Part shown: in pieces, positions 1 through 60,809 of the stretch
Position numbering within the stretch: the first letter of the stretch is position 1
How the letters are laid out: each line of letters starts with the position of its first letter
NCBI GenBank assembly: GCA_001723845.1
Contig: MCBE01000217.1
Coordinates: forward strand, 1 to 60,809
Reading direction: 5' to 3'
DNA from: Candidatus Altiarchaeales archaeon WOR_SM1_SCG
GTDB lineage: Archaea > Altiarchaeota > Altiarchaeia > IMC4 > WOR-SM1-SCG
DNA length: 60,809 bases
The notes under the pieces: model-generated
Told to the model about the DNA's origin: nothing
The model's database searches: none
The model's input: the letters and a program-made list of their open reading frames with translations, nothing else
Made by a program: the position numbers and the translations under genes

Positions 1-602
1 GTAGAGGTAAAAAAATGATAGATGATGCGTTAGAGATTCCTGCCAGCGACTGGAAAGAAGTGAAACTTGATATACCAAAGAGAAAATATCCCACACCTTC
101 AGTTTACGAACATAGATTCCAACCAAAAGGGCACGATATGGACTTGCGGGAGGTCATCATAACGGATAACGGCAGGCAGAAGCCAACATTTGTGATAACC
201 AATAACGAGGATATTGAGCTCAAAGAACTTGTCACCCATTATGCCCGGCGATGGAGAATTGAAAACAAAATTGCAGAGTTAGTAAAGTTTTTCAATCTCA
301 ACGCATTAAGTTCTCCGCTTATGATTCGCATACAGTTTGATGTAGTGATGACGATGGTGGCAGACACGCTATACAAGATGTTGGCAAGTGATCTGAAAAG
401 ATTTGAGAACAACACAGCTAAAACACTATTTTCAAAATTTATAAACAGCCCAGGAGTTGTGGAAGTGGAAGGCAACAAAGCAGTCGTAAAAATGAGAAAA
501 AAGGCACATACGCCAGTATTGAAATCGAACGAAGTCTTTAAGAAATCCTGGGAGATACCATGGTTTGGGAATAAAAAGTTGGGTTACAAGTGGGTGTCTT
601 GA
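1..602 (+). mobile_element. DDE transposase, C-terminal part (5'-partial; frame open to window edge)
   Basis: FVITN...YARRWRIENKIAEL motif typical of IS4-superfamily-like DDE transposases; element probably ends near 650. Confidence 0.8.
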
Positions 603-690
603 GGTAGGTGAAATTAAGGGATTTAAACGGGCTGTGAAACTCCCTGTTAAAGCAACAATTAGTTAACACTTCAAAAAAAGGATAGTAAAA

Positions 691-2085
691 ATGTTTTGCT
701 CAAAATTCGGCGGCGACTGCCCGCACACTGTAATCCCGGACGATAAATATGTATTCGTAATGATGCCTTTCAAGAATTTTGATTCTGTCTATGATGCGAT
801 AAAAATCGCGGTGGAAGGCATTGAAAACAAGGAATTCGTTTGCGAGCGGGCTGATGAAAGATACACAAGCCGTTCAATCTGGTGCAAACAGATTTGTAAA
901 AATATAAGAAAATCAAAATATCTTATTGTTGACACTACCGGCAGAAATCCTAATGTATTTTATGAACTTGGGTTTGCCCATGCCATGGGCGATAATACAA
1001 AGGCGATTATAATCACGCAGAATATAGAAGAAGCCCCATTTGATGTTAGAGACCTCGGGCATATCATCTATTCGGAGAAAAAACTCCCGAAACTGCGGGA
1101 GGATTTGAAAAATGCAATACTTGACCTTGAAAAAGAAGAGGAAGAAGAGAGTTATGAAAATAAGTCTCCTGAGGAACTCATCAATGAATTAAAATCACAA
1201 TTAAGAGCAGAAGAGGAAAGAGCATCTAAATTCAAAAAAGATCTGGTGGAAACAGAGAAAAGAGAAAGGAAACTTAAAGAGAGTATCAGGGAGATAGAAG
1301 CGATACGGGATAATCCTGTTGAAGAGGCGAAGGATAAAATTGCTGAACTTAAAGGAAATGTTGCCGAATTAGAATCAAAATTAAAACTTACTGAGAGAGA
1401 CAAGAAAGATAAGATTGAGCAATTAGAGAAACAGTTGAAGGAAAAAGGGGAAAAATTAAAAATTCTTGAGGAAAAATTTGAAAGTTATAAAGAAAGTAGA
1501 GAGATTAAACCTTTATCGGACTCGTTACTGGATGATTCCAGAAGGCGGGCTGAAGCAGAAAAATGGTTTAATAGAGCAGAGGATGAATATGAAAAGGAGA
1601 ATTATGAAAAGGCAATAAAATATCATACTAATGCGATAGAGTTAGATCCTGGATTTGCTCCAGCTTATCACAATAGAGGGCATTGTTACAGCCTGCTAAA
1701 GAATTATGAAAAGGCAATAATAGAACATACTAAAGCAATAAGGTTAAATCCTGAATATGCGGATAATTATAACAACCTTTCAGAGGTAAATATTATGGCA
1801 GGCAATTATAAAAGTACCTTAAAAACTATTGCAAAGGCATCATCTTTATCTTATGAAACAGATGATAAAGCAATATGCCTTTATCTTGAATGCATAGCAA
1901 AAAAGATGCTTGACATGGATACCTCTGGCTGCGAGAAAGAATTTAACGAAATCATTAAAAAGGACTTTACAACTATATGGTCATTTGACGAGATAGAATC
2001 CTGGCTCAAAGACGCCGACATCCCCGCCGACAAAAAATCCTTTATCATTGAGAAAACAGAGCAGTTGAAAAAACACAAAGGATAA
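691..2085 (+). CDS. TIR/nucleoside-deoxyribosyltransferase-like domain + coiled coil + TPR protein
   Basis: VFVMMPF..RAD..IVDTTGRNPNVFYELGFAHA; E/K-rich coiled coil; TPR repeats (AYHNRG..YEKAI..AIRLNP). Confidence 0.75.
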   Translation: MFCSKFGGDCPHTVIPDDKYVFVMMPFKNFDSVYDAIKIAVEGIENKEFVCERADERYTSRSIWCKQICKNIRKSKYLIVDTTGRNPNVFYELGFAHAMGDNTKAIIITQNIEEAPFDVRDLGHIIYSEKKLPKLREDLKNAILDLEKEEEEESYENKSPEELINELKSQLRAEEERASKFKKDLVETEKRERKLKESIREIEAIRDNPVEEAKDKIAELKGNVAELESKLKLTERDKKDKIEQLEKQLKEKGEKLKILEEKFESYKESREIKPLSDSLLDDSRRRAEAEKWFNRAEDEYEKENYEKAIKYHTNAIELDPGFAPAYHNRGHCYSLLKNYEKAIIEHTKAIRLNPEYADNYNNLSEVNIMAGNYKSTLKTIAKASSLSYETDDKAICLYLECIAKKMLDMDTSGCEKEFNEIIKKDFTTIWSFDEIESWLKDADIPADKKSFIIEKTEQLKKHKG

Positions 2086-2103
2086 TTTTATCAAAATTCC
2101 TAA

Positions 2104-2145
2104 GTGGGCTAAAAAGCCCGCTCATTCTCGTCGGGAATTTCCGAC
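2104..2145. repeat. Double-hairpin motif, copy 1 (variant)
   Basis: GTGGGCT-aaaa-AGCCCGC then TCGTCGGGAATTTCCGAC; same layout as 11179-11229 and 26048-26095. Confidence 0.5.
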
Positions 2146-2186
2146 ATTTGAATTTGAATTTAATCAATAAAATAAAAAGAAATAAA

Positions 2187-2774
2187 ATGCCGGTAACACA
2201 CATAAACCGCAGTGGCGATACCTATTATCTTCACGAGGGAAAAACAAAAAAAGGAAATCCTAAATATTATCTTTCAAAGAAAAAAGACGGCGTTATATTG
2301 AACTCTATCCCAGAGGGTTACGAAATCTATGAAAACCCGAATGCTCAGGTCTTTTTAAGAAGGATTCCCCCCAAGATCATAACAGACGGGGAAATATCAA
2401 TAGTTGAAAAAGGCGTTAAAAAATACTCCGTGCTAAAGGAATTTAAGATTGATGTTAGGAAAAATAGTATTGTAATATTTACCCCGGATCAGGATCCGGA
2501 TGATTTAAAAGAGATACTTTCAGATTTTGCAGGATATATTAATCCCGATACTGATTCAAAATTAAGTCAATTTTTGAAAAGGAATCAGACTTACTCGCCT
2601 ATGATGCGTTTTGTGCTTACCGATAAAAAAACAAGGGAATTTAATGTTGAAAGATACTGCTTTCTTGGCTCAATAGATGATTGGATGGTCATTGACACTT
2701 CCTGCGACCTTGCAAAACTTGTAAAAAAATACACCCTGCATCTTGGTAAAGATTCGTTTTTTGAATTATTTTGA
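2187..2774 (+). CDS. Hypothetical protein
   Basis: Open frame; ATG at 2187 preferred over TTG at 2148. Confidence 0.7.
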   Translation: MPVTHINRSGDTYYLHEGKTKKGNPKYYLSKKKDGVILNSIPEGYEIYENPNAQVFLRRIPPKIITDGEISIVEKGVKKYSVLKEFKIDVRKNSIVIFTPDQDPDDLKEILSDFAGYINPDTDSKLSQFLKRNQTYSPMMRFVLTDKKTREFNVERYCFLGSIDDWMVIDTSCDLAKLVKKYTLHLGKDSFFELF

Positions 2775-2837
2775 ATTATTGGGAAAATACGATCTTTTTT
2801 AAAATTTCCTTCATTTGATACTTATATTCCTTAAAAA

Positions 2838-3884
2838 TTATATCTTATGATATTTTGAAAATTGAATTTTCAATTTATTTACAAGTTCAACTGTTTCCTT
2901 TTTCGGCTTTCCCGTAACCTCTGCACACGGAAGCCCTATCAACGAATTGAGAATTTCAAGATTTGATTTTGCTAAAGATCCGGGCTCAAACCCGCCTTCA
3001 AGTTCAACAACAATTTTTCCTTTGCATAGTTTTTCCGCTGCACCTTTCATCAGTTTCGTCATTGCACCATAGCCCGCTTCTGTGAGGCACAAACCCGACA
3101 TCATATCGTCTTTATGCGAGTCCTGCCCTGCTGAAATAACGATAAGCTCGGGCTTAAAACTTTCTGCAACAGGTATAACAAAATTTTTCAAAATATAAAC
3201 ATAATCGGCATCAGATGTGCATTTTGAAACAGGAATGTTTATCGTATAACCTTCGCCTTCACCGGCTCCCGCCTGCCTCATAAATCCTGTTCCCGGAAAC
3301 GATTCATCCGGGTCCTCGTGTATTGAAATATTTAAAAGCCAGTTGTCGTTGTAAAATATTTCCATGGTGCCGTTTGCAGCGCGGGCGCCCCAGTTAAGAA
3401 TCAGAATTTTCTTTAAATTATATTTTTCCTTTAAGTACGCTGCCATAACAGAAACATTATTGAAATAACAAAAACCCATCCCCGTGTCTTTTGTCGCGTG
3501 ACTCCCCGGAGGTCTTATCAATGCAAAAGAATTCTTATATTTCCCGGAAACCACATATTCGCCCGCGAGCATTACACCTCCTGCCGCAAGTTTTGCAATT
3601 TCATAAGTCATTGTTTTTACTTCCGTATCCGCATCTATTGCACCTCCGCCGAAAAAAGAGAGGTCTTTTAAATAATCAACATATTTTTTTGAATGCACCC
3701 TTAATAAATCATCTTCGGTTGCTGGCTCTGGCGTTCGTATTTCTGCGCTTTTCAAAATATTTTTATCTATAAATAATTTCAAGGTCTTTACGATGCGGCT
3801 CATACGCTCCGGGCAACCGCTTGACGGGAAATGCTTCAGGTAATCCTTGTGATAAATTATCGCGGTACTTTTTTTATTTTTCAT
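2838..3884 (-). CDS. Histone deacetylase-family protein with degenerate active site
   Basis: RPPGSHA, GFCYFNN, SAGQD, LEGGF motifs of HDAC/AcuC family; Zn ligands altered. Confidence 0.85.
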   Translation of the reverse strand: MKNKKSTAIIYHKDYLKHFPSSGCPERMSRIVKTLKLFIDKNILKSAEIRTPEPATEDDLLRVHSKKYVDYLKDLSFFGGGAIDADTEVKTMTYEIAKLAAGGVMLAGEYVVSGKYKNSFALIRPPGSHATKDTGMGFCYFNNVSVMAAYLKEKYNLKKILILNWGARAANGTMEIFYNDNWLLNISIHEDPDESFPGTGFMRQAGAGEGEGYTINIPVSKCTSDADYVYILKNFVIPVAESFKPELIVISAGQDSHKDDMMSGLCLTEAGYGAMTKLMKGAAEKLCKGKIVVELEGGFEPGSLAKSNLEILNSLIGLPCAEVTGKPKKETVELVNKLKIQFSKYHKI

Positions 3885-4015
3885 TTTTCAATTATTATTT
3901 ATATTTATATATTTATATTTATCTTTTTAATTATTTTTTTTATTTATCTAATATCAATATATAAAACAAAAAATGTCAATTAAAAATTAAATTTAAAATT
4001 TTAGATAAAATAAAA

Positions 4016-4270
4016 ATGACAAGAAAATACATAATTGCAAGGCAGTTGGGTGGTAAAGCCGTTATAACCGCAAGCGGCGAGAAAATCGGACGATTGGACG
4101 ATGTTGTAGTGAACGAAGTTACAGGCGGTCTTGTTTCTATTCTTGTAGAGCCGGAGCCGAGCGCAAAGGCAAATATGCCCTACCCGAAGGATGAAAGAGG
4201 ATACTGCCAGATACCTTATGACCGGGTAAACGCAGTCGGTGAGATGGTTGTAATAAGGGATATTGATTAA
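4016..4270 (+). CDS. PRC-barrel domain protein
   Basis: GKAVITASGEKIGRLDDVVVNEVTG...IPYDRVNAVGE. Confidence 0.85.
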   Translation: MTRKYIIARQLGGKAVITASGEKIGRLDDVVVNEVTGGLVSILVEPEPSAKANMPYPKDERGYCQIPYDRVNAVGEMVVIRDID

Positions 4271-4344
4271 ATTTTAAAAAAATTTACAAAAAGAAAAAAT
4301 TTATAAAAAATTTCCCTGCTTCAATTTTAAAAAAATTACAAAAA

Positions 4345-5175
4345 ATGAGTTTAATGAACACTGCAAAAACAGGAATGCTTATGGCACTGCTCGGGGCAAT
4401 ACTCGTGGGAATGGGTTTTATGCTCGGAAGCGGCGACCCTTCGTTTGCATTTATTTTTTTGATAATTGCAATTATTTTGAATGTCGGTATTTATTTCTTC
4501 AGCGATAAACTTGTTATTGCATCAACCGGCGCGAAAAAAGCAGACCCGGTAATATATGCGAAACTCCATGCGATGGTTGAGCGTATTTCAAAAAAAGCAG
4601 GAATTCCAAAGCCGGGAGTTTATGTTATAAACAGGCGCGACCCGAACGCATTTGCAACAGGAAGAGGTCCGGGACATGCTGTTGTTGCAGTTCACACGGG
4701 ACTTCTTGAAATCTTAAACGACAACGAGGTTGAAGGAGTTCTTGCCCATGAAATCGCGCATGTTAAAAACAGGGACATACTAATAAGCACGATTGCAGCG
4801 GTATTTGCAACCGCCATATCCTATCTTGCATGGATGTTTCTTTTCTTTGATTCCGGAAGAAGAAGCTGGGTCGGGATTGTAGGAAGCATTCTTGTAATGA
4901 TTCTTGCACCGGTTGCAGCAATGCTAATACAGATGGCGATTTCAAGAACCCGCGAATACGGGGCTGATGCAGGGGGGGCAAAATACTCAAATCCGTTGTA
5001 TCTTGCAAGCGCTCTTGAAAAAATCAGCGGCAACTACCAGGTTCACCCGCAAAGAGAAGGCAATAAGTCAATGGCTCACATGTACATTTCAAACCCCTTT
5101 GGCGGGGACAATATTAAAAGTTTATTCAGTACGCATCCCCCGATGAAAGAGAGAGTTAAGAGGTTGAGAGGTTAA
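4345..5175 (+). CDS. htpX: Zinc metalloprotease HtpX (M48)
   Basis: PNAFATG, VLAHEIAH, SRTREYGAD, FSTHPP. Confidence 0.95.
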   Translation: MSLMNTAKTGMLMALLGAILVGMGFMLGSGDPSFAFIFLIIAIILNVGIYFFSDKLVIASTGAKKADPVIYAKLHAMVERISKKAGIPKPGVYVINRRDPNAFATGRGPGHAVVAVHTGLLEILNDNEVEGVLAHEIAHVKNRDILISTIAAVFATAISYLAWMFLFFDSGRRSWVGIVGSILVMILAPVAAMLIQMAISRTREYGADAGGAKYSNPLYLASALEKISGNYQVHPQREGNKSMAHMYISNPFGGDNIKSLFSTHPPMKERVKRLRG

Positions 5176-5258
5176 TGATTTTAATATTTATTTTAATTTT
5201 AAAGGGGTATAAATAATTTTGCAGAGTCCCGGAATTATTTCATTTTTTAGTTATTTTT

Positions 5259-5831
5259 CTATTTTGTTAATTTTTTCTTAAATTCCGGCTCGTAATTTGC
5301 ATTGTCTAAAAACTTCCCGATATACAGCAAATTTTCATTTGCCTTTAGCATCTGCTCTGCAATTGTTATATATTTTTGAAAAACAGGAATGTTTGTTTTT
5401 ATTGCTTCCGTTTCTTCAAATAAAAGCATACCCCCTGGATTCAACTGGTTGCCCCATTTTTTTATACACCCGACCGGATTTTTAAGATGCGTTAAAAGAA
5501 ACCTTGCGTAAATCACATCCCCGTTTTTGCAGGGGAATGGAATTTTTGTCACATCATGTAACCTGTATTTGATCTGCCTGTAATTTTTACTTAATTTTCT
5601 TGCCTCTTCAATGAAATAATTTGAATTATCCAGCCCGACGCATTCAGCAGGGCAGAGCCGGGATGTTAAGTCCCTTGTCGTATGCCCTGTCCCGCAGCCG
5701 AGGTCAATGCAAACATTAACTTTTCGTTTTGCAAAATTCCTGACAAAAAACCCGGATGATTTTGAAAAGACATCATTCAATTTGCAAAGCCGCTCTGCTG
5801 CCTTCTTTCCCCCGGCAAATAAATAATTCAT
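5259..5831 (-). CDS. Class I SAM-dependent methyltransferase (possibly C-terminally truncated)
   Basis: IDLGCGTG, GLDNS, DVIYARFLLTHL. Confidence 0.8.
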   Translation of the reverse strand: MNYLFAGGKKAAERLCKLNDVFSKSSGFFVRNFAKRKVNVCIDLGCGTGHTTRDLTSRLCPAECVGLDNSNYFIEEARKLSKNYRQIKYRLHDVTKIPFPCKNGDVIYARFLLTHLKNPVGCIKKWGNQLNPGGMLLFEETEAIKTNIPVFQKYITIAEQMLKANENLLYIGKFLDNANYEPEFKKKLTK

Positions 5832-5846
5832 GTTAAATTAAAAAAT

Positions 5847-5936
5847 CTATTTCTTCCTGTGCCTCATCTTTTTTCTTCTTTTCTTGAGTTTATGGTTTCG
5901 CATCTTCTGTAGTTTTTTTTTCTTTCCGCAAGGCAT
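5847..5936 (-). CDS. 29-aa basic protein, bS22/mS38 (AURKAIP1/COX24)-like small ribosomal protein
   Basis: MPCGKKKKLQKMRNHKLKKRRKKMRHRKK*; too short for the ORF track; translated by hand. Confidence 0.65.
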   Translation of the reverse strand: MPCGKKKKLQKMRNHKLKKRRKKMRHRKK

Positions 5937-6098
5937 TTTTTAGTTATGGGTAAAAAATTTAAAAATTTTACAATGTTATAAATTAAATTCAGATTATAAA
6001 ATTAACCTCTTTATAAATGCACTTTAAAATGCACATCAACAGGAAATTTTTTGGGAGAGCGGGAAATAAATTAATAGAAAATTAATAACTATTATAAA

Positions 6099-6698
6099 AT
6101 GGAGAACATAAAATTTTACGAGATAAAAAAAGAAATAAGGATTCTTGGAATTGATGACGCTTCGTTCAACTTATACGAAGATAAAAAAACAATTTTAATC
6201 GGTGCGATTTTCAGGGGCGGTGAGTGGCTTGACGGCGTTTTAAAAACGGAAGTCACAATTGACGGAAATGATGCAACGGAAAAGATAGCCGGGATGGTTA
6301 AAAACACGAGGCATAAAGACCTGAGGGTTATAATGCTTGACGGCATCACATTCGGGGGCTTTAATGTCGCGAATATTAAAAAAATTTACGAGGAGACGGG
6401 GCTTGGAGTTATCGTTGTCGTAAGAAAGCTTCCCGATTTTGAGGAGATAGAAAAGGTGATTAAGAGATATGATTATTACGAGGAGCGAAAAGAAGGAATA
6501 AGGGCTGCGGGAATTCCAAGAAAGGTTGAGACAAGACCCGGAAATTTTATTTATATCCAGTGCAAGGGCATTAAATTTGAGGACGCAGAATATATTGTAA
6601 AATTATCTTCAACGAGAAGTTTGATTCCGGAACCGATACGGGTTGCGCATTTGATTGCATCGGGGGTTGCTCTGGGGGAGTCACGGGGTGGGGCGTGA
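6099..6698 (+). CDS. DUF99/UPF0215 endonuclease V-like protein
   Basis: RILGIDD, IDGNDAT, MLDGITFGGFN, PEPIRVAHLIA. Confidence 0.9.
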   Translation: MENIKFYEIKKEIRILGIDDASFNLYEDKKTILIGAIFRGGEWLDGVLKTEVTIDGNDATEKIAGMVKNTRHKDLRVIMLDGITFGGFNVANIKKIYEETGLGVIVVVRKLPDFEEIEKVIKRYDYYEERKEGIRAAGIPRKVETRPGNFIYIQCKGIKFEDAEYIVKLSSTRSLIPEPIRVAHLIASGVALGESRGGA

Positions 6699-6925
6699 AT
6701 TGAAATTAAATTCTTTATTTAGTGACATTTATACATCCATCAACAAAGCGAATTGTGTTATTATATTTGATAACTGTTAGGGTATACCAAAATTAGGGAC
6801 AGGTATATGAAAAACCCGGGTTATCAATTTAGAAACCAACAAAATAACCCGGGATTCAGTTAAAGCAATGTTTGGTGAATTACAATAAATTTAATAAAAT
6901 TTAATATATAACATATAAAAAAACA

Positions 6926-8062
6926 ATGGACTACAACAACCCAATTTCCGGAAAATTAATTTTTGATGCACTGAAAGACAAAAACGTTATTGTAATGGCA
7001 GCGAACATCCGAATCCAGCACGGCTTTCGCGGCGTTATGGAAGCTGCAAAAGAGCTGGATGCGGCACTATTATTTGAAATCGCTAAATCGGAGGTAGGTT
7101 ACACCGACCAGCAGCCTGAGGAGTTTGCCCGCGTCTGCAGGGAAGTCGCGCATGAAATTGATTTTAACACGCCTTACTGTATTCACGGCGACCATACGAC
7201 CGTTTCTGAAAACACACCTGAGGCGATAGCATCAGCAGAAGACCTTCTCAGAAAAGAAGTTGAAGCAGGATTCACATCCTTTGCGATTGATGCATCCCAT
7301 AACTTTAACCTTGACGCGGAAACGACAAGAGAGCAGCTTGCAGACAACATTGAAATAACCGTTAGGCTTGCTAAATTAATAGAAAAATTAATGGCTGGGA
7401 AGGGCAAAACAAGAAAGGATTACGGGCTTGAAGTTGAAGTCGGGGAAATAGGAAGAATTGACCCGGAAACAGGAAAGCAGGAATTAACAACGGTTGATGA
7501 AGCGGTAACGTTTATAAAAGCACTGCATGAGGAAGGTATTTATCCGGATCTTCTTGCTACAAACAACGGGACAATCCACGGTAACGTTTACGACGCAGAA
7601 GGAAATGTAATCCCTCTTCTCGGGATTGATGATGCGCGCACAAGAGATGTTGCAAACGCAATAGCTCCTCTTGGCGTGAAAATAGCGCAGCACGGGATTA
7701 CCGGAACGCCTCTTGAACTTATGCACCGATTAATTGACGCGGGAATCGTTAAAGGAAACGTGGGAACAAACTGGCAGAACATCGCTCTTGAAAACATGCC
7801 CGCTGACCTTGTAAAGAAAATGGAGGACTGGACGATGGAAAAATACGCAGCAGCAGTTAAAGCAAAAACACCTGAAATGTCTGATAAGGAAATCATCGGG
7901 AAAAACATAAAGAACGCCATAAAGCCTTTCAAGCAGGAAATAGCAAACATTGATGAAGAACACAAGCAAAAGGTTTATGCGGCAAGCAAGAAATCAGCCC
8001 TTGAATTCATTGAAGCATTCAACGGGAAAGGCAGCGGCAAGGTTGTGAAATCGTTTTGTTAG
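6926..8062 (+). CDS. fba: Class II fructose-bisphosphate aldolase family protein
   Basis: IHGDH, SFAIDAS, EVEVGEIG, GTIHG, AQHGITG, KGNVGT. Confidence 0.85.
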   Translation: MDYNNPISGKLIFDALKDKNVIVMAANIRIQHGFRGVMEAAKELDAALLFEIAKSEVGYTDQQPEEFARVCREVAHEIDFNTPYCIHGDHTTVSENTPEAIASAEDLLRKEVEAGFTSFAIDASHNFNLDAETTREQLADNIEITVRLAKLIEKLMAGKGKTRKDYGLEVEVGEIGRIDPETGKQELTTVDEAVTFIKALHEEGIYPDLLATNNGTIHGNVYDAEGNVIPLLGIDDARTRDVANAIAPLGVKIAQHGITGTPLELMHRLIDAGIVKGNVGTNWQNIALENMPADLVKKMEDWTMEKYAAAVKAKTPEMSDKEIIGKNIKNAIKPFKQEIANIDEEHKQKVYAASKKSALEFIEAFNGKGSGKVVKSFC

Positions 8063-8286
8063 GCATTAGCCGATAATCGTGTTTTAAAGTTTAACGAGAA
8101 ACTTGCACCGGGTGGTTTGACATTTAGATGGCGGTATATAAAGTCCGGGGTTGCCGTTGAATTTTCTAATTCTTTCGCCTATTCCGTTTATCCCATCCAT
8201 AGATATTTACGGATGTGTTAATTGATATACCCGGCGACCCCTTCGGCAGAATCTCGCTCATATCGTCGCTCGATGCTATCGCACTC

Positions 8287-8352
8287 CGGTAACAAGAGAT
8301 AAAAGACTCCATTTCATACACCCAAATTCGCTTATCAGCGAACTTCTTTTAT
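8287..8352 (+). other. Degenerate/truncated attC-like site
   Basis: TAAC-aagag-ATAAAAGA...AAAT-hairpin-ACTTC-TTTTAT; lacks the closing GTT. Confidence 0.3.
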
Positions 8353-8492
8353 TCCACTCAAGATAAAATCCCAAAACCCGATAATCAAAATTTTAATAAT
8401 ATTTTATTGAATTTTAATTTAAATCACCCATCACCCATTTTTGAGTAGAAAATCATTTTTGGGTATTTATTTATTTATATTTAATAATTAAG

Positions 8493-9646
<1,154 letters not shown>

Positions 9647-9720
9647 AAGTAAATTAATTTAGTTTTAATTATTAATAATAATTTTACACTAAATCAAATA
9701 TTTAAAAAATACATTTAAAA

Positions 9721-10038
9721 ATGATAACTCAAAAGCAGATAAATGAAGTGGTTGAGGTGATTGTAAGTAAATTTAAGCCCGAAAAGATAATTCTTTTTGG
9801 TTCCTATGCTTCCGGAACACCAACAGAAGAAAGCGACCTGGATTTACTGGTAATCAAAGACAGCGATGTTCCTTCGCGTTTACAGAACAGGGAGGTTCGG
9901 AAAGTAACATCCGGCTTAAAGATTCCAATAGATGTGATTGTAAAAACCAAAAATGACTTTGAGAAATATAAGGATATTGTCGGAACAATTATATATCCTG
10001 CAAATAAATTCGGGAGGGTTGTCTATGAATCAAGATAA
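9721..10038 (+). CDS. Minimal nucleotidyltransferase (MNT antitoxin)
   Basis: ILFGSYA...SDLDLLV. Confidence 0.9.
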   Translation: MITQKQINEVVEVIVSKFKPEKIILFGSYASGTPTEESDLDLLVIKDSDVPSRLQNREVRKVTSGLKIPIDVIVKTKNDFEKYKDIVGTIIYPANKFGRVVYESR

Positions 10039-10459
10039 AATTATTAAAGATCTGGTTTGCAAATGGATCAAGAAGGCAAAAAACGATCTCTTGAGTGCGG
10101 AAAGGGAATTATCCTTTGAAGATCCAATTACAGATGTGGTGTGTTTTCACTGCCAGCAATCAGCAGAGAAGTACCTGAAAGCGTTTTTGGTGCATCACCA
10201 GGTTTATTTTCCTATGACACATAGGATACTGGAATTATTAGAACTATGCGCCACTATAGACCTTTCTTTCAGGGAAGAACTTGAGGACGCGGACATTCTC
10301 ACGGATTATGCTGTAGAACTTCGTTACCCTGACATCTGGCTTGAAACAGGCATAGAAGAGTCAAAAGAAGCCCTTGAAATAGCAAAGAAAGTGAAGGAGT
10401 TTGTGTTGAAAAAATTAGGGGTTGAAAGTGATAAAAATACTAAACAAAATCAAACATAA
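10025..10459 (+). CDS. HEPN domain protein (MNT-HEPN toxin)
   Basis: FHCQQSAEKYLKA, THRI, ELRYP; overlaps MNT. Confidence 0.9.
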   Translation: MNQDKIIKDLVCKWIKKAKNDLLSAERELSFEDPITDVVCFHCQQSAEKYLKAFLVHHQVYFPMTHRILELLELCATIDLSFREELEDADILTDYAVELRYPDIWLETGIEESKEALEIAKKVKEFVLKKLGVESDKNTKQNQT

Positions 10460-10467
10460 ACAAGAAA

Positions 10468-10665
10468 GTGAACGAAAACGAATTTGTTCCGGAAGAGGTC
10501 TCAAAGGGATATATTTTGAGAGAATTGTATGGGAAAAAATCAGATTTAGATTTAGAATTGAAAACCACAACCGAAAAGAGAGAAATTGAAAAACGGATTG
10601 AAGAAATTGAAAAAGCAATAAAAGAAGTTGAAGGATATAAAGAGCCATCCGGTATAATACGATAA
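10468..10665 (+). CDS. Small coiled-coil hypothetical protein
   Basis: 65-codon open frame, E/K-rich. Confidence 0.45.
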   Translation: MNENEFVPEEVSKGYILRELYGKKSDLDLELKTTTEKREIEKRIEEIEKAIKEVEGYKEPSGIIR

Positions 10666-10702
10666 AAAGGTTAAATTTAAAAAATAATCAAAAAAATAAA
10701 AA

Positions 10703-11125
10703 ATGAACCAGCAAAAAATAAACATAGGAATAGTTGCCGCGGAATTCAACTACGACATAACCTTTGCCATGGTTGAACTTGCAAAAGAGCATGCAAAGTT
10801 TCTTGACGTAAATATTTCAAAAATCGTTAAAGTTCCCGGCGTCTTTGACATGCCATTAGCGGTTAAAAAAATGATCTCCCGAGACGATGTTGACTGCATC
10901 GTAACCCTTGGAACAGTAATTGAAGGGCAAACCGGGCATGATGAAATTGTAATACAGCACGCATCAAGAAAAATCGCCGACCTCGGCGTGGAATATGAAA
11001 AGCCTGTTGCCCTTGGAATTGCAGGTCCCGGGATGAGCCGCCTTGAAGCACACAAAAGGGTTGAATACGCGAAGCGCGCGGTTGAAGCAGCCGTTAAGAT
11101 GGTGAAGGTTTTAAGGGAAGTTTAA
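10703..11125 (+). CDS. ribH: 6,7-dimethyl-8-ribityllumazine synthase
   Basis: IVAAEFN, VPGVFDMP, LGTVIEGQTGHD. Confidence 0.95.
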   Translation: MNQQKINIGIVAAEFNYDITFAMVELAKEHAKFLDVNISKIVKVPGVFDMPLAVKKMISRDDVDCIVTLGTVIEGQTGHDEIVIQHASRKIADLGVEYEKPVALGIAGPGMSRLEAHKRVEYAKRAVEAAVKMVKVLREV

Positions 11126-11178
11126 CCTTAAAAAACCATTGCAGAACAGGGCTACAAAATTTAATTAAAATTCAAAGT

Positions 11179-11229
11179 GTATTCCTGTAAAGGAATACGC
11201 TCCGCAATCGTCGGGGGGTGTTGCCCGAC
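11179..11229. repeat. Double-hairpin motif, copy 2
   Basis: GTATTCCT-gtaa-AGGAATAC then TCGTCGGGGGGTGTTGCCCGAC directly before the ribH duplicate. Confidence 0.7.
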
Positions 11230-11294
11230 TTGAGTATGCGAAGCGCGCGGTTGAAGCAGCCGTTAAGATGGTGAAGGTCATGCGGGAAGTTTAA
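11230..11294 (+). repeat. Displaced copy of ribH 3' end
   Basis: 65 bp matching 11061-11125 including stop; mostly synonymous differences. Confidence 0.95.
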
Positions 11295-11335
11295 TAAAAG
11301 TTTAATAAACTTTAAACGTGAATTAAAATGAACTA

Positions 11336-11491
11336 CATTGGGGCAAGTTCCAATGTATCAAATAAATTTTATTTTTATTTTTTAATCTGGTTTTGGTGTC
11401 GTCCCGGTTGCCATGCCCCTTAATATTTATTTTTATTTTTTAATCTGGTTTTGGTGCCGTTCCTGTTTGACCCCGATGCTCTGCATCGGGG
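11336..11491. repeat. Two palindromes flanking a 58-bp-period direct repeat
   Basis: TACATTGG..CCAATGTA; repeat units ~11368-11409 and ~11426-11467; CCCCGATGC-tct-GCATCGGGG. Confidence 0.75.
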
Positions 11492-11795
11492 AATACTTGA
11501 TTTAACTGTCGTTTAAGTTCTTCATGAATTGTATCTATATTGTTCTCAATACTCTTTAATACTCTTTAATTCTTCATTTACCCCATTAGATGTCACTATT
11601 ACTTATTTTTAAGTTATTAACATTCAGAGATAAAAAAGGTTATTTTAACTTGTTTCACAATTTCATATAATGACCATTAACCAAACTTTTTACTCGTTCA
11701 ACCCATTATTCCAGAGTTAAATCAAACTTTCTGTAAATTAAATATATACATTATTTAAATATTAATACGAGATTTAAAAATAAAAATCTTTCACC

Positions 11796-11958
11796 TTAAA
11801 AAATGTACGACACCTACGCGAGACCAGAGGAACACATAATTGCCGATTATTATGTTGAAAGCACCTACCCGTTAATGAAAATCGGCAGGATGATTGCAGC
11901 AGAGGAATCAACCGGCTCATGGGTAATTTCAGAGCGCGAGACAAAGGAATTGATAGAA
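11796..11958 (+). pseudogene. Displaced copy of 5' end of RuBisCO-family gene
   Basis: Nearly identical to 14018-14180 (first 52 codons). Confidence 0.95.
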
Positions 11959-12012
11959 GAATTAAAAATCAATTTATTTTCTCAAAATTAATAATAATTA
12001 TAATTTGAAATA

Positions 12013-12372
12013 ATGAAACAAGAGATTAAAAATTGGCTAAAAAAAGCAGAGCATGATTTTGTTACATCCAAGGTGAATTTTCAACAGGAAATTTACGACG
12101 CATCTGCCTTTTTCTGCCAGCAGGCAGTGGAGAAGGCACTAAAAGCGTTATACATCCGGAAATTTGAGAAACTCATCAGAACTCATGATCTGGTCTATCT
12201 CGGAAAGAAGGTTAACCTACCTGATGAATTATTGGAATTTTGCGATGAAATATCATCATTTTATATTGAAACAAGGTATCCCGACAGCTACGCTGAGTTT
12301 GAAAAGGACTATGTGGAGGATGCCATAAATAAAGCTGAGGAGGTGATAAAATGGGTGAAAGAAAACATTTAA
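12013..12372 (+). CDS. HEPN domain protein
   Basis: FFCQQAVEKALKA, RTHDL, ETRYPD. Confidence 0.9.
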   Translation: MKQEIKNWLKKAEHDFVTSKVNFQQEIYDASAFFCQQAVEKALKALYIRKFEKLIRTHDLVYLGKKVNLPDELLEFCDEISSFYIETRYPDSYAEFEKDYVEDAINKAEEVIKWVKENI

Positions 12373-12665
12373 TAGAAAACATAAGAAAATTTAAAAACAA
12401 TTTAAACAGGGAAAAAAGAATTGATAAAATCATATTATTCGGTTCAAGAGCCACCGGCAGGTCCCAAAAAGACAGCGATGCGGACTTGATAATCGTTTCC
12501 CCGTTTTTCAGGGAAATGAAATCCGGGAGAGCAAGAGGACTCCACAAATACTGGAACCTTGACATGCCGGTGGATTTTATCTGCTACACGCCGGAGGAGT
12601 TTGAAGAGAAGAGAAAACAGGTGTCGCTTGTTAGATTAGCTGTTGAGGAGGGGATTGAGATATGA
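12351..12665 (+). CDS. Minimal nucleotidyltransferase (MNT)
   Basis: ILFGSRATG..DSDADLII, YTPEEF. Confidence 0.9.
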   Translation: MGERKHLIENIRKFKNNLNREKRIDKIILFGSRATGRSQKDSDADLIIVSPFFREMKSGRARGLHKYWNLDMPVDFICYTPEEFEEKRKQVSLVRLAVEEGIEI

Positions 12666-12735
12666 GAAAAGTTTTGATAATAATATAACTCAATATATAT
12701 ATTTATAATTACTAAGATAGTTATTTTGATAGAAT

Positions 12736-13866
12736 ATGGCACTAATTGATATATTAAAGGAACCTTGGAATCTACTTAATAAACATTCGGCGGTAGGTGT
12801 TTTGATTGGGATAGTGGGTGTTTTGGTAGCGATTATCTCGCTTGTCCTATACATATTGAATAGTACACCAATAGATCCAATTTATGCTACAAGCCCATCG
12901 GAACTAATAGCAAAGACAGGTGAGAATGCTCCTCGCATGACTATCCTATGGGATGGTTCAGAAGTTTCAGATGTTAGGTCTGTAAAAGTTGCCTTTTGGA
13001 ATTCGGGGTCTGAATATATAGATGTCAAGAATATTCCAAAAGATAATCCAATTCAATTTGTACCTTCAGAAAAAGTTGAAATACTATCTGTAGAGTTATT
13101 AAAGTCAAGTAGGGAAAATTTGAAATTTAACACTTCAATCAAAGATGACTCAACATTGGGGCGACAAGTAGTTCAAGTTGACATTGTGGGTGATGAGGCG
13201 ATTGAACGACTGGATGGTGGGCTTTTTAAAGTCTTGTATACTGGAAAAGAAGAAAATGTTGAGTTTTCTGTAAATGGACGCATAAAAGGCGCACCTGAGG
13301 GGTTTAAGAAAAAGGATTGGAACGAAATTCAAAGATCTAAATTTATTAATTTTGGCTTTAGTTTTGTTGCGGGTATTTTTGCTATAATTGGTATCTCTTG
13401 GTACATTATTAGCCCACTTAAAAACGAAATAGAAAAGGGGTTGGATTTGTTTAGCTGGGATGATGTCCCTGGAAACGATAGTGAACACATGATAGAATTT
13501 TTAAAATATGATATGAAAATAGAATGGGTGGAAAATGCAGAAATCAAAAAAAGCGATGATGACAAAGTCATAACTGTTACAAATAGAGAGAACTCCATCG
13601 CATTCAACCTTAAAAAAGAAGAAAACAAAGTAACTCTGAAAATCAATGGTGTGAAGAGTCATGAATACATTTTGAAAGAAGATAAAGGTAATCTAAATAT
13701 ATACAATGATTTCTCTCTTAAAAACATTAGAGATGATCAGGACACATTCGGAAGATTATTGATATCTGCCCTAATATTATTATTTTTCATATATTTATCT
13801 GGCTCAAATATTATTGAATACTTTCATTATTTGGACATTCCCACTTGGCTTATTCACTTGGTATAG
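12736..13866 (+). CDS. Membrane protein (3 predicted TM) carrying an inserted YLFSW-type module
   Basis: Three hydrophobic segments; module lies between TM2 and TM3. Confidence 0.75.
   Translation: MALIDILKEPWNLLNKHSAVGVLIGIVGVLVAIISLVLYILNSTPIDPIYATSPSELIAKTGENAPRMTILWDGSEVSDVRSVKVAFWNSGSEYIDVKNIPKDNPIQFVPSEKVEILSVELLKSSRENLKFNTSIKDDSTLGRQVVQVDIVGDEAIERLDGGLFKVLYTGKEENVEFSVNGRIKGAPEGFKKKDWNEIQRSKFINFGFSFVAGIFAIIGISWYIISPLKNEIEKGLDLFSWDDVPGNDSEHMIEFLKYDMKIEWVENAEIKKSDDDKVITVTNRENSIAFNLKKEENKVTLKINGVKSHEYILKEDKGNLNIYNDFSLKNIRDDQDTFGRLLISALILLFFIYLSGSNIIEYFHYLDIPTWLIHLV
13444..13704 (+). mobile_element. In-frame insertion module, copy 1 (87 codons)
   Basis: DLFSWDDVPGND...KGNLNIY; 48/87 identical to 60390-60650 by manual ungapped alignment; ends 10/14 complementary. 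Confidence 0.65.
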
Positions 13867-14024
13867 AGGTTCATACAAATTTATTAACTCATAAGATGGT
13901 GATTTATTCCAGCGACTTCTCAACATCTGGAAACTGATTAGTACTAATTCTGATGAGAAATAAACTTGTAATTTCAATTAAATTCAGATTCTTTATTTTT
14001 GTTTAAAATTAAATATATTAAAAA

Positions 14025-15239
14025 ATGTACGACACATACGCAGACCCCGAGGAACACATAATTGCCGATTATTATGTTGAAAGCACATACCCGTTAATGA
14101 AAATCGGCAGGATGATTGCAGCAGAGGAATCAACCGGCTCATGGGTAATTTCAGAGCGCGAGACAAAGGAATTGATAGAAAAATACGGTGCTAAAGTTGT
14201 GGAAACAAATGAAGAGAAAAGCACTGTAAAAATTGCATACCCGATTATAAATTTAAATCCCGATGACGGTGTTGCACTGCTTCTGTCAACTGCTGCCGGG
14301 AACATTTTCGGGATGTCGGCGATAAAAAATATAAAACTGCTCGATCTAAAATTTCCAGAAAATTATGTAAAGGAATTTAAAGGTCCGAATTTTGGAATTG
14401 ATGGAATAAGAAAACTCGTTGGAACGGAAAAGTCAGGGCGTCCGCATGTCGGGACAATCATAAAGCCGGATGTCGGTCTTGAACCAGAAGAATTTGCAGA
14501 GACCTGCTATGAAGCGGCAACCGGCGGGTGTGATTTCATAAAGGATGATGAACTGCTTGGAAGCCCGGTTTACTGCACGAGAGAGGAAAGGGTCGCAGCA
14601 GTTATGGAAAAACTTGACATTGTAAAAGAGGAAACAGGAAGGAATGTTCTTTACGCCTGCAACATCACGACACGGGTTGATAAAATTCTTGATGCAGCAG
14701 ATATTGTCATGGACAACGGCGGGAACTGCGTGATGCTTAATTTCGTGACAACCGGGTTTTCCGCTCTGCGAGTCCTTTCCGAAAATACAAAACTCCCTGT
14801 ACACTGCCACAGGGACATGCACGCTGCGTTCACAAGAAACCCCAGGCACGGGATTGAGATGATGGTTGTTTCAGAACTTGTGCGTCTGTGCGGCGGCGAC
14901 CAATTACATACGGGAACCGCAGCAGGTAAGATGAGTGCTTCCGAGTACGGCGTCTTGAATTATAATAAATTCCTAACACAGGAATGGTTTCACTTCAAAA
15001 CGGTTTTTCCTGTCGCATCAGGCGGCGTTCACCCGGGAGTTGTTGAAAATAATATTAAAATTCTTGGTAATGATATTGTGCTTCAGGCAGGCGGAGGAAT
15101 CCACGGGCATCCGAGAGGAACAAGAGCAGGAGCTGTTGCGATGAAGCAAGCGGTTGATGCGGCAATGAAAGGGATTAAAATTGAAGAATATGCGAAAAGT
15201 CATGAGGAGTTGAGGTTGTGGGTTGAGAAAATGAAATAA
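14025..15239 (+). CDS. RuBisCO large-subunit family protein (form III-like or RLP)
   Basis: AAEESTG, GN, DFIKDDE, HCHR, LHTGT..GKM, VASGG, QAGGG; KPD in place of KPK. Confidence 0.9.
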   Translation: MYDTYADPEEHIIADYYVESTYPLMKIGRMIAAEESTGSWVISERETKELIEKYGAKVVETNEEKSTVKIAYPIINLNPDDGVALLLSTAAGNIFGMSAIKNIKLLDLKFPENYVKEFKGPNFGIDGIRKLVGTEKSGRPHVGTIIKPDVGLEPEEFAETCYEAATGGCDFIKDDELLGSPVYCTREERVAAVMEKLDIVKEETGRNVLYACNITTRVDKILDAADIVMDNGGNCVMLNFVTTGFSALRVLSENTKLPVHCHRDMHAAFTRNPRHGIEMMVVSELVRLCGGDQLHTGTAAGKMSASEYGVLNYNKFLTQEWFHFKTVFPVASGGVHPGVVENNIKILGNDIVLQAGGGIHGHPRGTRAGAVAMKQAVDAAMKGIKIEEYAKSHEELRLWVEKMK

Positions 15240-15284
15240 AATTTATAATTTAATTCTTAATCATAATTCTTAATATATACTAAA

Positions 15285-16259
15285 ATGGCAATGAACGAAC
15301 AGGAGGTCTATTCAAACGCGGGAAAAATTTATAAAATATTGCGAAATGAAATAGGAAAGGTTATTGTCGGGCAGGATGATGTCATGGAGCAGTTGATGAT
15401 TTCAATTATAACGGGAAGTCACGCGCTTGTTGAGGGTTTCCCCGGGCTTGGTAAGACAATGATTATAAGCACTATTTCAAAGGTAATGGATTTAAAATTT
15501 AAAAGAATTCAATGCACGCCGGACATCATGCCATCTGACATTACAGGGACATATATCGTTGAAGAAAGTGCGGACGGCAAAAAAAATTTCAGGTTTGAAA
15601 AGGGACCGATTTTTGCAAACATTATTCTTGCAGATGAAATAAATCGTGCGACTCCAAAAGCACAGTCCGCGCTTCTTGAGGCAATGCAGGAAAAGCAGGT
15701 TACGGTCGGGAACACAACCTATAAACTTGATATGCCCTTTTTTGTGCTTGCAACCCAGAACCCGATAGAAATGGAAGGTACATACCCGCTGCCTGAGGCG
15801 CAGGTTGACAGGTTCCTCCTTAAAATTTTAATTGATTACCCGACCCCGGCAGAAGAGGAAAAAATTGTTGATTTATACACGGGTGAGGAGAAACATGAGG
15901 TTAAAAAAATCCTTGACCGTGAGCGTCTTCTGGTTTTGCAGGGGCTTACAAGAAAAATGCCTATCGCAAATGATGTTAAAAATTATGCCTTAAAAATTAT
16001 CACCGCAACAAGACCTGCAAACAGCAGCACTGCAAAAAAGTACCTTGAATACGGCGCATCCCCGAGAGCGTCAATAGGAATAATTCTTGCTGCAAAAGCA
16101 AGTGCATTGGTTAACGGCAGGAATTATGTCGGCAAAGAAGACATCAAAAAAATGGCGTATCCTGTCCTGAGGCACAGGATTATATTGAATTTTGAGTCCG
16201 AGAGAAAGGGGGTTTCTGCTGATAAAATAATAAGGGAAATTATTGAAGGGGTGAAGTAA
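15285..16259 (+). CDS. MoxR-family AAA+ ATPase
   Basis: EGFPGLGKT, RIQCTPD, LADEINRA, ATQNPIEMEGTYPLPEAQVDRF. Confidence 0.95.
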   Translation: MAMNEQEVYSNAGKIYKILRNEIGKVIVGQDDVMEQLMISIITGSHALVEGFPGLGKTMIISTISKVMDLKFKRIQCTPDIMPSDITGTYIVEESADGKKNFRFEKGPIFANIILADEINRATPKAQSALLEAMQEKQVTVGNTTYKLDMPFFVLATQNPIEMEGTYPLPEAQVDRFLLKILIDYPTPAEEEKIVDLYTGEEKHEVKKILDRERLLVLQGLTRKMPIANDVKNYALKIITATRPANSSTAKKYLEYGASPRASIGIILAAKASALVNGRNYVGKEDIKKMAYPVLRHRIILNFESERKGVSADKIIREIIEGVK

Positions 16260-16692
16260 TTTTAATGAAATTCTTTTAATTGTTCGTGTATTAAATTTTG
16301 AAATTAAATTTTAATTGAATCAAAATTTAGTGAGTGGTATTAGTTAAAAAGTCCTGTTGCAATCCTGATTATGATGTTTCGGTTGTTTGGCGTTATTTGA
16401 ATTGAATGAAATTAAATGTTCCGTATGTTCCATAAAAAACATAAAAATTTCAAATAACTTTTAAAGATGTAATTTATTTATAATCTGTAACTAAAAAATT
16501 AAAAATTTTAATATCTGCTCGTATATGCTTCACTATCGTTCGCTATATCTCATCGTGTGACTCTGAGATGGCTCGCAGATGAGCAACTCATTAAGGAACG
16601 AAAAGGTCCGTAAAATTTTCCATTAAATTTTGATAAAATTTAAGGATCCTAAAAGGATAGTAAAATTTTGGGCTCCCGGAGGATGTAAGGAT

Positions 16693-16889
16693 ATGTTTGA
16701 CAACCACTTAGATGTGTATGCTACAATAATCTGATACGGATTAATTCAGGATTGACTATAAAAACAAAGAAAGGCGAGAGGAATATTAAAAGGACACCAT
16801 GTATGGCGGAGGGAATCACGAAACATGTATGGTCCTGGAGAGAATTACTAATGTTTAAGATTTTACCAACTATGGATTAGGACACTACC
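16693..16889 (+). mobile_element. IS1-family remnant (transposase C-terminus + right end)
   Basis: ..YNNLIR..RTPCMAEGITKHVWSWRELL..; ends GGACACTACC (reverse complement GGTAGTGTCC, IS1-type IR). Confidence 0.7.
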
Positions 16890-16973
16890 TAATTGCGGGA
16901 CTGAACAATAATCTTAAAAATCAAAATTTTAATTTTAATTCTAAAGTTATTTCCTTCAAATCTAAATTTTAAC

Positions 16974-17246
16974 ATGAATTGGGAACTTCCCGGATTACTC
17001 ACAGGAGCAATAACCGCGTCCGGTTTTTTACCTCAAATATGCATGGGTTACAAAACAAAACATCTAAATGACCTGTCGTAATTCATGTTAATCCTAATTT
17101 CTGTCGGAATGTCGCTCTGGTTTTTATATGGAATCCACCCGAACTCACTCCCGATTATTCTTGCAAATATTGCAGGAATCACATTTACAACAACCCTGAT
17201 TTTAATGAAATTTAAGTATGGTAATTCCAAAAATAAAAAGGCATAA
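16974..17246 (+). pseudogene. SemiSWEET/PQ-loop transporter with in-frame TAA at 17079-17081
   Basis: GFLPQI..KTKHLNDLS*FML..LWFLYG..PIILAN; 91 codons. Confidence 0.8.
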
Positions 17247-17298
17247 TTTAATTTCTAATTAATTGTATTGAAATCTAATTTTTAAAAATTAATGCACG

Positions 17299-18681
17299 AT
17301 GAGAACACACTATTCAAAACAGGTGACGCCTGATTTAGCCGGTGAAAAAGTAACGCTCTGCGGCTGGGCGCATGAATCAAGAGACATGGGAAAAATAAAA
17401 TTTTTAATTTTGCGAGACCGGGAGGGCGTAATACAGGTGCTCGGTAAAAAAGGCGAGACAAAAGAAGAGATGCTTTCAGCAATTGACAGCATTTCAAGGG
17501 AGTCGGTTGTGAAGGTTACGGGAATCGTTAAAGCCAGCAAAATGGCACCGGGAGGTGTTGAAGTCCTGCCGGAGTCAATTGAAGTAATAAGCGAAGCACT
17601 CTCGCCGCTGCCGCTTGATGTTACGGGAAAAGTCCAGGCAGATCTTGACACACGGCTCAACATGCGGTTTATGGACATCCGAAAGCCGGAAATTACCGCG
17701 ATATTCAGGATTAAAGATAAAATTCTAACAGCAGGAAGGGAATATTTTGAAAAACAGGATGATGAATTTATTGAAATTCACAGCCCGAAGATTATTGCAT
17801 CCGCATCCGAGGGAGGCACGGAATTGTTCCCGATCGCCTACTTTGACAAAGAAGCATTCCTTGCACAGTCGCCGCAGTTATACAAGCAGATGATGATGGC
17901 AACCGGATTTGACCGGGTTTATGAGGTCACAAATTATTTCAGGGCGGAAGAACACGACACATTCAGGCACTTGAACGAGGTTACTGCGTTTGATTCGGAG
18001 CAGGCATTCATCAATGATGAAAACGATGTCATGCAAACGGTTGAAGGGCTTGCGAGAGCCATGCTAACATGCGCCGCGGGATGCGAAAATGAGATTGAAA
18101 TTATAAATAATTATTATAAAAGAGCAAAAATTAAAGATAAAAACGGGCAGACAAAGAAACTTGAAATTAACGCCCCAAAAAAGAATTTTAGAAAAATTAC
18201 CTACGACGAAGCACTTGACCTTCTTTCAGCGGAAGGAAAAGAACTCCCGTGGGGCGAAGACCTTGACACTGAAAGCGAGAAAATATTAGGCAGAATAATC
18301 AGGGAAAAATTCAAAGACGATATTTATTTTATAACAAAATACCCTCTAAAAATTAAGCCGTTTTACACGATGCCTGGTAAAGCCCTTGATGACGAATGCG
18401 CCGATGATTCATATTCCCGCGCGTTTGACCTTGAATACAGGGGTGTTGAAGTGGTTTCCGGGAGCCAGAGGATTCATGATTACAATTTATTGAGCAGGCG
18501 ACTTGAGTATCACAACCTGAACCCGGAGAATTTTAAATCATATTTAAATTCATTCAGGTACGGGATGCCTCCGCACGGCGGATTCGGGCTTGGGATTGAC
18601 AGGATTTTAATGCAGATGTTTGAGGTGAATGTCAGGGAGGTTGTGCTGTTCCCGAGAGACAGGCACCGGCTGACGCCTTGA
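17299..18681 (+). CDS. aspS: Aspartyl-tRNA synthetase (archaeal type)
   Basis: FLILRDREG, LAQSPQLYKQ, FRAE, GMPPHGGFGLGIDR, LFPRD. Confidence 0.97.
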   Translation: MRTHYSKQVTPDLAGEKVTLCGWAHESRDMGKIKFLILRDREGVIQVLGKKGETKEEMLSAIDSISRESVVKVTGIVKASKMAPGGVEVLPESIEVISEALSPLPLDVTGKVQADLDTRLNMRFMDIRKPEITAIFRIKDKILTAGREYFEKQDDEFIEIHSPKIIASASEGGTELFPIAYFDKEAFLAQSPQLYKQMMMATGFDRVYEVTNYFRAEEHDTFRHLNEVTAFDSEQAFINDENDVMQTVEGLARAMLTCAAGCENEIEIINNYYKRAKIKDKNGQTKKLEINAPKKNFRKITYDEALDLLSAEGKELPWGEDLDTESEKILGRIIREKFKDDIYFITKYPLKIKPFYTMPGKALDDECADDSYSRAFDLEYRGVEVVSGSQRIHDYNLLSRRLEYHNLNPENFKSYLNSFRYGMPPHGGFGLGIDRILMQMFEVNVREVVLFPRDRHRLTP

Positions 18682-18734
18682 TCATTCACAAAACATTTTT
18701 TAAACTTGTAATTTAATTTTTAATATAGAAATGT

Positions 18735-18932
18735 ATGATGAAAAAATTCTGGGTTCACAAGGCAGATTCATTTAAGGAAGCCGAGGAATTTGACGGGAAA
18801 TATTATTCGGCAATGTCAGGGGAAGAGCGATTAGAGACAATGCAGTTTTTAAGGGAAATATACTATAAAATAAAAGGAGTTGAGAATGAAAGTAGAAAAG
18901 GACTACGAAGAGTTATTAGGGTTGTTCAATAA
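18735..18932 (+). CDS. Small protein paired with nucleotidyltransferase (TA-like)
   Basis: MSGEERLE motif; overlaps next gene. Confidence 0.65.
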   Translation: MMKKFWVHKADSFKEAEEFDGKYYSAMSGEERLETMQFLREIYYKIKGVENESRKGLRRVIRVVQ

Positions 18933-19338
18933 GAATAAGGTGAGGTATTGCATTGTCGGCGCTTATGCCGTGGCTTTTCATGCTGTTCCCAGATATTCAA
19001 AAGATATGGATATTCTAATTGAACCCGATGTAGAAAACGCTAAAAGAATTATTAAAGCACTCAATGAATTCGGGTTTGGAAGTTTAGATTTAACGGAAAA
19101 GGACTTTATTCAGGAAGGCAAAATTATTCAATTAGGTTATGAACCTGTTAGAATTGATATTTTAACATCTATAGAAGGATGCGGCTTTAAAGAGGTCTGG
19201 GAGAACAAAACTTGCGGCATGTATGGAAAACAAAAAGTGTTTTTTGTCGGAATAGATGAGTTGATAAAAAATAAGAAAGTTTCAGGGCGTAAGCAGGATG
19301 AAATAGATCTGGATATTTTATTATCTGGTAAAAAATAA
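18886..19338 (+). CDS. Nucleotidyltransferase-fold protein
   Basis: IVGAYAVAFH..RYSKDMD, NKKVSGRKQDEIDL. Confidence 0.8.
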   Translation: MKVEKDYEELLGLFNKNKVRYCIVGAYAVAFHAVPRYSKDMDILIEPDVENAKRIIKALNEFGFGSLDLTEKDFIQEGKIIQLGYEPVRIDILTSIEGCGFKEVWENKTCGMYGKQKVFFVGIDELIKNKKVSGRKQDEIDLDILLSGKK

Positions 19339-19392
19339 ATAAGATGAAGACATACAGATAAGAGTATGTGTCCAAAACAATTACTGCCATGT

Positions 19393-19446
19393 AATGTCGG
19401 GGAAGTTGTGCTGTTCCCGGGGGATCGGCACCGTCTGACGCCTTAA
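19393..19446 (+). repeat. Displaced copy of aspS 3' end
   Basis: 54 bp matching 18628-18681 through the stop codon. Confidence 0.9.
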
Positions 19447-19501
19447 AAATTTTAAAAGCCGATTAAATCACGCCAAATAATGTGATAACAGAATCAATAA
19501 A

Positions 19502-21229
19502 ATGAACCTATCAAAAATCATAAAAAAATTCGCGGTCCAGAACCGGCTGAAGCACGGCACGGCAAATGAAAAGGCAGTTATTGGAAAGGTTCTTGGCGAG
19601 ATTCCCGAAGCAAGAAAAAACATACCTGAAGTTATGCGGGAAATAGGGGAAGTGGTTTTCCAGGTAAATAACATGCAGGATGCGGAATTAAAAAATTACG
19701 AACTCGTAGAAACCGTGAAAAAAGAAAAATCAGAAATTCAGTTAAAAAATCCAAAGGAAGTTGTCATGCGTTTCGCACCGAACCCTTCGGGACCCCTGCA
19801 TATCGGGCATGCAAGAGCGGCAATCCTTAATAATGAACTCGTGAAAAAATATAAAGGAAAATTAATTCTCCGGGTTGAGGATACCGATCCGAAGAGGGTT
19901 GATGCTGAAGCGTACGGGATGATTGAGGATGACCTGAAACTTCTTGGAGTTGTTTGGCATGATAAGGTTCTTCAAAGCGACAGGATGGAAATTTATTATA
20001 AATTTTGCAGAAAATTAATTGAGCAGGGGAATGCTTATGTCTGCTGCTGCAATGAGGATGAATTTAAAAAATTAAAATTAAAATCACTTCCATGCCCTCA
20101 CAGGAATACATCTCCCGGCAAAAATTTAAAACTCTGCGATGAAATGAAATCATGGGCTGAAGGTCAGGGTTCCGTGAAATTGAAGACGGATTTGAATCAT
20201 AAAAACCCTGCTGTTCGCGACTTTCCGATTATGCGGATTGTTGAGAAAAAACACCCGAAATTGCAGGGCTGTAAAATTTATCCTTTAATGAACTTTTCCG
20301 TTGCCGTGGATGACCACCTGCTTGGAGTGACGCATGTATTAAGAGGGAAAGACCATATCATAAATACCGAGCGGCAGAGATACATTTATAAATATCTCCT
20401 GTGGAAAGAGCCGGAGTTCATTCACTACGGCTTGATGAAGGTTAAAGAGGTTTTAAGTACCAGCGAAATGCGAAAAGGAATTGAAGCCGGGAAATTTCGC
20501 GGCTGGGATGATCCCGCGTTGTGGACAATCAAAGCACTTATAAAAAAGGGCATCAGGGCTGATGCAATTAAAAATTATATTATAAATCTTGGAATGAAGG
20601 AAAAGGATATTGAATTCTCGCCTGAAAATTTGTATGCGGAAAATAAAAAGATTGTTGAGCCGACCGCTGACCGCTACTATTTTGTCCCGGAGCCAATTGA
20701 ACTTATCGTTGAGAATGTTCCTAAATTGAAGTTGAAAATACCTCTTCACAAGGATTTCCGGGAGCGCGGCAAGAGAGAATTTAATTTTAAATTTCGCGAA
20801 AGTTACGGGAATTTAAATTTTTACATTTCAAAAGAAGATGCCAGGGGATTAAAGGTCGGCGATTGCATAAGGTTGATGAATTTTATCGGGGTTAGGATTA
20901 CGGAAGTAACGGTTGAAAATAATGAAAATAAAAAATTAATTTCGGGATATATCAGAAATTCCGCGGGACCCATGGTTGAATTTGTTAATGAGGAAAAGGA
21001 CACGACAGAGGAGAGAGAACATATCGCCGGTGCAAAAAAAATCCAGTGGGTTTATGCCGACGGTGCGGTTGGGGCTGAAATCCGGACGGCGGGTAAAACC
21101 CTGGAGGGAGTGTGCGAGTCGGCATGCGGTAAATTGAGGGTTGATGATGTCATCCAGTTTGAGAGGATTGGGTTCTGCCGGCTTGATGAAATTAATGAAA
21201 AATTAATTTTCTGCTTCGGGCATAGGTAG
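19502..21229 (+). CDS. gltX: Glutamyl-tRNA synthetase (archaeal)
   Basis: RFAPNPSGPLHIGH, RVEDTDP, THVLRGKDH, LSTS, QFERIGF. Confidence 0.97.
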   Translation: MNLSKIIKKFAVQNRLKHGTANEKAVIGKVLGEIPEARKNIPEVMREIGEVVFQVNNMQDAELKNYELVETVKKEKSEIQLKNPKEVVMRFAPNPSGPLHIGHARAAILNNELVKKYKGKLILRVEDTDPKRVDAEAYGMIEDDLKLLGVVWHDKVLQSDRMEIYYKFCRKLIEQGNAYVCCCNEDEFKKLKLKSLPCPHRNTSPGKNLKLCDEMKSWAEGQGSVKLKTDLNHKNPAVRDFPIMRIVEKKHPKLQGCKIYPLMNFSVAVDDHLLGVTHVLRGKDHIINTERQRYIYKYLLWKEPEFIHYGLMKVKEVLSTSEMRKGIEAGKFRGWDDPALWTIKALIKKGIRADAIKNYIINLGMKEKDIEFSPENLYAENKKIVEPTADRYYFVPEPIELIVENVPKLKLKIPLHKDFRERGKREFNFKFRESYGNLNFYISKEDARGLKVGDCIRLMNFIGVRITEVTVENNENKKLISGYIRNSAGPMVEFVNEEKDTTEEREHIAGAKKIQWVYADGAVGAEIRTAGKTLEGVCESACGKLRVDDVIQFERIGFCRLDEINEKLIFCFGHR

Positions 21230-21286
21230 GAGAGGGAAGGTGAATTTTTAACCTGATTATTAACGATTTTGGTTTGTTTGTTGATG

Positions 21287-22069
21287 CTATGATTTTGATT
21301 TTGCGAGGGCGAGGATTGCTTTGGTTAACCCGTTCACTGCCTGTGTGAAGTTTTCCTGTTGCGCGGTCAGCGTCTCAAGTATTTTCTCTGTTTTCTTTGA
21401 GGTGTTGTCCATGCTTGCAAGTATGTCTTTCATGGTGTCGGAGATTTTGTCGTATTTCATGTCAAGATGCCGGAAGTTTTCGTTCATCTCCGTTCGCATG
21501 CCCTTCGTCTCGTTTTTGACTTCGGCAACGCCTGTGTTCAACCTGGCAAAGTTTTCACCACTTTCTGTTCTGAATTCGTGCATTTCAGTTCGCATGCCCT
21601 TCGTCTCGTTTTTGACTTCGGCAACGCCTGTGTTCAACCTGGCAAAGTTTTCACCACTTTCTGTTCTGAATTCGTGCATTTCAGTTCGCATACCTTTCGT
21701 TTCTGTTTTGACACCTTTCATCTCATTCAACATTCCATGCCCGACATTGACGAATTTATACTGCTGCTCTGCCATAAACCCCGTCCTAAAGGATTCAAAA
21801 GATTTAATCTCGTCCGTATAATCTTGAATATCAACAGAATCAACATTTGCATGTTCCGGGCGGTTTTCTTTATCTTTTGCGAAATCAATAAATCTATTTA
21901 CATTGTCTTCTGATGATTCAATCAAAACTTTGACGCATTGTTTTCCGTCCTGTTTTATGTTCTTTGCGTCAAAGTTTTCAATCCCTAAATCCTCGGCTGA
22001 ATTCATCAAAAACAGTCGGTATCCGATATCATGGACTTTCATACCTTTGATAAAAATTTTCTTTTTCAT
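21287..22069 (-). CDS. Acylphosphatase-like domain + repetitive coiled-coil protein
   Basis: IKGMKVHDIGYRLFL N-terminus; 32-aa repeats. Confidence 0.75.
   Translation of the reverse strand: MKKKIFIKGMKVHDIGYRLFLMNSAEDLGIENFDAKNIKQDGKQCVKVLIESSEDNVNRFIDFAKDKENRPEHANVDSVDIQDYTDEIKSFESFRTGFMAEQQYKFVNVGHGMLNEMKGVKTETKGMRTEMHEFRTESGENFARLNTGVAEVKNETKGMRTEMHEFRTESGENFARLNTGVAEVKNETKGMRTEMNENFRHLDMKYDKISDTMKDILASMDNTSKKTEKILETLTAQQENFTQAVNGLTKAILALAKSKS
21492..21701. repeat. 96-bp coding tandem repeat (~2.2 units)
   Basis: GTTCGCAT recurs at 21492, 21588 and 21684. Confidence 0.95.
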
Positions 22070-22076
22070 GATCTTT

Positions 22077-22304
22077 TTAAGATATTATACTTATGGGAAT
22101 AATAATGGTGCCTGTGCAATTGCGGCAGTTTAAATCGTTAGATACATCCAGGTAGGTGTTCACACCCCTGCTCAAACCAAGAATTAAAGAAAAAATTAAT
22201 AACCCATATACAAATCCTTTAAACCCGCAATTTTGTTTAAATTCCCCCTCCCCGACGGATTGGGGTTCGTTTTTGTTCCCGGTTTTATTAATTATTGTTG
22301 CCAT
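22077..22304 (-). CDS. Small membrane hypothetical protein
   Basis: 75 aa with one hydrophobic segment. Confidence 0.35.
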   Translation of the reverse strand: MATIINKTGNKNEPQSVGEGEFKQNCGFKGFVYGLLIFSLILGLSRGVNTYLDVSNDLNCRNCTGTIIIPISIIS

Positions 22305-22497
22305 TTTTCGTTTAAACTTTCGTTTAATTTTTATTTAAAACATATCCGGGGTCTCCGGCATGCTCACCTATCGCATAGAAATATTACGCAACAGGTCCGG
22401 CACTAAAATCCCTTGTTATATGTAATTTATAGGAATTTAAAGTAATTAAATTAATAATGAGTTAATGATGTGATAAATTAATTTTTGAATACATTAA

Positions 22498-22772
22498 AAA
22501 TTCCGCGGGACCCATGGTTGAATTTGTTAATGAGGAAAAGGACACGACAGAGGAGAGAGAACATATCGCCGGCGCCAGGAAAATCCAGTGGGTTTATGCC
22601 GACGGCGCAATTGAGGCGGAAATCCGGACGGCGGGAAAAAACCTGCACGGATTCTGCGAATCGGAATGCAGTAATCTTAAAGAATATGATGTTATCCGGT
22701 TTGAACGACTCGGCTTCTCCCGGCTTGACAAAAATGAATAATAAATTAATTTTCCGCTTCGGGCACCGGTGA
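22498..22772 (+). pseudogene. Displaced copy of gltX 3' end (frameshifted)
   Basis: Matches 20956-21229; first ~75 bp identical, then diverged; +1 A near the end. Confidence 0.95.
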
Positions 22773-22861
22773 ATTTATTAACAAACCCCGTATAAAATCT
22801 TTATCCCTGTTTCATGATTCATGCCTTAATTTTACCTTAAATTTAATATTTAATAATAGAA

Positions 22862-25315
22862 ATGGCTTCTGATTCAAATAATTCCGACGGTGAGGAAAAC
22901 AACGAGAAAATCATCCCCCGCAACATTGAAGACGAGATGAAGAAATCCTATATTGATTATTCAATGTCCGTTATTGTCGGAAGGGCACTTCCTGATGTCA
23001 GGGACGGCTTAAAGCCGGTTCACAGGAGAATTCTTTACGCGATGCACGAAGCAGGTATAACTGCAAGTAAGCCGCATAAAAAATCAGCAAGAATTGTCGG
23101 TGATGTTCTTGGGAAATATCATCCTCACGGCGATGCGGCTGTTTATGACACAATGGTTCGTATGGCACAGGACTTCTCACTGCGGTATCCGTTAATTGAC
23201 GGGCAGGGAAATTTCGGAAGCGTTGACGGAGATGCCGCAGCAGCAATGCGTTATACGGAATCCCGGATGGCAAAAATTGCCGAGGAATTACTTGCGGATA
23301 TTGAAAAAGAAACAGTAAATTTTATGCCGAATTACGATGCCTCATTAAATGAACCTGTTGTTCTTCCGGGAAAACTGCCAAATTTATTAATCAACGGCTC
23401 ATCAGGGATTGCAGTCGGTATGGCAACCAACATTCCGCCTCATAATTTAAGTGAAATTATTGACGGAATTATAAAAATCATTGACGAGCCGGAAATAGCA
23501 ATCTCGGAATTAATGGAAATTATTAAAGGTCCTGACTTCCCGACAGCAGGAATCATTCAAGGAACATCCGGGATTATGTCTTATTATGCAACCGGCAGGG
23601 GAAGAATACGACTTCGGGCAAAAGCAGACACAGAAAGTGAGGAGGGAAGAATCATTGTCACAGAACTCCCATACCAGGTGAACAAGGCAAATTTAATTGA
23701 AAATATCGCGCATCTTGTAAAAGACAAAAAGATTGAAGGGATAAGAGACCTAAGAGACGAGAGCGATAGGGAAGGAATGCGAATTGTTATTGAATTAAAA
23801 AGGGATGCTCAGGAAGAAGTTGTTTTAAATCAATTATTTAAACATACTATGATGCAGACAACCTTTGGTGTGATTATGTTAGCACTTGTTGATAACCAGC
23901 CAAAGATTATGGGTCTGATTGAAATAATAAATCACTATTTAGAACACCGGAAAGTTGTTGTTCGTAGGCGAACCGAGTATGAACTAAAAAAGGCAGAAGA
24001 GCGCGCCCATATACTTGAGGGACTGATTATTGCACTTGATAATATTGAGGAAGTCATTAAAATTATCCGCAGTTCAAAAACAGTAGAAATTGCAAAAAAT
24101 GAATTAATGATTAATTTTGAACTCTCGGAAATCCAGGCAAAGGCAATTCTTGACGTGCGGCTTTCAAAACTCACCGGGCTTGAAATTGAAAATGTCAAAA
24201 AAGAATATAATGAACTTCTTGAATTAATTAAAAAATTAAAAGAAATTTTAGCGAGCGAGGAGAAAATTTTAAATATAATAAAGGAGGAACTCGCGGAAAT
24301 TAAAGAAAAATATTGTAAAAAAGATGCGAGAAGAACAAGAATTGATGAATTCTCGGATGATGATGACATTGATGATGAAGATTTAATTCCCGATGAGGAT
24401 GTTGTTGTGACAACCACAAACACCGGATACATCAAGAGAATCCCGATAGACACTTACACAATACAGAAAAGAGGCGGCAAGGGCTTGATCGGCATGAAAA
24501 CAAAAGAAGAGGATTTCATTGTTGACCTTTTCATTGCATCAACCCACGATTATATTTTATTCTTTACAAACAAAGGACAGGTATTCTGGCTGAAAACATA
24601 TAAAATCCCGGCAAGCGGAAGGCATGCGAAAGGCAAAGCAATAATCAATTTAATTCCCCGTCTTGAGGATGATGAAAAAATTAATGCAACAATTCCCGTA
24701 AAGGTCTTTGATGACGAGCATTATCTTATTTTTGCAACAAAGAAGGGAGTTGTAAAAAAGACCGCACTCTCGCAATTCCGGCACCCGAGAATTAACGGGA
24801 TTCGCGCGATAAAACTTGACGAGGGCGACGAAGTTATTGCGACCCTTATGTCAGACGGAACCCGCGAGGTAATAATCGCAACGAAAAACGGGCAGGCATG
24901 TAGGTTTAGAGAGCAGGACACAAGACCAATCGGGAGAAGCACAAGGGGAGTTCGCGGAATACGGCTCAATAAAGGTGATGAAGTTGTCGGTATGGCGGTT
25001 GTTAATGAATCACAAAATTTACTGACAATTACTGAAAAAGGATACGGGAAGCAGTCAATGGTTTCTGCTTACAGGAAGACAAAGAGGGGTGGAAAAGGCG
25101 TTAAAACGATAATTACAAATGAAAGAAACGGTGGAGTTATTTCAATAATTCCTTCATCTGATGCTAATGATGAATTTATTATTATGAGCGAGCAGGGGAT
25201 GGTTATAAGAATTGATGCGAGTAATATCCGTGTTATGGGGAGAAATACGATGGGCGTTCGGATAATGCGGATGAATGAAGGGGATAAGGTTGTTAGTGTT
25301 GCGAAGTTGGATTGA
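22862..25315 (+). CDS. gyrA: DNA gyrase subunit A
   Basis: [30 protein letters not shown], GyrA box QKRGGKG. Confidence 0.98.
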
Positions 25316-25319
25316 AATT

Positions 25320-25793
25320 TTAATTTACATTTTTATCTTCTGTTAGCAATTTCATCTGTTGAGTTCCTATTTTATTTATTTCAATTTTATGTTTTATTTC
25401 AATTTTATATGTTTTATCTTCAAATATCGTATTATATGTTTTATCTTCAAATATCTTACCAAACTGTTGGGGGTTCAGATATGCTCTTACTTTTTTAGTT
25501 AGTCCAAAAATTTCGGTGATTCTCGAAGGATCTATCGGCTCTGGCGTATAAAAAGATTGATCTTGTTCGTGTTGGGTGTCTGGATCAGGTAATACATTTA
25601 ATCTCCTTACATTTATTTTTAAAATAACAAATATAGAACTACTGCTTTTCGGTCTCTTTTTTTGTAGATAAACACCTTTAGGAAAACGGTGGTCTACTTC
25701 CTTTTTATCCTTTGGTCTTTTTGGAATTAAACCCTTAACCATAATAGATGGAAGGTTTTCATACTCCGTTTCGTGATATAAATACCTTTCCAT
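25320..25793 (-). CDS. ADP-ribosyltransferase/Tpt1(KptA)-like fold protein
   Basis: LYHET..NLPSI...GLIP, GVYL, ILKINV, PEPIDPSRI pattern. Confidence 0.55.
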   Translation of the reverse strand: MERYLYHETEYENLPSIMVKGLIPKRPKDKKEVDHRFPKGVYLQKKRPKSSSSIFVILKINVRRLNVLPDPDTQHEQDQSFYTPEPIDPSRITEIFGLTKKVRAYLNPQQFGKIFEDKTYNTIFEDKTYKIEIKHKIEINKIGTQQMKLLTEDKNVN

Positions 25794-26047
25794 TTTAGAT
25801 ATTTTTTATTGGTCTCATTTTATTTATAAAATGTTGATTTATTTTGACAATTTGGGAAACTCTATAATAATTTAGAGATATACTATATTAAACATAGATT
25901 TAATTAAAATTCACAGTGCGGTATAATGGAGTATTTCAGAGCCATACGATGAAATCTTTGAACGAAACGCAGTGGAGTGAAATGATCTGATTTTCTTGTT
26001 ATACTCCATAATTCCTCGCTCCGTTTCCGAGTCATACGAGGAAATCC

Positions 26048-26095
26048 TTTGAGACGAATGTCTCAAACGGACACTCGTCGGGGGTGTTGCCCGAC
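26048..26095. repeat. Double-hairpin motif, copy 3
   Basis: TTTGAGAC-gaat-GTCTCAAA then TCGTCGGGGGTGTTGCCCGAC directly before the gyrA duplicate. Confidence 0.7.
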
Positions 26096-26212
26096 ATGGT
26101 GATAAGGATTGATGCAAGCAATATTAGAGTGATGGGGAGAAATACTATGGGAGTTCGGATAATGCGGATGAATGAAGGGGATAAAGTTGTTAGTGTTGCG
26201 AAGCTGGATTGA
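26096..26212 (+). repeat. Displaced copy of gyrA 3' end
   Basis: 117 bp matching 25199-25315; 12 substitutions, all synonymous. Confidence 0.97.
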
Positions 26213-26455
26213 AGTTTGAGTTCAAGAATTTGTTTTTTCAGTTCTTCGTTTTCCTTTTTGAGTTCAAAAATTTCATTTCCCTGTTGTTTGTTTTCTTCTT
26301 TCAGTTCAAGATTCTCTTTTTTCACTTCAACTGATTTTCTGGCAAGTTTCTTTTGCTCATAGACATCATCTGTCCACCATTGGTTTTGCCTTCCGACTTT
26401 TTTAAGATACAATTTTCCTTCACCTTTCAGTTTGTCAAGATATTTTTTACCTTTA
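26213..26455 (-). pseudogene. Internal fragment of a coiled-coil protein gene
   Basis: Open frame KGKKYLDKL...KKENEELKKQILEL without its own start or stop. Confidence 0.45.
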
Positions 26456-26900
26456 TGTCGGACTTATTCCCCGAATCGGACAAAGTTTAATTTCTTGATT
26501 CTAATCCTCTCATAAAATATTAAAAATGAGAGGAGTTAATAAAAATACAATTTACGGACATCTAAAAAAGTTCCAAGAAAAAGCAGGCGGATATACAGGA
26601 AATGACATCTTCAAATTAGCCAAAGAATTTAATGTTAATAGGAAGACGTTAAACAGAAATATAGAAAAATGGGCTGAAACTGACACACGATTTTTGGATA
26701 TTAAATATCTTGGAAAGCGTTATATTTCATTAACTCTGGATGAGGCATTTGAAATAGAACGCAATCTTATGGACAATCCGCTAATGGTCAAAAAATATTT
26801 GCTTGAAAGCATCAACGCAAATAGAGTTCGTAATGATTTGGTGCCTTTGCCAAAGACATCATTCTATGAGGGAAGTTTAAAAAATTATTCTGCAACATGA
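26456..26900 (+). mobile_element. Possible truncated TG-ended element with HTH-containing ORF (26526-26900)
   Basis: Begins TGTCGGAC with TCGGAC repeated; truncates neighbouring gene; ORF has LAKEFNVNRKTL HTH-like segment. Confidence 0.35.
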
Positions 26901-27041
26901 ATCACTGGCTTGAGCAGTTAGGTGTTAAGCCCCGGGTGCATTGGTCAGGGAATCGTGTCATAGTCTTTAAATTTAAAGATTTGAAGTAAATTGGATTATG
27001 TCATCAAAAACTCTGCTAATAAATTATGAATTATTATAAAA

Positions 27042-27182
27042 ATTAAATTTTTTAATCACGGATGCCCCCCAACCACCCCAAGCCCCTCTTTCTCCCGAAA
27101 CCCGCACATTAGATTCATATTCTGCACCGCCTGCCCTGATGCACCCTTAATTAAATTATCAATTGCTGACATCACAAGAATT
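27042..27182 (-). repeat. Displaced copy A of argC 3' end
   Basis: Matches 31771-31911 including stop and 14 bp of downstream sequence. Confidence 0.95.
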
Positions 27183-27236
27183 TACCAGATATTTTTATAA
27201 TTATTTGTAATATATTATATAATACACAGATAAAAA

Positions 27237-27455
27237 ATGGTATACAAAACAATAAGCATCTCAGGTGAGGTTTATTCAAAACTTCTGGCATTAAAGAGAA
27301 GCAATGAATCTTTTTCGGATTTATTTTTAAGGGTTACAAAAAAGGAAAAACCGAAGTTGAGAAATTTTTACGGAAAATGGAAGATGAGTGACAAAGAAGA
27401 GGAGAGTATCTTAAAGGACATAAATAGTTTGTGGAGCAGTTGGGAAATGGATTAA
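27237..27455 (+). CDS. VapB-type antitoxin
   Basis: KTISIS.EVY.KL...ESFSD. Confidence 0.85.
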   Translation: MVYKTISISGEVYSKLLALKRSNESFSDLFLRVTKKEKPKLRNFYGKWKMSDKEEESILKDINSLWSSWEMD

Positions 27456-27462
27456 TAAAAAG

Positions 27463-27852
27463 ATGAAAATTTTAGACACCGATATTTTAATCAGTATTTT
27501 GAGAGGAAAGAAAGATGCAGAGGATGTTTTGGATTATTTAAGCGGAGAGGATATTGCAATAAGTTCCATCACCGCATTTGAACTATATTACGGTGCATTT
27601 AAGTCAGAAAGAACATCCGAGAATATCAAAGAGGTTGACAGTTTGCTTTCCTCTTACCAGGTTATCAATTTTGATAAGAATGCTTCAAAAGAGGCAGGAA
27701 AAATTCATTCAAAATTAGAAAAATCGGGGAAAGGTATCGGAATAAGAGATGTCATGATCGGGGCAATCTGCCTGTTGAACGATGCGGGTCTGATAACCAG
27801 AAATGTGAGGCATTACAGCAGGATTGAAGGGTTGAGGATTGAGAAGTGGTGA
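27463..27852 (+). CDS. vapC: VapC PIN toxin
   Basis: ILDTDILI, FELYYG, DVMIGA, ITRNVRHY. Confidence 0.9.
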   Translation: MKILDTDILISILRGKKDAEDVLDYLSGEDIAISSITAFELYYGAFKSERTSENIKEVDSLLSSYQVINFDKNASKEAGKIHSKLEKSGKGIGIRDVMIGAICLLNDAGLITRNVRHYSRIEGLRIEKW

Positions 27853-27867
27853 TTTCGCAGCGATACT

Positions 27868-28050
27868 TTAAAGCGACTCTTTATGCCTTTCAGCAATACC
27901 TTTTTTAATCAAGTTACCGATTTCTTCCGCACCCATATCGGTAAGTTCGCTTTTGCCTGTGATTTCATCCATCATTTTAATTTTCTGTGCATACTCAAGC
28001 ATCGCCTGTCGTGCGACCTCACTCCATTTTATTTCAGGGTGTGTTTTTAT
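27868..28050 (-). pseudogene. 5'-truncated antitoxin paralogous to 31472-31711
   Basis: HPEIKWSEVARQAM...KSELTD..AEEIG vs INWSEVARQSF...KSTLTEEEA. Confidence 0.7.
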
Positions 28051-28074
28051 TCTAATATTGTCTTTTCAGGTTAT

Positions 28075-28419
28075 TTATCTTTCTTCAGCACCCCATTTGA
28101 GTTTAAATATACCTAAATTTAACTCTACACCAAAATGTCGCTTATAATTATCTTTATTTTCTAATATATCAAAACCAGGATTTGTTAGTCTAATATCTTT
28201 CCAATTTGATCTTGGAGTTTCGGGAGGAATTGCATCTATAAGCCTTTCATTATAGAGCTTATTCAATGCATTATTTGTCCTTGACCTATTTAATTTTAGC
28301 TTTTTGCGAAGAGCAATACTACTATCCACACTCGAATATTCTTCTCTTATATAATACAACCAAGCCAATATCTTGCCTGCATCCCTACCAGTTAGTTTAT
28401 TTGCCATTTTAGATACCAA
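28075..28419 (-). CDS. Winged-HTH-like hypothetical protein
   Basis: NNALNKLYNERLID...IRLTNPGFDILE. Confidence 0.65.
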   Translation of the reverse strand: MVSKMANKLTGRDAGKILAWLYYIREEYSSVDSSIALRKKLKLNRSRTNNALNKLYNERLIDAIPPETPRSNWKDIRLTNPGFDILENKDNYKRHFGVELNLGIFKLKWGAEER

Positions 28420-28512
28420 ATTTTATGTGTGTTATTTATATATTTGATTATGCATGAAAATATTGAAACAAAAAATTTAAAGATGATAGAGATTTATGAT
28501 AGATACGCATTT

Positions 28513-30837
28513 TTATTTACTATTCTTTTTTAACTTAGTATAGTAATAATAAATTCCAATAACATAAAATAAAAAGCTTAATACACCCATCCCTATCTTG
28601 TACATTATATCGAGGGGTATATAATATAAAACAACAGAAGTGCACAACATAAGAATAGTAGCAAGTAAGCACAAATTTTTATTTCTTTTTATCTTATTAG
28701 ATATTCGCTTCATTTGATCGTAAAATAATAAATTAATAACCCAAAAAATAATAAGGAGTTCAAGTATTATAATCATTATAAAGGCATTGGTGTTAAGACC
28801 CTGTAAGAAAACTATACAATCAAAAAATATGATTACTAAAAGTAATAAACCAATCTTTAATAAATCTGTTGTTCGTGTTAAGTTATCTAATTTCTTATGA
28901 AAATCGTTAATTGTTTTATCTTTTTCACTTAACTTACCTGCTTGATCACCAATTGTTTTATCTTTTTCACTTAACTTACCTGCTTGATCACCAATTGTTT
29001 TATCTTTTTCACTTAACTTACCTTCTTGATCACTAATTGTTTTATCTTTTTCACTTAACTTACCTTCTTGATCACTAATTGTTTTATCTTTTTCTTTCAA
29101 TTTTGATTTAAGTTTTTCATCTTTTTTTACTTTATTTTTGATTTCTTCCATTATTTCATTAGATCCTTCAGGATATTTTTCCAAATCAAAAGCATCGTCA
29201 TCAGGTTTATCAGACTCTTTAGTTATAAGTTCCATGACATAATGGCTACCCATTGTTTTTGCAATTTCTTCGGTGGTTAAGTCTTCGTCATCCATCCAAG
29301 GTCCAATTAACTTTAATTTATCAAAGGTTATAACAGGAGGTACCCTCGTTAATCTGCGGATTAGCAAATCATTAAAAACTTCCATACAATCCTTATTAGC
29401 AATATCTGGAGCTAATAACGTGGAAATCATTTCTATCCATTTTTGAAAGTATATACTCATATGAACGGATCCTTCCCCAAAATATTCTCGGTTTACATAA
29501 TATAAACTTCTATCACAGGTTATAAACCAGTAGTTAGGAATCACAGAGGATTCTTCTTCCTTTTCCCTTAATTTTTCCATTAATAATAAATGATATGCAT
29601 CATGTTCTGCTGTTTTTTTGTTTTTCTTACTTCCCTGCGCTATCACCAATGACGTGAGTTCGTCCATTTCAGATTCTGTATACATACCCTCATAGGATTT
29701 TTCATCAATTGAGATATTGTAAACGTTTTTCAAAATTGATCTGGTTTGTTGCTTTAGTTTCATATAATAAGCATCCCATTTTAATGTTGGATTTTCATAT
29801 TTTTTACTAAAAAAATCCGTAAAAAAAATTGAGGGGAATATCTTTTCAAGTTTGTGATATGTTCTATTATGTAACTTATTTATTTTTGTTTTATATTCTT
29901 GATAAGAATTATTAGAGTGATCTAGAACATCAAAATATTCCTCTTCAGTCCTTTTTGTATATAATACATTTATTCCTAAATCCTTCGTTAATTCTATTAA
30001 TTTTTTGATTCCGAGATGAAAATCGTTATTGATTAATAGCGAAATTGTAACATTTGTATCCAAATATACCACATTTTTTGAAAAGTTCTCTTTTAGAAGC
30101 ATATTACATTCAGGATCAAAATTCAATATCTCAAGTATATAATAACTCTGAGCCAGTGAATATAAATATTTGGACATTTCTATGTTCTGATTGAGAATTA
30201 AATCTTTGATAACACCCATTTCTATATTTTTTAATTCTTCATTTTCAGAACTTACAACTATTTTTTCCAATAATAATTGAAAATCCATACCAACAAAGTA
30301 ATCATAATCATCAGTTTTATGATTTAATATCTTTCCTGCAAAACCAATATCTCTGATATTTGGCCCAATACCTTGCTCGCGAAATAGAATCCCCAATACA
30401 TTTCGAAAATCTGATATAATCCCTCTTTTTTCTTTCATGTCTAATTTTCCGAATCGTTCTTTGATATTTGAAATTAATTTTTGCTCAATATCCATTCTAT
30501 TCGTTTCATATTCCTCTTCATGTTCATCTAATTCTGTTTGTTTATTAGCAGATAACGAATATTTAACTCCACTATATGTTTGATTAGGATTTATATATTC
30601 CCTCTCTTCTAATCTTTTTAGTGCCTCTTTTATTTTGTCTTTGGAAACTTTTTTGATGCCGAGGTTATTCTCGATATTAGATATAATTTCGTTCTCACTT
30701 AGCTTCTCATCCGCACTTTTTAATGCAATCATTAGTAAATAGTCATATAACTCATCTCTTATCTCATCAGTCTCTCGGTTTAAAACAAAAACTTGTAATT
30801 TCATCAACGCCCTTTTGGTTTGCTCCACATCATACAT
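28513..30837 (-). CDS. Large wHTH + PIN-like + repeat + 4TM protein
   Basis: VYLDTNV, AEHDAYH, WFITCDRSL; 14-aa repeats; C-terminal TM segments. Confidence 0.7.
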   Translation of the reverse strand: MYDVEQTKRALMKLQVFVLNRETDEIRDELYDYLLMIALKSADEKLSENEIISNIENNLGIKKVSKDKIKEALKRLEEREYINPNQTYSGVKYSLSANKQTELDEHEEEYETNRMDIEQKLISNIKERFGKLDMKEKRGIISDFRNVLGILFREQGIGPNIRDIGFAGKILNHKTDDYDYFVGMDFQLLLEKIVVSSENEELKNIEMGVIKDLILNQNIEMSKYLYSLAQSYYILEILNFDPECNMLLKENFSKNVVYLDTNVTISLLINNDFHLGIKKLIELTKDLGINVLYTKRTEEEYFDVLDHSNNSYQEYKTKINKLHNRTYHKLEKIFPSIFFTDFFSKKYENPTLKWDAYYMKLKQQTRSILKNVYNISIDEKSYEGMYTESEMDELTSLVIAQGSKKNKKTAEHDAYHLLLMEKLREKEEESSVIPNYWFITCDRSLYYVNREYFGEGSVHMSIYFQKWIEMISTLLAPDIANKDCMEVFNDLLIRRLTRVPPVITFDKLKLIGPWMDDEDLTTEEIAKTMGSHYVMELITKESDKPDDDAFDLEKYPEGSNEIMEEIKNKVKKDEKLKSKLKEKDKTISDQEGKLSEKDKTISDQEGKLSEKDKTIGDQAGKLSEKDKTIGDQAGKLSEKDKTINDFHKKLDNLTRTTDLLKIGLLLLVIIFFDCIVFLQGLNTNAFIMIIILELLIIFWVINLLFYDQMKRISNKIKRNKNLCLLATILMLCTSVVLYYIPLDIMYKIGMGVLSFLFYVIGIYYYYTKLKKNSK
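28908..29093. repeat. 42-bp coding tandem repeat (~4.5 units)
   Basis: KLSEKDKTI(S/G)DQ(E/A)G repeated. Confidence 0.9.
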
Positions 30838-31005
30838 TTTAAGTGATTTTCAAAATATTTAGGGAATGTTTGTATTTTACGTTAAATTTTGATTTGAATG
30901 AACTCGCTATTTTTCTGTTCCCCTAAACTATTAAAGTCCATTAATTAAATATTGAAAATCAAAGTAAAAATATACTCACCAAATGAATAACTCAGTAATT
31001 AAAAT

Positions 31006-31067
31006 TCACGGATGCTCCTCAACCATCCAAAGTCCTTCTTTCTCGCGAAACCCGCGCATCAAATTCA
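31006..31067 (-). repeat. Displaced copy B of argC 3' end (more decayed)
   Basis: Matches 31785-31846 with several non-synonymous changes. Confidence 0.8.
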
Positions 31068-31069
31068 CA

Positions 31070-31471
31070 TCACAATTCTGCAATCTCATGAGTAGGATAA
31101 ACTTTTACAATATTTTGTTTCTTTTTAATGGGTCCGTCATTAGACCAGACCGCAATATTCAATTTCAATGCAAGTGCAATGTAAGGCACATCTTTAACAT
31201 CCGGAGAGATCGCTTTTGCTTTCTCTATAAATGGTTCAATCTCTTCAAATGGTACAAGCACAATTCGTCTCTGGAATAATTCCAATAGTTCATCAAATTC
31301 TCCATCAGTTCTTTCTGTCTTCTTTTTGATAAGTTCTCTGTATTTTTCAAATTAAATGAAAATAAATTCTGGCGCATAGAGATGTAAATCATTCCTGAAC
31401 AGAAGTTCAGATGTAATACCCCTCTTGATTAGTGCTGCAAAAAGTATATTTGCGTCAACAACAAGATCCAT
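31070..31471 (-). pseudogene. PIN toxin with single premature TAA (31352-31354)
   Basis: MDLVVDANILFAALI...APEFIFI*FEKY...DVKDVPYIALAL..VWSND, all one frame. Confidence 0.85.
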
Positions 31472-31711
31472 TTACTCCACCTCGCCTGAAACTGAAACAT
31501 ATCTTTTAGTAAGTTTTTTATTTAAATCCGCACCCAACTTCAATGCTTCTTCTTCCGTGAGTGTGCTTTTTGCCTTAAACTTTCTTAAAAATTCCAAATC
31601 ATCTATTTTTTGCATAAATGATTGTCTTGCTACCTCAGACCAGTTAATTCCAGAGAATGACTCCATCCTGTGTTTTAGTTCACCCGGAACTGCTAATGTT
31701 ATTGTCGCCAT
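31472..31711 (-). CDS. RHH-type antitoxin
   Basis: MATITLAVP.ELK..M...INWSEVAR; abuts the PIN gene. Confidence 0.85.
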   Translation of the reverse strand: MATITLAVPGELKHRMESFSGINWSEVARQSFMQKIDDLEFLRKFKAKSTLTEEEALKLGADLNKKLTKRYVSVSGEVE

Positions 31712-31784
31712 TTTTAATATATTTGTTTAAATTATGTGTATATAAATAAATTATGTGTGAATATATAAATATTAAATTTTTTAA

Positions 31785-32819
31785 TCACGGATGCCCCCCA
31801 ACCACCCCCAGCCCCTCTTTCTCCCTAAACCCGCACATCAAATTCATGTTCTGCACCGCCTGCCCTGATGCACCCTTAATCAAATTATCAATCGCAGACA
31901 TCACAAGGATTCTTCTGCCGTGCAAATCAAAATCAATACCAATATCGCAGTAATTCGTGTTCACGACATTCTTCACATAAGGCACATCGGTAAGTCGTAT
32001 AAACGGTTCATCCTTATAAAATTTTTCATAAATTTCAATTAATTTTTCTTTTTCAAAATTATCCTCCTCGTTTACAAAAACATGAATGTTATTTAAAATT
32101 CCTCTTACAATCGGCATTAATGTCGGCGTGAATGAGACCTTTAAGTCAATATTTGAATATCTTTTAAGCGCGCTTTCTATTTCAGGTCTGTGCCTGTGGT
32201 CTGTTGTCTTGTACGGTTTTAAGTTTTCATATACTTCCGAGAAATGGAGAAAATTGCTTAAAGCCGCTCCCGCACCTGATGTTCCTGACTTTGCGTCAAC
32301 CACAATTTTATTTAAATCAAATTTACCTTTAAATTTTTCACTCAAAAGCGGGGCAATTCCAAGAACCGCTGCCGTGACATAGCATCCCGGATTTGCGACA
32401 AGAATTGAATTTTTTATTTTATCCCTGAAAAGTTCAGGCAAGCCGTAAGCTGCTTTATTCAAGAGTTCCGGGCATTTGTGAACGAGTTTATAAACCTTCT
32501 CATAAATTTCTTTTTCAAGCCGGAAGTCGGCACTCATATCAATAACCTTAATCCCCCGCTCAAGCAGCCCGGGGATAATTTCCATTGCTTTACCGTTTGG
32601 CGTGCAGGTGAAAACAACATCCGAATCAATTTCCTTGATTTTCGGGTTTACAAATTTTTCACCGTAAATATTTTTTAAATTCTCATGTACGGAGGAAACC
32701 GGTTTTCCTTTATACACTCTTGATGTGGGAATTATTTTTTCAATTTCATTATGATTCACCAGAAGCCGTAAAAGTTCGCTTCCCGTATAGCCCGATGCCC
32801 CGATAATTGTAACTTTCAT
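31785..32819 (-). CDS. argC: N-acetyl-gamma-glutamyl-phosphate reductase
   Basis: [44 protein letters not shown]. Confidence 0.97.
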   Translation of the reverse strand: MKVTIIGASGYTGSELLRLLVNHNEIEKIIPTSRVYKGKPVSSVHENLKNIYGEKFVNPKIKEIDSDVVFTCTPNGKAMEIIPGLLERGIKVIDMSADFRLEKEIYEKVYKLVHKCPELLNKAAYGLPELFRDKIKNSILVANPGCYVTAAVLGIAPLLSEKFKGKFDLNKIVVDAKSGTSGAGAALSNFLHFSEVYENLKPYKTTDHRHRPEIESALKRYSNIDLKVSFTPTLMPIVRGILNNIHVFVNEEDNFEKEKLIEIYEKFYKDEPFIRLTDVPYVKNVVNTNYCDIGIDFDLHGRRILVMSAIDNLIKGASGQAVQNMNLMCGFREKEGLGVVGGHP

Positions 32820-32830
32820 TTTTAATTATA

Positions 32831-33154
32831 TCAATCATCTTTTTTAAAGCCGTAAGCAATTCCGATTCGTTTTGCATAAACCGCTGTTCTTGTTATTATC
32901 ATGAAAAATATCGCGATAAATACGCCGTTTAGAATCCTGTAAAGTTCAACATCCAGTTCAATTATCCCGACAGACACGCAAAAAGTCCATACCGCATAAG
33001 AAAAGGCATATCCTGCAATTGCGAATACATGCATAAAAAGCGTCCTTATAAGACCTTCGGTAAGATTTTTTATCCCCTGGTATATCCAGATTAAAGATAA
33101 AAGCCCCATACCTGCTATGATATAAATTACGATGTAGTATATTGTGTCTATCAT
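32831..33154 (-). CDS. Small membrane protein
   Basis: Three hydrophobic segments. Confidence 0.7.
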   Translation of the reverse strand: MIDTIYYIVIYIIAGMGLLSLIWIYQGIKNLTEGLIRTLFMHVFAIAGYAFSYAVWTFCVSVGIIELDVELYRILNGVFIAIFFMIITRTAVYAKRIGIAYGFKKDD

Positions 33155-33155
33155 T

Positions 33156-33734
33156 TTATTCTACTATTATAATTTTATCGCAGAATTGTGCAAGGAATGG
33201 AATAATTTTTTCCTCTGTTCCTGCGTTTAATGACATTAAAATTCCTTTTAAATTACTGATTCGCATTCTTATTGTTAAGAAATGCTGGAATTTTTTGGCG
33301 GTTCCCGAGGAATTGTAAATATATAATGCGGATACCGAGTCAACAAATAAAAATCCCTTCTTGTTTTTTGATGCCCGGATGGACTCATCTATCGCAACAC
33401 CCAGGTCGCTTATTTCCTTCGGCGAGGGAATAAATAAACAATTTTTTGTTCGCTCATGATTGCCCTTTTTTGTTTTTGTCACAAGGTCAATAAAAAACAA
33501 CTTACCCGTATCTACGCCTGCATCGTGCAGTGCATTTGAAATCAAATCAAAGGGTTTATCAAAAGTGATATAAAGACCTGAATTTTTCTCTTCATTACAT
33601 AATAATTTTAAAATTTTAATGTTCGTGCTTTCATACCTGTCTTCCGGCGAGACGATTAAAACTATAAAGTCATCAGGAAGGTCTTTCAGGTGCTTCCCTA
33701 AATCCGCTAAATTAATTTTATCTTTACAACCCAT
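33156..33734 (-). CDS. KaiC/RecA-like ATPase-fold protein lacking Walker A
   Basis: GLYITF, FFIDLVT, LFVDSVSAL. Confidence 0.7.
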   Translation of the reverse strand: MGCKDKINLADLGKHLKDLPDDFIVLIVSPEDRYESTNIKILKLLCNEEKNSGLYITFDKPFDLISNALHDAGVDTGKLFFIDLVTKTKKGNHERTKNCLFIPSPKEISDLGVAIDESIRASKNKKGFLFVDSVSALYIYNSSGTAKKFQHFLTIRMRISNLKGILMSLNAGTEEKIIPFLAQFCDKIIIVE

Positions 33735-33798
33735 CTTATAATTATAATTATTTAGGTTTTAATATTGTTATATTGCAGTGAAAAATTAAATATAATTT

Positions 33799-34440
33799 TT
33801 ATTGAACACTTATGGTTTTATCGCAGAATTGTGCAAGGAACGAAACGATTTCTTTTTCCGTTTCCCCGGGCAGTGACATTAAAATTCCTTTTAAATTACC
33901 GATCCGCATTCTTATTGTTAAGAAATGCTGGAATTTTTTGGCGGTTCCCGCGGAATTGTAGAAGTATAATGCGGATACTGAGTCAACAAATAAAAATTTT
34001 TTATTATTCATTGAAGCATGAATGGACTCATCTATCGCAATACCCAGGTCGCTTATTTCCTTCGGCGAGGGAATAAACAAACAATTTTCTGTTCGCTCGT
34101 AGCTGCCTTTTTTTGTTTTTGTCACAAGGTCAATAAAAAACAACTTACTCGTATCTACGCCTGCATCGTGCAGTGTCTTTGAAACCAGATCATAGGGTTT
34201 ATCAAAAGTGATATAAAGACCCGGACTTTTCTCCTCATTGCATAATAATTTTAAAATTTCAATGTTCGTGCTTTCATATTTATCTTCCGGCGAGACAATT
34301 AAAACTATAAAATTATCCGGGATATTTTTTAAATGTTTTCCTAACTCCGAAAGATTAATTTTATCATCATGTATCATCTTATTAATATATGGTAATATTA
34401 TTAAATTTAGAATTATTGGAATATATAAACAATTTAACAA
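33799..34440 (-). CDS. Tandem paralog of 33156-33734 (true start probably at MIHDDK)
   Basis: Highly similar over the full length. Confidence 0.75.
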   Translation of the reverse strand: MLNCLYIPIILNLIILPYINKMIHDDKINLSELGKHLKNIPDNFIVLIVSPEDKYESTNIEILKLLCNEEKSPGLYITFDKPYDLVSKTLHDAGVDTSKLFFIDLVTKTKKGSYERTENCLFIPSPKEISDLGIAIDESIHASMNNKKFLFVDSVSALYFYNSAGTAKKFQHFLTIRMRIGNLKGILMSLPGETEKEIVSFLAQFCDKTISVQ

Positions 34441-34526
34441 TTTTATTTCTTAATAAATAATTGAATAATTTGTGATCGCTTAATCTTGTGATAAGGATTC
34501 GTTGTTTAAATACTGTTTTAGGGCAC

Positions 34527-34605
34527 ACAACAAAAAAACCACAGGATTAAGACGCTCCCCCGGTAAGCACCGCAGCAGAAGATGTATTGAACCAGGAGTT
34601 CTAAA
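34527..34605 (-). pseudogene. Decayed fragment of the channel gene (35614-35691)
   Basis: ~80% nucleotide match by eye, one indel. Confidence 0.7.
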
Positions 34606-34651
34606 TCAAACTTGATAAATTTGAATATCAATTAAATTTAATAGTTAATTT

Positions 34652-35368
34652 ATGTGCTTAAAAATTAAAAAACAAATTATTGCAGCCGGGATTATCTCCG
34701 CTCTTGTAATCTTTTCAGGTTGTATTTCCGATGATTCAAAAAAACTGCAAGACACCGAATTTGAACCTGCAAAAAAAGATAATCTGACAGGGTATGTGAA
34801 TGTAAGTAACACAAACACGGAGATTGAACCAATTCCCGGTAAAGAAGAAAATTTTACGGGTGAGAATGACACCTTGTTTACAGACGAAGAGAATCTTTCG
34901 GAAAGCCAGCCCGCATCAAAACAAAAACCCTACGGCGAAGATGCAATTTATATCAATTACGACCCTGTTATAATATACGGCTCCTTGCCCGGATCACGGG
35001 AGATTGAATATATAAAAGAAGATAAAGTCATATTCAAATTTTTATATTCCGAAAGATGCCCTGTTTGTAAAAGCGCGCTTCCTTCTGTCCCGGAAATAAA
35101 AGAAGAATTCGGCGAGCGAGTTATCGTTGAAGAGATAGACATTTACAGCAAAGACGCAGAAATCTGGAGGAACGGTGCTAAAGAATATATTGATGCCGAG
35201 AGATTCCCGTTCACGCTGTCAATCGGGATGAACAGTTTGATTGATGATGAGGTAGAATTGTATTTAGTTTCATACACGCAAGGATTTAACGCAGGAACTT
35301 ACGAGCATTGGAAGAGAAACATCTGCGGGCAATTCCGGGATAAACCGGGGAATTGTGAAGGATTATAA
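34652..35368 (+). CDS. Thioredoxin-fold lipoprotein
   Basis: Lipobox FSGC; YSERCPVC. Confidence 0.75.
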   Translation: MCLKIKKQIIAAGIISALVIFSGCISDDSKKLQDTEFEPAKKDNLTGYVNVSNTNTEIEPIPGKEENFTGENDTLFTDEENLSESQPASKQKPYGEDAIYINYDPVIIYGSLPGSREIEYIKEDKVIFKFLYSERCPVCKSALPSVPEIKEEFGERVIVEEIDIYSKDAEIWRNGAKEYIDAERFPFTLSIGMNSLIDDEVELYLVSYTQGFNAGTYEHWKRNICGQFRDKPGNCEGL

Positions 35369-35390
35369 AAATTAAAATTCAAGAACAAAA

Positions 35391-36419
35391 TTACCTCATA
35401 TATTTCCTTGCAAATATAGCAATGAACGCCGCCCACATGAAAGTTCCGAAGACGGCTTCAGAGGCAGCTAATAATTGATAAATTCCCTTGACTGGTTCGT
35501 AATCGCCGTATCCAAGTGTGGTGATTGTGACAATGCTGAAATAAACACATTCTTGAAAGGAAGACGCACCCACGACGGCATTTCCCTGCCAGTAGAGAAA
35601 AGCACAACCGAATACAACAGAAAACCATAAGATTAAGACGCCCCACCAGTAAGTGCCGTAGCCAAATATGTATTGAACCGGGAGTTCTAAAGTTCTTATG
35701 ATTGTGTTCTTTTGTTTTCTTTTTGCTTCCATTTCACGGTAGAAATAGTAATCTGCTTCTTCTTGGTCCCTTAATTTTTCACAGATTATTTTTGCTTTTC
35801 TGCACGCTTCTTCTTGAGTTTTTGGAATTTTGAACTTTGTGTCTTTAAAAATCAATTTTCCTTTTATTTTGAGCCCTTCAAAAGAAGCATATTCTTTTAT
35901 ACTGGCTCTTTCAAACCAAGCATCTCCCCTGATATTTATTCCTTTAAACCAAGCACACCCCTTTATATTGGTTTCTTCAAACGAAATACCCCCACCGATA
36001 TTAGCTCTTTCAAACGAAATACCCCCTCCGAGATTAGCCCCTTTAAACCAACTAAATCCCCCGATATTAGCTCTTTCAAACGAAGCTTTTCCACTAATAT
36101 TGGCTCTTTCAAACCAAACTCCTCTACTTATATTCGTTCCCCTAAATAAAGCATTTTTTCTAATATCTGCATATTGAAAATTCAAATCACCTTCAATTTC
36201 CATCCCGGAAAAATCAACTTCAAATAATCTCGCCCCATCAAAATTAAAATCCTTGTCCTTTACTTTCTTTTTAACTTTCTCCTCTTTCAACTCATTTATC
36301 CTCTTGAATTCCTCGCTTCCTTCAGCTTCCGGCAGTTCAATATGAAGTATGCAGTATTTTGACTTTTCAAACGCCTCTTCCTCGCATTTTCTCCCGTTTC
36401 TAAATTTATACTCGCACAT
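35391..36419 (-). CDS. Pentapeptide-repeat + 2TM potassium-channel domain protein
   Basis: FERANI repeats; YFSIVTITTLGYGD. Confidence 0.85.
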   Translation of the reverse strand: MCEYKFRNGRKCEEEAFEKSKYCILHIELPEAEGSEEFKRINELKEEKVKKKVKDKDFNFDGARLFEVDFSGMEIEGDLNFQYADIRKNALFRGTNISRGVWFERANISGKASFERANIGGFSWFKGANLGGGISFERANIGGGISFEETNIKGCAWFKGINIRGDAWFERASIKEYASFEGLKIKGKLIFKDTKFKIPKTQEEACRKAKIICEKLRDQEEADYYFYREMEAKRKQKNTIIRTLELPVQYIFGYGTYWWGVLILWFSVVFGCAFLYWQGNAVVGASSFQECVYFSIVTITTLGYGDYEPVKGIYQLLAASEAVFGTFMWAAFIAIFARKYMR

Positions 36420-36492
36420 ATTACCTGAATGAATTGAATTATAATTTTAATTAAAATCGCATTCAAAAAAAGAATTCATAAACATTCAGTAA

Positions 36493-36831
36493 TTACTTCA
36501 CTCTCCTTGCCATAAAAGTAGAATCATCCCCCAGGTGGAGTCGGATTTCACCCTCTAACAAATCCTTGTCTTTCTCATTTATTTTAACCCAGCCGCTGCC
36601 GCTTGCAGGGTCGCATTCATCATTCCCATCCCATGTAAATTCAAACCTTTTCCCGTCGGCGTAATCAACAACTTTCCCGTCTATGCCGCCTGAAACCAAA
36701 CCGAACTGGAATTTTCCAATGCCGTCTGGTTTTATCCGGATGTATGCCTGAACTTCCATGTTAAAATAGTCCTCATCCCACATTTCCATTTCATAGATAT
36801 GCCAGGTTCCTGTAAATTCATTTTTATCCAT
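36493..36831 (-). CDS. Hypothetical protein
   Basis: Open frame, beta-rich (FTWDGNDECD..SGSGW). Confidence 0.7.
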   Translation of the reverse strand: MDKNEFTGTWHIYEMEMWDEDYFNMEVQAYIRIKPDGIGKFQFGLVSGGIDGKVVDYADGKRFEFTWDGNDECDPASGSGWVKINEKDKDLLEGEIRLHLGDDSTFMARRVK

Positions 36832-36835
36832 CTTT

Positions 36836-37240
36836 TTAATAACTCCAATTTTGTAGTTTCAATCCTTCAATTCGTTTAAAGTGTTTCTCATTGCCGGTCA
36901 CCAGAACAAGATCGTTAGCCAACGCAATGCCTGCTATAAGTATGTCAATATCATCTATTAATTCTCCTTGCTTTCGCAGGTTATTGTAAATATCGGCGGA
37001 GATTGTAACTGATTGGGTTGTTAAAGGCAAAATGCTATTGTAGCCGGCAAATTTTAAAAAAGAGCCAATCTGCTTACGAGCATCTCTGTACTTTAAACCG
37101 CTTACAATCTCGTAATAAGTGATAATGCTAAAATTGAGAGTTTCATACTCTTTGAGATATTCTTTAAACCTGGCTACTACGCCTGGATGTTCCTTGAAAA
37201 ATAGTGATAAAATGTCTGTATCAACCAATACTTGTTTCAT
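36836..37240 (-). CDS. vapC: VapC PIN toxin
   Basis: LVDTDIL, YYEI, DILIAG, VTGNEKHF. Confidence 0.9.
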   Translation of the reverse strand: MKQVLVDTDILSLFFKEHPGVVARFKEYLKEYETLNFSIITYYEIVSGLKYRDARKQIGSFLKFAGYNSILPLTTQSVTISADIYNNLRKQGELIDDIDILIAGIALANDLVLVTGNEKHFKRIEGLKLQNWSY

Positions 37241-37482
37241 CTTTTCCTGTCTAAAAATGCTTGTCTGCGGCGGCTTTTTACATCTTCGGTAAAACTATTG
37301 AATTTTTCATCCGGCATATCTTTCCAGCAGCCTGCAAATGATAGTATTTCAGTATCGTCTGCTCTTGATCTCATTAACCCTACTCTGAAAAAATGGAGGA
37401 TATCATAGACCTCCGGCAATTTCTCTGAAGGAATGAGGTCAACTTCATTTATAATCCTTTCTTGTAATATGTGTTTTTCCAT
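37237..37482 (-). CDS. Antitoxin partner of VapC
   Basis: MEKHIL...FAGCWKDM; 4-bp overlap with vapC. Confidence 0.75.
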   Translation of the reverse strand: MEKHILQERIINEVDLIPSEKLPEVYDILHFFRVGLMRSRADDTEILSFAGCWKDMPDEKFNSFTEDVKSRRRQAFLDRKR

Positions 37483-37747
37483 TTTAAACCATCTAAATTT
37501 ACAAAGCACATCTCGCTCGCAGATTACGGGCACCTCAAAGTATAGTGATTTTATTAACGATGAGGGAGATGTGCGTTTTTTCCTCACCGACCCCGGCAAT
37601 TTGCCTCTGGGCAGGGTCCAGCCCTTCTATCACAGGGAAAATAAATTAAAATTTAATTATTTATAATACCCTGTTAATAATAATTATTTAAATTTCAAAA
37701 ATAAATTGTTTTTTAATTTTTTAACCACCCGAAAGAATTTAAACAAT

Positions 37748-38305
37748 CTACATTTCACTTACATCCCCGTAATCGGATGCAGTCCTTCTGCTCTCTTTTG
37801 AACCGCAGTTTTTGCATTCCAGTAAATTTAAATTTTCACCGGATTTTATCAGGGGGTGCCTGCATTTCTTACAAAATGCCTTAACCACGCCAAAATTTCC
37901 CTTGGTTGTTAAATCAACCATTCCAGGTATGATTTTAATAACCTTTGCCTTTACAATATCGCCGATACCGAAGTTATCTCCTGCATTTTCCACATACTCA
38001 TCGGCAATATTTGAAATATGAATACCTGTCTTAACATCAATCTTTCTTGAACTGCCCATAATTTTTTTAACAATTATCTGCACAACGCTTTCTCTTACAG
38101 TAAAAACTTCTCCAAAGACAACATCACCGACAGAAATATCGTCCTGTGATTTTCCCAGAACTTTTGCAACATGTTCCTTGCTGTCTAAAATTTTTTCACC
38201 CGAAATTGATGCATAAATTTTCCCCTCATCCGTGTAAGTTCCCTTCCCCGGGAGAAATTCTTCTGTTGTTCCTAAATAATCCCCTACTAATTTAATATCC
38301 TTCAT
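37748..38305 (-). CDS. csl4: Exosome RNA-binding protein Csl4
   Basis: EEFLPGKGTY, S1 domain, CKKC..CKNC..ESRR. Confidence 0.92.
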   Translation of the reverse strand: MKDIKLVGDYLGTTEEFLPGKGTYTDEGKIYASISGEKILDSKEHVAKVLGKSQDDISVGDVVFGEVFTVRESVVQIIVKKIMGSSRKIDVKTGIHISNIADEYVENAGDNFGIGDIVKAKVIKIIPGMVDLTTKGNFGVVKAFCKKCRHPLIKSGENLNLLECKNCGSKESRRTASDYGDVSEM

Positions 38306-38394
38306 TTTTTCATTTATATAAATTATACTGATAAAAATCTTTTTTTAATTACTAACTCTTACAGTTCGCAAAAGCAATAAAATAATTATTTAAA

Positions 38395-39663
38395 TTATTT
38401 TTTCGGTGTCACGCTGAGCGTCATCCCTGCTGCAACCGTCTGACCCATATCCCTGATTGCGAATCTTCCAAGCTGCGGGAATTCCTTTGCCGCTTCAATA
38501 CATAATGGTTTCGTGGGCTTTATTTTTACAATCGCAACATCGCCTGTTTTCAGGAACTGGGGATTTTCTTCCTTAACCTGCCCTGTTTTCGGGTCCATCT
38601 TTTTCTGCAGCTCAATAAATGTGCATGCAACCTGAGCTGTATGAAGATGAAACACCGGCGTATAGCCGACAGTTAGAGCGCTTGGGTGCTGCAATACAAC
38701 AATCTGTGCTGTGAACTCTTCGGCAACCGTCGGGGGATTGTCAACAGGACCTAAAACATCTCCTCTTTTTACATCTTTTTTCCCGAGTCCCCTGACATTG
38801 AATCCGACATTGTCTCCCGGCTCTGCTCTTGGCAGCTGCTCATGGTGCATCTCTATTGTTTTAACTTCGCCTGTTGCTCCGCCGGGCATGACAATTACCT
38901 TCTGTCCCGGAGTCATGACCCCTGTTTCAACTCTCCCGACAGGAACGGTTCCGATTCCTGTTATCGTGTAAGCATCCTGGATAGGAAGCCGTAATGGTTT
39001 ATCTGTCGGCTTTGGAGGCGCAACAAAATTATCCAGTGCGTCAAGGAATGTCTTTCCTTTATACCATGGTGTGTTTTCACTCTTTTTTGTAACATTATCG
39101 CCCACAAATGCAGAAATCGGGATGAAAGGAATTTCATCTACCTTATAACCGATTGGCTTTACTAATTTTATAAGTTCTTCTTTAACTTCATTATACCTGT
39201 CCTCGCTGTATTTCGCAGCATCCATCTTGTTTATTGCAAATATGAACTGGCTTATCCCAAGTGTCCTTGCAAGGAATGCGTGCTCCTTTGTCTGGGGCAT
39301 AACGCCTTCGGGGGCTGCAACAACGATAACGGCTGCATCCGCCTGGCTTGTACCTGTGATCATGTTTTTAACAAAGTCCCTGTGACCCGGTGCGTCAATA
39401 ATTGTAAAATAATTTTTATTTGTCTGGAATTTTTTATGCGCGATATCAATTGTCACACCCCTTGCCCTTTCCTCCTTCAAGGAATCCATAACCCATGCAA
39501 ATTCAAAACTGCCCTTTCCGATTTTTGCTGCTTCGTCTCTGTACTTCTTCATGGTCTGCTCCGTAACTTCCCCTAATTCATATAACATTCGTCCTACCAG
39601 CGTGGACTTCCCTGCATCTACGTGTCCTATAAACACCATATTGATGTGTGGTTTTTCTGCCAT
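38395..39663 (-). CDS. tuf: Translation elongation factor aEF-1alpha
   Basis: [36 protein letters not shown]. Confidence 0.98.
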
Positions 39664-39800
39664 TTTTCTTATTTTTTCTTATTTGATTTTTATTAATTAA
39701 ATTTACTTAAAATTTAAATTATTTTGTTTATCTTTATTTGTTTATCTTTGTTTTTATATATTAGAAATATTTAAATAAAAATTAAATTGAAAATTAAATC

Positions 39801-40484
39801 ATGATTCTGACAGAGCAAAAACCATTCCCGGAAATTCTTGAAATGCTAAAGGATGCGGGAAAAATCGCGATAATAGGATGCGGCGGCTGTGCAACGATAG
39901 TGCGAACGGGAGGCGAGCGGCAGGTTGAGGAGATGGCAAAAAAACTTAAAGGTTTTAAAAAGGAAATTAAATATAAATTTGTTGTTGATGCGGGGGTATG
40001 TTATACAACGGAATCAAAAAAAATCGTTGCAAAAGTCGCGGATGTTGATGCCGTGCTTGTCCTTTCATGCGGTTCGGGGGTGCAGGCAGTTTCGGAAATA
40101 ATTTCAGGATTAAATTTAAATTTTACCGCGCTCCCCGGTCTGGATTCAAAGCATGAGGGAATAGGTCCCATAAAGGGAGTTATCTATGAAAAATGCACCG
40201 GCTGCGGGGAATGCGTGCTGCACCTGACCGGTGGTTTATGCCCCGTTACATTATGCCCTAAAAACAAGATAGGCACCTGCGGGGATGAAGTCGGGGGGAA
40301 ATGCCAGGCAGTTCCTGGGAAGAAAGATTGTGTCTGGACATTAATTTATAAAAAATTAAAAGAGATTGACAGGGTTGAATTGATGGATAAATTGTATGCT
40401 ACGGAAGGAAAAGATTGGTCAAAAGAAAGATTGAGGGAGATTGATTTGATGGAAAAGCAAAAGAAGAGGATTAGGAAAAATTGA
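39801..40484 (+). CDS. Methylene-THF reductase C-terminal-like (MetV-type) Fe-S/Zn protein
   Basis: GCGGCAT, SCGSGVQ, CTGCGECVL..TGGLCPVTLCPK. Confidence 0.8.
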   Translation: MILTEQKPFPEILEMLKDAGKIAIIGCGGCATIVRTGGERQVEEMAKKLKGFKKEIKYKFVVDAGVCYTTESKKIVAKVADVDAVLVLSCGSGVQAVSEIISGLNLNFTALPGLDSKHEGIGPIKGVIYEKCTGCGECVLHLTGGLCPVTLCPKNKIGTCGDEVGGKCQAVPGKKDCVWTLIYKKLKEIDRVELMDKLYATEGKDWSKERLREIDLMEKQKKRIRKN

Positions 40485-40876
40485 ATTATAATTATAGTAC
40501 ACGACACAATTAGTTAGAACTAAAATTAATAATTAATACCTGCACGGTTGAATAAATCCGCCAGTGTTTATTATTAAGATAAAATTTAAAATTAATTGAT
40601 GTTGAAATTATATTTATTGATTGAAATTTAAATTATCAATAAGGATATAAGAAATGGGTTAATTTAAAGATGGGTGTGGGGGAACTTAGGGTTTTGATAT
40701 AACCTTGTTATACGAAATTGCTAATTGAAAAATGTAGATACCTAAATACAAAAAATAAATTCAATACATATTTTATTAATTTTAAAATCTAAAATAATAA
40801 GGGATAACGAGATTATAACAATATTTAAAGATTAAAAACAAAAATAATAATATAACTGTGTTAATTATCCTTTAAA

Positions 40877-41095
40877 ATGGTAAATGTTATACATTGCCCC
40901 CATTGTGGAGTTGAACTTGGATTGAATGCCAATAACGACAATTTTTTTAACGGTGAGAAAAGAATAACTCTGATGTGCCCAAAGCCAAAATGTAAAAGTG
41001 TATTTTCTACGGATGGAACAGATGAGGGTACAAAATTTGTCAGATTACGACAACGACATTGTGATCCCATGAGAGCACTGGCTTTGCATTATTAA
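40877..41095 (+). CDS. Small zinc-ribbon protein
   Basis: CPHC...CPKPKC. Confidence 0.6.
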   Translation: MVNVIHCPHCGVELGLNANNDNFFNGEKRITLMCPKPKCKSVFSTDGTDEGTKFVRLRQRHCDPMRALALHY

Positions 41096-41105
41096 AACTA
41101 CTAAA

Positions 41106-42038
41106 ATGTACAATGAAGATGAAAAACCTATAACAAAGGATTTTAAGATAGGTGAGGAAACTTACGGTCTTGTTTTGACTTTGAGCAACGATTATTCTTA
41201 CATTGAAAGAGATTTTGATAAGTTAAAAAATAAAATTGAAAAATATGGGGGTGCAAAGATTATATGGGTGAACTCTCTTTTTGGCATACAAGACTCGGTA
41301 ATTCTTCTACGCGCAACAGGAGATATGGACAAAGCAGTACATGTTTTTGATGAATGGGTCGTTACCAATTATAAAAACGCTAAAACCCCTGCAATTCCTT
41401 TACCATTTAAACATCTTAGTTATACTGCGGAAAAAGATATGTTAGAAGATGTGTTTAATGCGATAGAATCGCCTAAAAGCGTTGCAAAGTTTGGTCAAAA
41501 AGATCCTAAATTAGGATATGTAAATATTATGGGGGAGTGGGGAAGAATGACAAAGAGATATTTATTTAGCTTGAATGAGCTATCTGGAGAAAACAAAAAT
41601 CAGTTTCTAAAATTCATTGAGAAAGAGTTAGACATACCTGTAGCGAAAAATCCAAAAATCATTAAATCTGATAACAAGGAAATAATTATAAGGGATGATA
41701 AAAACTGGATTAACCTTAAACTTGATATCAACACAGATGAGAAAAAGATAAATATAACAGTCTCTGGCGGAAAAACTTATGAATACGTTTTAGAAAAAGA
41801 AAGTGGCAAGCTAAACATATATACAAAAGGTGAAATAAGGAAAAAATTTGAAGTTTTTGAGTACTGGGTAGATCCACTAATTCCTATTTTTGTTAATGAA
41901 CCGATATTAAAAGAAAATAATTCTCCTTTTGTAATAATCTATTTGAGATTTGATAAAAGAAAGGGATACTCTTTAAAAGATACGTATTCTGCGTTTAACA
42001 CTCATGAAAATCTAAAATCTATGGACTTTTGGAAATGA
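41106..42038 (+). CDS. Hypothetical protein carrying an inserted YLFSW-type module
   Basis: Open frame; LFGIQDSVILL resembles an Lrp/AsnC-like fold segment. Confidence 0.65.
   Translation: MYNEDEKPITKDFKIGEETYGLVLTLSNDYSYIERDFDKLKNKIEKYGGAKIIWVNSLFGIQDSVILLRATGDMDKAVHVFDEWVVTNYKNAKTPAIPLPFKHLSYTAEKDMLEDVFNAIESPKSVAKFGQKDPKLGYVNIMGEWGRMTKRYLFSLNELSGENKNQFLKFIEKELDIPVAKNPKIIKSDNKEIIIRDDKNWINLKLDINTDEKKINITVSGGKTYEYVLEKESGKLNIYTKGEIRKKFEVFEYWVDPLIPIFVNEPILKENNSPFVIIYLRFDKRKGYSLKDTYSAFNTHENLKSMDFWK
41559..41822 (+). mobile_element. In-frame insertion module, copy 2 (88 codons)
   Basis: YLFSLNELSGEN...VSGGKTYEYVLEKESGKLNIY; ends 14/16 complementary. Confidence 0.65.
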
Positions 42039-42045
42039 GAACATT

Positions 42046-42420
42046 TTGTTAAATTCCTCATCTTTGATAACTTTTCCACAGAATAGCAAAGGACAGATAG
42101 ATGATGAAGAATGTTTCTGCTTTTCCACGATGTTAAAAATCAGTACTATATCCGAAAGAGAGGGTATATGGAAAAATATAGAGAACTTTGGAAAAAGTAT
42201 TGGGCTTGAGAATGTTCATATAGAAAAAGATAAAAATCTTCATGAAAATCCTTTGATTAGGCTTGGGCAAGGGATTATTGATATTCACATTTATTATAAG
42301 GCAAAAATATCTAAAATGAAAGAATTTGTGGATGTCATAAATACCTTTCCATTTGTTGAAGATACATCAACTGTAATCCTTTACGATATCGAATGCCTAT
42401 CTCAGAAATTTAATTCATAA
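42046..42420 (+). CDS. Hypothetical protein, possibly frameshifted continuation of 41106-42038
   Basis: TTG start 7 bp after the previous stop; FVEDTSTVI resembles an Lrp/AsnC-like C-terminus. Confidence 0.5.
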   Translation: MLNSSSLITFPQNSKGQIDDEECFCFSTMLKISTISEREGIWKNIENFGKSIGLENVHIEKDKNLHENPLIRLGQGIIDIHIYYKAKISKMKEFVDVINTFPFVEDTSTVILYDIECLSQKFNS

Positions 42421-42435
42421 TCTATTATTTTTAAA

Positions 42436-44199
42436 ATGGAAAAAGTTGGAGTAACGCCATTTAACAACGCTATAGATACCTTAAAGCGATTGAAGATAGC
42501 AGCGAAACATATGGAAACGAAGTGGAAAATTTATGAGAGTAATGGTTATCTTCCACATACAGAGGTGTTTGATAAAATATTGAGGACCTTTCTTTTCGAA
42601 TTGGAAAACAGGGAAAGTAAAGGAGTAGAGGAACAATTAAGAGCTTCAGAAATAGAAAGCAACAAAACGATTAAGAAATCCATAGAGAGTATATTTGGGG
42701 AACCATTAATCCCGCTCCTCAAAGATACAATGACGATGGAAGAAGGAAAAAGGTATGACTTTCTTGAATTTTTTGATGAGGATAATCGGTATGTAGAGTA
42801 TTTTCAAATGTTGGTGAAAGATTACGAAGATATATCAGAAGAAGCTGTTCAATATTTTCAACAAATAAGTAAAGAGGAAGATGATGCTAATTATATTGGG
42901 GGGTTGACCAGTATTCATGCCCACATATATACTGGTGTAAAGATATGTTACGATATGATAAATGCTACAGAACATATATTTAGGAACAGATTAGTGGGTG
43001 TGTTTTCTTCTGATGTTATATATGGTAGGGAAAATTCAGTAAGGAAGTTTGGAGGTTTACAATTGATGTACAATGCATCAGAGTCTCTATTAAAGGATTA
43101 TACTAAAAGTATAAACTGGCAAAAAACTAAAGTAAAGAGTACAGATTTTGAGGAGATATTGGGGAACGATTATACGGGTCTTGTCGGATTTGGGTTTAGG
43201 AACAGGGCATTAACATACTCTATACCTCAATTAATCATTCTTCCTCATTATGCATTAAGGAAGGTTAACTATTTTCCTATACTAGCTCATGAAGCGTTTC
43301 ATATTTTGGACGCGTTCAATTTTAAAAGATTAACAAAGAGGAAAGAAGAGAGAAATATAGTAATAAAAGGAGAAATACAAAACCTTTTAGAGAATTCTAT
43401 ATTGGTTAAGGTATATGGGTCTGAAGAGAATCCAGATAGGAATACTCCAAAAAATGTAAGAGCACATGAATTAGCGAAAGAGATAATGGCAGATATATTT
43501 GCTGTGTGTGTTGCTGGAGACGCTTATGCCATAACAATGAGTAAGTATTATCTGCCCTTATTAGTTGATATGGAATGTGGAGATAGATTGGATAAAACAT
43601 ATGCAGAGTTTAGGATAGGTTCACTTAGGTTGAGAATAATATTGTCTGCAACAGAACATATATGGGGTAAAGTTTTATCTGAACCTGAAAAAGAAGCCAT
43701 AAAAAGAATCAGAGAAGATATAAATAGGTGGGAAAATTTAAGTCTAAATATTCCAAGATTAGTTTTCGAAGAGAAAAAACTTAAAAAATATAAATTATTG
43801 AAGAATAATAAAAAAGAAAAATGGGATATACAAGACAAGATAGAGAAATTAGAAAAAGATATAAAGAATATGACTATTTCAATTAAAAAACAAGAAAGAT
43901 TACAAATATACGATTACTTTTTTCACAGAGTTATAAATACCCCTTATTTGTACATTTCCGATGGCAAAATATTAAAGGAACAAAAAGATAGCATTAAAGA
44001 AGCCAAGGATGTGTTAACGTCTTCTCCAGACCCACTTGAAGTTTCAAAATTGTTTGATAAAAATGAATATCCTTACCTCATGCCAAGACACATTATTTCA
44101 TTATTTGTCAAAGACGATAAAAAAATAAATGTAAACTCTGTTTTAATGTATTTAGCACATCATAAAAATATTTTAGATAGATTTGAAAATGGGAAATGA
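42436..44199 (+). CDS. HEXXH-motif protein (putative zincin metallopeptidase)
   Basis: ILAHEAFH ... AKEIMADIFA. Confidence 0.7.
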   Translation: MEKVGVTPFNNAIDTLKRLKIAAKHMETKWKIYESNGYLPHTEVFDKILRTFLFELENRESKGVEEQLRASEIESNKTIKKSIESIFGEPLIPLLKDTMTMEEGKRYDFLEFFDEDNRYVEYFQMLVKDYEDISEEAVQYFQQISKEEDDANYIGGLTSIHAHIYTGVKICYDMINATEHIFRNRLVGVFSSDVIYGRENSVRKFGGLQLMYNASESLLKDYTKSINWQKTKVKSTDFEEILGNDYTGLVGFGFRNRALTYSIPQLIILPHYALRKVNYFPILAHEAFHILDAFNFKRLTKRKEERNIVIKGEIQNLLENSILVKVYGSEENPDRNTPKNVRAHELAKEIMADIFAVCVAGDAYAITMSKYYLPLLVDMECGDRLDKTYAEFRIGSLRLRIILSATEHIWGKVLSEPEKEAIKRIREDINRWENLSLNIPRLVFEEKKLKKYKLLKNNKKEKWDIQDKIEKLEKDIKNMTISIKKQERLQIYDYFFHRVINTPYLYISDGKILKEQKDSIKEAKDVLTSSPDPLEVSKLFDKNEYPYLMPRHIISLFVKDDKKINVNSVLMYLAHHKNILDRFENGK

Positions 44200-45088
44200 A
44201 AATAAAAAACAGAAAGGAAAACTTGAGAAATTTGAAGAAGGAAAACTGAAGAAGAAACTCGAAAAAAAGGAAAAAGCAAAACATAAGAAAAGAGAAAAAG
44301 CAAAGGAGGAACCGAAAAAAGAATCCTTGAGAGAAACTAAAAAAGAGGTTTCTAATAATCCAAATAAGAAAGTTGGAGAGAAACCAAAAGATGTTGAAGA
44401 GAAGTCTGAGGAAAAGAAAAATGAAACTGAAAGATATTATGTGCAAGTAGGAGAAAAAAGAATTTGGAAATGTTCAAAATGTGGGAATGAAATATTTACT
44501 GGAACAGATATTCCGGGAATATGCTCAAGATGCGGATATATGGAGGAAGCTGAATTTTCGCCAAAAAGATTAAATATAGAGATCCTTGAAGGGATAATAT
44601 TTAGATTACCTTATCTTTTTGCAATATGTTTTTACTATTTGTTGATACTTGCAATCGTGTTTTTTATTTCCCACGATATTTTTGACCATTGGAATTCTGA
44701 CCCTTGCAAAAATGTAATAATTCTTGTCACGTATGCAGTTATATTTATAGGTTTGATAGATTTGACCCATGCCGTGACTGATTATCACACAAAACCTTTA
44801 CTTATCACTATGTATTTCTCTTGGCGGCCAACATCAAAAAAAGAAATGAAAGAATTCGGCGAAAAAACAAAACAAAATCTTAAAGATTATCCTTTACATT
44901 CATTAAAAATAGCATCTCTTATGATTATCATGGAGATTTTTATAATAATATTTGGAACATTTAAATCTAAAGAAAATCCACAAATTACTTTGGAATTTGG
45001 TCTGTTTATTTTATTTTCGCTTTTAGGTGTTGCTGCGATATTGTTTGTATTAAATAGATATAGATTTCCTGAAAAAATAAAAAATTAA
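44183..45088 (+). CDS. Charged N-terminus + rubredoxin-like Zn ribbon + 4TM protein
   Basis: WKCSKCG...ICSRCG; four hydrophobic segments. Confidence 0.7.
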   Translation: MKMGNENKKQKGKLEKFEEGKLKKKLEKKEKAKHKKREKAKEEPKKESLRETKKEVSNNPNKKVGEKPKDVEEKSEEKKNETERYYVQVGEKRIWKCSKCGNEIFTGTDIPGICSRCGYMEEAEFSPKRLNIEILEGIIFRLPYLFAICFYYLLILAIVFFISHDIFDHWNSDPCKNVIILVTYAVIFIGLIDLTHAVTDYHTKPLLITMYFSWRPTSKKEMKEFGEKTKQNLKDYPLHSLKIASLMIIMEIFIIIFGTFKSKENPQITLEFGLFILFSLLGVAAILFVLNRYRFPEKIKN

Positions 45089-45128
45089 TGAGTATCAAAA
45101 CAATTTAAATAACTTAAAACGCAATGCT

Positions 45129-45219
45129 ATATAACAAGCAGGTATCTATCTTCGTGCTTTCAGCGCTACGCTCAAATCCTCACTTCGCCTGGACTTCAGA
45201 TACCTACCCTCCGTTATCT
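45129..45219 (+). other. attC-like integron cassette site
   Basis: ATATAAC-aagc-AGGTATCT...AGATACCT-accctcc-GTTATCT, 40 bp after a stop codon. Confidence 0.6.
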
Positions 45220-45405
45220 AAACCCCCAATTTAAACAAGAACATTATAAACCAATCCCCAATTAATCAAAACCAACAAATAACATAAAACCAGAATACAC
45301 AAACAATTTTTTGATTAATTCTTATAATTTTAATTTTATTATATCCACCCGAATTTAATTTTATAATTTATTTTCGTCTGATTTGTTATGACATCAACTA
45401 TAATT

Positions 45406-46083
45406 TTAGTCCTCTCCCGTCTCCTTCCACCACGCATCAGGGCGGTCTGTCTTCCCATACACCAATTGTTCTGCAAGTTTAAACTGCCTCTCGTAAAGAT
45501 GAATGTTTTTTGAAAAGCAAATCGTCTTTCCCGGTTCAACGCCGATTTCTCCTGCCATATATTCCTTCAGCAGCTGGAGTCCTGCAATGTTTGCGGGAAA
45601 CCCGCCGTATGCGTCCCATGACCTGAAATAGACAAGAAAATGTAATTTATTATTTAAAATTTCCGTGTCAAGAACAGTTAAGCAGGGAGGATCAAGCGTG
45701 TTTAAATCCTCCGGTCTTCTTATGACCATTGTGTTCTGCCGGTCTTCAGGGCATTCTTTGTATTTTTCTATTACTGTTTCAATCTGGTCTATGGGCTTTC
45801 TCAGCCGTTCGCCGTAAGTGTATTCCTCGCCCTCGTGTTTGTCCCCGATAAAAAGATATTCAAGGGCATACTGCTCAACATACTTCATTGTAAAAGGAGC
45901 GTCTTTATGTCCCAGGGGGCGTGTTTCGGGATTTGTGATTTCCAGCCCGAGAGAAATTTTCTTTGTTGTCGTGATTTCAGAACCTCTCCCGACCTTAAAT
46001 TCGTCGCCTTCTTCAAGGATTTTTTCTACAATCTGGAGCCAGGCATCGGGAATGTCAAATGCAGTGAGTGAGATGTATTTCAT
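45406..46083 (-). CDS. thyA: Thymidylate synthase (archaeal ThyA type)
   Basis: YTYGERL, DPPCL, YFRSWD..GFPAN, HLYER. Confidence 0.9.
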   Translation of the reverse strand: MKYISLTAFDIPDAWLQIVEKILEEGDEFKVGRGSEITTTKKISLGLEITNPETRPLGHKDAPFTMKYVEQYALEYLFIGDKHEGEEYTYGERLRKPIDQIETVIEKYKECPEDRQNTMVIRRPEDLNTLDPPCLTVLDTEILNNKLHFLVYFRSWDAYGGFPANIAGLQLLKEYMAGEIGVEPGKTICFSKNIHLYERQFKLAEQLVYGKTDRPDAWWKETGED

Positions 46084-46181
46084 TGTGAATTTTAATATAA
46101 TTTAATATACTTAAAAGTGCGTATGATAATTTAATTAGAATTCAATAGAAATATTAATTGATTATTTAGTGTTTGGGATGT

Positions 46182-46268
46182 TGATAACAGAGGGTAGATA
46201 TGTGAAGTTTGTCCGTTAGGACAAATTTTGATGGAGCGATAGCGGAATCGCATATCTGTCTGTTATGT
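46182..46268 (-). other. attC-like integron cassette site
   Basis: Minus strand ACATAAC-agac-AGATATG...CATATCT-accctct-GTTATCA, 24 bp after a stop codon. Confidence 0.6.
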
Positions 46269-46292
46269 GAACATTGACGAAGAGACATTAAA

Positions 46293-46685
46293 TTATCTTT
46301 CAAATAGTTTGGTGTATTCTTCTTTTGATAATTTATCCAAAAATGTTTTACCAATAATCACTCTGTTTGTCAGTGGGTGTGGAGATTCTGGTCTTGTGCA
46401 TTCCTCTTCTGACAACATTGGACGCTTATAACTCCCCCTGATCTCAACAATTAGTCCATCCACTGCATATTCTTTCTTTCTATATCTACACCTTAATCCG
46501 GTTAAAGGAACATTTAACGGCTCACCCATCTGCCAAAGATGTAGAATACCATTTGCATCTAAACCAAGAGCATCTGCTATGGATTTTTCTATGACGCAAT
46601 AACTTGATCCCGTATCTACCAACGCTTCAAACAACTCGTATTCTTTCTTTACTTCATTCCACAAATTAACATCTATCAGGATCAT
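46293..46685 (-). CDS. Retropepsin-like aspartic protease
   Basis: ALVDTGS...IIGKTFL. Confidence 0.8.
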   Translation of the reverse strand: MILIDVNLWNEVKKEYELFEALVDTGSSYCVIEKSIADALGLDANGILHLWQMGEPLNVPLTGLRCRYRKKEYAVDGLIVEIRGSYKRPMLSEEECTRPESPHPLTNRVIIGKTFLDKLSKEEYTKLFER

Positions 46686-46891
46686 AGTAGGTATTCCTCC
46701 TCACTTTCCGGAAAATATGTATAACACCATTTTTCTTTGCATATCTCTCTTGCCACTTCATTTATTTTTAATGGATCTACCGGTCCGCCATAAGCTTTTA
46801 TCACTTTGTTATCACAGACGATGATGGTCTTTCCAATAAACTTACTTCTCAATTCCTTTATGTGTTTATTTATCCAGTTTCGTGGTTCCAT
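46682..46891 (-). CDS. DUF5678-like small protein paired with the protease
   Basis: ELRSKFIGKTIIVCDNKVIKAYG; 4-bp overlap. Confidence 0.65.
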   Translation of the reverse strand: MEPRNWINKHIKELRSKFIGKTIIVCDNKVIKAYGGPVDPLKINEVAREICKEKWCYTYFPESEEEYLL

Positions 46892-47033
46892 TTCTTATTA
46901 TTTATTTTTAATCTTATAAAATTAGATTTTGAAAATACACGGCAAAAATTCTGGATATGCCTCCTATAAATCCCAAATATTAATTAATCATCAGATTAAT
47001 ATTGATTGAATATTAAAATTTTATTTCTATTTC

Positions 47034-47462
47034 TTATTTCCTTTCAACAAACATTGACGACCTTGTAGCACCAACGCCCGGAGCACTGTGTTTTACAATG
47101 CCTCTTGTCATTGCAAATTCTCCGAGGTAGTGTCCTATCATCTCAGGGGTTATTTCAACAGGCGTAAATGCCTTTTTTCCTTTTTCAGCCCCGCCGTTAT
47201 AAATCTCAAAGTTAAGACCGACCATCTCGGGAAGTATCGGCATGTTTCTCCTGTGTGTTTTTATCGGCTTTGCCCTGCCGCCCTTATCAAGAGTTTTCCT
47301 TGCCGTTCTTATCCTGGTCATTAAATTTGCCTGTGAATCACTAAAGCCGCGCATCAAACTTCTTCTTATTCTGGAAGGCATTATTTTTACAAGTTCATCC
47401 ATGGACATTGCCTGTAATTCTTCAATCGGCATTCCTCTGTATTCAAATTTTTTTCTTGCCAT
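47034..47462 (-). CDS. rps19: 30S ribosomal protein uS19
   Basis: KTHRRNMPILPEMVG, MIGHYLGEF, PGVGATRSS. Confidence 0.97.
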   Translation of the reverse strand: MARKKFEYRGMPIEELQAMSMDELVKIMPSRIRRSLMRGFSDSQANLMTRIRTARKTLDKGGRAKPIKTHRRNMPILPEMVGLNFEIYNGGAEKGKKAFTPVEITPEMIGHYLGEFAMTRGIVKHSAPGVGATRSSMFVERK

Positions 47463-47544
47463 TTTATATATAATATTTACTTTGATTTTTATTAAATCAA
47501 AAATATAAAATATTATTCTGAATTTTTATTTTTATTTATTTTTT

Positions 47545-48579
47545 TTATTTATTATTGCCGCCGTCATACCTGATATTCAGATACATCAAACACAGGTATC
47601 CCATGCCAAGCGCAAAGAAATAAAATATAAACCTGTCCGCAAGAGATACCATTGTTGCGATATTTACATCAATTCCCGATACCGTATAAAGGGCAATCAT
47701 TGATATCTCCGTTGACCCGATGCCTCCCGGAACAATCATAAGCGAACTTAAAAGCACAGATAAAGTCACGACAATTACAACAATAACAAATCCCGGGTTA
47801 AAGCCGATGCTTAAGAACAGCAGGTAAGTTTTAAAATAAATCAAAAAGCACATAAAAAACGCGAGTACGAGGTCTTTGTGCAGCAGTTCCCTGTCCCTTG
47901 CTAACTTTTCAAGCGAGTCCGCAAAATTCCCGAGTTTCTGGATTACATAGTCCTCAAAAACACTGTATTTGTGAAATTTTTTCCTGATAATTTCAAACAG
48001 GTGAAAATGATATATTCCCGGCAGGAATCTCATAATATAATATTTATTCATTTTTTTTTCTATCTCCTTTCTTATAAAAAATCCTGAAAGAACAACGGCT
48101 GCAAGTATTAAAACAACCGCTTCAAAGATGAGTTTCATGTGCTCAGGTATGTTAAGGAACAGGAATACAAAAAGTATTGAAAATATTGTAAAAGAAGTTA
48201 TTGCTATCGTATTTGTCACATTATCAACCGTAACGGAAGCATAACACTCGGATTTATACCTTGATGTCATTTTTGACAGGAAATACGCCTTAACAGGTCC
48301 CCCCCCGGTTCTTACGCCGGGTGTTGTGTTGGTTACAAATTCCCCTGCAAGAAGAACGGGAAACAGGGGCAAATAAGAAACCTTTTTTATTTTTCCGACC
48401 AGTGATTTAAATTTGAAATTCCAGACAAGAAGCTGCGCGAGGTTAAGTAAGAACGCCGCAAACAACAATTTTGGGTCTGCCTGCTTTAAAACGACAATTA
48501 CCTCTTCTATGCCTATGTAATAAACCACACCTGCAAGCAGTATTACGCCTATAATTAAAAATATAATGTTTTTATTCAT
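47545..48579 (-). CDS. Lysylphosphatidylglycerol-synthase TM/flippase-like (UPF0104) protein
   Basis: TPG..GGGPVKAY, PGGIGSTE, multiple TM. Confidence 0.85.
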   Translation of the reverse strand: MNKNIIFLIIGVILLAGVVYYIGIEEVIVVLKQADPKLLFAAFLLNLAQLLVWNFKFKSLVGKIKKVSYLPLFPVLLAGEFVTNTTPGVRTGGGPVKAYFLSKMTSRYKSECYASVTVDNVTNTIAITSFTIFSILFVFLFLNIPEHMKLIFEAVVLILAAVVLSGFFIRKEIEKKMNKYYIMRFLPGIYHFHLFEIIRKKFHKYSVFEDYVIQKLGNFADSLEKLARDRELLHKDLVLAFFMCFLIYFKTYLLFLSIGFNPGFVIVVIVVTLSVLLSSLMIVPGGIGSTEISMIALYTVSGIDVNIATMVSLADRFIFYFFALGMGYLCLMYLNIRYDGGNNK

Positions 48580-48591
48580 TTTTATGCCTCA

Positions 48592-49218
48592 TCACCCCCC
48601 CGTAAATTTAAATAATATCACTAAAATTTCCCCCGCCCCGCCTGCAAAAATAGGAATTATCAAATTATCGTCAATTTTATTTATCGCCGTCTCAACCGCG
48701 GTTGCGGTAAGTGCCATAATTATTATAATTATTCCGGGGTGCAGTAATCCTTGCGTGAAATGTATAAGCACAAGATAGCCGATGAGAAGATTAACAAAAA
48801 ATTCTGCTGTTGAGCCCTCAATCGTCTTCTTTTCAAGTTTCGGTATTTTATGCTTTCCAAACATTTTTCCAAACAACGCTCCTGCCATATCACCGAATGT
48901 TGTCATAAGTATTGCTGCAATTGCAATTTCTTTTGTAAATACCGCTATTGCGATAAACGCTCCTGTCATAAAAAATATTTCCCCGCCTAAAACATGTTTC
49001 TCGTGCGCCCTTAAGAATCTGTCAAGCACAGGTAATTTAAACCCCCATTCTATCCTGAAATATTCAACAATCAAAAACACGGAAAGGACAAAAGCCATGA
49101 AAGAAAGCACAATTTCTTTTCCGTAATAAACATACACTAAGATAATTACAATGGATGTCAGGTGTATTGCTTTTCTTCCGAGCTCGTGTTTCAGGTCAAG
49201 TTTGTCAGGGTCATGCAT
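48592..49218 (-). CDS. Dolichol/phytol kinase family protein
   Basis: RKAIH, FGDMAGALFGK, KTIEGS, DDNLIIP. Confidence 0.9.
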   Translation of the reverse strand: MHDPDKLDLKHELGRKAIHLTSIVIILVYVYYGKEIVLSFMAFVLSVFLIVEYFRIEWGFKLPVLDRFLRAHEKHVLGGEIFFMTGAFIAIAVFTKEIAIAAILMTTFGDMAGALFGKMFGKHKIPKLEKKTIEGSTAEFFVNLLIGYLVLIHFTQGLLHPGIIIIIMALTATAVETAINKIDDNLIIPIFAGGAGEILVILFKFTGG

Positions 49219-49304
49219 TTTAAATTTTAAGATAATGAATTAAAAATAATGAATTAATTAAAAATTAAATTTCGGGTTTATTTACATGCCGGGAAAATTT
49301 TAAA

Positions 49305-50525
49305 CTAATTCCGATTCAAAGAACTTTCATAGATTTCAATAATTTTATCAACGCTTTTTTCAATATCGTGCCGCTTCACCATCTCCAAACCGTTTTTCGC
49401 CATCTTTTCGCGAACAGCGGGATTTGCAAGAAGTTCAATTGCCCGTTCGGAAAGGTGTTTGACATTATGCGGCTCAAACAAAAATCCTGTCTCGTTTTCT
49501 ATTACGATTTCGGGAAGGGCTTTTGCGCCTGCGGCAACAACAGGTGTTTCGCAGGCAAACGATTCTAAAACCACCAGCCCCTGCGTATCAATTGTTGAGG
49601 GCGTGACAAAAATGTCTGCTGCCGTGTAAGACGAGATAAGTTCGTGCTGCTCAACCCTTCCCGTAAAAATAATAATAGTATTTAAATTTAAATCAGATGC
49701 CAGTTCCTTTAATTTTTCAAGGGAAGGTCCTCCCCCGACGACTAAAAATTTTGCTTCCGGGATTTTATTTAAAATAAGAGGGGCTGAGCGAACAAATTCA
49801 TCAACATTCCTCTCCGCGGAAATCCTGCCCACATGAAGAATCAAGGGGTTGTTATTTATTTTGTAATTTTTCCTGAGAATTTCCGCCCCCTTCCTATCCG
49901 GCTTGAATAAGTCCAGATCTATTCCGTTACTTAAAACATGAATCGGCTTCTCAACGCCGTATTTTTTTAAAAGTCCTCTTGTGTGCTCGCTTGGTGTAAT
50001 GACCAGGTCCATCCGGTTGTAAAATTTCGTGCCGAATTTTTCGGCGACTTTGCCTGTAAGCCGCTCAGGAACCGGTTTTAAGACATGACCGAAATCGGAA
50101 ATTACCGTGTGAAATGTCCCTACAAGAGCTATTCTTTTGAATTCCGGTGACCTCTTTCGTATCCTGTTCAATTTAGAAGAAATCCTCTTTTTTGCATTCA
50201 AACTTTTTGCGATAAATAATCCCGACAGACCCATTGAAAAGGGAGTGTGGCAGTGTATTATATCAAAGTTGCCCTGTGAAATGTAACTTTGAATTTTCGG
50301 GATCCACGGGAATGCTATATCATAATCGGGGTACGGTCTGAATCTAATGGATTTAAACCTGTGGGTCGGAATTTCATTATCAAGTTCATAAGGTTCTTTT
50401 GATTTCGGTGCGAATATCTCAACTTCATGACCCCTCTCAATAAGCTTTTTCGCGTGATTTCCGACAACGAAACTGACACCGTTTATTTGAGGGAAATATG
50501 TGTCCGTAAATAGTGCTATTTTCAT
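49305..50525 (-). CDS. GT4 glycosyltransferase
   Basis: FTDTYFPQINGV, DTQGLVVLESFAC. Confidence 0.92.
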   Translation of the reverse strand: MKIALFTDTYFPQINGVSFVVGNHAKKLIERGHEVEIFAPKSKEPYELDNEIPTHRFKSIRFRPYPDYDIAFPWIPKIQSYISQGNFDIIHCHTPFSMGLSGLFIAKSLNAKKRISSKLNRIRKRSPEFKRIALVGTFHTVISDFGHVLKPVPERLTGKVAEKFGTKFYNRMDLVITPSEHTRGLLKKYGVEKPIHVLSNGIDLDLFKPDRKGAEILRKNYKINNNPLILHVGRISAERNVDEFVRSAPLILNKIPEAKFLVVGGGPSLEKLKELASDLNLNTIIIFTGRVEQHELISSYTAADIFVTPSTIDTQGLVVLESFACETPVVAAGAKALPEIVIENETGFLFEPHNVKHLSERAIELLANPAVREKMAKNGLEMVKRHDIEKSVDKIIEIYESSLNRN

Positions 50526-50653
50526 GGTAAATTCAGGGTAAATAATAATTTAATTTTTTATTTTTTTAAAATTTATGTTTTAATAATAATTGTTTGTTTT
50601 AATTAAATTTACTTTAAAAGAATTTATTTTGTTGAACTTTCTTTTTAATCACT

Positions 50654-52150
50654 CTAATCACTCCCGAAATGCAGCACCATAACATCCTGGTTGCTTAAAT
50701 TCATAACAGGAACTCTTGCAGGTGTCGGGTGATGCCCTAACCTTTCCTGGTATTTCGTCTGTGCCTGCCATGTTCCCGCGTTTATCAGATGAACGCCCCT
50801 GTATTTAGCGTAACCGTTTGCATGAACATGCCCCCCGTGGAAAATGTCGGGAATATCCCTGATTAGCATGTAATCCTTATTCTCTGGCGATATGTCATGG
50901 TAAAGCGGCGCAAGATGCCTTCTCTTCAGGTATTCGGTCATTGCCTTTTCAGGAGCAGTGTAACTCAAGCCGCTTAAATGCCCTATAACGCCGTCCATTG
51001 AATCCCCGTGATAAATTAATGTTTTAATTCCGTGCGCAGAAACCATTGCAGGATTCCCGACAACATGAACATTCGGTATTTCGTAAAGAGGGGCGCCTAT
51101 GTCTTTATCAAGCGTCGGCTCTGGTTCTGCTCTTCTTACAGCATCATGGTTCCCGACAACCATGACAACTTCAATGTAGTCCGGGATCTGCTCAATCATG
51201 CTGCCAAGAAAATCATACTGCTTGTAGATGTCGGGAATTGAAAGTTCACCTTCCTGGTCCGGGTAGATGCCGATGCCGTCAACAAGGTCGCCTGCAACAA
51301 ATATATATTTAATTTTCTCTGCAACATCTCTCCTGTTCCCTGATTTCAGGTTCAGCCAGTCAATGAATTTTTGAAATTCTTTTTCAAGGAAAAGATAACT
51401 CCCGACATGAAAGTCAGATAGAAACGCGGCATGTACCGGCTCATCAGTTGTTTTCGGCGCCTTTGTTATCGGCAAATCCGGCTGCACAATCTCGCGGGCA
51501 ATAAATAAATTATTTCTTAATTCACCTCTAATTCCTATAACTTCATCTAATAAAACCCGGCTGTAAATTTCATTTAATTCCTCGTTATCCTTTGATATAA
51601 AAACCGTTGCATCGCCTGTAGGGTCCTCAACATCAAGGAATCTAAAGCCCCTCCTGCTTTCCCGCTTCTCGGTAACCATCGCAACAATACTTGCCGCACC
51701 TCCCGACTTTTTTAAATTGTTTATTGCGACGGTTCCTATAAAATTTTCCCTTCTCCTTATTATTTTTTCAATTCCCCTGTACTTCTGGTTAAAATACTCT
51801 ACAAAGTCCTCAAGTTTTCCCTCGCATGTTGATTTTCCCGTCACATCCCACGAATCGTCAATCTTTAACTCGGAATCAATTTCCTTTGCAAAAATATGAC
51901 TTCCCTTCCTGACTTCTACTTCCGGTTTTTGCGCAGGCTCATGTTTCTCTTCCTTTACCTCAATAAATTCCTTTAAAAATTCATCGGAAATTAAAAAAAT
52001 CCCCTTGTCTTTTGCAGTGGAAATTACTCTGTCAACATCAATCCCGTTTTTTATTAAGTCATCAAAGCCGTGCGATGTTACAAGTAAGCCGCTGGCTGTG
52101 AATTTTTTTATTATTTGTTTTTTGAGTTGGTCGGTTATTTCGCCTGTCAT
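50654..52150 (-). CDS. DNA polymerase D small subunit DP1
   Basis: SDFHVGS, AGDLVDGIGIYP, GNHD, YHG, GHVH, GTWQAQT. Confidence 0.95.
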   Translation of the reverse strand: MTGEITDQLKKQIIKKFTASGLLVTSHGFDDLIKNGIDVDRVISTAKDKGIFLISDEFLKEFIEVKEEKHEPAQKPEVEVRKGSHIFAKEIDSELKIDDSWDVTGKSTCEGKLEDFVEYFNQKYRGIEKIIRRRENFIGTVAINNLKKSGGAASIVAMVTEKRESRRGFRFLDVEDPTGDATVFISKDNEELNEIYSRVLLDEVIGIRGELRNNLFIAREIVQPDLPITKAPKTTDEPVHAAFLSDFHVGSYLFLEKEFQKFIDWLNLKSGNRRDVAEKIKYIFVAGDLVDGIGIYPDQEGELSIPDIYKQYDFLGSMIEQIPDYIEVVMVVGNHDAVRRAEPEPTLDKDIGAPLYEIPNVHVVGNPAMVSAHGIKTLIYHGDSMDGVIGHLSGLSYTAPEKAMTEYLKRRHLAPLYHDISPENKDYMLIRDIPDIFHGGHVHANGYAKYRGVHLINAGTWQAQTKYQERLGHHPTPARVPVMNLSNQDVMVLHFGSD

Positions 52151-52331
52151 CTTTAGTTTTGATTTAATTTTTTAATTATTTTCCAATTCATCTATCGCAA
52201 AAATTACTACTTCTTCCCAGCAATCAAGCCCCCATTCCACTCCTTTTTTAACCCTGTCTAATTCTTCGGCGGTTAATTCCCTGTTTAATTTTTATATGCC
52301 TTTTCAAGTATCCTGCTATAATCTTTTTTAG

Positions 52332-53366
52332 TTATATTATCCATTCTGTTATCGCGTTATTTATTTTAATTTCTTTTAGATTATTAACTGCACTTTTACA
52401 ATAATTCTGGTTTATGTCAAATCCGATGTAATTTCTTCTTAATTTTTTGCATGCAAAAGCAGTAGTCCCTGACCCCATGAAAGGGTCTAAAACAATGTCT
52501 CCCTCCCGCGTTAATAATTTTAATAACTCCTGTATTATGTACTCAGGATAAATTGCAGGATGTTTAGCGCCTTTTATGGTTTCTACCGGGCTTTCAATTA
52601 CATCTCTTTTTATGGAGTTGCCGTGTAATTTTATAATGGTAAATCCCTTTTTTAATATCTGTGTTTTTCTTCCGCCTTCCTGCCCGCCAAAAGGTAAGGA
52701 GTGAATACCCTTTATTTTCATACGAAAACTATATAATTTCCCGCTTTTGACTTCTTCTATCACTTCCTCAAGTTCTTTTATAGCCCTTCTTTTCTGTTCT
52801 TCTAACAACTCAGAGTTTTCTATTAGTCCAAAATATTTTTTACCAAGGTTATTTCCGTTTCCGTTTCTTTTGGTTCTGGATTTATCTAACAAATTCATAA
52901 ATTCATCAATGTTATAATAGTAATCATCACTTTTAACAAAATGGAAAAATGGCTCGGTGCTGCTCACCAATCTTCTTCTAAATTGTCTTGGAGTCGGGTT
53001 TAATTTAACCCATGTAATGTCATTTACAAGTTTTACCGGCAGTTTGTTTAAAACTTCTATGGCAAACCTGTAAGGTACCAACAACAAACTGCTGTTTTCA
53101 TATTTATCTCCTATGTTAAAAACAATACTGCCGTCGTTTTTAATCACCCTGAAACATTCATAAAACAGTTTCAGGAGGTTCTCAACATACTCTTCCGCCC
53201 GGTTTTCATTTCCAATTTCTTTTTCGTATCCGCCATAATCTCTTTGCTTGAAATACGGCGGCGAGGTTATGATAAGATTCACGGAACTGCTTGGAATTTC
53301 TTTTATTAATTCCAAACAATTGCCGCAAATTATTTTATTTACGAACTCGTTAATTGGTTTTGCCAT
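52332..53366 (-). CDS. N4-C/N6-A DNA methyltransferase (beta class), orphan
   Basis: TSPPY before HPA..VLDPFMGSGTT. Confidence 0.9.
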   Translation of the reverse strand: MAKPINEFVNKIICGNCLELIKEIPSSSVNLIITSPPYFKQRDYGGYEKEIGNENRAEEYVENLLKLFYECFRVIKNDGSIVFNIGDKYENSSLLLVPYRFAIEVLNKLPVKLVNDITWVKLNPTPRQFRRRLVSSTEPFFHFVKSDDYYYNIDEFMNLLDKSRTKRNGNGNNLGKKYFGLIENSELLEEQKRRAIKELEEVIEEVKSGKLYSFRMKIKGIHSLPFGGQEGGRKTQILKKGFTIIKLHGNSIKRDVIESPVETIKGAKHPAIYPEYIIQELLKLLTREGDIVLDPFMGSGTTAFACKKLRRNYIGFDINQNYCKSAVNNLKEIKINNAITEWII

Positions 53367-53434
53367 ATTCTATTCTTATTATTTGAATTAATTAAAATTT
53401 GAGGATTTATTTTTTACTTTAATCTTTCACTTTT

Positions 53435-53818
53435 TCACCTCTCCCTCTTCTCAATAACCCTCGCCCTTCCTCCGAATTCAACATAAGTAACATCATCGCC
53501 TTCATTGACTTCATTTAAAAGTTCTGGCGTGATGTCCGCATCAAGCATTTCATAATTATCCATTGACATTACCTGAACTTCATTACCCGTCTTTGCAATC
53601 AGCTGCCCGTGCCTTTTTATTATTTCAATATCTTCAACCCTCTCATGAGACGACATTGTTAATGACTCTTTTTTTCCTGAAAATAAACCCGCCATTTCAA
53701 CCTTTGTTTTTGTATGGCTGTGCGTTCCGACAACAACCAGACCTATTTTTTTAATCCTGTACGGCTCGCCCTTGTGTGCTATGTAACTTCCTCTTGACAG
53801 TTTTTTAATTTCAATCAT
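53435..53818 (-). CDS. aIF5A-like protein lacking the hypusine lysine
   Basis: GEPYRI, GLFSGKK, IIKRHGQL, QVMSMDNYE; loop reads VGTHSHTK. Confidence 0.8.
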   Translation of the reverse strand: MIEIKKLSRGSYIAHKGEPYRIKKIGLVVVGTHSHTKTKVEMAGLFSGKKESLTMSSHERVEDIEIIKRHGQLIAKTGNEVQVMSMDNYEMLDADITPELLNEVNEGDDVTYVEFGGRARVIEKRER

Positions 53819-53873
53819 TTTTTAATTTTTTTTCAGTTAAATACAAAGAAATAGTTTTTTAATCAAATTCAAT

Positions 53874-54809
53874 TCAATTTTCCATGAGTTCGGGCTTAAC
53901 ACCCTTTGCCAGGTCATCGTACATTCTTCTTATTGTTGCCTCAGGAATTCCTGCAAAAGCGATAATGTCTGACGGCGCATTCTCATCCCCGGTTAATTCA
54001 CCGGCAATGTGAAGTGCTGCCATTGCAGCCCCGACAGGTGCTTTTCCTGATGTGATTCCCTTATCTCTTGCAATTTCAAGTACTTCTTTTGCTTTATTCT
54101 GGGTGTTGCCTGAAATCTTTAACTCGCTTGCAAGCCGCTCAACATAATCCATCGCGGTAATTACAGGCATTCTTAAGCCGAGTCCTCTATAGACCGTCCT
54201 GTAACTCCTGCCTATATCTTTCTTTTTTATGCCCGATGCTTCTTCAAGTTCCTCAAGTGTTTTCGGCAGGCGGTGCTGTCTTGAAACAAGATAAATTATT
54301 GCCGCGACAACCGACTCAATACTTCTCCCGCGAACAACGCCTTTACTTACGGCTTTTCTGTATGTCTGGGCACATTCCTCTTTAATGTTATTCGGGATAT
54401 TCAGGTGCGCACACATCCTGTCAAGTTCCGGCAGTGCCATTGATAAATTCCTGTGCACTGAATCGGACATCCTTGTTCTTTTCTGCCATTTCCTGAGACG
54501 ATATATCTGGGCTTTGCTTTCCGGCGGAATTGCACCGCCCCTGATGTCGCGATCGTAGCGGTCAATTTCAGTTGTCAGACCTTTATTGAGTTTTGCAAAT
54601 TTTAGAGGACCTCCCGCCCTTGCACGCTTTGCTTCCTGCTCATCGTCAAATGCCCTCCACTCCGGACCGTGGTCAAACATTTTTTCTTCCATAACAAGAC
54701 CGCACCCGGCACAGATTCTCTCACCGTGTTTGTAATCGGTTATTATCTCTGTTCCGTTGCATTCAGAACACATCTCCTTTCCGTTATTTTCATTTAACGC
54801 TTCATTCAT
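53874..54809 (-). CDS. tfb: Transcription initiation factor TFB
   Basis: CSEC..ICAGCGLV, GPEWRAF, RLRKWQ, RGRSIE. Confidence 0.95.
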   Translation of the reverse strand: MNEALNENNGKEMCSECNGTEIITDYKHGERICAGCGLVMEEKMFDHGPEWRAFDDEQEAKRARAGGPLKFAKLNKGLTTEIDRYDRDIRGGAIPPESKAQIYRLRKWQKRTRMSDSVHRNLSMALPELDRMCAHLNIPNNIKEECAQTYRKAVSKGVVRGRSIESVVAAIIYLVSRQHRLPKTLEELEEASGIKKKDIGRSYRTVYRGLGLRMPVITAMDYVERLASELKISGNTQNKAKEVLEIARDKGITSGKAPVGAAMAALHIAGELTGDENAPSDIIAFAGIPEATIRRMYDDLAKGVKPELMEN

Positions 54810-54925
54810 TTTTTACCTGTGTTTTTTATCTATATCTTTAATATTTTTCTGCTTAATAGTAATTATTTAATTATTTACTTTTCAGGTTTAAATACCTGCA
54901 CAAAATTTTTTTATAATTTTATAAA

Positions 54926-55702
54926 TTATTGAAACAAACACGATGCAATATACTTATGATATTTCCGGGAAATATTTTTTATATTAATTTCCATTCCCCT
55001 GTCCTTTGCTATCAATAAAATCATTACGGCGTCCGTGCAAACAGGTAAATCGCCTGTTTTCGGGAGGGACCTGCAAAATGATGATAAAATTTTGTTGATT
55101 CCCTTAAAAAATTTTTCCTTGTTATTTTCCGAAAGCCCGGCTAATACATCTTTTGTACCTTTGTAATACCCTGAAACATTACCCTTTTGCTTTTTTTCGG
55201 ACTCGGAAAGTTTTTTTACCTGTTGAATTAGATGTTTATGCTTGTATTTACCTGAATTTTTACTGCAAATTATAAACAGGGATAATGCAAGAACATAGTT
55301 GTATATTAAATCCGAACCGAAAGCTTCCGGTCTGTTTTCAATGATATAATCAGTTATTTTATTTATTGATTTTTTATTTATTGACAGGACACAACTTTTA
55401 ATTACCTGGAGTGCGGCGGTTTCGGTAAATGTTTTATTGATCCCGAAGTATTGTTTTGTTTGAAGATGCAAATCAGCGCACCTTAAATAAAACCCGGAGG
55501 ACTTATTAAACCAGGACACTGCATTCTTTTTGTCATTTAACACCAGATAACCTAATGAAACAGCGTACGCACTTGTGCCAAAGCCCCACAACCACCTGGA
55601 CTTTAATTTTTTATCATGGGTTTTTATTTTTTCACTGTTTTCGTCAATAAATTTTTTATGAAAATTTATAAAATTTATAATTTCTTCTCCTGTTTTTAAC
55701 AT
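54926..55702 (-). CDS. Helical hypothetical protein (immunity-protein-like)
   Basis: Open frame; loose resemblance to Imm49-type proteins only. Confidence 0.6.
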   Translation of the reverse strand: MLKTGEEIINFINFHKKFIDENSEKIKTHDKKLKSRWLWGFGTSAYAVSLGYLVLNDKKNAVSWFNKSSGFYLRCADLHLQTKQYFGINKTFTETAALQVIKSCVLSINKKSINKITDYIIENRPEAFGSDLIYNYVLALSLFIICSKNSGKYKHKHLIQQVKKLSESEKKQKGNVSGYYKGTKDVLAGLSENNKEKFFKGINKILSSFCRSLPKTGDLPVCTDAVMILLIAKDRGMEINIKNISRKYHKYIASCLFQ

Positions 55703-55770
55703 TTTTAACCTGCCGCTCTTAACATATTAAAATTTACATTTTGAAATTTAATTAACTAATTAATTAGAAA

Positions 55771-56403
55771 ATGTCAAAACAAAAAATAAAACTTGTTGCA
55801 TTTGACCTTGACGGCGTTTTGGTTGATTCAAAAGGCAGCTGGAGGGAAGTGCATGAAGCATTGGGTACTGTTAAGCAGGCTGAGCCGCATGAACGGCTTT
55901 TCTATGAAGGTAAAATAAGTTTTGATGATTGGGCGGAACTTGACACGAAATTATGGGCGGGAACAGACATTGAGAAAATAAAGGAAATTTTATATGAAAT
56001 TCGCCCGATGCGTGGCATAACTTACACACTCAATAAATTAAGGAAAAATTATAAACTTGCAATTATTTCCGGGGGCTTGCAGATACTTGCGGATAAAATT
56101 AAAAATGATTATGGAATGCATCATGCGGTCGGCAACGAAATATTGACAAACGGCGGGAAGGTTTGCGGGATAAAGCAGGTTGTTGGGTTCAAAGACAAAA
56201 GTGAATTTTTAAGAAAATTTGCAAAAGAAGAAGGGATAACAACCGATGCGTGTGCCGCCGTCGGCGATTATATCAATGACATCCCGATGTTCAAAGAAGC
56301 GGGCTTAAGTATCGCTTTCAACCCGAAACACGCGGATGTTGTTGACCATGTTGACGAAATCGTTTATGAAAAAAATTTAATTAAAATTCTTGAGTTTTTA
56401 TGA
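55771..56403 (+). CDS. HAD hydrolase, phosphoserine phosphatase-like
   Basis: FDLDGVL, ISGG, VGDYIND, IAFNP. Confidence 0.88.
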   Translation: MSKQKIKLVAFDLDGVLVDSKGSWREVHEALGTVKQAEPHERLFYEGKISFDDWAELDTKLWAGTDIEKIKEILYEIRPMRGITYTLNKLRKNYKLAIISGGLQILADKIKNDYGMHHAVGNEILTNGGKVCGIKQVVGFKDKSEFLRKFAKEEGITTDACAAVGDYINDIPMFKEAGLSIAFNPKHADVVDHVDEIVYEKNLIKILEFL

Positions 56404-56433
56404 GGCAGGAGAAATTGTTGAAAAAATTTTAAA

Positions 56434-57321
56434 TCACCGAAACAGAATTTTCTCAACCTCTTCTAACTTTTCAAGCCCTTTTATTTCATAAGAAAAAGAC
56501 GGGATTTTCGTGACCTCTATATCAATTTTATCTTTTATTTCATCAATTCTTTTTATGTTCCCCTCTTGCATTAACATTCTCTGCCTGTGAAATTCGCAGC
56601 ACGCCTCATGTATTACATTATTTATTACAATATAATTTATATTCATATTATTTTCATGCAATTCAAAAACAAGCCGTTCTGTCTGCATTGTACTTAATGT
56701 CTCGGGAATTGTCACCGCGACAATCTCTGTTTCATTTTTCAAAAATTCCACGATTTCTTCTGCAAGTTTCTTCCAGGAATCAATTATATCAAAAATTGAC
56801 CTTTTGCCCCATTTGATGTTAAATTTCATATAGACCTTTACTGCCTGGTTCAGGTGGTCAATGAACCGGGACGGCAGGTTTAAAAGCCGGAGCGTGTGTC
56901 CCATCGGCGCGCTGTCCCAGATGATTCTTTCGTATTTTTTCCGCATCACGAGTTCATGAATGTAATATAACATAAATTCCTCGTCAATCCCGGGAGCGGT
57001 TCCGATATAATCAACTATTGATTTCTCTGTATCAACAAACGAGGAAATCACTTCATAGATTTCATCGCCGAATTTTTGTTTCCAGAGACGAAGAACTTCC
57101 CCGGAACTCAATTCAAGAGCATATAAATTTTCAGCTAATTTTTTCTCCTTATCCCCGATTTTCGTTTCAAATATGTCTGAAAGAGACGGGGCAGGGTCTG
57201 TGGAAATAACAAGTGTTTTTTCACCCTGCAGTGCAAAATGAACAGCGGTTGCGCATGATACGGTCGTTTTCCCGACACCGCCCTTTCCTGCGAACATGAC
57301 GACTTTTTTATTGATTTTCAT
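56434..57321 (-). CDS. ArsA/GET3-family ATPase
   Basis: GKGGVGKTT, STDPA, PGIDE, DSAPMGHTLRLL. Confidence 0.92.
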   Translation of the reverse strand: MKINKKVVMFAGKGGVGKTTVSCATAVHFALQGEKTLVISTDPAPSLSDIFETKIGDKEKKLAENLYALELSSGEVLRLWKQKFGDEIYEVISSFVDTEKSIVDYIGTAPGIDEEFMLYYIHELVMRKKYERIIWDSAPMGHTLRLLNLPSRFIDHLNQAVKVYMKFNIKWGKRSIFDIIDSWKKLAEEIVEFLKNETEIVAVTIPETLSTMQTERLVFELHENNMNINYIVINNVIHEACCEFHRQRMLMQEGNIKRIDEIKDKIDIEVTKIPSFSYEIKGLEKLEEVEKILFR

Positions 57322-57347
57322 GGTTATTTGAAAAATATTCTAAATAT

Positions 57348-57493
57348 TATTTAAATTTAGAATTCAGAGTAAATTATTAATCCACTGCTCCTCTCTCCTT
57401 TAAAAATTTAATCTGAATTCTATTTAAATTTAGAATTCAGAGTAAATTATTAATCCACTGCTCCTCTCTCCTTTAAAAATTTAATCTGAATTC
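57348..57493. repeat. Perfect 73-bp tandem duplication
   Basis: 57348-57420 = 57421-57493. Confidence 0.95.
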
Positions 57494-57626
57494 CACTTAA
57501 ACCTTTCGCACCTTTTATTTTCATTCCCCTGCATTTTAGTTTCTGCTTTATTCTTCTTATGTAGTCTCCACTATCAAAATCCCATATTTTTATCACACCA
57601 CCCTTACTTCCAGATACAAGGGTAAT
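57450..57626 (-). pseudogene. C-terminal remnant of a WD40 (NACHT-WD40-type) protein
   Basis: LVSGSKGGVIKIWD...GMKIKGAKGLS..FLKERGA. Confidence 0.65.
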
Positions 57627-57629
57627 TTG

Positions 57630-58148
57630 CGGCTTAAAGTTTCGGATCATGCCGATTCAAACAGTATTTGTGCGTTCCTTTTATGCATCATGGCAAACTT
57701 ATCTGATTTATTTACGGTACTCACAGATGATTTCACAGCATATCGTTTTTTAGATAAAACATGGATACCACACGAGACGGTAAATCATAGTAAAAAAGAA
57801 TATATGTAAAATTTTAATAAAATTTTGATATTTCCTCGCATGCTCGGAAATGCAAGAGGTGAAGTGCATAATAATACAATTGAAGGTTACTGGTCTGTCT
57901 TCAGGCACTGGGTGGACACATACGGGGGAGTATCCAAAAAATATCTTGCCGAGTATGTACTCTTTTTTGAGTTTGTGGAAAACAACAAAAAGGCGGGCTG
58001 GATTCCGATGTTTCATAAAATAATTTTTTTGCCCTGGGTAAGAATTGGGTCAACAAGCAATTATGTGCTTCATAATATGCTAAAAAACATAAAATCACAA
58101 TTAATAAACAGTAATCAAATGCTCATAGCAACGGTTTCGTTCACATGA
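57630..58148 (+). mobile_element. IS1595-family transposase remnant interrupted by a 48-bp insertion
   Basis: TDDFTAY..HETVNHSKKEY / ARGEVHNNTIEGYWS..GVSKKYLAEY. Confidence 0.85.
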
Positions 58149-58334
58149 GCGTTTATTTTAATTATTTAAGTAGTTTGAAGCATGGTGCGCGGCTAAGTCG
58201 GCTAAGTTATGCCGTGTCCTGCAAACGGTTGGAATACCTGCCCGCATAACATGCAGATTGCCTCTTATGATTATTCCAGGGGGTTGCAATGATTAAATAT
58301 GATTTAATTCTAATTTTATTATTAATAATTGAAA

Positions 58335-59588
58335 ATGAAAGGAACACTTGTTGAAAAAATATTTGGTAAGAAAACCGGCAAGAATGTATCTGCAGGGGAC
58401 TTAATCGTATCGGATATTGATTTTATCATGGGTCAGGACGGAACAACACCTCTTGCAATTTCCGCTTTTAAAAAGATGGGTGATAAGGTTAAATGCCCGG
58501 ACAGAATTGCTCTTGTAATTGACCACAGCGCACCTTCCCCGAATGAAGGCGTATCAAAACTTCATAAGATGATGTATGATTTTGGCAGGGAGCAGGGGAT
58601 TGAAAATTTTTATGATATCGGCGACGGCGTGTGCCACCAGGTAATGGCTGAAAATCATGTATCTCCCGGTGATGTTGTTGTCGGCTCTGACTCGCATACC
58701 TGCACTTACGGGGCATTGGGCGCGTTTTCAACGGGTATCGGAAGCACGGATGCTGCGGCGGTCTATAAAACACAGAAATTATGGTTCCGGGTTCCTGAGA
58801 CCTACAAATTCAATATTTCGGGCGACCTTCAAAAAGGGGTCTATTCAAAGGACATGATTTTGCATATCATTAAGGAAATGACCTCTGATGGTGCAACATA
58901 TAAGTCATGCGAGTTTCACGGGGATGCAATTAAAAAGATGAGTGTTGATGCAAGAATGACTATCACGAACATGGCAGTTGAGATGGGCGCAAAAAACGGG
59001 GTAATTGAGCCGGATCCTGCTATCGCCACATACATAAACAAGCACAGGAGAGGCAAGACATCGGATATGAATTTCAGGCACCTCAAAAGTGACGGCGAGT
59101 ATGAAGAAGAATTTGTGTTTGAAATTAATGAACTTGAACCGCAGATTGCATGCCCCCATACCGTTGATAATGTATGCGGCGTGTCCGAAATCCAGGGGCA
59201 TGAAATTGACCAGGCATTTATCGGGACATGCACAAACGGCAGGCTTGAGGACTTGAAAATTGCAGCGGAAATCCTGCGGGGCAATAAAGTTAAATCGCGG
59301 CTTATAATTGCTCCCGCCTCGCGGAGAATTTTCATGGAAGCAATAAATGAAGGAATTATTCAAATATTTATGAAATCCGGCGCCTGTGTCGTGAACCCTG
59401 GATGCGCATGCTGCGTCGGAACACACCAGGGCGTACCCTCGGATAATGAAATTATAATTTCGTCCGCGAACAGGAATTTCAAGGGGAGGATGGGCAACTC
59501 GTCAGCCGAGATTTACCTTGCGAGTCCCGCAACGGTTGCCGCAAGCGCGGTTGAAGGTAAAATTACAGACCCGAGAGATATTTTATAG
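58335..59588 (+). CDS. leuC: 3-isopropylmalate dehydratase/homoaconitase large subunit
   Basis: DH, GVCHQV, GSDSHTCTYG, IGTCTNGR, CACCVG, NRNFKGRMG, ASPATVAAS. Confidence 0.9.
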   Translation: MKGTLVEKIFGKKTGKNVSAGDLIVSDIDFIMGQDGTTPLAISAFKKMGDKVKCPDRIALVIDHSAPSPNEGVSKLHKMMYDFGREQGIENFYDIGDGVCHQVMAENHVSPGDVVVGSDSHTCTYGALGAFSTGIGSTDAAAVYKTQKLWFRVPETYKFNISGDLQKGVYSKDMILHIIKEMTSDGATYKSCEFHGDAIKKMSVDARMTITNMAVEMGAKNGVIEPDPAIATYINKHRRGKTSDMNFRHLKSDGEYEEEFVFEINELEPQIACPHTVDNVCGVSEIQGHEIDQAFIGTCTNGRLEDLKIAAEILRGNKVKSRLIIAPASRRIFMEAINEGIIQIFMKSGACVVNPGCACCVGTHQGVPSDNEIIISSANRNFKGRMGNSSAEIYLASPATVAASAVEGKITDPRDIL

Positions 59589-59789
59589 TATTTATACTTG
59601 AGTTTCAAAGATATTAGATTTCTAACATAATAAATTTTATTTACCCCATTTACTGATGTTGGTTTTTGTTATCTCACTTTTTGTATTTTGTTGCCATGTC
59701 AAAATTTTAAATAAAATCAGTGTGCTTTAATACTTTAACTAACAAATGTTGCCATGTCATTTAATTTATTTAATATCTAATACAATAAC

Positions 59790-60809
59790 ATGGAACTAAC
59801 AACTAAAGAAATAATGGCAATAAAACCCTACATTGAAATCATTAGAAAAAAAGGTAGAATGCCTCAATATACTCTTGTAAGAAAAAAACGGGTAAATGGA
59901 GAAGTAAAAAGAGTGTGGAGTAAGTATCTGGGCACAGCAGAAACGATCGAGAAATTCTATAAAAACTGTGAAGAATGCACTGATATGAAACTCAAAAGTT
60001 TTGAGTATGGAAGAACGGCAGCACTAATGAAAATAGCAGAAGAACTAAATTTTGTTGAGATCGTAAATAAACACACAACCAAAAAGAAGATTGAAGGGCT
60101 GACAGTTGGTGAATACATGCTATTGATTATCCTTAGCAGAGCCGATGAACCAATAAGCAAAAACGGAATCTCCGACTGGTTTGACGATTCTTTTCTCGAT
60201 TTAATGTGGGTATTTTCGCACAAACTGAACACTCAAAATTTTACGAACCACATGGATTATCTCACAGATGAAGTAATGCGAAAAATCGGGGATGACCTGG
60301 GAAAAAGACTTGTTGAGCTTGGTGTGGCACCAACAAAGTTATATATTGATATGAGCAATGTCTTCACATATATGGAAAATGGGGGAACGTATTTGTTTAG
60401 CTGGAATAATATTCCCGGAAACGACAGCAAGCGACTCATAAACCATCTTTTGGATAATCTAAAAATAGGTTGGGTAAAAAACGCAACAATCAATAAAAAC
60501 AATGACTGTAAAATAATAACAGTTACGGAAGGGGAAAACTCAGTTGAACTAAAACTTAACGAGAAAGAAAACAAAGTAGTCTTAAAAATCAGTGGCGGTA
60601 AAACCTATGAATATATCTTAAAAGAGAAGAAGGGTAAGCTAAAGGTATACGGCGGGGAGATGCCTAAAAAAGGTAGGGGTAAAGAGAAACGATATGATAA
60701 AAATATAATCGGCATAGGAATAGTAACAAGTGATGAAAACATCCCAATGCTTCACGAGTCATATCCCGGAAACAAGCACGATTCACAAATATTTGCCGGG
60801 ATTTTTATG
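59790..60809 (+). mobile_element. IS1634-family transposase (3'-partial, runs off window; absent from the ORF track)
   Basis: Manual translation: KYLGTAE..EYG..GLTVGEY..SKNGISDWF..IDMSNVFTY [insert] KKGRGKEKRYD..IGIVT..IPMLHESYPGNKHD. Confidence 0.88.
60390..60650 (+). mobile_element. In-frame insertion module, copy 3 (87 codons), inside the transposase
   Basis: YLFSWNNIPGNDS...ISGGKTYEYILKEKKGKLKVY; ends 11/14 complementary. Confidence 0.75.

Follow-up and report, generated by a model that had tools for sequence, protein, structure and literature searches.

In each of seven direct duplicates in a 60,809-nucleotide stretch of DNA from the archaeon WOR_SM1_SCG (contig MCBE01000217.1; the window), an intact housekeeping gene is accompanied by a displaced copy of its own end, with 0.1-4.6 kb of toxin-antitoxin (TA) or defence-type cargo in between. 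At ribH and gyrA the displaced copy adjoins a conserved, polar, two-hairpin DNA element of roughly 50-200 nt, here called E. We hold with moderate confidence that the duplicates are displacement scars made by two routes, one mediated by E and site-selective, the other anchored by homology.

Displaced gene ends and their cargo

All seven duplicates listed in a sequence-only reading of this DNA were borne out, both by a repeat search and by self-blastn of the whole assembly (52-293 nt, 84-96% identical). Gene and cargo identities were assigned by a Pfam search of the 31 window ORFs, and defence labels by PADLOC. The intact ribH gene for 6,7-dimethyl-8-ribityllumazine synthase (10703..11125, plus strand; DMRL_synthase, E-value 6e-36) is followed by a gene-free insert of 104 nt (11126..11229, plus) that holds E at approximately 11164-11229, as judged from sequence, fold and profile. 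Directly after E stands the displaced 3′ end, or stump (11230..11294, plus), which repeats the last 65 nt of the gene (11061-11125) with 90.8% identity and ends at the same TAA; the copies show 4.5 synonymous and 1.5 non-synonymous differences. The same arrangement is found at gyrA (22862..25320, plus; 817 aa; DNA_topoisoIV, E-value 7e-174, plus gyrase C-terminal repeats), where 25199-25320 is repeated at 26096..26217 on the plus strand (122 nt, 89.3%). The bracket between them (25321..26095) contains a 157-aa ORF (25320-25793, minus strand) and then a long variant of E (approximately 25900-26095), with which the stump is flush. The stump translation is 97% identical to GyrA residues 779-817, whereas the DNA is only 89% identical (11 synonymous and 1 non-synonymous differences).

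The other five duplicates lie at four genes. A displaced RuBisCO-family 5′ end (11796..11962, plus; 62-aa ORF 11803-11991; RuBisCO_large_N, E-value 8.6e-4) is repeated at 14018-14184 (168 nt, 96.4%), the start of an intact feature (14018..15239, plus) whose RuBisCO large-chain family gene spans 14025-15239 (RuBisCO_large, E-value 8e-74). The cargo between them (11963..14017, plus) comprises a HEPN (12013-12372) and nucleotidyltransferase (12351-12665; PADLOC PDC-S09) pair and a 376-aa ORF without domain matches (12736-13866); a population variant skips 12669-14021, and its joint is present in three of four public sequencing runs. The gene for archaeal-type class II aspartyl-tRNA synthetase, aspS (17299..18686, plus; tRNA-synt_2, E-value 3e-85; gene-attached copy 18628-18686), is separated from its displaced 3′ end (19393..19451, plus; also read directly in the sequence) by an E-less cargo of 65-aa and 152-aa ORFs that have only weak DUF2292 or nucleotidyltransferase-like matches (18687..19392, plus). 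Self-blastn aligned 18628-18679 with 19393-19444 (52 nt, 86.5%) and the repeat search gave 59 nt at 83%, with 5 synonymous and 2 non-synonymous differences. At gltX, which encodes an archaeal/eukaryal-type glutamyl-tRNA synthetase (19502..21229, plus; tRNA-synt_1c, E-value 3e-67), the copies at 20933-21222 and 22475..22765 (plus) align over 293 nt with 84.3% identity and 19.5 synonymous and 27.5 non-synonymous differences, and the frame of the displaced end is still open (ORF 22485-22772). The cargo (21230..22474, minus), also without E, consists of a 260-aa acylphosphatase-fusion ORF with a 96-nt internal tandem repeat (21287-22069) and a 75-aa ORF.

Two displaced ends are stacked at argC (N-acetyl-gamma-glutamyl-phosphate reductase family; 31764..32819, minus, with the intact gene at 31785-32819; Semialdhyde_dh and Semialdhyde_dhC_1). 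The outer one (27035..27182, minus) reaches about 21 nt past the stop codon and repeats the gene-attached copy at 31764-31911 (148 nt, 93.2%; 9 synonymous and 0 non-synonymous differences). The inner one (31006..31067, minus) repeats 31785-31846 (62 nt, 83.9%) and begins directly at the stop codon of a broken PIN gene. The outer cargo (27183..31005) holds VapB (27237-27455) and PIN (27463-27852) genes, small ORFs, one of them with a weak Csa3-like match, and a 774-aa protein (28513-30837, minus) with 42-nt tandem repeats and weak PIN_12/MC2 matches; the inner cargo (31068..31763, minus) holds a 79-aa ORF (31472-31711) and a PIN_2 gene with an in-frame stop (pieces 31225-31392 and 31070-31285; E-value 5e-9). 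Just past the 11061..31911 interval lie two more local direct repeats (33154-33722 / 33797-34365 and 34535-34605 / 35621-35691).

Several of the cargo ORFs in the window are without any domain match. The ART-like label of the sequence-only reading corresponds to a weak PARP-like match of the 157-aa ORF in the gyrA bracket (E-value 0.009), below the Pfam cut-off. The statement in that reading that no integrase is present was upheld, with no PF00589 (Phage_integrase) match on the window contig and no recombinase among the 31 window ORFs or among 53 ORFs of 20 other brackets in the genome. Those 53 ORFs include SIR2, type IIG and TdeIII restriction-modification, ParE, STAND NTPase, Mrr, AbiEii-like and Schlafen/AlbA_2 proteins.

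Element E and its junction with the stump

At ribH, E (profile match 11167-11229) comprises an AT-rich 5′ flank, a hairpin P1 (GUGUAUUCC/GGAAUACGC), a linker and a hairpin P2 (GUCGGG...CCCGAC) that ends at 11229; both hairpins are present in the minimum-energy fold (z -3.66). In the gyrA variant the P2 hairpin GTCGGGGGTGTTGCCCGAC ends at 26095. Both hairpins appear in the minimum-energy fold of 15 of 20 E copies, and a P1 helix of at least 6 bp is formed by 66 of 81 distinct copies compared with 133 of 405 shuffles, across 37 distinct stem sequences. Two E types with different hairpins exist. Pairing between the 5′ and 3′ flanks of E was tested with a negative result, no Rfam family matches E, and no published description of E or of its cassette arrangement was found in the literature.

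WOR_SM1_SCG contains 75 copies of E as defined by a regular expression, and many inserts of only 53-150 nt consist of E alone. A 20-mer from E was matched in 16 of 49 Altiarchaeales genomes, spread over 12 of 26 genera; its reversed control was matched in none. The E-plus-stump anatomy was found at 4 of 12 loci in other genomes, and among 77 E loci in metagenomes the flank was duplicated in 26 of the 69 testable.

The 3′ end of E is flush with the gene-interior breakpoint of the stump at ribH, at gyrA and in at least 20 of 75 candidate gene-end pairs genome-wide. With the regular expression, which missed ribH and one further pair (C30), E ended -10 to +8 nt from the inner boundary of the stump in 20 of the 75 pairs and exactly at it in 10. 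In all 20 of these pairs E adjoined the stump and in none the gene copy, and its polarity was fixed: 3′-end stumps follow E, whereas 5′-end stumps are followed by its reverse complement. The 3′ flank of E was duplicated upstream within 8 kb for 46 of 70 testable copies in WOR_SM1_SCG, compared with 5 of 70 control 60-mers taken 300 nt further on. An E-stump tandem array of four 129-nt units was found at one locus (C236).

An 8-nt target motif, roughly T-K-K-K-A-A-A-T, follows E, with positions 1-8 non-random. Position 7 is A in 52 of 69 cases (chi-square p 5e-12 relative to random sites in the 3′ ends of genes) and in 35 of 53 distinct flanks at metagenome loci, counts in which the flanks of related loci are not independent. 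The motif is common to both E types; it is loose, and the ribH site itself scores low. Fragments of tRNA genes also follow E (C300 and metagenome loci L164, L176, L184 and L196). It had been proposed that the far end of each segment is joined either illegitimately or by a trans-acting enzyme; for the E-linked class, the flush E and the 8-nt motif favour the enzyme and speak against a random illegitimate joint.

No recurrent enzyme adjoins E in WOR_SM1_SCG or at the 77 metagenome loci. The genome, which is 74% complete, contains six tyrosine-recombinase matches, none near E, and a 418-aa recombinase family is weakly enriched in E-positive genomes (7 of 15, compared with 7 of 33 E-negative). Contigs of four public runs contained no circle junction; joints at E in these contigs arise because E is multi-copy. 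No empty site was seen among the genomes compared, which include no close relative of WOR_SM1_SCG.

Divergence of the copies and rival explanations

Genome-wide self-BLAST, the check suggested in the sequence-only reading, showed that the pattern recurs: a crude screen of the whole-assembly self-blastn yielded the 75 candidate gene-end pairs. Across the assembly, blastn pieces of 40 nt or longer that recur on the same contig within 10 kb numbered 701 direct and 28 inverted, so direct duplicates exceed chance, although the 701 take in intragenic tandem repeats (391 of 672 pairs lie inside one ORF). The architecture is recurrent, but nothing supports a "general" acquisition route or a preference for essential genes as such; targets also include tRNA genes and non-essential genes.

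For the 64 of 75 pairs with at least 10 comparable codons, differences at the three codon positions numbered 204/131/497 and pN/pS was 0.21 (bootstrap 0.16-0.27). The ratio was 0.145 (0.07-0.19) for E-linked pairs (n=20) and 0.19 (0.03-0.31) for window pairs (n=6), whereas a value of about 0.5 or higher would be expected if the duplication had arisen in place and the stump were decaying freely; stumps contained 3 stop codons in 2779 codons. As the differences are mainly synonymous, the copies are diverged functional alleles rather than duplications decaying in place, which is consistent with a homology-anchored donor gene end having been imported. A low pN/pS would also arise if the gene copy were later overwritten by allelic recombination. 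That possibility belongs to the explanation we regard as rather unlikely, though the strongest rival, in which E, with or without cargo, enters at breaks staggered by 50-500 nt and gap filling follows; the copies would start identical, and the gene copy would then be overwritten by diverged population alleles while the stump stays frozen. Several E-linked pairs with E-only inserts are indeed 100% identical (C55, 58 nt; C98, 43 nt; C236, 160 nt), and in-place duplication explains these equally well. The tandem array at C236 and the diversity of the population, in which many run contigs are 90-99% alike, also agree with it, and the phenomenon is known for bacterial restriction-modification genes (available portion of PMC2853133). 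The E-linked ratio, however, would mean that allelic replacement after the insertion produced nearly all of the divergence and stump decay hardly any, and the rarity of stops in stumps tells the same way. This rival also accounts neither for the E-less pairs nor for the constant position of cargo between gene copy and E.

The anatomy equals the attL/attR left by elements that integrate at the ends of tRNA or protein genes, so the duplicates might be worn-down integrative elements, with an integrase-bearing island or provirus at the gene end having lost its integrase and most genes, and E the remnant of an attachment-site arm. The tRNA fragments after E and the six tyrosine-recombinase matches would suit this, but the brackets searched held no integrase or fragment of one, many inserts are E alone, and one E family occurs at dozens of different genes where an integrase family keeps one site; scattered apparent integrase N-terminal pieces were rejected as the end of an IS4-like insertion sequence. 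We consider such an origin improbable. No greater probability is given to E as a host element (a 3′-UTR, terminator, processing hairpin or protein-binding site) with no enzyme of its own, at whose stable hairpin breakpoints pile up through fork stalling, template switching or protection of an incoming end from resection. Its 20 invariant bases are kept across families, and one orthologous tRNA / NUDIX / thioredoxin-like locus holds E in lineages that share no more than 30-46% identity in the neighbouring proteins; these could mean host function, not mobility. Most genomes have one to five copies, the closing pair of P1 is G-U-compatible, which suggests RNA, and E often lies a few nt past a stop codon in sense orientation. 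Against this stand the base-exact junctions in 10 of 20 pairs, a target side with its own motif common to two E types of different hairpins, the 75 regex-defined copies in WOR_SM1_SCG compared with 1-5 matches of the 20-mer elsewhere, and the breaking of contigs at E in many assemblies.

It is very improbable that the duplicates arose through chimeric joining of strain variants during assembly of this metagenome-derived genome. The assembly is a 300-contig bin at 74% completeness from a population with many variants, and in the Logan contigs of the four public runs, which carry single junctions, none reaches from unique gene sequence across both copies into the far flank. Yet contigs of three runs cross the aspS cargo and stump up to 21000 in gltX (that of the fourth ends at 19661), and in all four runs the gyrA end is joined to its own cargo (25276-26014, or from 25280 in one run) and VapBC to the outer argC stump. 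The anatomy also recurs in other genomes and in metagenomes, and chimeras would give neither a conserved element flush with the stump nor a target motif.

Proposed explanation and closest known systems

In the two-route explanation that we favour, a segment made of a replacement gene end and cargo would become joined to the resident gene, which would stay intact with an imported, mostly synonymously different end, while the resident end would be pushed outward as a stump; repeated events would stack stumps, as at argC. In route 1, which applies to ribH, gyrA and no fewer than 20 of the 75 pairs, the segment would terminate distally in E, joined precisely to a motif-bearing point in the resident gene, most likely through site-selective recombination by an enzyme encoded elsewhere. 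E behind a gene may recombine with a pseudo-site inside the gene end and release a circle (gene end - cargo - E), which would re-enter the same gene of another chromosome at the same pseudo-site. For route 2, which covers the RuBisCO, aspS and gltX duplicates and the two at argC, homologous recombination within the gene end most likely fixed the segment: a circle may have entered by one crossover, or a linear fragment by homology-facilitated illegitimate recombination. We infer the enzyme, the circle, which way DNA was transferred and the whole of route 2. These five of the seven window duplicates have neither E nor the target motif at their boundaries, so the finding rests mostly on the less specific route 2.

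Integron cassettes carry a folded attC site that is recombined by IntI, including insertion at secondary sites, and route 1 resembles attC recombining with secondary sites. Another parallel is a cis-mobilisable element on which a trans-acting integrase operates. At the 3′ ends of tRNA or protein-coding genes, islands and proviruses with an integrase bring their own copy of the gene end, restore the gene and leave the old end as a direct repeat; repeated integration stacks partial copies, and integrase-less derivatives (cis-mobilisable elements) move in trans. The scars described here share the restored gene, the retained old end and the stacked partial copies. Unlike islands, they have no integrase in or beside any bracket examined, one E family serves dozens of different targets, and minimal units are about 50-150 nt.

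Insertion with long target duplication was reportedly described by Nobusato et al. in 2000. The available portion of Furuta, Abe and Kobayashi 2010 (PMC2853133) describes restriction-modification systems between long variable direct target repeats (>30 bp to ~400 bp) that often overlap a gene 3′ end, with no transposase or integrase present, mostly in naturally competent species and in bacteria only, no archaeal case having survived its screen. Accessory genes between long direct repeats at gene ends, without an integrase, are common to both systems; that portion reports no conserved junction element or target motif such as are seen here, and its repeats are copies of one target whereas ours are allelic. 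In Rhs/CDI C-terminal displacement and the sequential T6SS effector-immunity displacement that Kirchberger et al. 2017 ascribe to homology-facilitated illegitimate recombination (available portion of PMC5361080, whose reference list includes Prudhomme et al. 2002 and de Vries and Wackernagel 2002), a module that arrives anchored in a conserved upstream stretch takes the place of the gene end and moves the old one, along with its partner gene, downstream, and repeated events give arrays of orphan ends. The replaced end, the outward push and the stacking are shared, but the targets there, as far as that portion goes, are polymorphic toxin tips under diversifying selection, whereas here housekeeping ends are under purifying selection, the new end is functionally the same and about a third of events use a dedicated hairpin element.

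Archaeal integrons were described by Ghaly et al. 2022, where, in the available portion, Altiarchaeota appear only as a tree root (PMC9668308). Measured against that portion, the cassettes are similarly promoter-poor and often carry TA or defence genes, and E, like attC, is a structured, strand-specific terminal site with covarying stems and short fixed core bases, with the crossover at its 3′ edge and downstream bases that come from the target with a loose consensus; as with integrase-less attC clusters, the enzyme may act in trans. Unlike attC as presented there, E has two hairpins and lacks R″/R′ cores (GTTRRRY), no attI platform or IntI lies beside the arrays here, and the cassettes, which bring a replacement gene end, are dispersed over the ends of genes. 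Candidatus Altiarchaeum hamiconexum has the highest density of conserved MITEs among archaea, according to the available portion of PMC11602168. Like MITEs, REP/BIME and Correia elements, E is short, multi-copy, hairpin-forming, non-coding and located at gene ends; unlike them, it is polar, has no terminal inverted repeats (as the flank-pairing test indicates), leaves no short target duplication and is tied to long allelic duplicates and cargo. E resembles a handle for a cassette system that is as yet undescribed and has no integrase of its own. Together with its target motif, it points to a trans-acting, site-selective enzyme that would act on hairpin-ended cassettes carrying a replacement gene end.

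Gene-end duplicates in the window and across the genome

The sequence-only reading had described seven duplicated gene ends at six housekeeping genes, and all seven were recovered both by a repeat search of the window and by self-blastn of the assembly, with every gene intact. At the 3′ end of ribH the gene-attached copy (11061-11125) is repeated as a displaced copy, or stump, at 11230-11294 (65 nt, 90.8% identity), and the 5′ end of a RuBisCO-family gene (14018-14184) recurs at 11796-11962 (168 nt, 96.4%). The same arrangement is found for the 3′ ends of aspS (18628-18679; stump 19393-19444, 52 nt, 86.5%), gltX (20933-21222; stump 22475-22765, 293 nt, 84.3%) and gyrA (25199-25320; stump 26096-26217, 122 nt, 89.3%). 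For argC there is an outer stump at 27035-27182 (copy of 31764-31911, 148 nt, 93.2%) and an inner stump at 31006-31067 (copy of 31785-31846, 62 nt, 83.9%). The inserts are therefore flanked by direct repeats longer than 30 bp (52-293 nt), and mobility genes are absent from the brackets, that is, from the cargo between the two copies. Pfam confirmed the identities proposed for the six host genes and most of those proposed for the cargo, which comprises a HEPN and nucleotidyltransferase pair, a VapB and PIN pair, a second PIN gene interrupted by a stop, a 774-aa repeat protein and an acylphosphatase fusion; the PARP match of a 157-aa ORF (E 0.009) lies under the Pfam cut-off. Within the cargo, the 774-aa protein contains five 42-nt tandem repeats (28867-29118, 80-98% alike) and a 260-aa ORF contains two 96-nt repeats (21479-21670).

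Two further repeats lie downstream in the window. The repeat at 33154-34365 is not a gene-end stump; it reflects tandem duplication of KaiC-like DUF7504 genes (33156-33734 and 33799-34440), which are 86% identical over 569 nt. A 71-nt direct repeat (34535-34605 and 35621-35691, 83%) surrounds a 238-aa ORF without matches, with one copy within the 3′ third of a pentapeptide-repeat/ion-channel ORF (35391-36419, minus strand), and may be a further, partial displacement scar.

A self-BLAST of gene ends across the genome had been proposed as a check on these observations. The metagenome-assembled genome comprises 300 contigs (2.55 Mb, 37% G+C, 74% complete), one of which, C217, is in its entirety the window; blastn pieces of at least 40 nt repeated on the same contig within 10 kb were direct in 701 cases and inverted in 28. 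When 672 local direct pairs were sorted with a crude ORF caller, 391 were tandem repeats within one ORF, 34 were likely tandem paralogues and 172 fell into other classes, while in 75 pairs a long ORF had its end covered by just one of the two copies. These 75 candidates, an uncurated screen that takes in a CRISPR array and a few paralogues, extend beyond the window over many contigs, showing that the architecture is not local to it. The organism belongs to Altiarchaeales: its AspS is most closely related to that of Candidatus Altiarchaeota genomes (59-63% identity), and its nearest genomes share 57-63% protein identity. Of the 49 genomes examined from this order, no other falls in its family.

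Contig evidence came from four public runs of four studies, the best-matching of which may be the source sample itself. The interval from 18640 or 18889 to 21000, containing the aspS cargo, its stump and gltX, lay on one contig in three of the four runs; in the fourth, the contig ended at 19661, inside gltX. The gyrA end with its cargo (25276-26014, or 25280-26014 in one run) and the outer argC stump with VapBC (from 27122-27153 through about 27822) were recovered in all four runs, and no contig in the four runs spanned a whole bracket. A variant joining 12669 to 14021, which skips the 376-aa cargo ORF, was present in three of the four runs, indicating that part of the population has the HEPN and nucleotidyltransferase cargo without this ORF. 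Summed depth was reduced at 12334-14334 and 27675-30999, a hint that some cells lack these cargos, with the reservation that depth is poorly suited to ranking. Backward-running and opposite-strand joints at 11181, 11767, 16572 and 25966-26071 were rejected as circles because they reflect a multi-copy element. Assembly chimerism is an unlikely source of the duplicates, since the same anatomy recurs in other assemblies.

The two copies of a gene end differ predominantly at synonymous sites. The gyrA stump translates to a sequence 97% identical to GyrA residues 779-817, against 89% identity in DNA. For the 64 of the 75 pairs with at least 10 comparable codons, pN/pS was 0.21 (bootstrap 0.16-0.27); it was 0.145 (0.07-0.19) for the 20 pairs linked to the conserved two-hairpin element E and 0.19 (0.03-0.31) for six window pairs. 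Across the 64 pairs the differences by codon position were 204/131/497, and only three stops occurred among 2779 stump codons. In-place duplication with one freely drifting copy should give a pN/pS of about 0.5 or more. The low values observed argue that the divergence mostly accrued while both copies served as gene ends in separate lineages. Either the insertion carried a foreign gene end or allelic recombination later replaced the gene copy, and the data fit both. A diversity-generating retroelement was excluded, since adenine stood on the stump side of 158 of 560 mismatches, which is no bias; the three RVT_1 matches in the genome are on other short contigs, away from the window.

Element E and its target sites

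The ribH and gyrA stumps both begin immediately after ...CTCGTCGGGG(G)GTGTTGCCCGAC. This sequence belongs to element E, which in type A consists of an AT-rich 5′ flank (AAAATTCTAA), a hairpin P1 with closing GUG...CGC and a freely varying stem, a linker of 7-8 nt (yATTCTC) and a hairpin P2 of the form GTCGGG-loop-CC(C)GAC; type B ends in CAACCTT-loop-AAGGTTG. A regular expression retrieved 46 type A and 29 type B copies from the genome. For 20 of the 75 pairs, the 3′ end of E lay within -10 to +8 nt of the inner stump boundary, coinciding with it in 10 of them; the ribH pair and one other (contig C30) escaped the regular expression and are absent from this count. In every E-linked pair the element is at the stump and never on the side of the gene copy. 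At 3′-end stumps the order is cargo, E, stump, and at 5′-end stumps it is stump, reverse complement of E, cargo. This constant polarity means that the hairpin end of E always abuts the gene-interior breakpoint. The 60 nt following E were duplicated upstream within 8 kb for 46 of 70 testable copies in the genome, compared with 5 of 70 control 60-mers.

Dozens of different genes, and tRNA genes too, carry an E junction; on contig C300 the stumps are 3′ parts of tRNAs. Some inserts consist of E alone (53-150 nt), and tandem E-plus-stump arrays occur on four contigs (C236, C98, C222 and C283). At window 2098-2145, 13 nt past the stop of a 464-aa TPR gene (691-2085), E is followed by an AT-rich flank (ATTTGAATTTGAATTT) for which no upstream duplicate was seen. 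Elsewhere, two head-to-head copies have their hairpin ends one base apart (L177:39-79), and in one locus from another genome (L098, G027:C16) a complete tRNA gene begins directly after the E end. The window also contains a gene-poor gap of 1 kb between a MoxR-type ATPase gene and aspS (16260-17298), with modules related to a long E variant on the minus strand (about 16518-16575), a stop-interrupted ORF-like stretch (16960-17250) and a summed contig depth about fourfold higher at 16336-17002 in all four runs.

The E 20-mer TCTCGTCGGGAAWYTCCGAC, which captures one subtype only, was found with at most one mismatch in 16 of the 49 Altiarchaeales genomes and 12 of 26 genera, with 26 copies in this genome and 1-5 in the other positive genomes; the reversed 20-mer had no match in the same 49 genomes. 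Among 12 E loci from other genomes, four had the flank duplicated just upstream. A metagenome collection yielded 84 matches at 77 loci, a few of which, in G+C-rich unrelated contexts, look like chance; 26 of 69 testable matches had a duplicated flank, several of these flanks being tRNA halves. Exact matches of the 20-mer were absent from IMG/VR viral contigs, pointing to no viral carrier in that collection. At four loci (L164, L176, L214 and L184) E occupies apparently one orthologous position, beside a tRNA, a NUDIX gene and a thioredoxin-like gene, where the neighbouring proteins are only 30-46% identical between lineages. Either an ancient copy has persisted there or the position is a hot spot that E has reached repeatedly.

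E is also structured. Both hairpins were present in the minimum-energy fold of 15 of 20 copies from 12 genomes, and an uninterrupted P1 helix of at least 6 bp before the linker occurred in 66 of 81 distinct copies versus 133 of 405 shuffles. P1 was represented by 37 different stem sequences, with several Watson-Crick pair types per position. Rfam returned no family for E, either at the gathering threshold or at E values up to 10.

Because the gene copy shares the bases directly after E, these bases are target gene sequence. In 69 distinct flanks, positions 1-8 approximate T/A-K-K-K-A-A-A-T. Adenine fills position 7 in 52 of the 69 (p 5e-12 versus random sites in gene 3′ ends, a value overstated by the non-independence of related loci), C occurs once at position 2 and A twice at position 4. 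The motif is common to types A and B and persists in 42 G+C-richer flanks; among metagenome flanks, 35 of 53 again have A at position 7. The motif is nevertheless loose, with a low score even at the ribH site. Target choice by pairing with the conserved 5′ flank of E was rejected, since there was no copy-specific complementarity. An exact, polar junction combined with a target preference favours an enzyme over random end joining.

Candidate enzymes and known systems

None of the 31 window ORFs encodes a tyrosine or serine recombinase, and the 53 ORFs of 20 other brackets include no recombinase or transposase. The cargo of those brackets comprises defence and restriction genes (SIR2, type IIG and TdeIII restriction-modification, Mrr and an AbiEii-like ATPase), ParE, STAND NTPases, Schlafen/AlbA_2, two retropepsin-like and DUF5678 pairs, surface proteins and one molybdopterin oxidoreductase operon. 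In the whole 74% complete genome, Phage_integrase (PF00589) had six matches, none on the window contig and none near E, and resolvase (PF00239), Y1 HUH transposase (PF01797) and TnpB (PF07282) had none. No recombinase was located near E in the loci examined from this genome or from metagenomes, where the recurrent neighbours are syntenic NUDIX and thioredoxin-like host genes. A cis-encoded enzyme was rejected: in the sole protein cluster common to E loci of five contigs, two members match pentapeptide-repeat proteins and a third matches an MmeI-like methylase.

An integrase partitioned as in SSV-type elements was considered for about 25 scattered N-terminal pieces (30-44 residues) of a recombinase encoded on contig C49. 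These pieces are instead the right end of an IS4-like DDE insertion sequence found at 22 or more contig ends; the recombinase ORF (357 aa) reads into such an end, creating the false trail. The IS4-like sequence (648-661 nt, 99.5-100% identical at these ends) is where the assembly breaks, and it occupies window 1-648, with the C-terminal part of the DDE transposase at 3-602 and a terminal repeat at 629-648 that is the reverse complement of AACAGGGAGTTTCACAGCCC. C49 itself is a 4.9-kb piece with the intact 357-aa tyrosine recombinase, four other ORFs and a terminal intron fragment, and may be a mobile element. With regard to enzymes acting in trans, the C49/XerA-like family was present in 8 of 15 E-positive and 16 of 33 E-negative genomes, and the family of a 418-aa recombinase (contig C164) in 7 of 15 and 7 of 33, counts that come from incomplete genomes with E status assigned by the one-subtype 20-mer. 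This co-occurrence is too weak to name either family as the E enzyme, and the enrichment of the 418-aa family is at most a hint.

The resemblance of E to known elements is partial in each case. Like a group II intron, E starts with GUG and ends with AC, yet it is only about 50-65 nt long and has no Rfam match. An origin as an intron relic or by target-primed reverse transcription was rejected because RVT_1 is absent from all 15 other E-positive genomes; across the order it occurs in six of 49 genomes. Reverse-transcriptase-bearing group II introns lie on the short contigs C130 and C135 and at the end of C49, and C130 has no E-like end. Hairpin ends of IS200/IS605 or TnpB-associated elements require a Y1 HUH transposase or TnpB, neither of which had a match in this 74% complete genome, and the lack of a TnpB match likewise discounts a guide-RNA scaffold with the stump as guide. 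MITEs have terminal inverted repeats, whereas the mean duplex energy of E flank pairing was -2.19 compared with -2.18 for permuted flanks; no short target-site duplication was seen at E junctions. One report describes Candidatus Altiarchaeum as very rich in conserved MITEs (PMC11602168). Integron attC sites, judged against E by reading the sequences, form a single imperfect hairpin with R″/R′ cores (RYYYAAC...GTTRRRY), whereas E has two hairpins, a CCGAC end and no GTTRRRY. Integrons also have an IntI gene with an attI platform, or tandem cassette arrays; E and stump form short tandem arrays, and no recombinase was located near E in the loci examined. Archaeal integrons are on record, Altiarchaeota not being among the reported hosts (PMC9668308).

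Elements bearing an integrase at gene ends also leave a restored gene and a duplicated end, as the window duplicates do. Such elements carry their recombinase gene within, unlike the brackets of the window and the others examined, and one family uses one attachment site, whereas E is found at many genes and tRNA genes. A gene-drive reading in which the stump is a recoded rescue was rejected, since stump and gene copy share their first 20 nt in many pairs and the gene copy would be unprotected. Insertion with long target duplication, with repeats longer than 30 bp and no mobility gene, shares these features with the window brackets, and C-terminal displacement is another known form of this general scar. 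The former is known in bacteria, and the screen reported there yielded no case from archaea (PMC2853133). No published account of two-hairpin elements abutting displaced ends of genes was found, supplements aside, and the MITE table of PMC11602168 may list E-like repeats.

Proposed working and meaning

At E-linked loci the gene body is separated from the resident end by a segment made up of a replacement gene end, cargo and E. The replacement is a diverged allele, and the 3′ end of E abuts the resident gene precisely at an internal point that carries the motif. We propose that an E lying behind a gene would recombine with a pseudo-site in the end of that gene, releasing a circle that would necessarily carry the gene end; the reverse reaction at the same gene of another chromosome would then restore the gene and displace the resident end. 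Such a cycle would explain the common copy boundary, the flush junction and the intact gene, and would equally account for the diversity of targets, the lack of an integrase and the stacking of stumps. It can be likened to recombination of attC with secondary sites, or to integrase-less elements moved in trans.

The RuBisCO-family, aspS, gltX and both argC duplicates have neither E nor the motif at their junctions, and the mean motif score of E-less junctions (0.96 versus 1.45 for controls) suggests no hidden E-type site. These duplicates may have arisen by homology-facilitated illegitimate recombination, with which motif-free junctions are compatible, or by a single crossover of a circle; the former has been proposed for T6SS and Rhs displacement (PMC5361080). 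The sequence-only reading had envisaged donor DNA anchored by homology in a conserved gene, with the other end joined illegitimately or by a trans-acting enzyme. While the underlying observation was borne out, this interpretation holds in part: a homology anchor is probably the best reading for the five E-less duplicates, and the E-linked junctions are not arbitrary.

The scar type is thus known, whereas the cis element tied to about a third of the events is apparently undescribed. How archaea acquire and shuffle defence and toxin-antitoxin genes without a local plasmid, provirus or integrase is poorly understood, and here one genome of about 2.5 Mb displays dozens of acquisitions at core-gene ends, a third of them sharing E, structured as DNA or RNA, and a target motif. 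E offers a cis site that is usable as bait for the enzyme, with predictable circle junctions, and its position flush with a gene stump is a signature that can be searched for in other genomes. The synonymous bias in the divergence of gene end and stump can separate import from in-place duplication, and E sites are places of contig breaks, which is relevant to metagenome assembly. Tentatively, and with more doubt than confidence, we suggest that Altiarchaeales might carry a new class of platform-less cassettes, in which E would be recombined with loose gene-end pseudo-sites by an enzyme encoded elsewhere, the circle would always hold a rescue gene end, and docking would occur only where the gene is restored. 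If so, defence and toxin-antitoxin genes would find docking sites scattered over the ends of conserved genes and tRNA genes, an arrangement that would form an archaeal functional counterpart of integrons without the integron.

Follow-up and report, generated by a model that had tools for sequence, protein, structure and literature searches.

A 262-bp repeated module carried in frame by unrelated archaeal proteins is probably a miniature transposable element with an open reading frame

Three module copies and their host genes

The window, i.e. the whole 60,809-nt stretch of DNA analysed here, contains three ORFs with unrelated host sequences, each of which carries an in-frame copy of the same module. 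The genes, module copies and flanking duplications are as follows.

12736..13866, + strand: host 1, a 376-aa predicted membrane protein; the module lies between its last hydrophobic segments
13435..13442, + strand: target-site duplication of copy 1, left, AAGGGGTT
13443..13704, + strand: module copy 1, 262 bp (one base, G, plus 87 codons), within the membrane-protein ORF
13705-13712: target-site duplication of copy 1, right, AATGATTT
41106..42038, + strand: host 2, a 310-aa hypothetical protein
41558..41822, + strand: module copy 2, 265 bp (one base plus 88 codons), in the 310-aa hypothetical protein
59790..60809 (open at the window end), + strand: host 3, an IS1634-family transposase gene within a multi-copy insertion sequence
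60381..60388, + strand: target-site duplication of copy 3, left, GGGGGAAC
60389..60650, + strand: module copy 3, 262 bp, within the IS1634 transposase gene
60651-60658: target-site duplication of copy 3, right, GGCGGGGA

A first-pass annotation of this DNA had proposed three homologous modules, at 13444-13704, 41559-41822 and 60390-60650. ORF translation confirmed that they are real, in frame and free of stops (87, 88 and 87 residues), and their likeness is far beyond chance. Alignment reproduced the 48 of 87 residues (55% identity) reported as shared by copies 1 and 3; between copies 1 and 2 the identity is 31%, and all three copies agree in 21 columns. Copy 1 matches the module profile at E 1.5e-39 and has the left end GGATTTGTTTAGCT; its flanks match at five of eight positions, so that the duplication is regarded as decayed. 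Copy 2 has the ends ATATTTATTTAGCT and, as the reverse complement, ATATATGTTTAGCT, and its flanking 8-mers, ACAAAGAG and ACAAAAGG, match at 6/8. The left end of copy 3 is GTATTTGTTTAGCT; its duplication matches at 4/8 in DNA, with the protein reading GG(T)...GG(E).

Host 3 matches NCBIfam NF033559 (E 2.4e-20), and its homologues are 554-577 aa long. Within the insertion sequence that carries it, 59601-60386 is identical in eight contigs, and the junction region of copy 3 shows 100% identity in 10 contigs. IS1634 homologues with 75-80% identity contain a single ENGG-EMPKK where the window's host 3 reads ENGG-T-(87 aa)-GG-EMPKK, a difference of 90 residues, and the place where these close homologues have no insert is precisely the duplicated site. 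Likewise, seven homologues of host 1 (233-271 aa, 29-40% identity), one of which is named from a Marinomonas bacterium, are without the 87-aa block. Homologues with empty sites exist for both hosts. The only homologues of host 2 found were the protein itself and one TPR protein that has the module alone in common with it, and neither host 1 nor host 2 belongs to a family in Pfam or NCBIfam. Many contigs from four metagenome DNA runs match the module alone, including contigs of all four runs that match only the copy 1 stretch and diverge at 13445/13446; none is joined across an empty site, and uncovered parts are no evidence in this respect.

Terminal inverted repeats, target-site duplication and reading frame

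The repeated unit is 262 bp long, running from the base immediately upstream of the first Tyr codon through the third position of the final one. At its termini are inverted repeats of 14 bp: the left one is (R)TATTTGTTTAGCT, and the right one, read as the reverse complement, is GTATATGTTTAGCT. The consensus left end, RTATTTGTTTAGCT, agrees with the reverse-complemented right end at 13/14 positions, and the likeness ends after position 14. In individual copies, the two ends match at 9.2 of 14 positions on average, compared with 4.7 (sd 1.7) in 3653 internal control windows. Co-variation of a copy's two ends beyond this consensus was not significant (458 matches versus 450.9 expected; 1275 of 10000 shuffles reached 458).

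The sharp peptide edges noticed in the window, (Y/D)LFS...L(N/K)(I/V)Y, recurred throughout the genome in a search with a profile of the three copies, and the boundaries are constant. The edges YLFS and KLNIY are conserved because they are the translated 14-bp inverted repeats, the presumed binding sites of the transposase. In 48 copies, the choice among synonymous codons at both ends is tied to the sequence of the inverted repeat: Leu2 is TTG in 29/39 (10% internally), Ser4 is AGC in 27/31 (22%), Lys is AAG in 29/35 (21%), Leu is CTA in 19/36 (16%) and Ile is ATA in 29/35 (36%).

The target-site duplication is 8 bp long. Among 17 copies of the window's genome, 86 of 136 flanking positions match, whereas the control mean over 783 offsets was 41.4 (sd 5.5, maximum 59), and none of 5000 partner shuffles reached 86; 31 copies from other genomes match at 124/248 positions. 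When all 48 copies are considered, four have perfect 8/8 duplications, 17 have at least 6/8 and 18 have at most 3/8, the last of which would fit old insertions. In the 17 copies with at least 6/8, each of the eight positions matches in 12-16 copies, whereas the ninth matches in only three (3/17), which ruled out a TA or 9-bp duplication.

Since 262 plus 8 equals 270 bp, or 90 codons, the host frame is never shifted by an insertion. Only the +0 frame of the element's six is open; the other five contain on average 9, 12.8, 4.1, 1.5 and 7.6 stops.

Copies in the genome and distribution across archaea

As had been suggested, we searched the genome with protein and DNA profiles. A protein profile built from all full-length copies detected the module at 33 places in the 2.55-Mb genome from which the window derives, with E-values down to 1e-39 and all in frame, and the DNA profile found the identical 33 places and none besides. 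Among them are 17 distinct copies of full length, spread over 15 host ORFs; the genome's host ORFs include Eco57I-type methylases, two of which carry the module within the stretch that matches the Pfam Eco57I domain, as well as the IS1634 transposase and a 5439-aa surface protein. Neither profile detected intergenic, antisense or out-of-frame copies in this genome. MITEs rarely show such a distribution, which has to be put down to the loss or decay of copies not under selection.

In a library of 1.84 billion representative proteins, 2056 carry the module (E<=1e-3). Many carriers contain several copies, with up to 12 matched stretches per protein, and 39 Pfam families were represented among 100 scanned carriers. 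Named carriers come from ANME-1, Ca. Altarchaeum, Methanoperedens and Methanosarcinales, and the four genomes of genus g27 have 12-18 matches each. Defence or mobile genes are well represented (Eco57I-type methylases, RAMPs, Cmr3, DevR, SIR2_2, HNH, AbiEii-like AAA_21, baseplate proteins and a transposase). However, the view that all hosts are accessory or mobile, taken from the window, proved too narrow: replication factor C, the primase large subunit and PRPP synthetase are among the carriers found elsewhere, together with pentapeptide and surface proteins.

The module also interrupts itself. Among the best 150 representatives, 21 cases of nesting were found in 20 proteins, in which a full copy (profile positions 1-87) splits another copy, and complementary N- and C-terminal parts of the outer copy flank the inner one, with break points at 24-59. 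In several cases, three residues of the outer copy, as read by eye, are duplicated (e.g. NSK|NSK, FCV|FCV and GEK|GET). At a nested locus in genus g27, the flanks of the inner copy match at only 2/8 positions (counted by hand), and three tandem N-parts are present in one species; sub-part duplication may have contributed there. The argument from nesting therefore rests on the 21 cases rather than on this locus.

A candidate mobiliser with identical ends

Several other elements have the same kind of ends. Locus L054 contains a 1650-bp insertion sequence with GTATTTGTTTAGCT at both ends, and its single ORF (452 aa) matches DDE_Tnp_IS66 (PF03050) at E 1.2e-28; its flanks match at 4/8 only. A 1414-bp relative at locus L057 has a perfect 8-bp duplication, GATTTATG. 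The window's genome possesses its own insertion sequence of this kind, with the ends GTGTTTGTTTAGCT, which is inserted into the module itself and flanked by the duplication AACCATCT. Its assembled part, the N-terminal 241 aa, contains a zf-IS66 N-terminus at E 2e-5, below the Pfam cut-off. The 8-bp direct repeats are thus perfect in two of the three insertion sequence copies examined (L057 and the copy inside the module). In addition, a 195-bp non-coding MITE has the same ends as the module and a perfect 8-bp duplication. A homologue of the candidate transposase was found in none of the four genus g27 genomes, which are 65-87% complete, with the N-terminal part as the query. Another IS66-family element, on contig C179, was rejected as a partner, since its ends (GTATCCTCTC...) differ.

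A published element of the ISBst12 group has a 449-aa transposase, 14-nt ends starting with GTG or GTA and an 8-bp repeat (PMC12898284). The candidate partner resembles this group of IS66 elements, which includes ISDge4 (PMC12898284), in its single ORF of ~450 aa with DDE_Tnp_IS66, its 14-nt GTA/GTG ends and its 8-bp repeats. The module differs from the group in that it contains neither a transposase nor protein similarity to one, and has the ends alone in common with it. The module is probably mobilised by an ISBst12-like insertion sequence of the IS66 family, the 14-bp ends of which are identical to its own and which also makes 8-bp duplications.

Sequence evolution and database searches

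The module copies are under purifying selection. The dN/dS between copies, a comparison that had been proposed from the window, has a median of 0.32 and is below 1 throughout, in the 124 of 136 pairs for which dS could be computed. In a pair of orthologous hosts from two species, dN/dS was 0.26 in the modules (178 codons) versus 0.17 in the rest of the protein (426 codons). The median amino-acid identity between copies is 46%, and only F3, G10, K36 and I43 are invariant in the 17 copies. Copies in different hosts are never closer than 81% in DNA, so that nothing points to jumps in the very recent past.

The 87-aa unit could not be assigned to a named family, as stated from the start: the best match in Pfam-A 2025 was DUF5439 at E 0.007, far short of the cut-off, and no match was obtained in NCBIfam 20.0 or among PDB sequences (E<=5). 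PF27257 is listed for one carrier but for none of the other listed carriers that have two modules, and it probably refers to a region of that protein outside the module. The proposal that the module encodes no transposase also held, because its single ORF matches no transposase family.

Interpretation and alternative explanations

The first-pass annotation had suggested that the module is a mobile element, non-autonomous and inserted in frame, and this suggestion is supported by the inverted repeats, 8-bp duplications, nesting, empty sites and the insertion sequence with identical ends. None of the findings that it had named as refuting (a known Pfam domain, a lack of empty-site homologues or freely varying boundaries) was obtained. 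We interpret the module as a miniature non-autonomous DNA transposon (MITE), the whole length of which is an open reading frame carried in frame as an extra protein segment, and we assign this reading a probability of roughly 0.85. The module is short and lacks a transposase, has inverted repeats and a duplication of fixed length, occurs at unrelated sites and within itself, and has the same ends as an autonomous element.

According to this model, transposition, which we infer from the sequences, would duplicate 8 bp of the target, and the element together with its duplication would add 270 bp (90 codons). One in six insertions, i.e. those in one orientation and one phase, would read the stop-free frame and add 87 residues plus about three duplicated residues, and such insertions would survive where the host protein tolerates them. 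The remaining five configurations would bring stops and presumably be lost. The surviving segment would be translated within the host and kept by purifying selection, for which the need for a compact, harmless fold is the most likely reason. Movement would be provided in trans by a single-ORF IS66-family (ISBst12-group) transposase.

A variant of this interpretation accepts the MITE but holds that the segment is kept for a specific role, such as that of a binding or adaptor domain conferring a common property on its carriers, for example in defence or conflict systems, and is not merely harmless filler. Such a role would agree with the dN/dS of orthologous insertions, which is near that of the host, with the many defence or mobile genes among the carriers and with the number of proteins containing several copies. 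However, the replication, PRPP synthetase, pentapeptide and surface proteins among the carriers do not fit it, the carriers have no neighbourhood or partner in common, the four invariant residues include no catalytic-looking polar ones, and copies nested in copies suit tolerance better than function. We therefore regard a specific role as unlikely.

Spread of an ordinary promiscuous domain by gene fusion, duplication and recombination, with palindromic ends as a by-product of conserved terminal residues, is already disfavoured. The fixation of synonymous end codons to the inverted-repeat sequence, the 8-bp flank duplications (four of them perfect), the interruption of copies by full copies at many positions, the insertion sequence and non-coding MITE with the same ends, and the close IS1634 homologues that are exactly 90 residues shorter all argue against it. 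This explanation appears very improbable, even though an old domain family would also be in frame throughout, under purifying selection, of about this median identity and free of intergenic copies in the window's genome.

Self-removal of the module from the mature host, by protein splicing as in inteins or as an RNA intron, can practically be dismissed despite the sharp in-frame boundaries and the location in conserved host domains (Eco57I and the catalytic region of IS1634): as noticed initially, intein signatures are absent, the first residue being Y/D/H/P/C, the last Y and the next variable (N, T, G, E, K, H, I, M, L or D), with no Cys/Ser/Thr nucleophile pair and no His-Asn, whereas an RNA intron would need neither an open frame nor amino-acid-level selection, both of which are present, and the unrelated host flanks permit no conserved exon-intron helix, for which reason a bulge-helix-bulge intron was also dropped.

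Beyond the MITE interpretation of this one module, we lean towards a broader hypothesis, which we hold with considerably less confidence. Long-lived families of coding MITEs may be shared by anaerobic archaea from two or more lineages of phylum rank; they would be moved by ISBst12/IS66-type enzymes, and their cargo would have evolved into a self-contained plug-in protein domain. The length of such elements would be 3n+1, which becomes 3n with the 8 bp, and at least two families with the same ends would exist, namely the 87-aa module and a 68-aa module (205+8 = 213 bp), for which no Pfam match was found. Their targets would be defence genes, core replication proteins, apparently still active transposases and each other.

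Relationship to known elements and significance

To our knowledge, the Rickettsia palindromic elements (RPEs) are more or less the only textbook example of selfish DNA carried in frame within genes, and we know of no clear target duplications or partner transposase for them. The first-pass annotation had named RPEs as the closest precedent, and they remain so in their in-frame insertion into unrelated ORFs and the addition of a conserved peptide. As outlined in a review, RPEs (Ogata et al. 2000, 2002) are ~150 bp long and occur in Rickettsia in frame in unrelated genes, in a manner that appears compatible with host fold and function (PMC10969869). The same 2024 review, in its account of RPEs, describes their mechanism of spread and contribution to protein evolution as still unexplored (PMC10969869). 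By this account, RPEs and the module are both short repeated selfish DNA that lies in frame in unrelated coding genes, adds a conserved peptide and seems to be tolerated by the fold and function of the host. Compared by description alone, however, the two differ in that the module is 262 bp long and palindromic only in its 14-bp ends, whereas RPEs are ~150 bp long and palindromic. Furthermore, the module has 8-bp duplications, a candidate insertion sequence partner and an 87-residue unit under purifying selection; its copies are also found inside one another and in several lineages of archaea, whereas RPEs are bacterial.

With prokaryotic MITEs, the module shares its non-autonomous nature, inverted repeats, target-site duplications, multiple copies and ends in common with a full-length insertion sequence. 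Ordinary MITEs, such as ERIC, BOX, QMITE1 and Anabaena MITEs with small ORFs (PMC10969869), are mostly intergenic and non-coding, with occasional in-frame fusions. In contrast, all 33 module matches in the window's genome (33/33) lie within ORFs and share a single coding frame, and the length of the element is tuned to give a multiple of three once the duplication is added. Inteins and bacterial intein-like domains are also in-frame selfish inserts at conserved sites of host proteins; unlike them, the module has no splicing residues or homing endonuclease, and the marks of its spread are inverted repeats and duplications, not homing. No earlier report of the element was found in the literature covered, subscription journals and supplements lying outside that coverage.

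These results extend an RPE-like phenomenon to archaea, now with a full transposition anatomy (ends, duplication length, partner, nesting and empty sites) and on a scale of 2056 representative carrier proteins. They represent a rare route by which selfish DNA reshapes proteins, offer a concrete and testable mechanism for the origin of domain insertions, and account for a large domain family without annotation, which might otherwise have become just another DUF. A natural insert that is tolerated in catalytic domains is of interest to protein engineering, and annotators should be aware that transposon sequence makes up part of many archaeal "multi-domain" proteins. If the broader hypothesis is true, coding MITEs would be a dedicated natural engine of domain insertion.

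Module copies in the window and its genome

The first-pass annotation proposed that one module of about 87 codons had been inserted in-frame into three unrelated proteins of the window. The three stretches indeed translate without stops into 87, 88 and 87 residues, in frame within three ORFs, and the claimed edges, (Y/D)LFS...L(N/K)(I/V)Y, are present in every copy. Copies 1 and 3 are 55% identical and copies 2 and 1 are 31% identical, with 21 invariant columns.

Module copies and host ORFs in the window
13443-13704, copy 1; host 1 at 12736-13866, a 376-aa protein with hydrophobic segments
41558-41822, copy 2; host 2 at 41106-42038, a 310-aa hypothetical protein
60389-60650, copy 3; host 3 at 59790-60809, incomplete at the window end, an IS1634-family transposase (NF033559, E 2.4e-20)

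At 12013-12665, immediately upstream of host 1, lie two short ORFs of 119 and 104 aa that overlap each other; from reading their translations only, they resemble a putative HEPN and nucleotidyltransferase pair.

The module family has no match in Pfam-A or NCBIfam and zero matches to PDB sequences, and no published description was found in a full-text literature search. The window is contig C217 of an assembly of 2.55 Mb in 300 contigs (37% G+C, 74% complete), and a profile of the three copies, searched against the six-frame ORFs of this genome, found the module with the same edges genome-wide. A protein HMM of all full-length copies identified 33 places in the genome, and a DNA HMM (nhmmer) returned the identical 33 places and nothing extra. 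Distinct full-length DNA copies number 17, in 15 host ORFs. No intergenic, antisense or out-of-frame copies were detectable in this genome with the nhmmer profile; to account for the lack of intergenic ones, it has to be assumed that copies not under selection decay or are lost by deletion.

Hosts identified by Pfam in the window genome include three N6_Mtase/Eco57I-type enzymes, an HD-CE protein, a pentapeptide-repeat protein, a Toastrack protein and a 5439-aa surface protein with CarboxypepD_reg, CARDB and Ig-like domains. In two Eco57I-type hosts, the module lies within the Eco57I domain match (residues 453-539 in 390-633 and 284-370 in 229-479 of the host). Another host, P0274 on contig C134, bears the precomputed Pfam label PF27257.

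Inverted-repeat ends and target-site duplications

When the copies were aligned as DNA together with their flanks, the edges of the module peptide proved to be encoded by an inverted repeat. The left-end consensus, counted from one base before the first Tyr codon, is RTATTTGTTTAGCT, and the right-end consensus, as reverse complement, is GTATATGTTTAGCT; they match at 13 of 14 positions, and the likeness drops abruptly past position 14. Within individual copies the ends match at a mean of 9.2/14, compared with 4.7 (sd 1.7) in 3653 internal control windows, with no co-variation between the two ends of one copy beyond the consensus.

Across 48 copies, 17 of them from the window genome and 31 from elsewhere, the synonymous codons used at the module ends are tied to the repeat sequence. 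TTG encodes Leu2 in 29/39 copies (10% elsewhere in modules), AGC encodes Ser4 in 27/31 (22%), AAG the penultimate Lys in 29/35 (21%), CTA the end Leu in 19/36 (16%) and ATA the end Ile in 29/35 (36%). At synonymous sites the module interior is close to saturation (pS 0.61), so the ends are conserved as DNA and not as peptide alone. All 48 coding lengths are multiples of three (261 nt in 25 copies), and of the six frames the module's alone is open; the remaining five contain on average 9, 12.8, 4.1, 1.5 and 7.6 stops.

The module is also flanked by direct duplications. In the 17 window-genome copies, the 8-bp flanks match at 86 of 136 positions, whereas the mean over 783 control offsets was 41.4 (sd 5.5, max 59), and 86 was not reached in any of 5000 partner shuffles. 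Three of these copies have perfect 8/8 duplications (GAAAACTT, AAAAATGA and AAAGAGAA). The flanks of the 31 copies from other genomes match at 124 of 248 positions, with four copies at 7/8 and one perfect duplication (GCAAAAAA) on a Ca. Altarchaeum contig. Overall, four of the 48 copies score 8/8, four 7/8, nine 6/8, four 5/8 and 27 at most 4/8. In the 17 copies scoring at least 6/8, there are 12-16 matches at every one of the eight positions and only 3 at the ninth, indicating that the duplication is 8 bp long and that the base before the first Tyr codon is part of the element. An element of 262 bp and a duplication of 8 bp thus add 270 bp, or exactly 90 codons.

Empty sites and selection on the inserted module

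Host homologues without the insert, which the first-pass annotation expected of a mobile module, were found for two of the three window hosts. The four closest homologues of the IS1634 transposase (P0155-P0158; 75-80% identical over the alignment, 556-576 aa) read ENGG-(K/E)(L/M)PKK once, and the window transposase reads ENGG-T-[87 residues]-GG-EMPKK, with exactly 90 added residues and GG on both sides. The insert lies 11 residues past the conserved D of the LYIDM motif, which we take to be the first catalytic Asp. Seven homologues of host 1 (233-271 aa, 29-40% identity), one of them named from a Marinomonas bacterium, also lack the block. For host 2, the search found only the protein itself and a TPR protein that resembles it in the module alone, and the sole evidence of insertion is a 6/8 flank match.

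Ten contigs share the IS1634 junction region (60301-60740) at 100% identity, a lower bound on the copy number, as identical repeats collapse in assemblies. Four more contigs carry truncated IS1634 forms, two of them cut by an IS66-type insertion, and one additional contig shares only an assembly-overlap end with this region. Because the junctions are identical and no module-free junction is present in the window-genome assembly, IS1634 multiplied after acquiring the module. This multiplication suggests that the module-bearing transposase may be functional.

Among the 17 window-genome copies, median identity is 46% in amino acids and 64% in DNA, and the nearest copies in different hosts share 81% DNA identity. 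The dN/dS ratio between copies, to which the first-pass annotation had pointed, has a median of 0.32, calculated from the 124 pairs out of 136 for which dS could be computed; all values are below 1 (max 0.70). Two species of g27, another genus of the phylum, have orthologous hosts with a pair of modules in matching positions. There the modules give a dN/dS of 0.26 (178 codons, dS 0.45), against 0.17 for the remainder of the host (426 codons, dS 0.35), indicating that the module has been constrained as protein after insertion, slightly less than its host.

Nested copies and distribution

A search of 1.84 billion representative proteins with a 17-copy profile gave 2056 matches at E<=1e-3, of which 1466 reach E<=1e-10 and 127 reach E<=1e-30; among the matches listed, proteins range from 99 to 5438 aa, with up to 12 matched stretches each. 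In the best 150 of the 2056, a scripted count found 21 nested cases in 20 proteins, in which a complete copy (profile 1-87) lies between complementary N and C parts of another; the 5439-aa protein of the window genome is one of the nested cases. The break points are at 24, 27, 28, 31, 32, 33 (twice), 35, 39 (three times), 41, 45, 46, 48 (twice), 49, 57, 58 (twice) and 59, with none before 24 or after 59 in these 21 cases. By eye and unscored, three-residue duplications of the outer copy can be seen: NSK|NSK, FCV|FCV, GEK|GET, VGK|VEK, DSN|DND, EET|EEA and EKK|ENN. Tandem duplication as the source of nesting was rejected, since it cannot yield the N-[full]-C pattern. At one nested locus in another genus (L072, G033:C60:54750-55600), one species has three tandem 30-residue N parts, two of them identical, which points to recent slippage or to recombination among parts of modules; the nesting pattern is less clear there.

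In the phylum (61 species genomes, the same 61 in class and phylum searches), the module is carried by eight genomes. There are 33 hits in the window genome and 12-18 in every one of the four genomes of genus g27, which belongs to another order; in family f4, three genomes out of 22 have a single hit, in open frames of 1785, 2289 and 9496 aa. Another collection yielded 16 loci, with carriers named as an ANME-1 archaeon, two Ca. Altarchaeum MAGs, a Methanosarcinales MAG, a Methanobacteriota MAG and nine Methanoperedens/Methanoperedenaceae MAGs. In addition, four metagenome runs from marine sediment or seawater have 25-43 contigs each that match host 1 in its module part alone, departing from the window at 13445/13446 into unlike flanks.

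A Pfam scan of the 100 carriers of <=760 aa among the best 150 representatives identified 39 different families, including pentapeptide repeats, RAMPs, Cmr3, DevR, Baseplate_J, SIR2_2, HNH, KaiC, replication factor C and primase large subunit. RadC and PRPP synthetase (P0286, Altiarchaeales MAG) are further carriers; of all these, replication factor C, primase large subunit and PRPP synthetase are housekeeping proteins.

A second module family

A second unit of 68-69 aa, with edges YLFxL...L(N/K/D)(I/V)Y and the same inverted-repeat end sequence, is present in 14 copies in 12 ORFs of the window genome.

Copies of the 68-69-aa unit in the window genome (G000)
C241:5727-5933
C300:18242-18445
C300:17051-17254
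C245:35944-36168
C33:31949-32143
C109:18884-19087
others

Its size obeys the same rule (204 nt + 1 + 8 = 213), and the flanks of several copies match at 6-7/8 by eye. This family has no Pfam match, occurs in 18 of the 61 phylum genomes and can be aligned to the 87-aa family in the final 21 columns only (hhalign probability 33%). One copy shares an Eco57I-type protein with an 87-aa copy, and another splits a beta-propeller-like repeat protein.

A candidate partner insertion sequence

An insertion sequence of the window genome carries GTGTTTGTTTAGCT at both ends. It is assembled only as its first 989 bp and last 126 bp, and its ORF, which on reading appears to begin with a coiled-coil region, contains a zf-IS66 finger (E 2e-5, below Pfam's cut-off). 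This IS is inserted into the module inside IS1634 copies (C53:126-186, C172:989, C189:796), with AACCATCT flanking both sides of the IS and present singly in the intact module. An IS66-type IS in a module in an IS1634 transposase gene represents three layers of mobile DNA.

Homologues of the N-terminal 241 aa of this ORF occur in 11 of the 61 phylum genomes; the query had no match in the four g27 genomes (65-87% complete, 12-18 module hits each). L054, one of these homologues, is a complete 1650-bp IS66-family (ISBst12-like) IS and a candidate for the type that mobilises the module: GTATTTGTTTAGCT, at both of its ends, is the exact left end of window copy 3, and its 452-aa ORF matches DDE_Tnp_IS66 (E 1.2e-28). 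The flanks of L054 match at only 4/8. A further homologue, L057, is 1414 bp long and has related ends and a perfect 8-bp duplication. ISDge4, a published element of the ISBst12 group, has a 449-aa transposase, 14-nt ends starting GTG/GTA and an 8-bp direct repeat (PMC12898284).

The window genome also contains a 195-bp non-coding element (C66:24368-24562) that shares the module's 14-bp ends and is flanked by a perfect 8-bp duplication (CAAAATGA). It contains no long ORF and is found in the assembly as a single copy; in appearance it is an ordinary non-coding MITE, presumably of the same IS family. Another multi-copy IS66-family element, which constitutes the whole of contig C179 (1304 bp; DDE_Tnp_IS66), has different ends (GTATCCTCTCAAAAT...); it is found at the ends of C258, C265, C257, C97, C22, C73 and C255 and breaks many contigs.

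Relationship to known elements

Splicing residues are absent from the module, as the first-pass annotation had stated, and it is therefore not an intein. By every sequence-level criterion, the module would be classified as a MITE. It behaves like the precedent named at first pass, the Rickettsia palindromic elements, which a 2024 review singles out as the outstanding case of in-frame, MITE-like insertion (PMC10969869). Unlike them, the module has defined ends, duplications and a partner IS, is palindromic at its ends only, encodes a larger unit under selection and occurs in archaea.

Follow-up and report, generated by a model that had tools for sequence, protein, structure and literature searches.

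How one peptide comes to lie inside several different proteins is the question raised by the window analysed here, a contig of 60,809 nucleotides from Candidatus Altiarchaeales archaeon WOR_SM1_SCG. Three copies of an 87-residue module are encoded in it, each in frame within a different open reading frame ( Table 1 ). We conclude, with a probability of roughly 0.9, that the module is a small mobile DNA element without a transposase, whose inverted-repeat ends are read as codons. We hold it equally probable that an insertion leaves the invaded gene unbroken and gives its protein an additional compact, folded domain.

Terminal inverted repeats of the module

Searches by tblastn and HMM located 81 distinct copies of the module in all sources taken together and, within this genome, 17 that are distinct and full. 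Their matches in the window cover 13447-13704, 41559-41822 and 60390-60650. The module measures approximately 262 bp (exactly 262 bp in 44 of the 81, the remainder differing by multiples of three). It is absent from the 20 largest direct-repeat families that a repeat finder returned for the whole window, because its copies are too diverged at the DNA level. There is no transposase gene in the module; its sole open frame is that of the 87 residues themselves, which matches no transposase family in Pfam or NCBIfam.

The family consensus for the terminal 14 nt is GTATTTGTTTAGCT at the left end and AGCTAAACATATAC at the right end. The left consensus agrees with the reverse complement of the right, GTATATGTTTAGCT, at 13 of 14 positions. 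Among individual copies, the true ends are complementary at 11 or more of 14 positions in 34/81, whereas left ends set against interior 14-mers of the same elements give a mean of 4.64 ± 1.68 complementary bases and reach at least 11 in only 0.012% of pairings. The preliminary description had reported complementary ends in copy 2 (ATATTTATTTAGCTTG ... CAAGCTAAACATATAT) with 14 of 16 positions paired, and this count holds on direct reading. In a fixed register of 14 Watson-Crick pairs copy 2 scores 12/14, and the earlier scores of 11/14 for copy 3 and 10/14 for copy 1 are reproduced.

Table 1. Copies of the module in the window, their ends, flanks and hosts.
Feature	Position	Strand	Description
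Module copy 1	13443..13704	+	262 bp, in membrane-protein ORF 12736-13866
Copy 1 flanking 8-mers	13435-13442; 13705-13712	+	AAGGGGTT; AATGATTT; 5/8 identical
Copy 2 host ORF	41106..42038	+	310 aa
Copy 2 TSD, left 8 bp	41550..41557	+	ACAAAGAG; 6/8 identical to right
Module copy 2	41558..41822	+	265-bp non-autonomous element; nhmmer 41559-41821
Copy 2 left terminal inverted repeat	41558..41571	+	ATATTTATTTAGCT; encodes (R)YLFS
Copy 2 right terminal inverted repeat	41809..41822	+	AGCTAAACATATAT; encodes (K)LNIY
Copy 2 TSD, right 8 bp	41823..41830	+	ACAAAAGG
IS1634-family insertion sequence hosting copy 3, 5′ part	59597..60809	+	ORF 59790 to beyond 60809, leaves window
Copy 3 flanking 8-mers	60381-60388; 60651-60658	+	GGGGGAAC; GGCGGGGA; 4/8 identical
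Module copy 3	60389..60650	+	262 bp, within IS1634-family transposase ORF

Copy 2 reads RY-LFSL...KLNIY in frame within a host ORF for which Pfam and NCBIfam give no family and whose only homology to other proteins lies in the module part. In the IS1634-family element that hosts copy 3, the visible 5′ part (about 1.2 kb) recurs in identical form at 8 or more loci whose flanks differ; this element has therefore multiplied since the module entered it, which speaks for tolerance of the insert.

Target-site duplication and an empty site

When the 9 nt that precede the first Y codon are compared with the 9 nt that follow the last one, identity over the 81 copies is 55%, against 35.3 ± 1.6% in shuffled pairs (maximum 40.7% in 2000 shuffles). 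Identity by position lies between 0.48 and 0.68 at sites 0–7 and is only 0.30 at site 8, a drop that sets the length of the target-site duplication (TSD) at 8 bp and places the start of the element one base before TAT. Removal of near-duplicates left 71 of the 81 copies, in which the flanking 8-mers match at a mean of 4.75/8 positions, versus 2.88 ± 0.14 in shuffles. The flanks are at least 6/8 identical in 30 of these 71 (3.9% expected) and exactly identical in nine, three of them from this genome. A corresponding echo is found in the peptides flanking 215 modules in 150 representative proteins, where identity is 0.30/0.28/0.21 compared with 0.086/0.089/0.061 after shuffling.

The decayed target-site duplications suspected from the window copies are thus recovered as an 8-bp signal over 71–81 copies. 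Of the dipeptide echoes from which they were suspected, TK..TK at copy 2 and GG..GG at copy 3 are real, with 6/8 and 4/8 matches in the DNA, but the claim that copy 1 shows none does not stand, since its flanks match at 5/8. The TSD match is weak in two of the window copies, copy 3 (4/8) and copy 1 (5/8).

Comparison of filled and empty sites, suggested in the preliminary description, yields one pair. In the related genome G041, contig C247 encodes a 78%-identical transposase that lacks the module and is exactly 270 nt shorter, which equals 262 + 8. The empty site in this homologue (GGTGGGGA) reads GAA AAC GGT GGG GAG ATG, and the filled site, 270 nt longer, reads GAA AAT GGG GGA ACG [TAT...TAC] GGC GGG GAG ATG. 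A second homologue, on contig C165 of the same genome, carries the module at another position. For copy 2 no empty site can be found because its host ORF has no homologues beyond the module.

Insertion sequences and MITEs with the same ends

The preliminary description also proposed a search for autonomous insertion sequences with module-like terminal inverted repeats (TIRs), and this search led to IS66-family elements sharing the 14-nt ends. Three elements in relatives (L130, L133 and L129) carry GTATTTGTTTAGCT/AGCTAAACAAATAC, or a closely similar pair, at their boundaries and encode transposases of 453, 449 and 462 aa, which score 229.5, 243.1 and 262.6 bits, respectively, against the IS66-family model NF033517 of NCBIfam (curated cut-off 180). 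L129 is flanked by an exact 8-bp TSD, GATTTATG, and PMC3916326 gives 8-bp duplications as general in the IS66 family. This genome harbors an insertion sequence that carries GTGTTTGTTTAGCT at each end and encodes part of an IS66-type transposase (NF033517 E=2.3e-17, zf-IS66); it lies within one copy of the module, accompanied by an 8-bp duplication, and ends of this kind lie on contigs C149, C187, C251, C279 and C53. The assembly of this genome contains no complete IS66-type partner; what can be seen of one is its two ends and 243 aa of its transposase.

Non-coding MITEs of 101–325 bp also carry the module's 14-nt ends, and one of them is found in this genome on contig C66. Their flanking 8-mers (n=9) match at 8/8 in three cases, 7/8 in two, 6/8 in three and 3/8 in one. 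Similarity between the ends of the insertion sequences, the MITEs and the module stops exactly after nucleotide 14, and within those 14 nucleotides there is a single difference between the right repeat of the module and the IS repeat (ACATATAC versus ACAAATAC). The exact 14-mer occurs 2–24 times in each of five relatives, in which a backwards control pattern occurs 0 times.

These shared ends make IS66-family transposases, acting in trans, the most probable movers of the module. The 14-nt ends and an exact 8-bp TSD recur, however, in one further element, L136 (1381 bp), whose transposase is of the DDE_3 type and not of the IS66 family, and for this reason the IS66 type of the mobilising enzyme is something we infer. 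An autonomous partner was not found in G041–G044 (genus g27, 8–15 modules each) or in G018, assemblies that are 65–88% complete and in which repeats often fail to assemble. Two other candidates in this genome were rejected: an IS66-family transposase on C179/C255 lacks such a TIR upstream, and a TIR-like site at C278:11694 is a solo repeat with neither a partner end nor a transposase nearby.

The target-site duplication, the filled/empty pair and the 14-nt ends shared with IS66-family elements and MITEs together uphold the earlier proposal that the conserved ends of the peptide are translated DNA ends of the MITE type. They also bear on whether the module could be an ordinary promiscuous domain spread by recombination and domain shuffling, in which case the repeats and echoes would be by-products of its peptide ends and AT-rich codons. 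A shuffled domain could well have a confident fold under purifying selection, codon conservation that spans the module and is not confined to its ends, and tandem or partial copies, such as occur in many proteins. It would not be expected to have an 8-bp flank duplication about 13 standard deviations above shuffles, a filled/empty difference of exactly 270 nt that fits 262 + 8, or ends that recur on IS66-family elements and non-coding MITEs, and we regard domain shuffling as highly improbable.

The encoded domain and its distribution

All 33 DNA-level matches to the module in this genome coincide with in-frame protein matches, and no non-coding or out-of-frame copy is found among these 33. In a six-frame check of the 81 copies, one frame is open in 81/81, four others are open in 0/81, and one antisense frame is open in 22/81. 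AlphaFold2 models the 87 residues as a compact alpha/beta domain, a fold predicted with confidence (pLDDT 94.3, pTM 0.83). The ratio dN/dS to the consensus is about 0.3 (range approximately 0.15–0.55), which indicates that the module is under purifying selection at the protein level. The copies are old, with dS to the consensus of approximately 0.35–2.4 and a median near 0.6.

At E<=1e-3 the module matches 2056 representative proteins (clusters). It splits a Pfam domain in 3 of 33 scanned matches, namely RAMPs, KAP_NTPase and the methylase Eco57I. The module family itself has no match in Pfam or NCBIfam and no relative in the ESM Atlas (best score 0.80). A Foldseek search against the PDB returned nothing at E<=1e-3 (top match frataxin, 2e-2), and the best Z for the module structure in a wide VIA-align comparison was 5.1. 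Text searches of a limited literature collection found no paper describing the element or its peptide motif.

Codon use and pairing between the ends

As the preliminary description observed, all three window copies use AGC for the serine and CTA for the leucine at the module ends; genome-wide, AGC makes up 13.4% of Ser codons and CTA 4.9% of Leu codons. The related expectation that synonymous conservation would be higher at the ends than in the interior holds in direction, but the difference is slight (top-codon fraction 0.79 versus 0.69, p=0.09). Several codons of the interior show the same degree of fixation as those at the ends, one instance being GGA in 35/35. The terminal-codon test is a weak one and is not diagnostic, because old copies are no longer under selection for mobility and the whole module retains ancestral codons; conservation of codons runs along its entire length.

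The same complementarity had also been attributed to an RNA stem. In this explanation the ends pair in mRNA or single-stranded DNA and so join the module boundaries, for example for excision or regulation at the RNA level. Copy-specific complementarity barely rises above shuffles and does not bear this out. The first 39 copies show no excess (373 pairs versus 368.9 ± 5.2, p=0.24). Among all 81 copies an excess appears, both in Watson-Crick pairs (793/1134 versus 780.7 ± 6.8, p=0.043) and with G-U included (885 versus 874.2 ± 4.6, p=0.014), but these copies are partly related and include orthologues, and relatedness inflates such tests. Two TTC/CTG double changes between the ends were spotted by eye, but single changes in the ends are mostly uncompensated. 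Matched ends are equally to be expected of two repeats that fit one transposase, and the module is maintained as an open, constrained reading frame, so that an origin in end pairing appears very unlikely. An archaeal bulge-helix-bulge intron was considered and set aside: pairing is limited to the element's own ends, and there is no exon partner.

An intein-like protein parasite, removed by protein splicing, would share the in-frame insertion within conserved domains of unrelated proteins, but it has almost no chance of being correct given the lack of any Hint or intein family match in Pfam/NCBIfam, TIRs and a TSD that inteins do not have, and a sequence that starts Y-L-F and ends N-I-Y before a residue that varies (K, E, N, D, G, T ...), which leaves neither junction with a conserved nucleophile.

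A model for insertion into coding sequence

With the module taken as a mobile element, its history could run as follows. A transposase-less segment of about 262 bp, bounded by the 14-nt TIRs, would insert and duplicate 8 bp of target. Since 262 + 8 = 270 nt, or 90 codons, the frame of the host is never shifted by an insertion. In the frame that is always open, the left repeat reads Y-L-F-S and the right repeat (K)-L-N-I-Y. Insertions in the correct frame and orientation, in tolerant regions of a protein, would leave the host protein functional. Such in-frame survivors could be lost only by precise excision, and they would therefore be retained, with purifying selection acting on the fold as they evolve. 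Insertions in other frames would be purged, and copies in non-coding DNA would decay or be deleted. The lack of non-coding copies would thus reflect survivorship, and any explanation of this kind must assume their loss. The host proteins, for their part, probably tolerate the module.

It is also possible, though we place it somewhat short of an even chance, that the element is adapted to coding sequence, with ends that double as codons, a triplet length, and a fold selected to be harmless. Under this adaptation, the putative transposase-binding ends would also encode the strands with which a self-contained domain begins and ends, the sum of element length and target duplication would be held at a multiple of three, and selection at the level of the element would have shaped the encoded fold to be harmless wherever it lands. 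In a bolder form, the inserted domain might not be inert and might serve as a shared handle for interaction or regulation, or blunt defence proteins.

Comparison with known elements

ERIC/IRU, BOX and other MITEs reportedly carry an ORF and occasionally form in-frame fusions (work attributed to Delihas, 2007). In-frame insertion is only occasional in ERIC/IRU and BOX MITEs, whose copies are mostly intergenic; the module, in contrast, is in frame within ORFs in 33/33 matches, and its peptide is a constrained domain. Inteins are excised at the protein level and are moved by homing endonucleases. Like an intein, the module is a selfish in-frame insert within conserved proteins, but it has no splicing motifs, stays in the protein and would move as DNA with TIRs and a TSD. 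With IS66-family insertion sequences it shares identical 14-nt terminal repeats and the 8-bp duplication; unlike them it has no transposase gene, and nothing is common beyond the 14 terminal nt.

By analogy, the module is a variant of the in-frame coding MITEs, of which the Rickettsia palindromic elements (RPEs) are an example. The accessible part of the review PMC10969869, which also lists intragenic ERIC/IRU, BOX and other bacterial MITEs with ORFs, describes the RPEs, from work of 2000, as repeats of about 150 bp restricted to Rickettsia. As described there, the RPEs resemble the module in being short mobile repeats with an open frame, found in frame inside many unrelated protein genes, where the conserved peptide they contribute is tolerated by the host protein; the likeness is one of function and is drawn from description. 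The module is presumably unrelated to the RPEs in sequence, exceeds their approximately 150 bp, and is found in several archaeal lineages. The 87-residue domain that it encodes has a confidently predicted fold, and the module has 14-nt TIRs, an 8-bp TSD and candidate IS66-family partners, whereas the description of RPEs in that part of PMC10969869 names no cognate transposase and no defined TSD.

Significance

The route by which new domains enter the interior of existing proteins has long been debated, and prokaryotes have supplied few clear mechanistic examples. In the present case every link of the chain is visible in the sequence: the ends, the TSD, an empty site, candidate partners, and a selected folded peptide that splits known enzymes. 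The module is a direct test system for transposition as a route to domain insertion, as well as a test of how far proteins tolerate an insert of 87 residues. Annotation that overlooks its nature as mobile DNA will present it as a “domain of unknown function” in genes for Cas proteins, STAND proteins and methylases. If the element is indeed adapted to coding sequence, it would be a natural transposon-driven generator of domain insertions, one whose spread extends to over 2000 protein clusters, among them CRISPR RAMP proteins, STAND NTPases, methylases of restriction-modification systems and even other transposases.

Boundaries and target site of the module

The module is a non-autonomous element with terminal inverted repeats (TIRs), a target-site duplication (TSD) and ends common to IS66-family elements, and one open frame of the element encodes a constrained domain. 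Direct repeats adjoin the module in a listing of 81 distinct copies with their flanks. Across these copies, the 9 nt upstream of the first Y codon share 55% identity with the 9 nt downstream of the last one, compared with 35.3 ± 1.6% for shuffled flank pairs (maximum 40.7% in 2000). Per-site identity is 0.48–0.68 over the first eight sites and 0.30 at the ninth; the TSD is therefore 8 bp, and the element starts one base before TAT. This base is G in 49 of the 81 copies, and the element GTAT...ATAC is 262 bp in 44/81, the remaining lengths being off by multiples of three. When near-duplicates are dropped, the 71 non-redundant copies have a mean flank match of 4.75 of 8 positions (2.88 ± 0.14 shuffled). 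Thirty of the 71 match at six or more positions (3.9% expected) and nine match exactly, those from this genome being GAAAACTT, AAAGAGAA and AAAAATGA. The target 8-mers are A-rich. Copies 1, 2 and 3 of the window match at 5/8, 6/8 and 4/8 positions, respectively. The flank echo is also visible as peptide identity in 215 modules from the best 150 representative proteins (0.30/0.28/0.21 vs 0.086/0.089/0.061).

An empty site exists for copy 3. A transposase on contig C247 of a related genome (G041) is 78% identical to the copy 3 host and lacks the module, and a second homologue (G041:C165) carries a module ~130 residues further on. The empty site reads GAA AAC GGT GGG GAG ATG and the filled site GAA AAT GGG GGA ACG [TAT ... 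TAC] GGC GGG GAG ATG. The difference is exactly 270 nt, or 262 + 8, so that the host reading frame is kept, and the target is GGTGGGGA. The GG..GG echo at copy 3, which the preliminary description proposed as a possible decayed duplication, is by this comparison the 8-bp TSD. For the copy 2 host ORF no homologues were found apart from the module, and hence no empty site.

Features of the window and of related loci in this genome (G000; C, contig)
Feature	Location	Context	Basis
Module copy 1	window 13447-13704	in membrane-protein ORF	tblastn of copy 2 peptide vs window
Module copy 2	window 41558-41822	inside ORF 41106-42038	
Module copy 3	window 60390-60650	in partial IS1634-family transposase ORF	tblastn of copy 2 peptide vs window
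IS1634-family IS, copies	window 59597-60809; G000 C292, C281, C41, C150, C136, C46, C19, C186, C209		
Nested IS66-family IS in module	G000 C53:127-186, C189:253-1165, C172:446-1358		
Tandem repeat, 42-nt period, 5 copies	window 28867-29118	unrelated to module	repeat finder
Tandem repeat, 33-nt period, 8 copies	window 35844-36153	unrelated to module	repeat finder
Tandem repeat, 73-nt unit, 2 copies	window 57331-57476	unrelated to module	repeat finder

The copy 3 host ORF is a partial IS1634-family transposase (NCBIfam NF033559, E=2.4e-20), scoring 73 bits, which falls short of the cut-off of 100 because the window ends within the ORF. The corresponding IS begins at window position 59597 with CTTGAGTTTC. 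Its visible first 1.2 kb is 100% identical at at least eight loci with different upstream flanks, two further copies are 99.8–99.9% identical and contain stop codons, and all contigs bearing it end at the same internal position. The transposase-borne module copy is repeated at ten contig ends. Since the IS is identical at so many loci and the assembly yielded no paralogue lacking the module, it multiplied after the module had inserted.

Terminal repeats and codon conservation

The conserved peptide ends were initially proposed to be translated DNA ends, and this holds: translated in the open frame, the left repeat gives Y-L-F-S(-W) and the right one (K-)L-N-I-Y. The reported end-to-end complementarity is reproduced, with 14/16 positions in copy 2 and, in a fixed 14-pair register, 12/14, 11/14 and 10/14 in copies 2, 3 and 1. 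All three copies do use Ser=AGC and Leu=CTA, which in long ORFs of this genome account for 13.4% of Ser and 4.9% of Leu codons. Terminal codons show striking fixation among 17 copies from this genome (AGC in 8/9 Ser, CTA in 9/13 Leu, TTG in 10/15 Leu, ATA in 9/10 Ile), and many interior codons are equally so (GGA 17/17, ATA 17/17, GTA 11/11, CTT 13/14).

The preliminary description had proposed comparing synonymous conservation at the ends with that of the interior. In 39 copies (17 from this genome and 22 from other lineages), the commonest codon is kept at 0.79 for the ends and 0.69 for the interior (Mann-Whitney p=0.09), and relative to genome codon usage the excess is 0.46 and 0.25, respectively (p=0.003). 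Ancestral codons are thus kept along the whole module because synonymous sites are not yet saturated, and the ends are only slightly special. By this comparison the TIR idea would look nearly refuted, yet the comparison is indecisive for old copies.

The suggested alternative of an RNA stem joining the two ends is not inferred from these data. Watson-Crick pairs between the ends number 373/546 in the 39 copies, against 368.9 ± 5.2 with right ends shuffled (p=0.24). In all 81 copies they number 793/1134 against 780.7 ± 6.8 (p=0.043), or 885 against 874.2 ± 4.6 with G-U pairs included (p=0.014), a test inflated by the orthologues in this set. So slight an excess is equally expected if both ends must suit one transposase.

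Elements with the same ends

The terminal 14-mer, with up to two mismatches, occurs at 68 sites in this genome, 40 of them outside modules. One such element is a non-coding MITE of 195 bp (C66:24368-24562) with CAAAATGA on each side. Both ends of an IS, GTGTTTGTTTAGCT, are found inside the module copy carried by the IS1634 transposase gene, a case of nested transposition. Contig C53 holds module nt 1–60 and then one IS end. On C189 and C172 the opposite IS end leads into the module at nt 53, and the 8 nt shared by both sides, module nt 53–60, are the TSD of the nested IS. The IS interior is missing from the assembly; of its transposase 243 aa are visible, and these match NF033517 (IS66 family, E=2.3e-17) and zf-IS66.

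Complete ISs are found in relatives. L130 (1650 bp, exact GTATTTGTTTAGCT/AGCTAAACAAATAC ends, 453 aa), L133 (449 aa) and L129 (462 aa, variant ends GTACGTGTTTAGCT/AGCTAAACACATAC, exact 8-bp TSD GATTTATG) score 229.5, 243.1 and 262.6 bits with NF033517, whose cut-off is 180 bits. The IS66 family generally makes 8-bp duplications (PMC3916326). When the ends of ISs and MITEs are aligned with the module consensus, identity covers exactly 14 nt and then stops. The module's right repeat differs from that of the IS at one base (ACATATAC vs ACAAATAC), which in frame changes Lys to Ile, a possible sign that the encoded fold has shaped the repeat.

The exact 14-mer occurs at 2–24 sites in each of five relatives, and the backwards control at none. 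Ten 14-mer pairs were sampled from relatives. Nine are non-coding MITEs of 101–325 bp; their flanking 8-mers match at 8/8 in three, 7/8 in two, 6/8 in three and 3/8 in one. The tenth, L136 (G042:C3:4468-5848), is 1381 bp long, shares the 14-nt ends and has an exact 8-bp TSD, AAAATTAA; its transposase is of the DDE_3 + HTH type (PF13358, E=7.9e-26), not of the IS66 type. L136 may have arisen by nested insertion or may be another element that uses these ends, and the mobilising enzyme is therefore not fully settled. No autonomous partner was found in the genus richest in modules.

A second IS66-family transposase of this genome (short repeat contigs C179 and the end of C255; NF033517 E=2.7e-23, PF03050) belongs to a different IS66 lineage, as it has no GTATTTGTTTAGCT-type repeat upstream. 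Separately, a ~127-nt repeat lies at C149:1-127, at the ends of C162, C181, C175, C298, C245 and C66, and internally at C234:37562-37686. It breaks an IS66-type transposase ORF on C149, is in frame within a 422-aa ORF on C234, and may be a second repeat living inside coding sequence.

Coding state and distribution

All 33 DNA-profile matches in this genome coincide with in-frame protein matches; this profile revealed no non-coding, out-of-frame or antisense copy. Of the six frames, +1 is open in 81/81 copies and −1 in 22/81, while +0, +2, −0 and −2 are open in none. Relative to the consensus, dS is ~0.35–2.4 and dN/dS ~0.15–0.55 (Nei-Gojobori), with a median pairwise dS of 1.38. The AlphaFold2 model from a 16-copy alignment (pLDDT 94.3, pTM 0.83) has two helices and then six strands. 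It also contains a short strand of two residues (3–4), which would pair with the last strand, at 83–86. Solved structures gave no clear match to the model, and Pfam and NCBIfam contain no model for the module.

The assembly (2.55 Mb, 300 contigs, 74% complete, the window being C217) contains 33 matches to an HMM built from the copies, of which 26 are full length and 17 distinct, in host ORFs of 103 to 5439 aa. Matches are found in 8 of 61 genomes searched in the phylum, and all four genomes of one genus have 8–15 each. Close relatives also occur on public contigs, whose titles name ANME-1, Candidatus Altarchaeum, Methanoperedens, Methanosarcinales and Methanobacteriota. Among 1.84 billion representative proteins, a profile search found 2056 matches at E<=1e-3, of which 132 reach E<=1e-30; many contain 2–12 matched stretches. 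Hosts among the best 33 matches (Pfam scan) include NB-ARC/STAND NTPases, HNH, KAP NTPase, GAF, pentapeptide and TPR proteins, the CRISPR proteins RAMP, Cmr3 and Csa2, baseplate J and Eco57I-type methylases. At least three of the 33 carry the module within the span of a host Pfam domain.

At L122 (C241:5726 onward, this genome), an exact GTATTTGTTTAGCT starts a diverged module-like ORF, YLFSLNHDY...DLKVY, missed by both the protein HMM and the DNA profile; the family is therefore wider than these counts. At C267:15564-16082, within a 5439-aa ORF, a full module is nested in another (residues 1–28, full copy, residues 31–87), and partial units of residues 30–87 are found beside full units in several relatives. 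Together these suggest that breaks or insertions favour a point near residue 29.

Proposed mechanism and relation to known elements

IS66-type transposases would move the module in trans, and an insertion would survive only where frame and orientation are right and the region is tolerant. In coding sequence the A-rich target 8-mers would correspond to Lys/Asn/Glu-rich stretches, plausibly surface loops. Surviving coding insertions would be hard to lose, and non-coding copies would decay or be deleted, which could account for the lack of visible non-coding copies at a divergence of only ~0.5 substitutions per synonymous site.

Coding MITEs inserted in frame are a recognised class; those described include Rickettsia palindromic elements and intragenic ERIC, BOX and Anabaena MITEs (PMC10969869). 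The literature searched contained no paper on the element or on its motif. Unlike the known examples, the module has a defined transposon anatomy and a candidate partner family, every detectable copy is coding, its 87-residue product is under selection and confidently predicted to fold, and it extends across a breadth of hosts and archaeal lineages.
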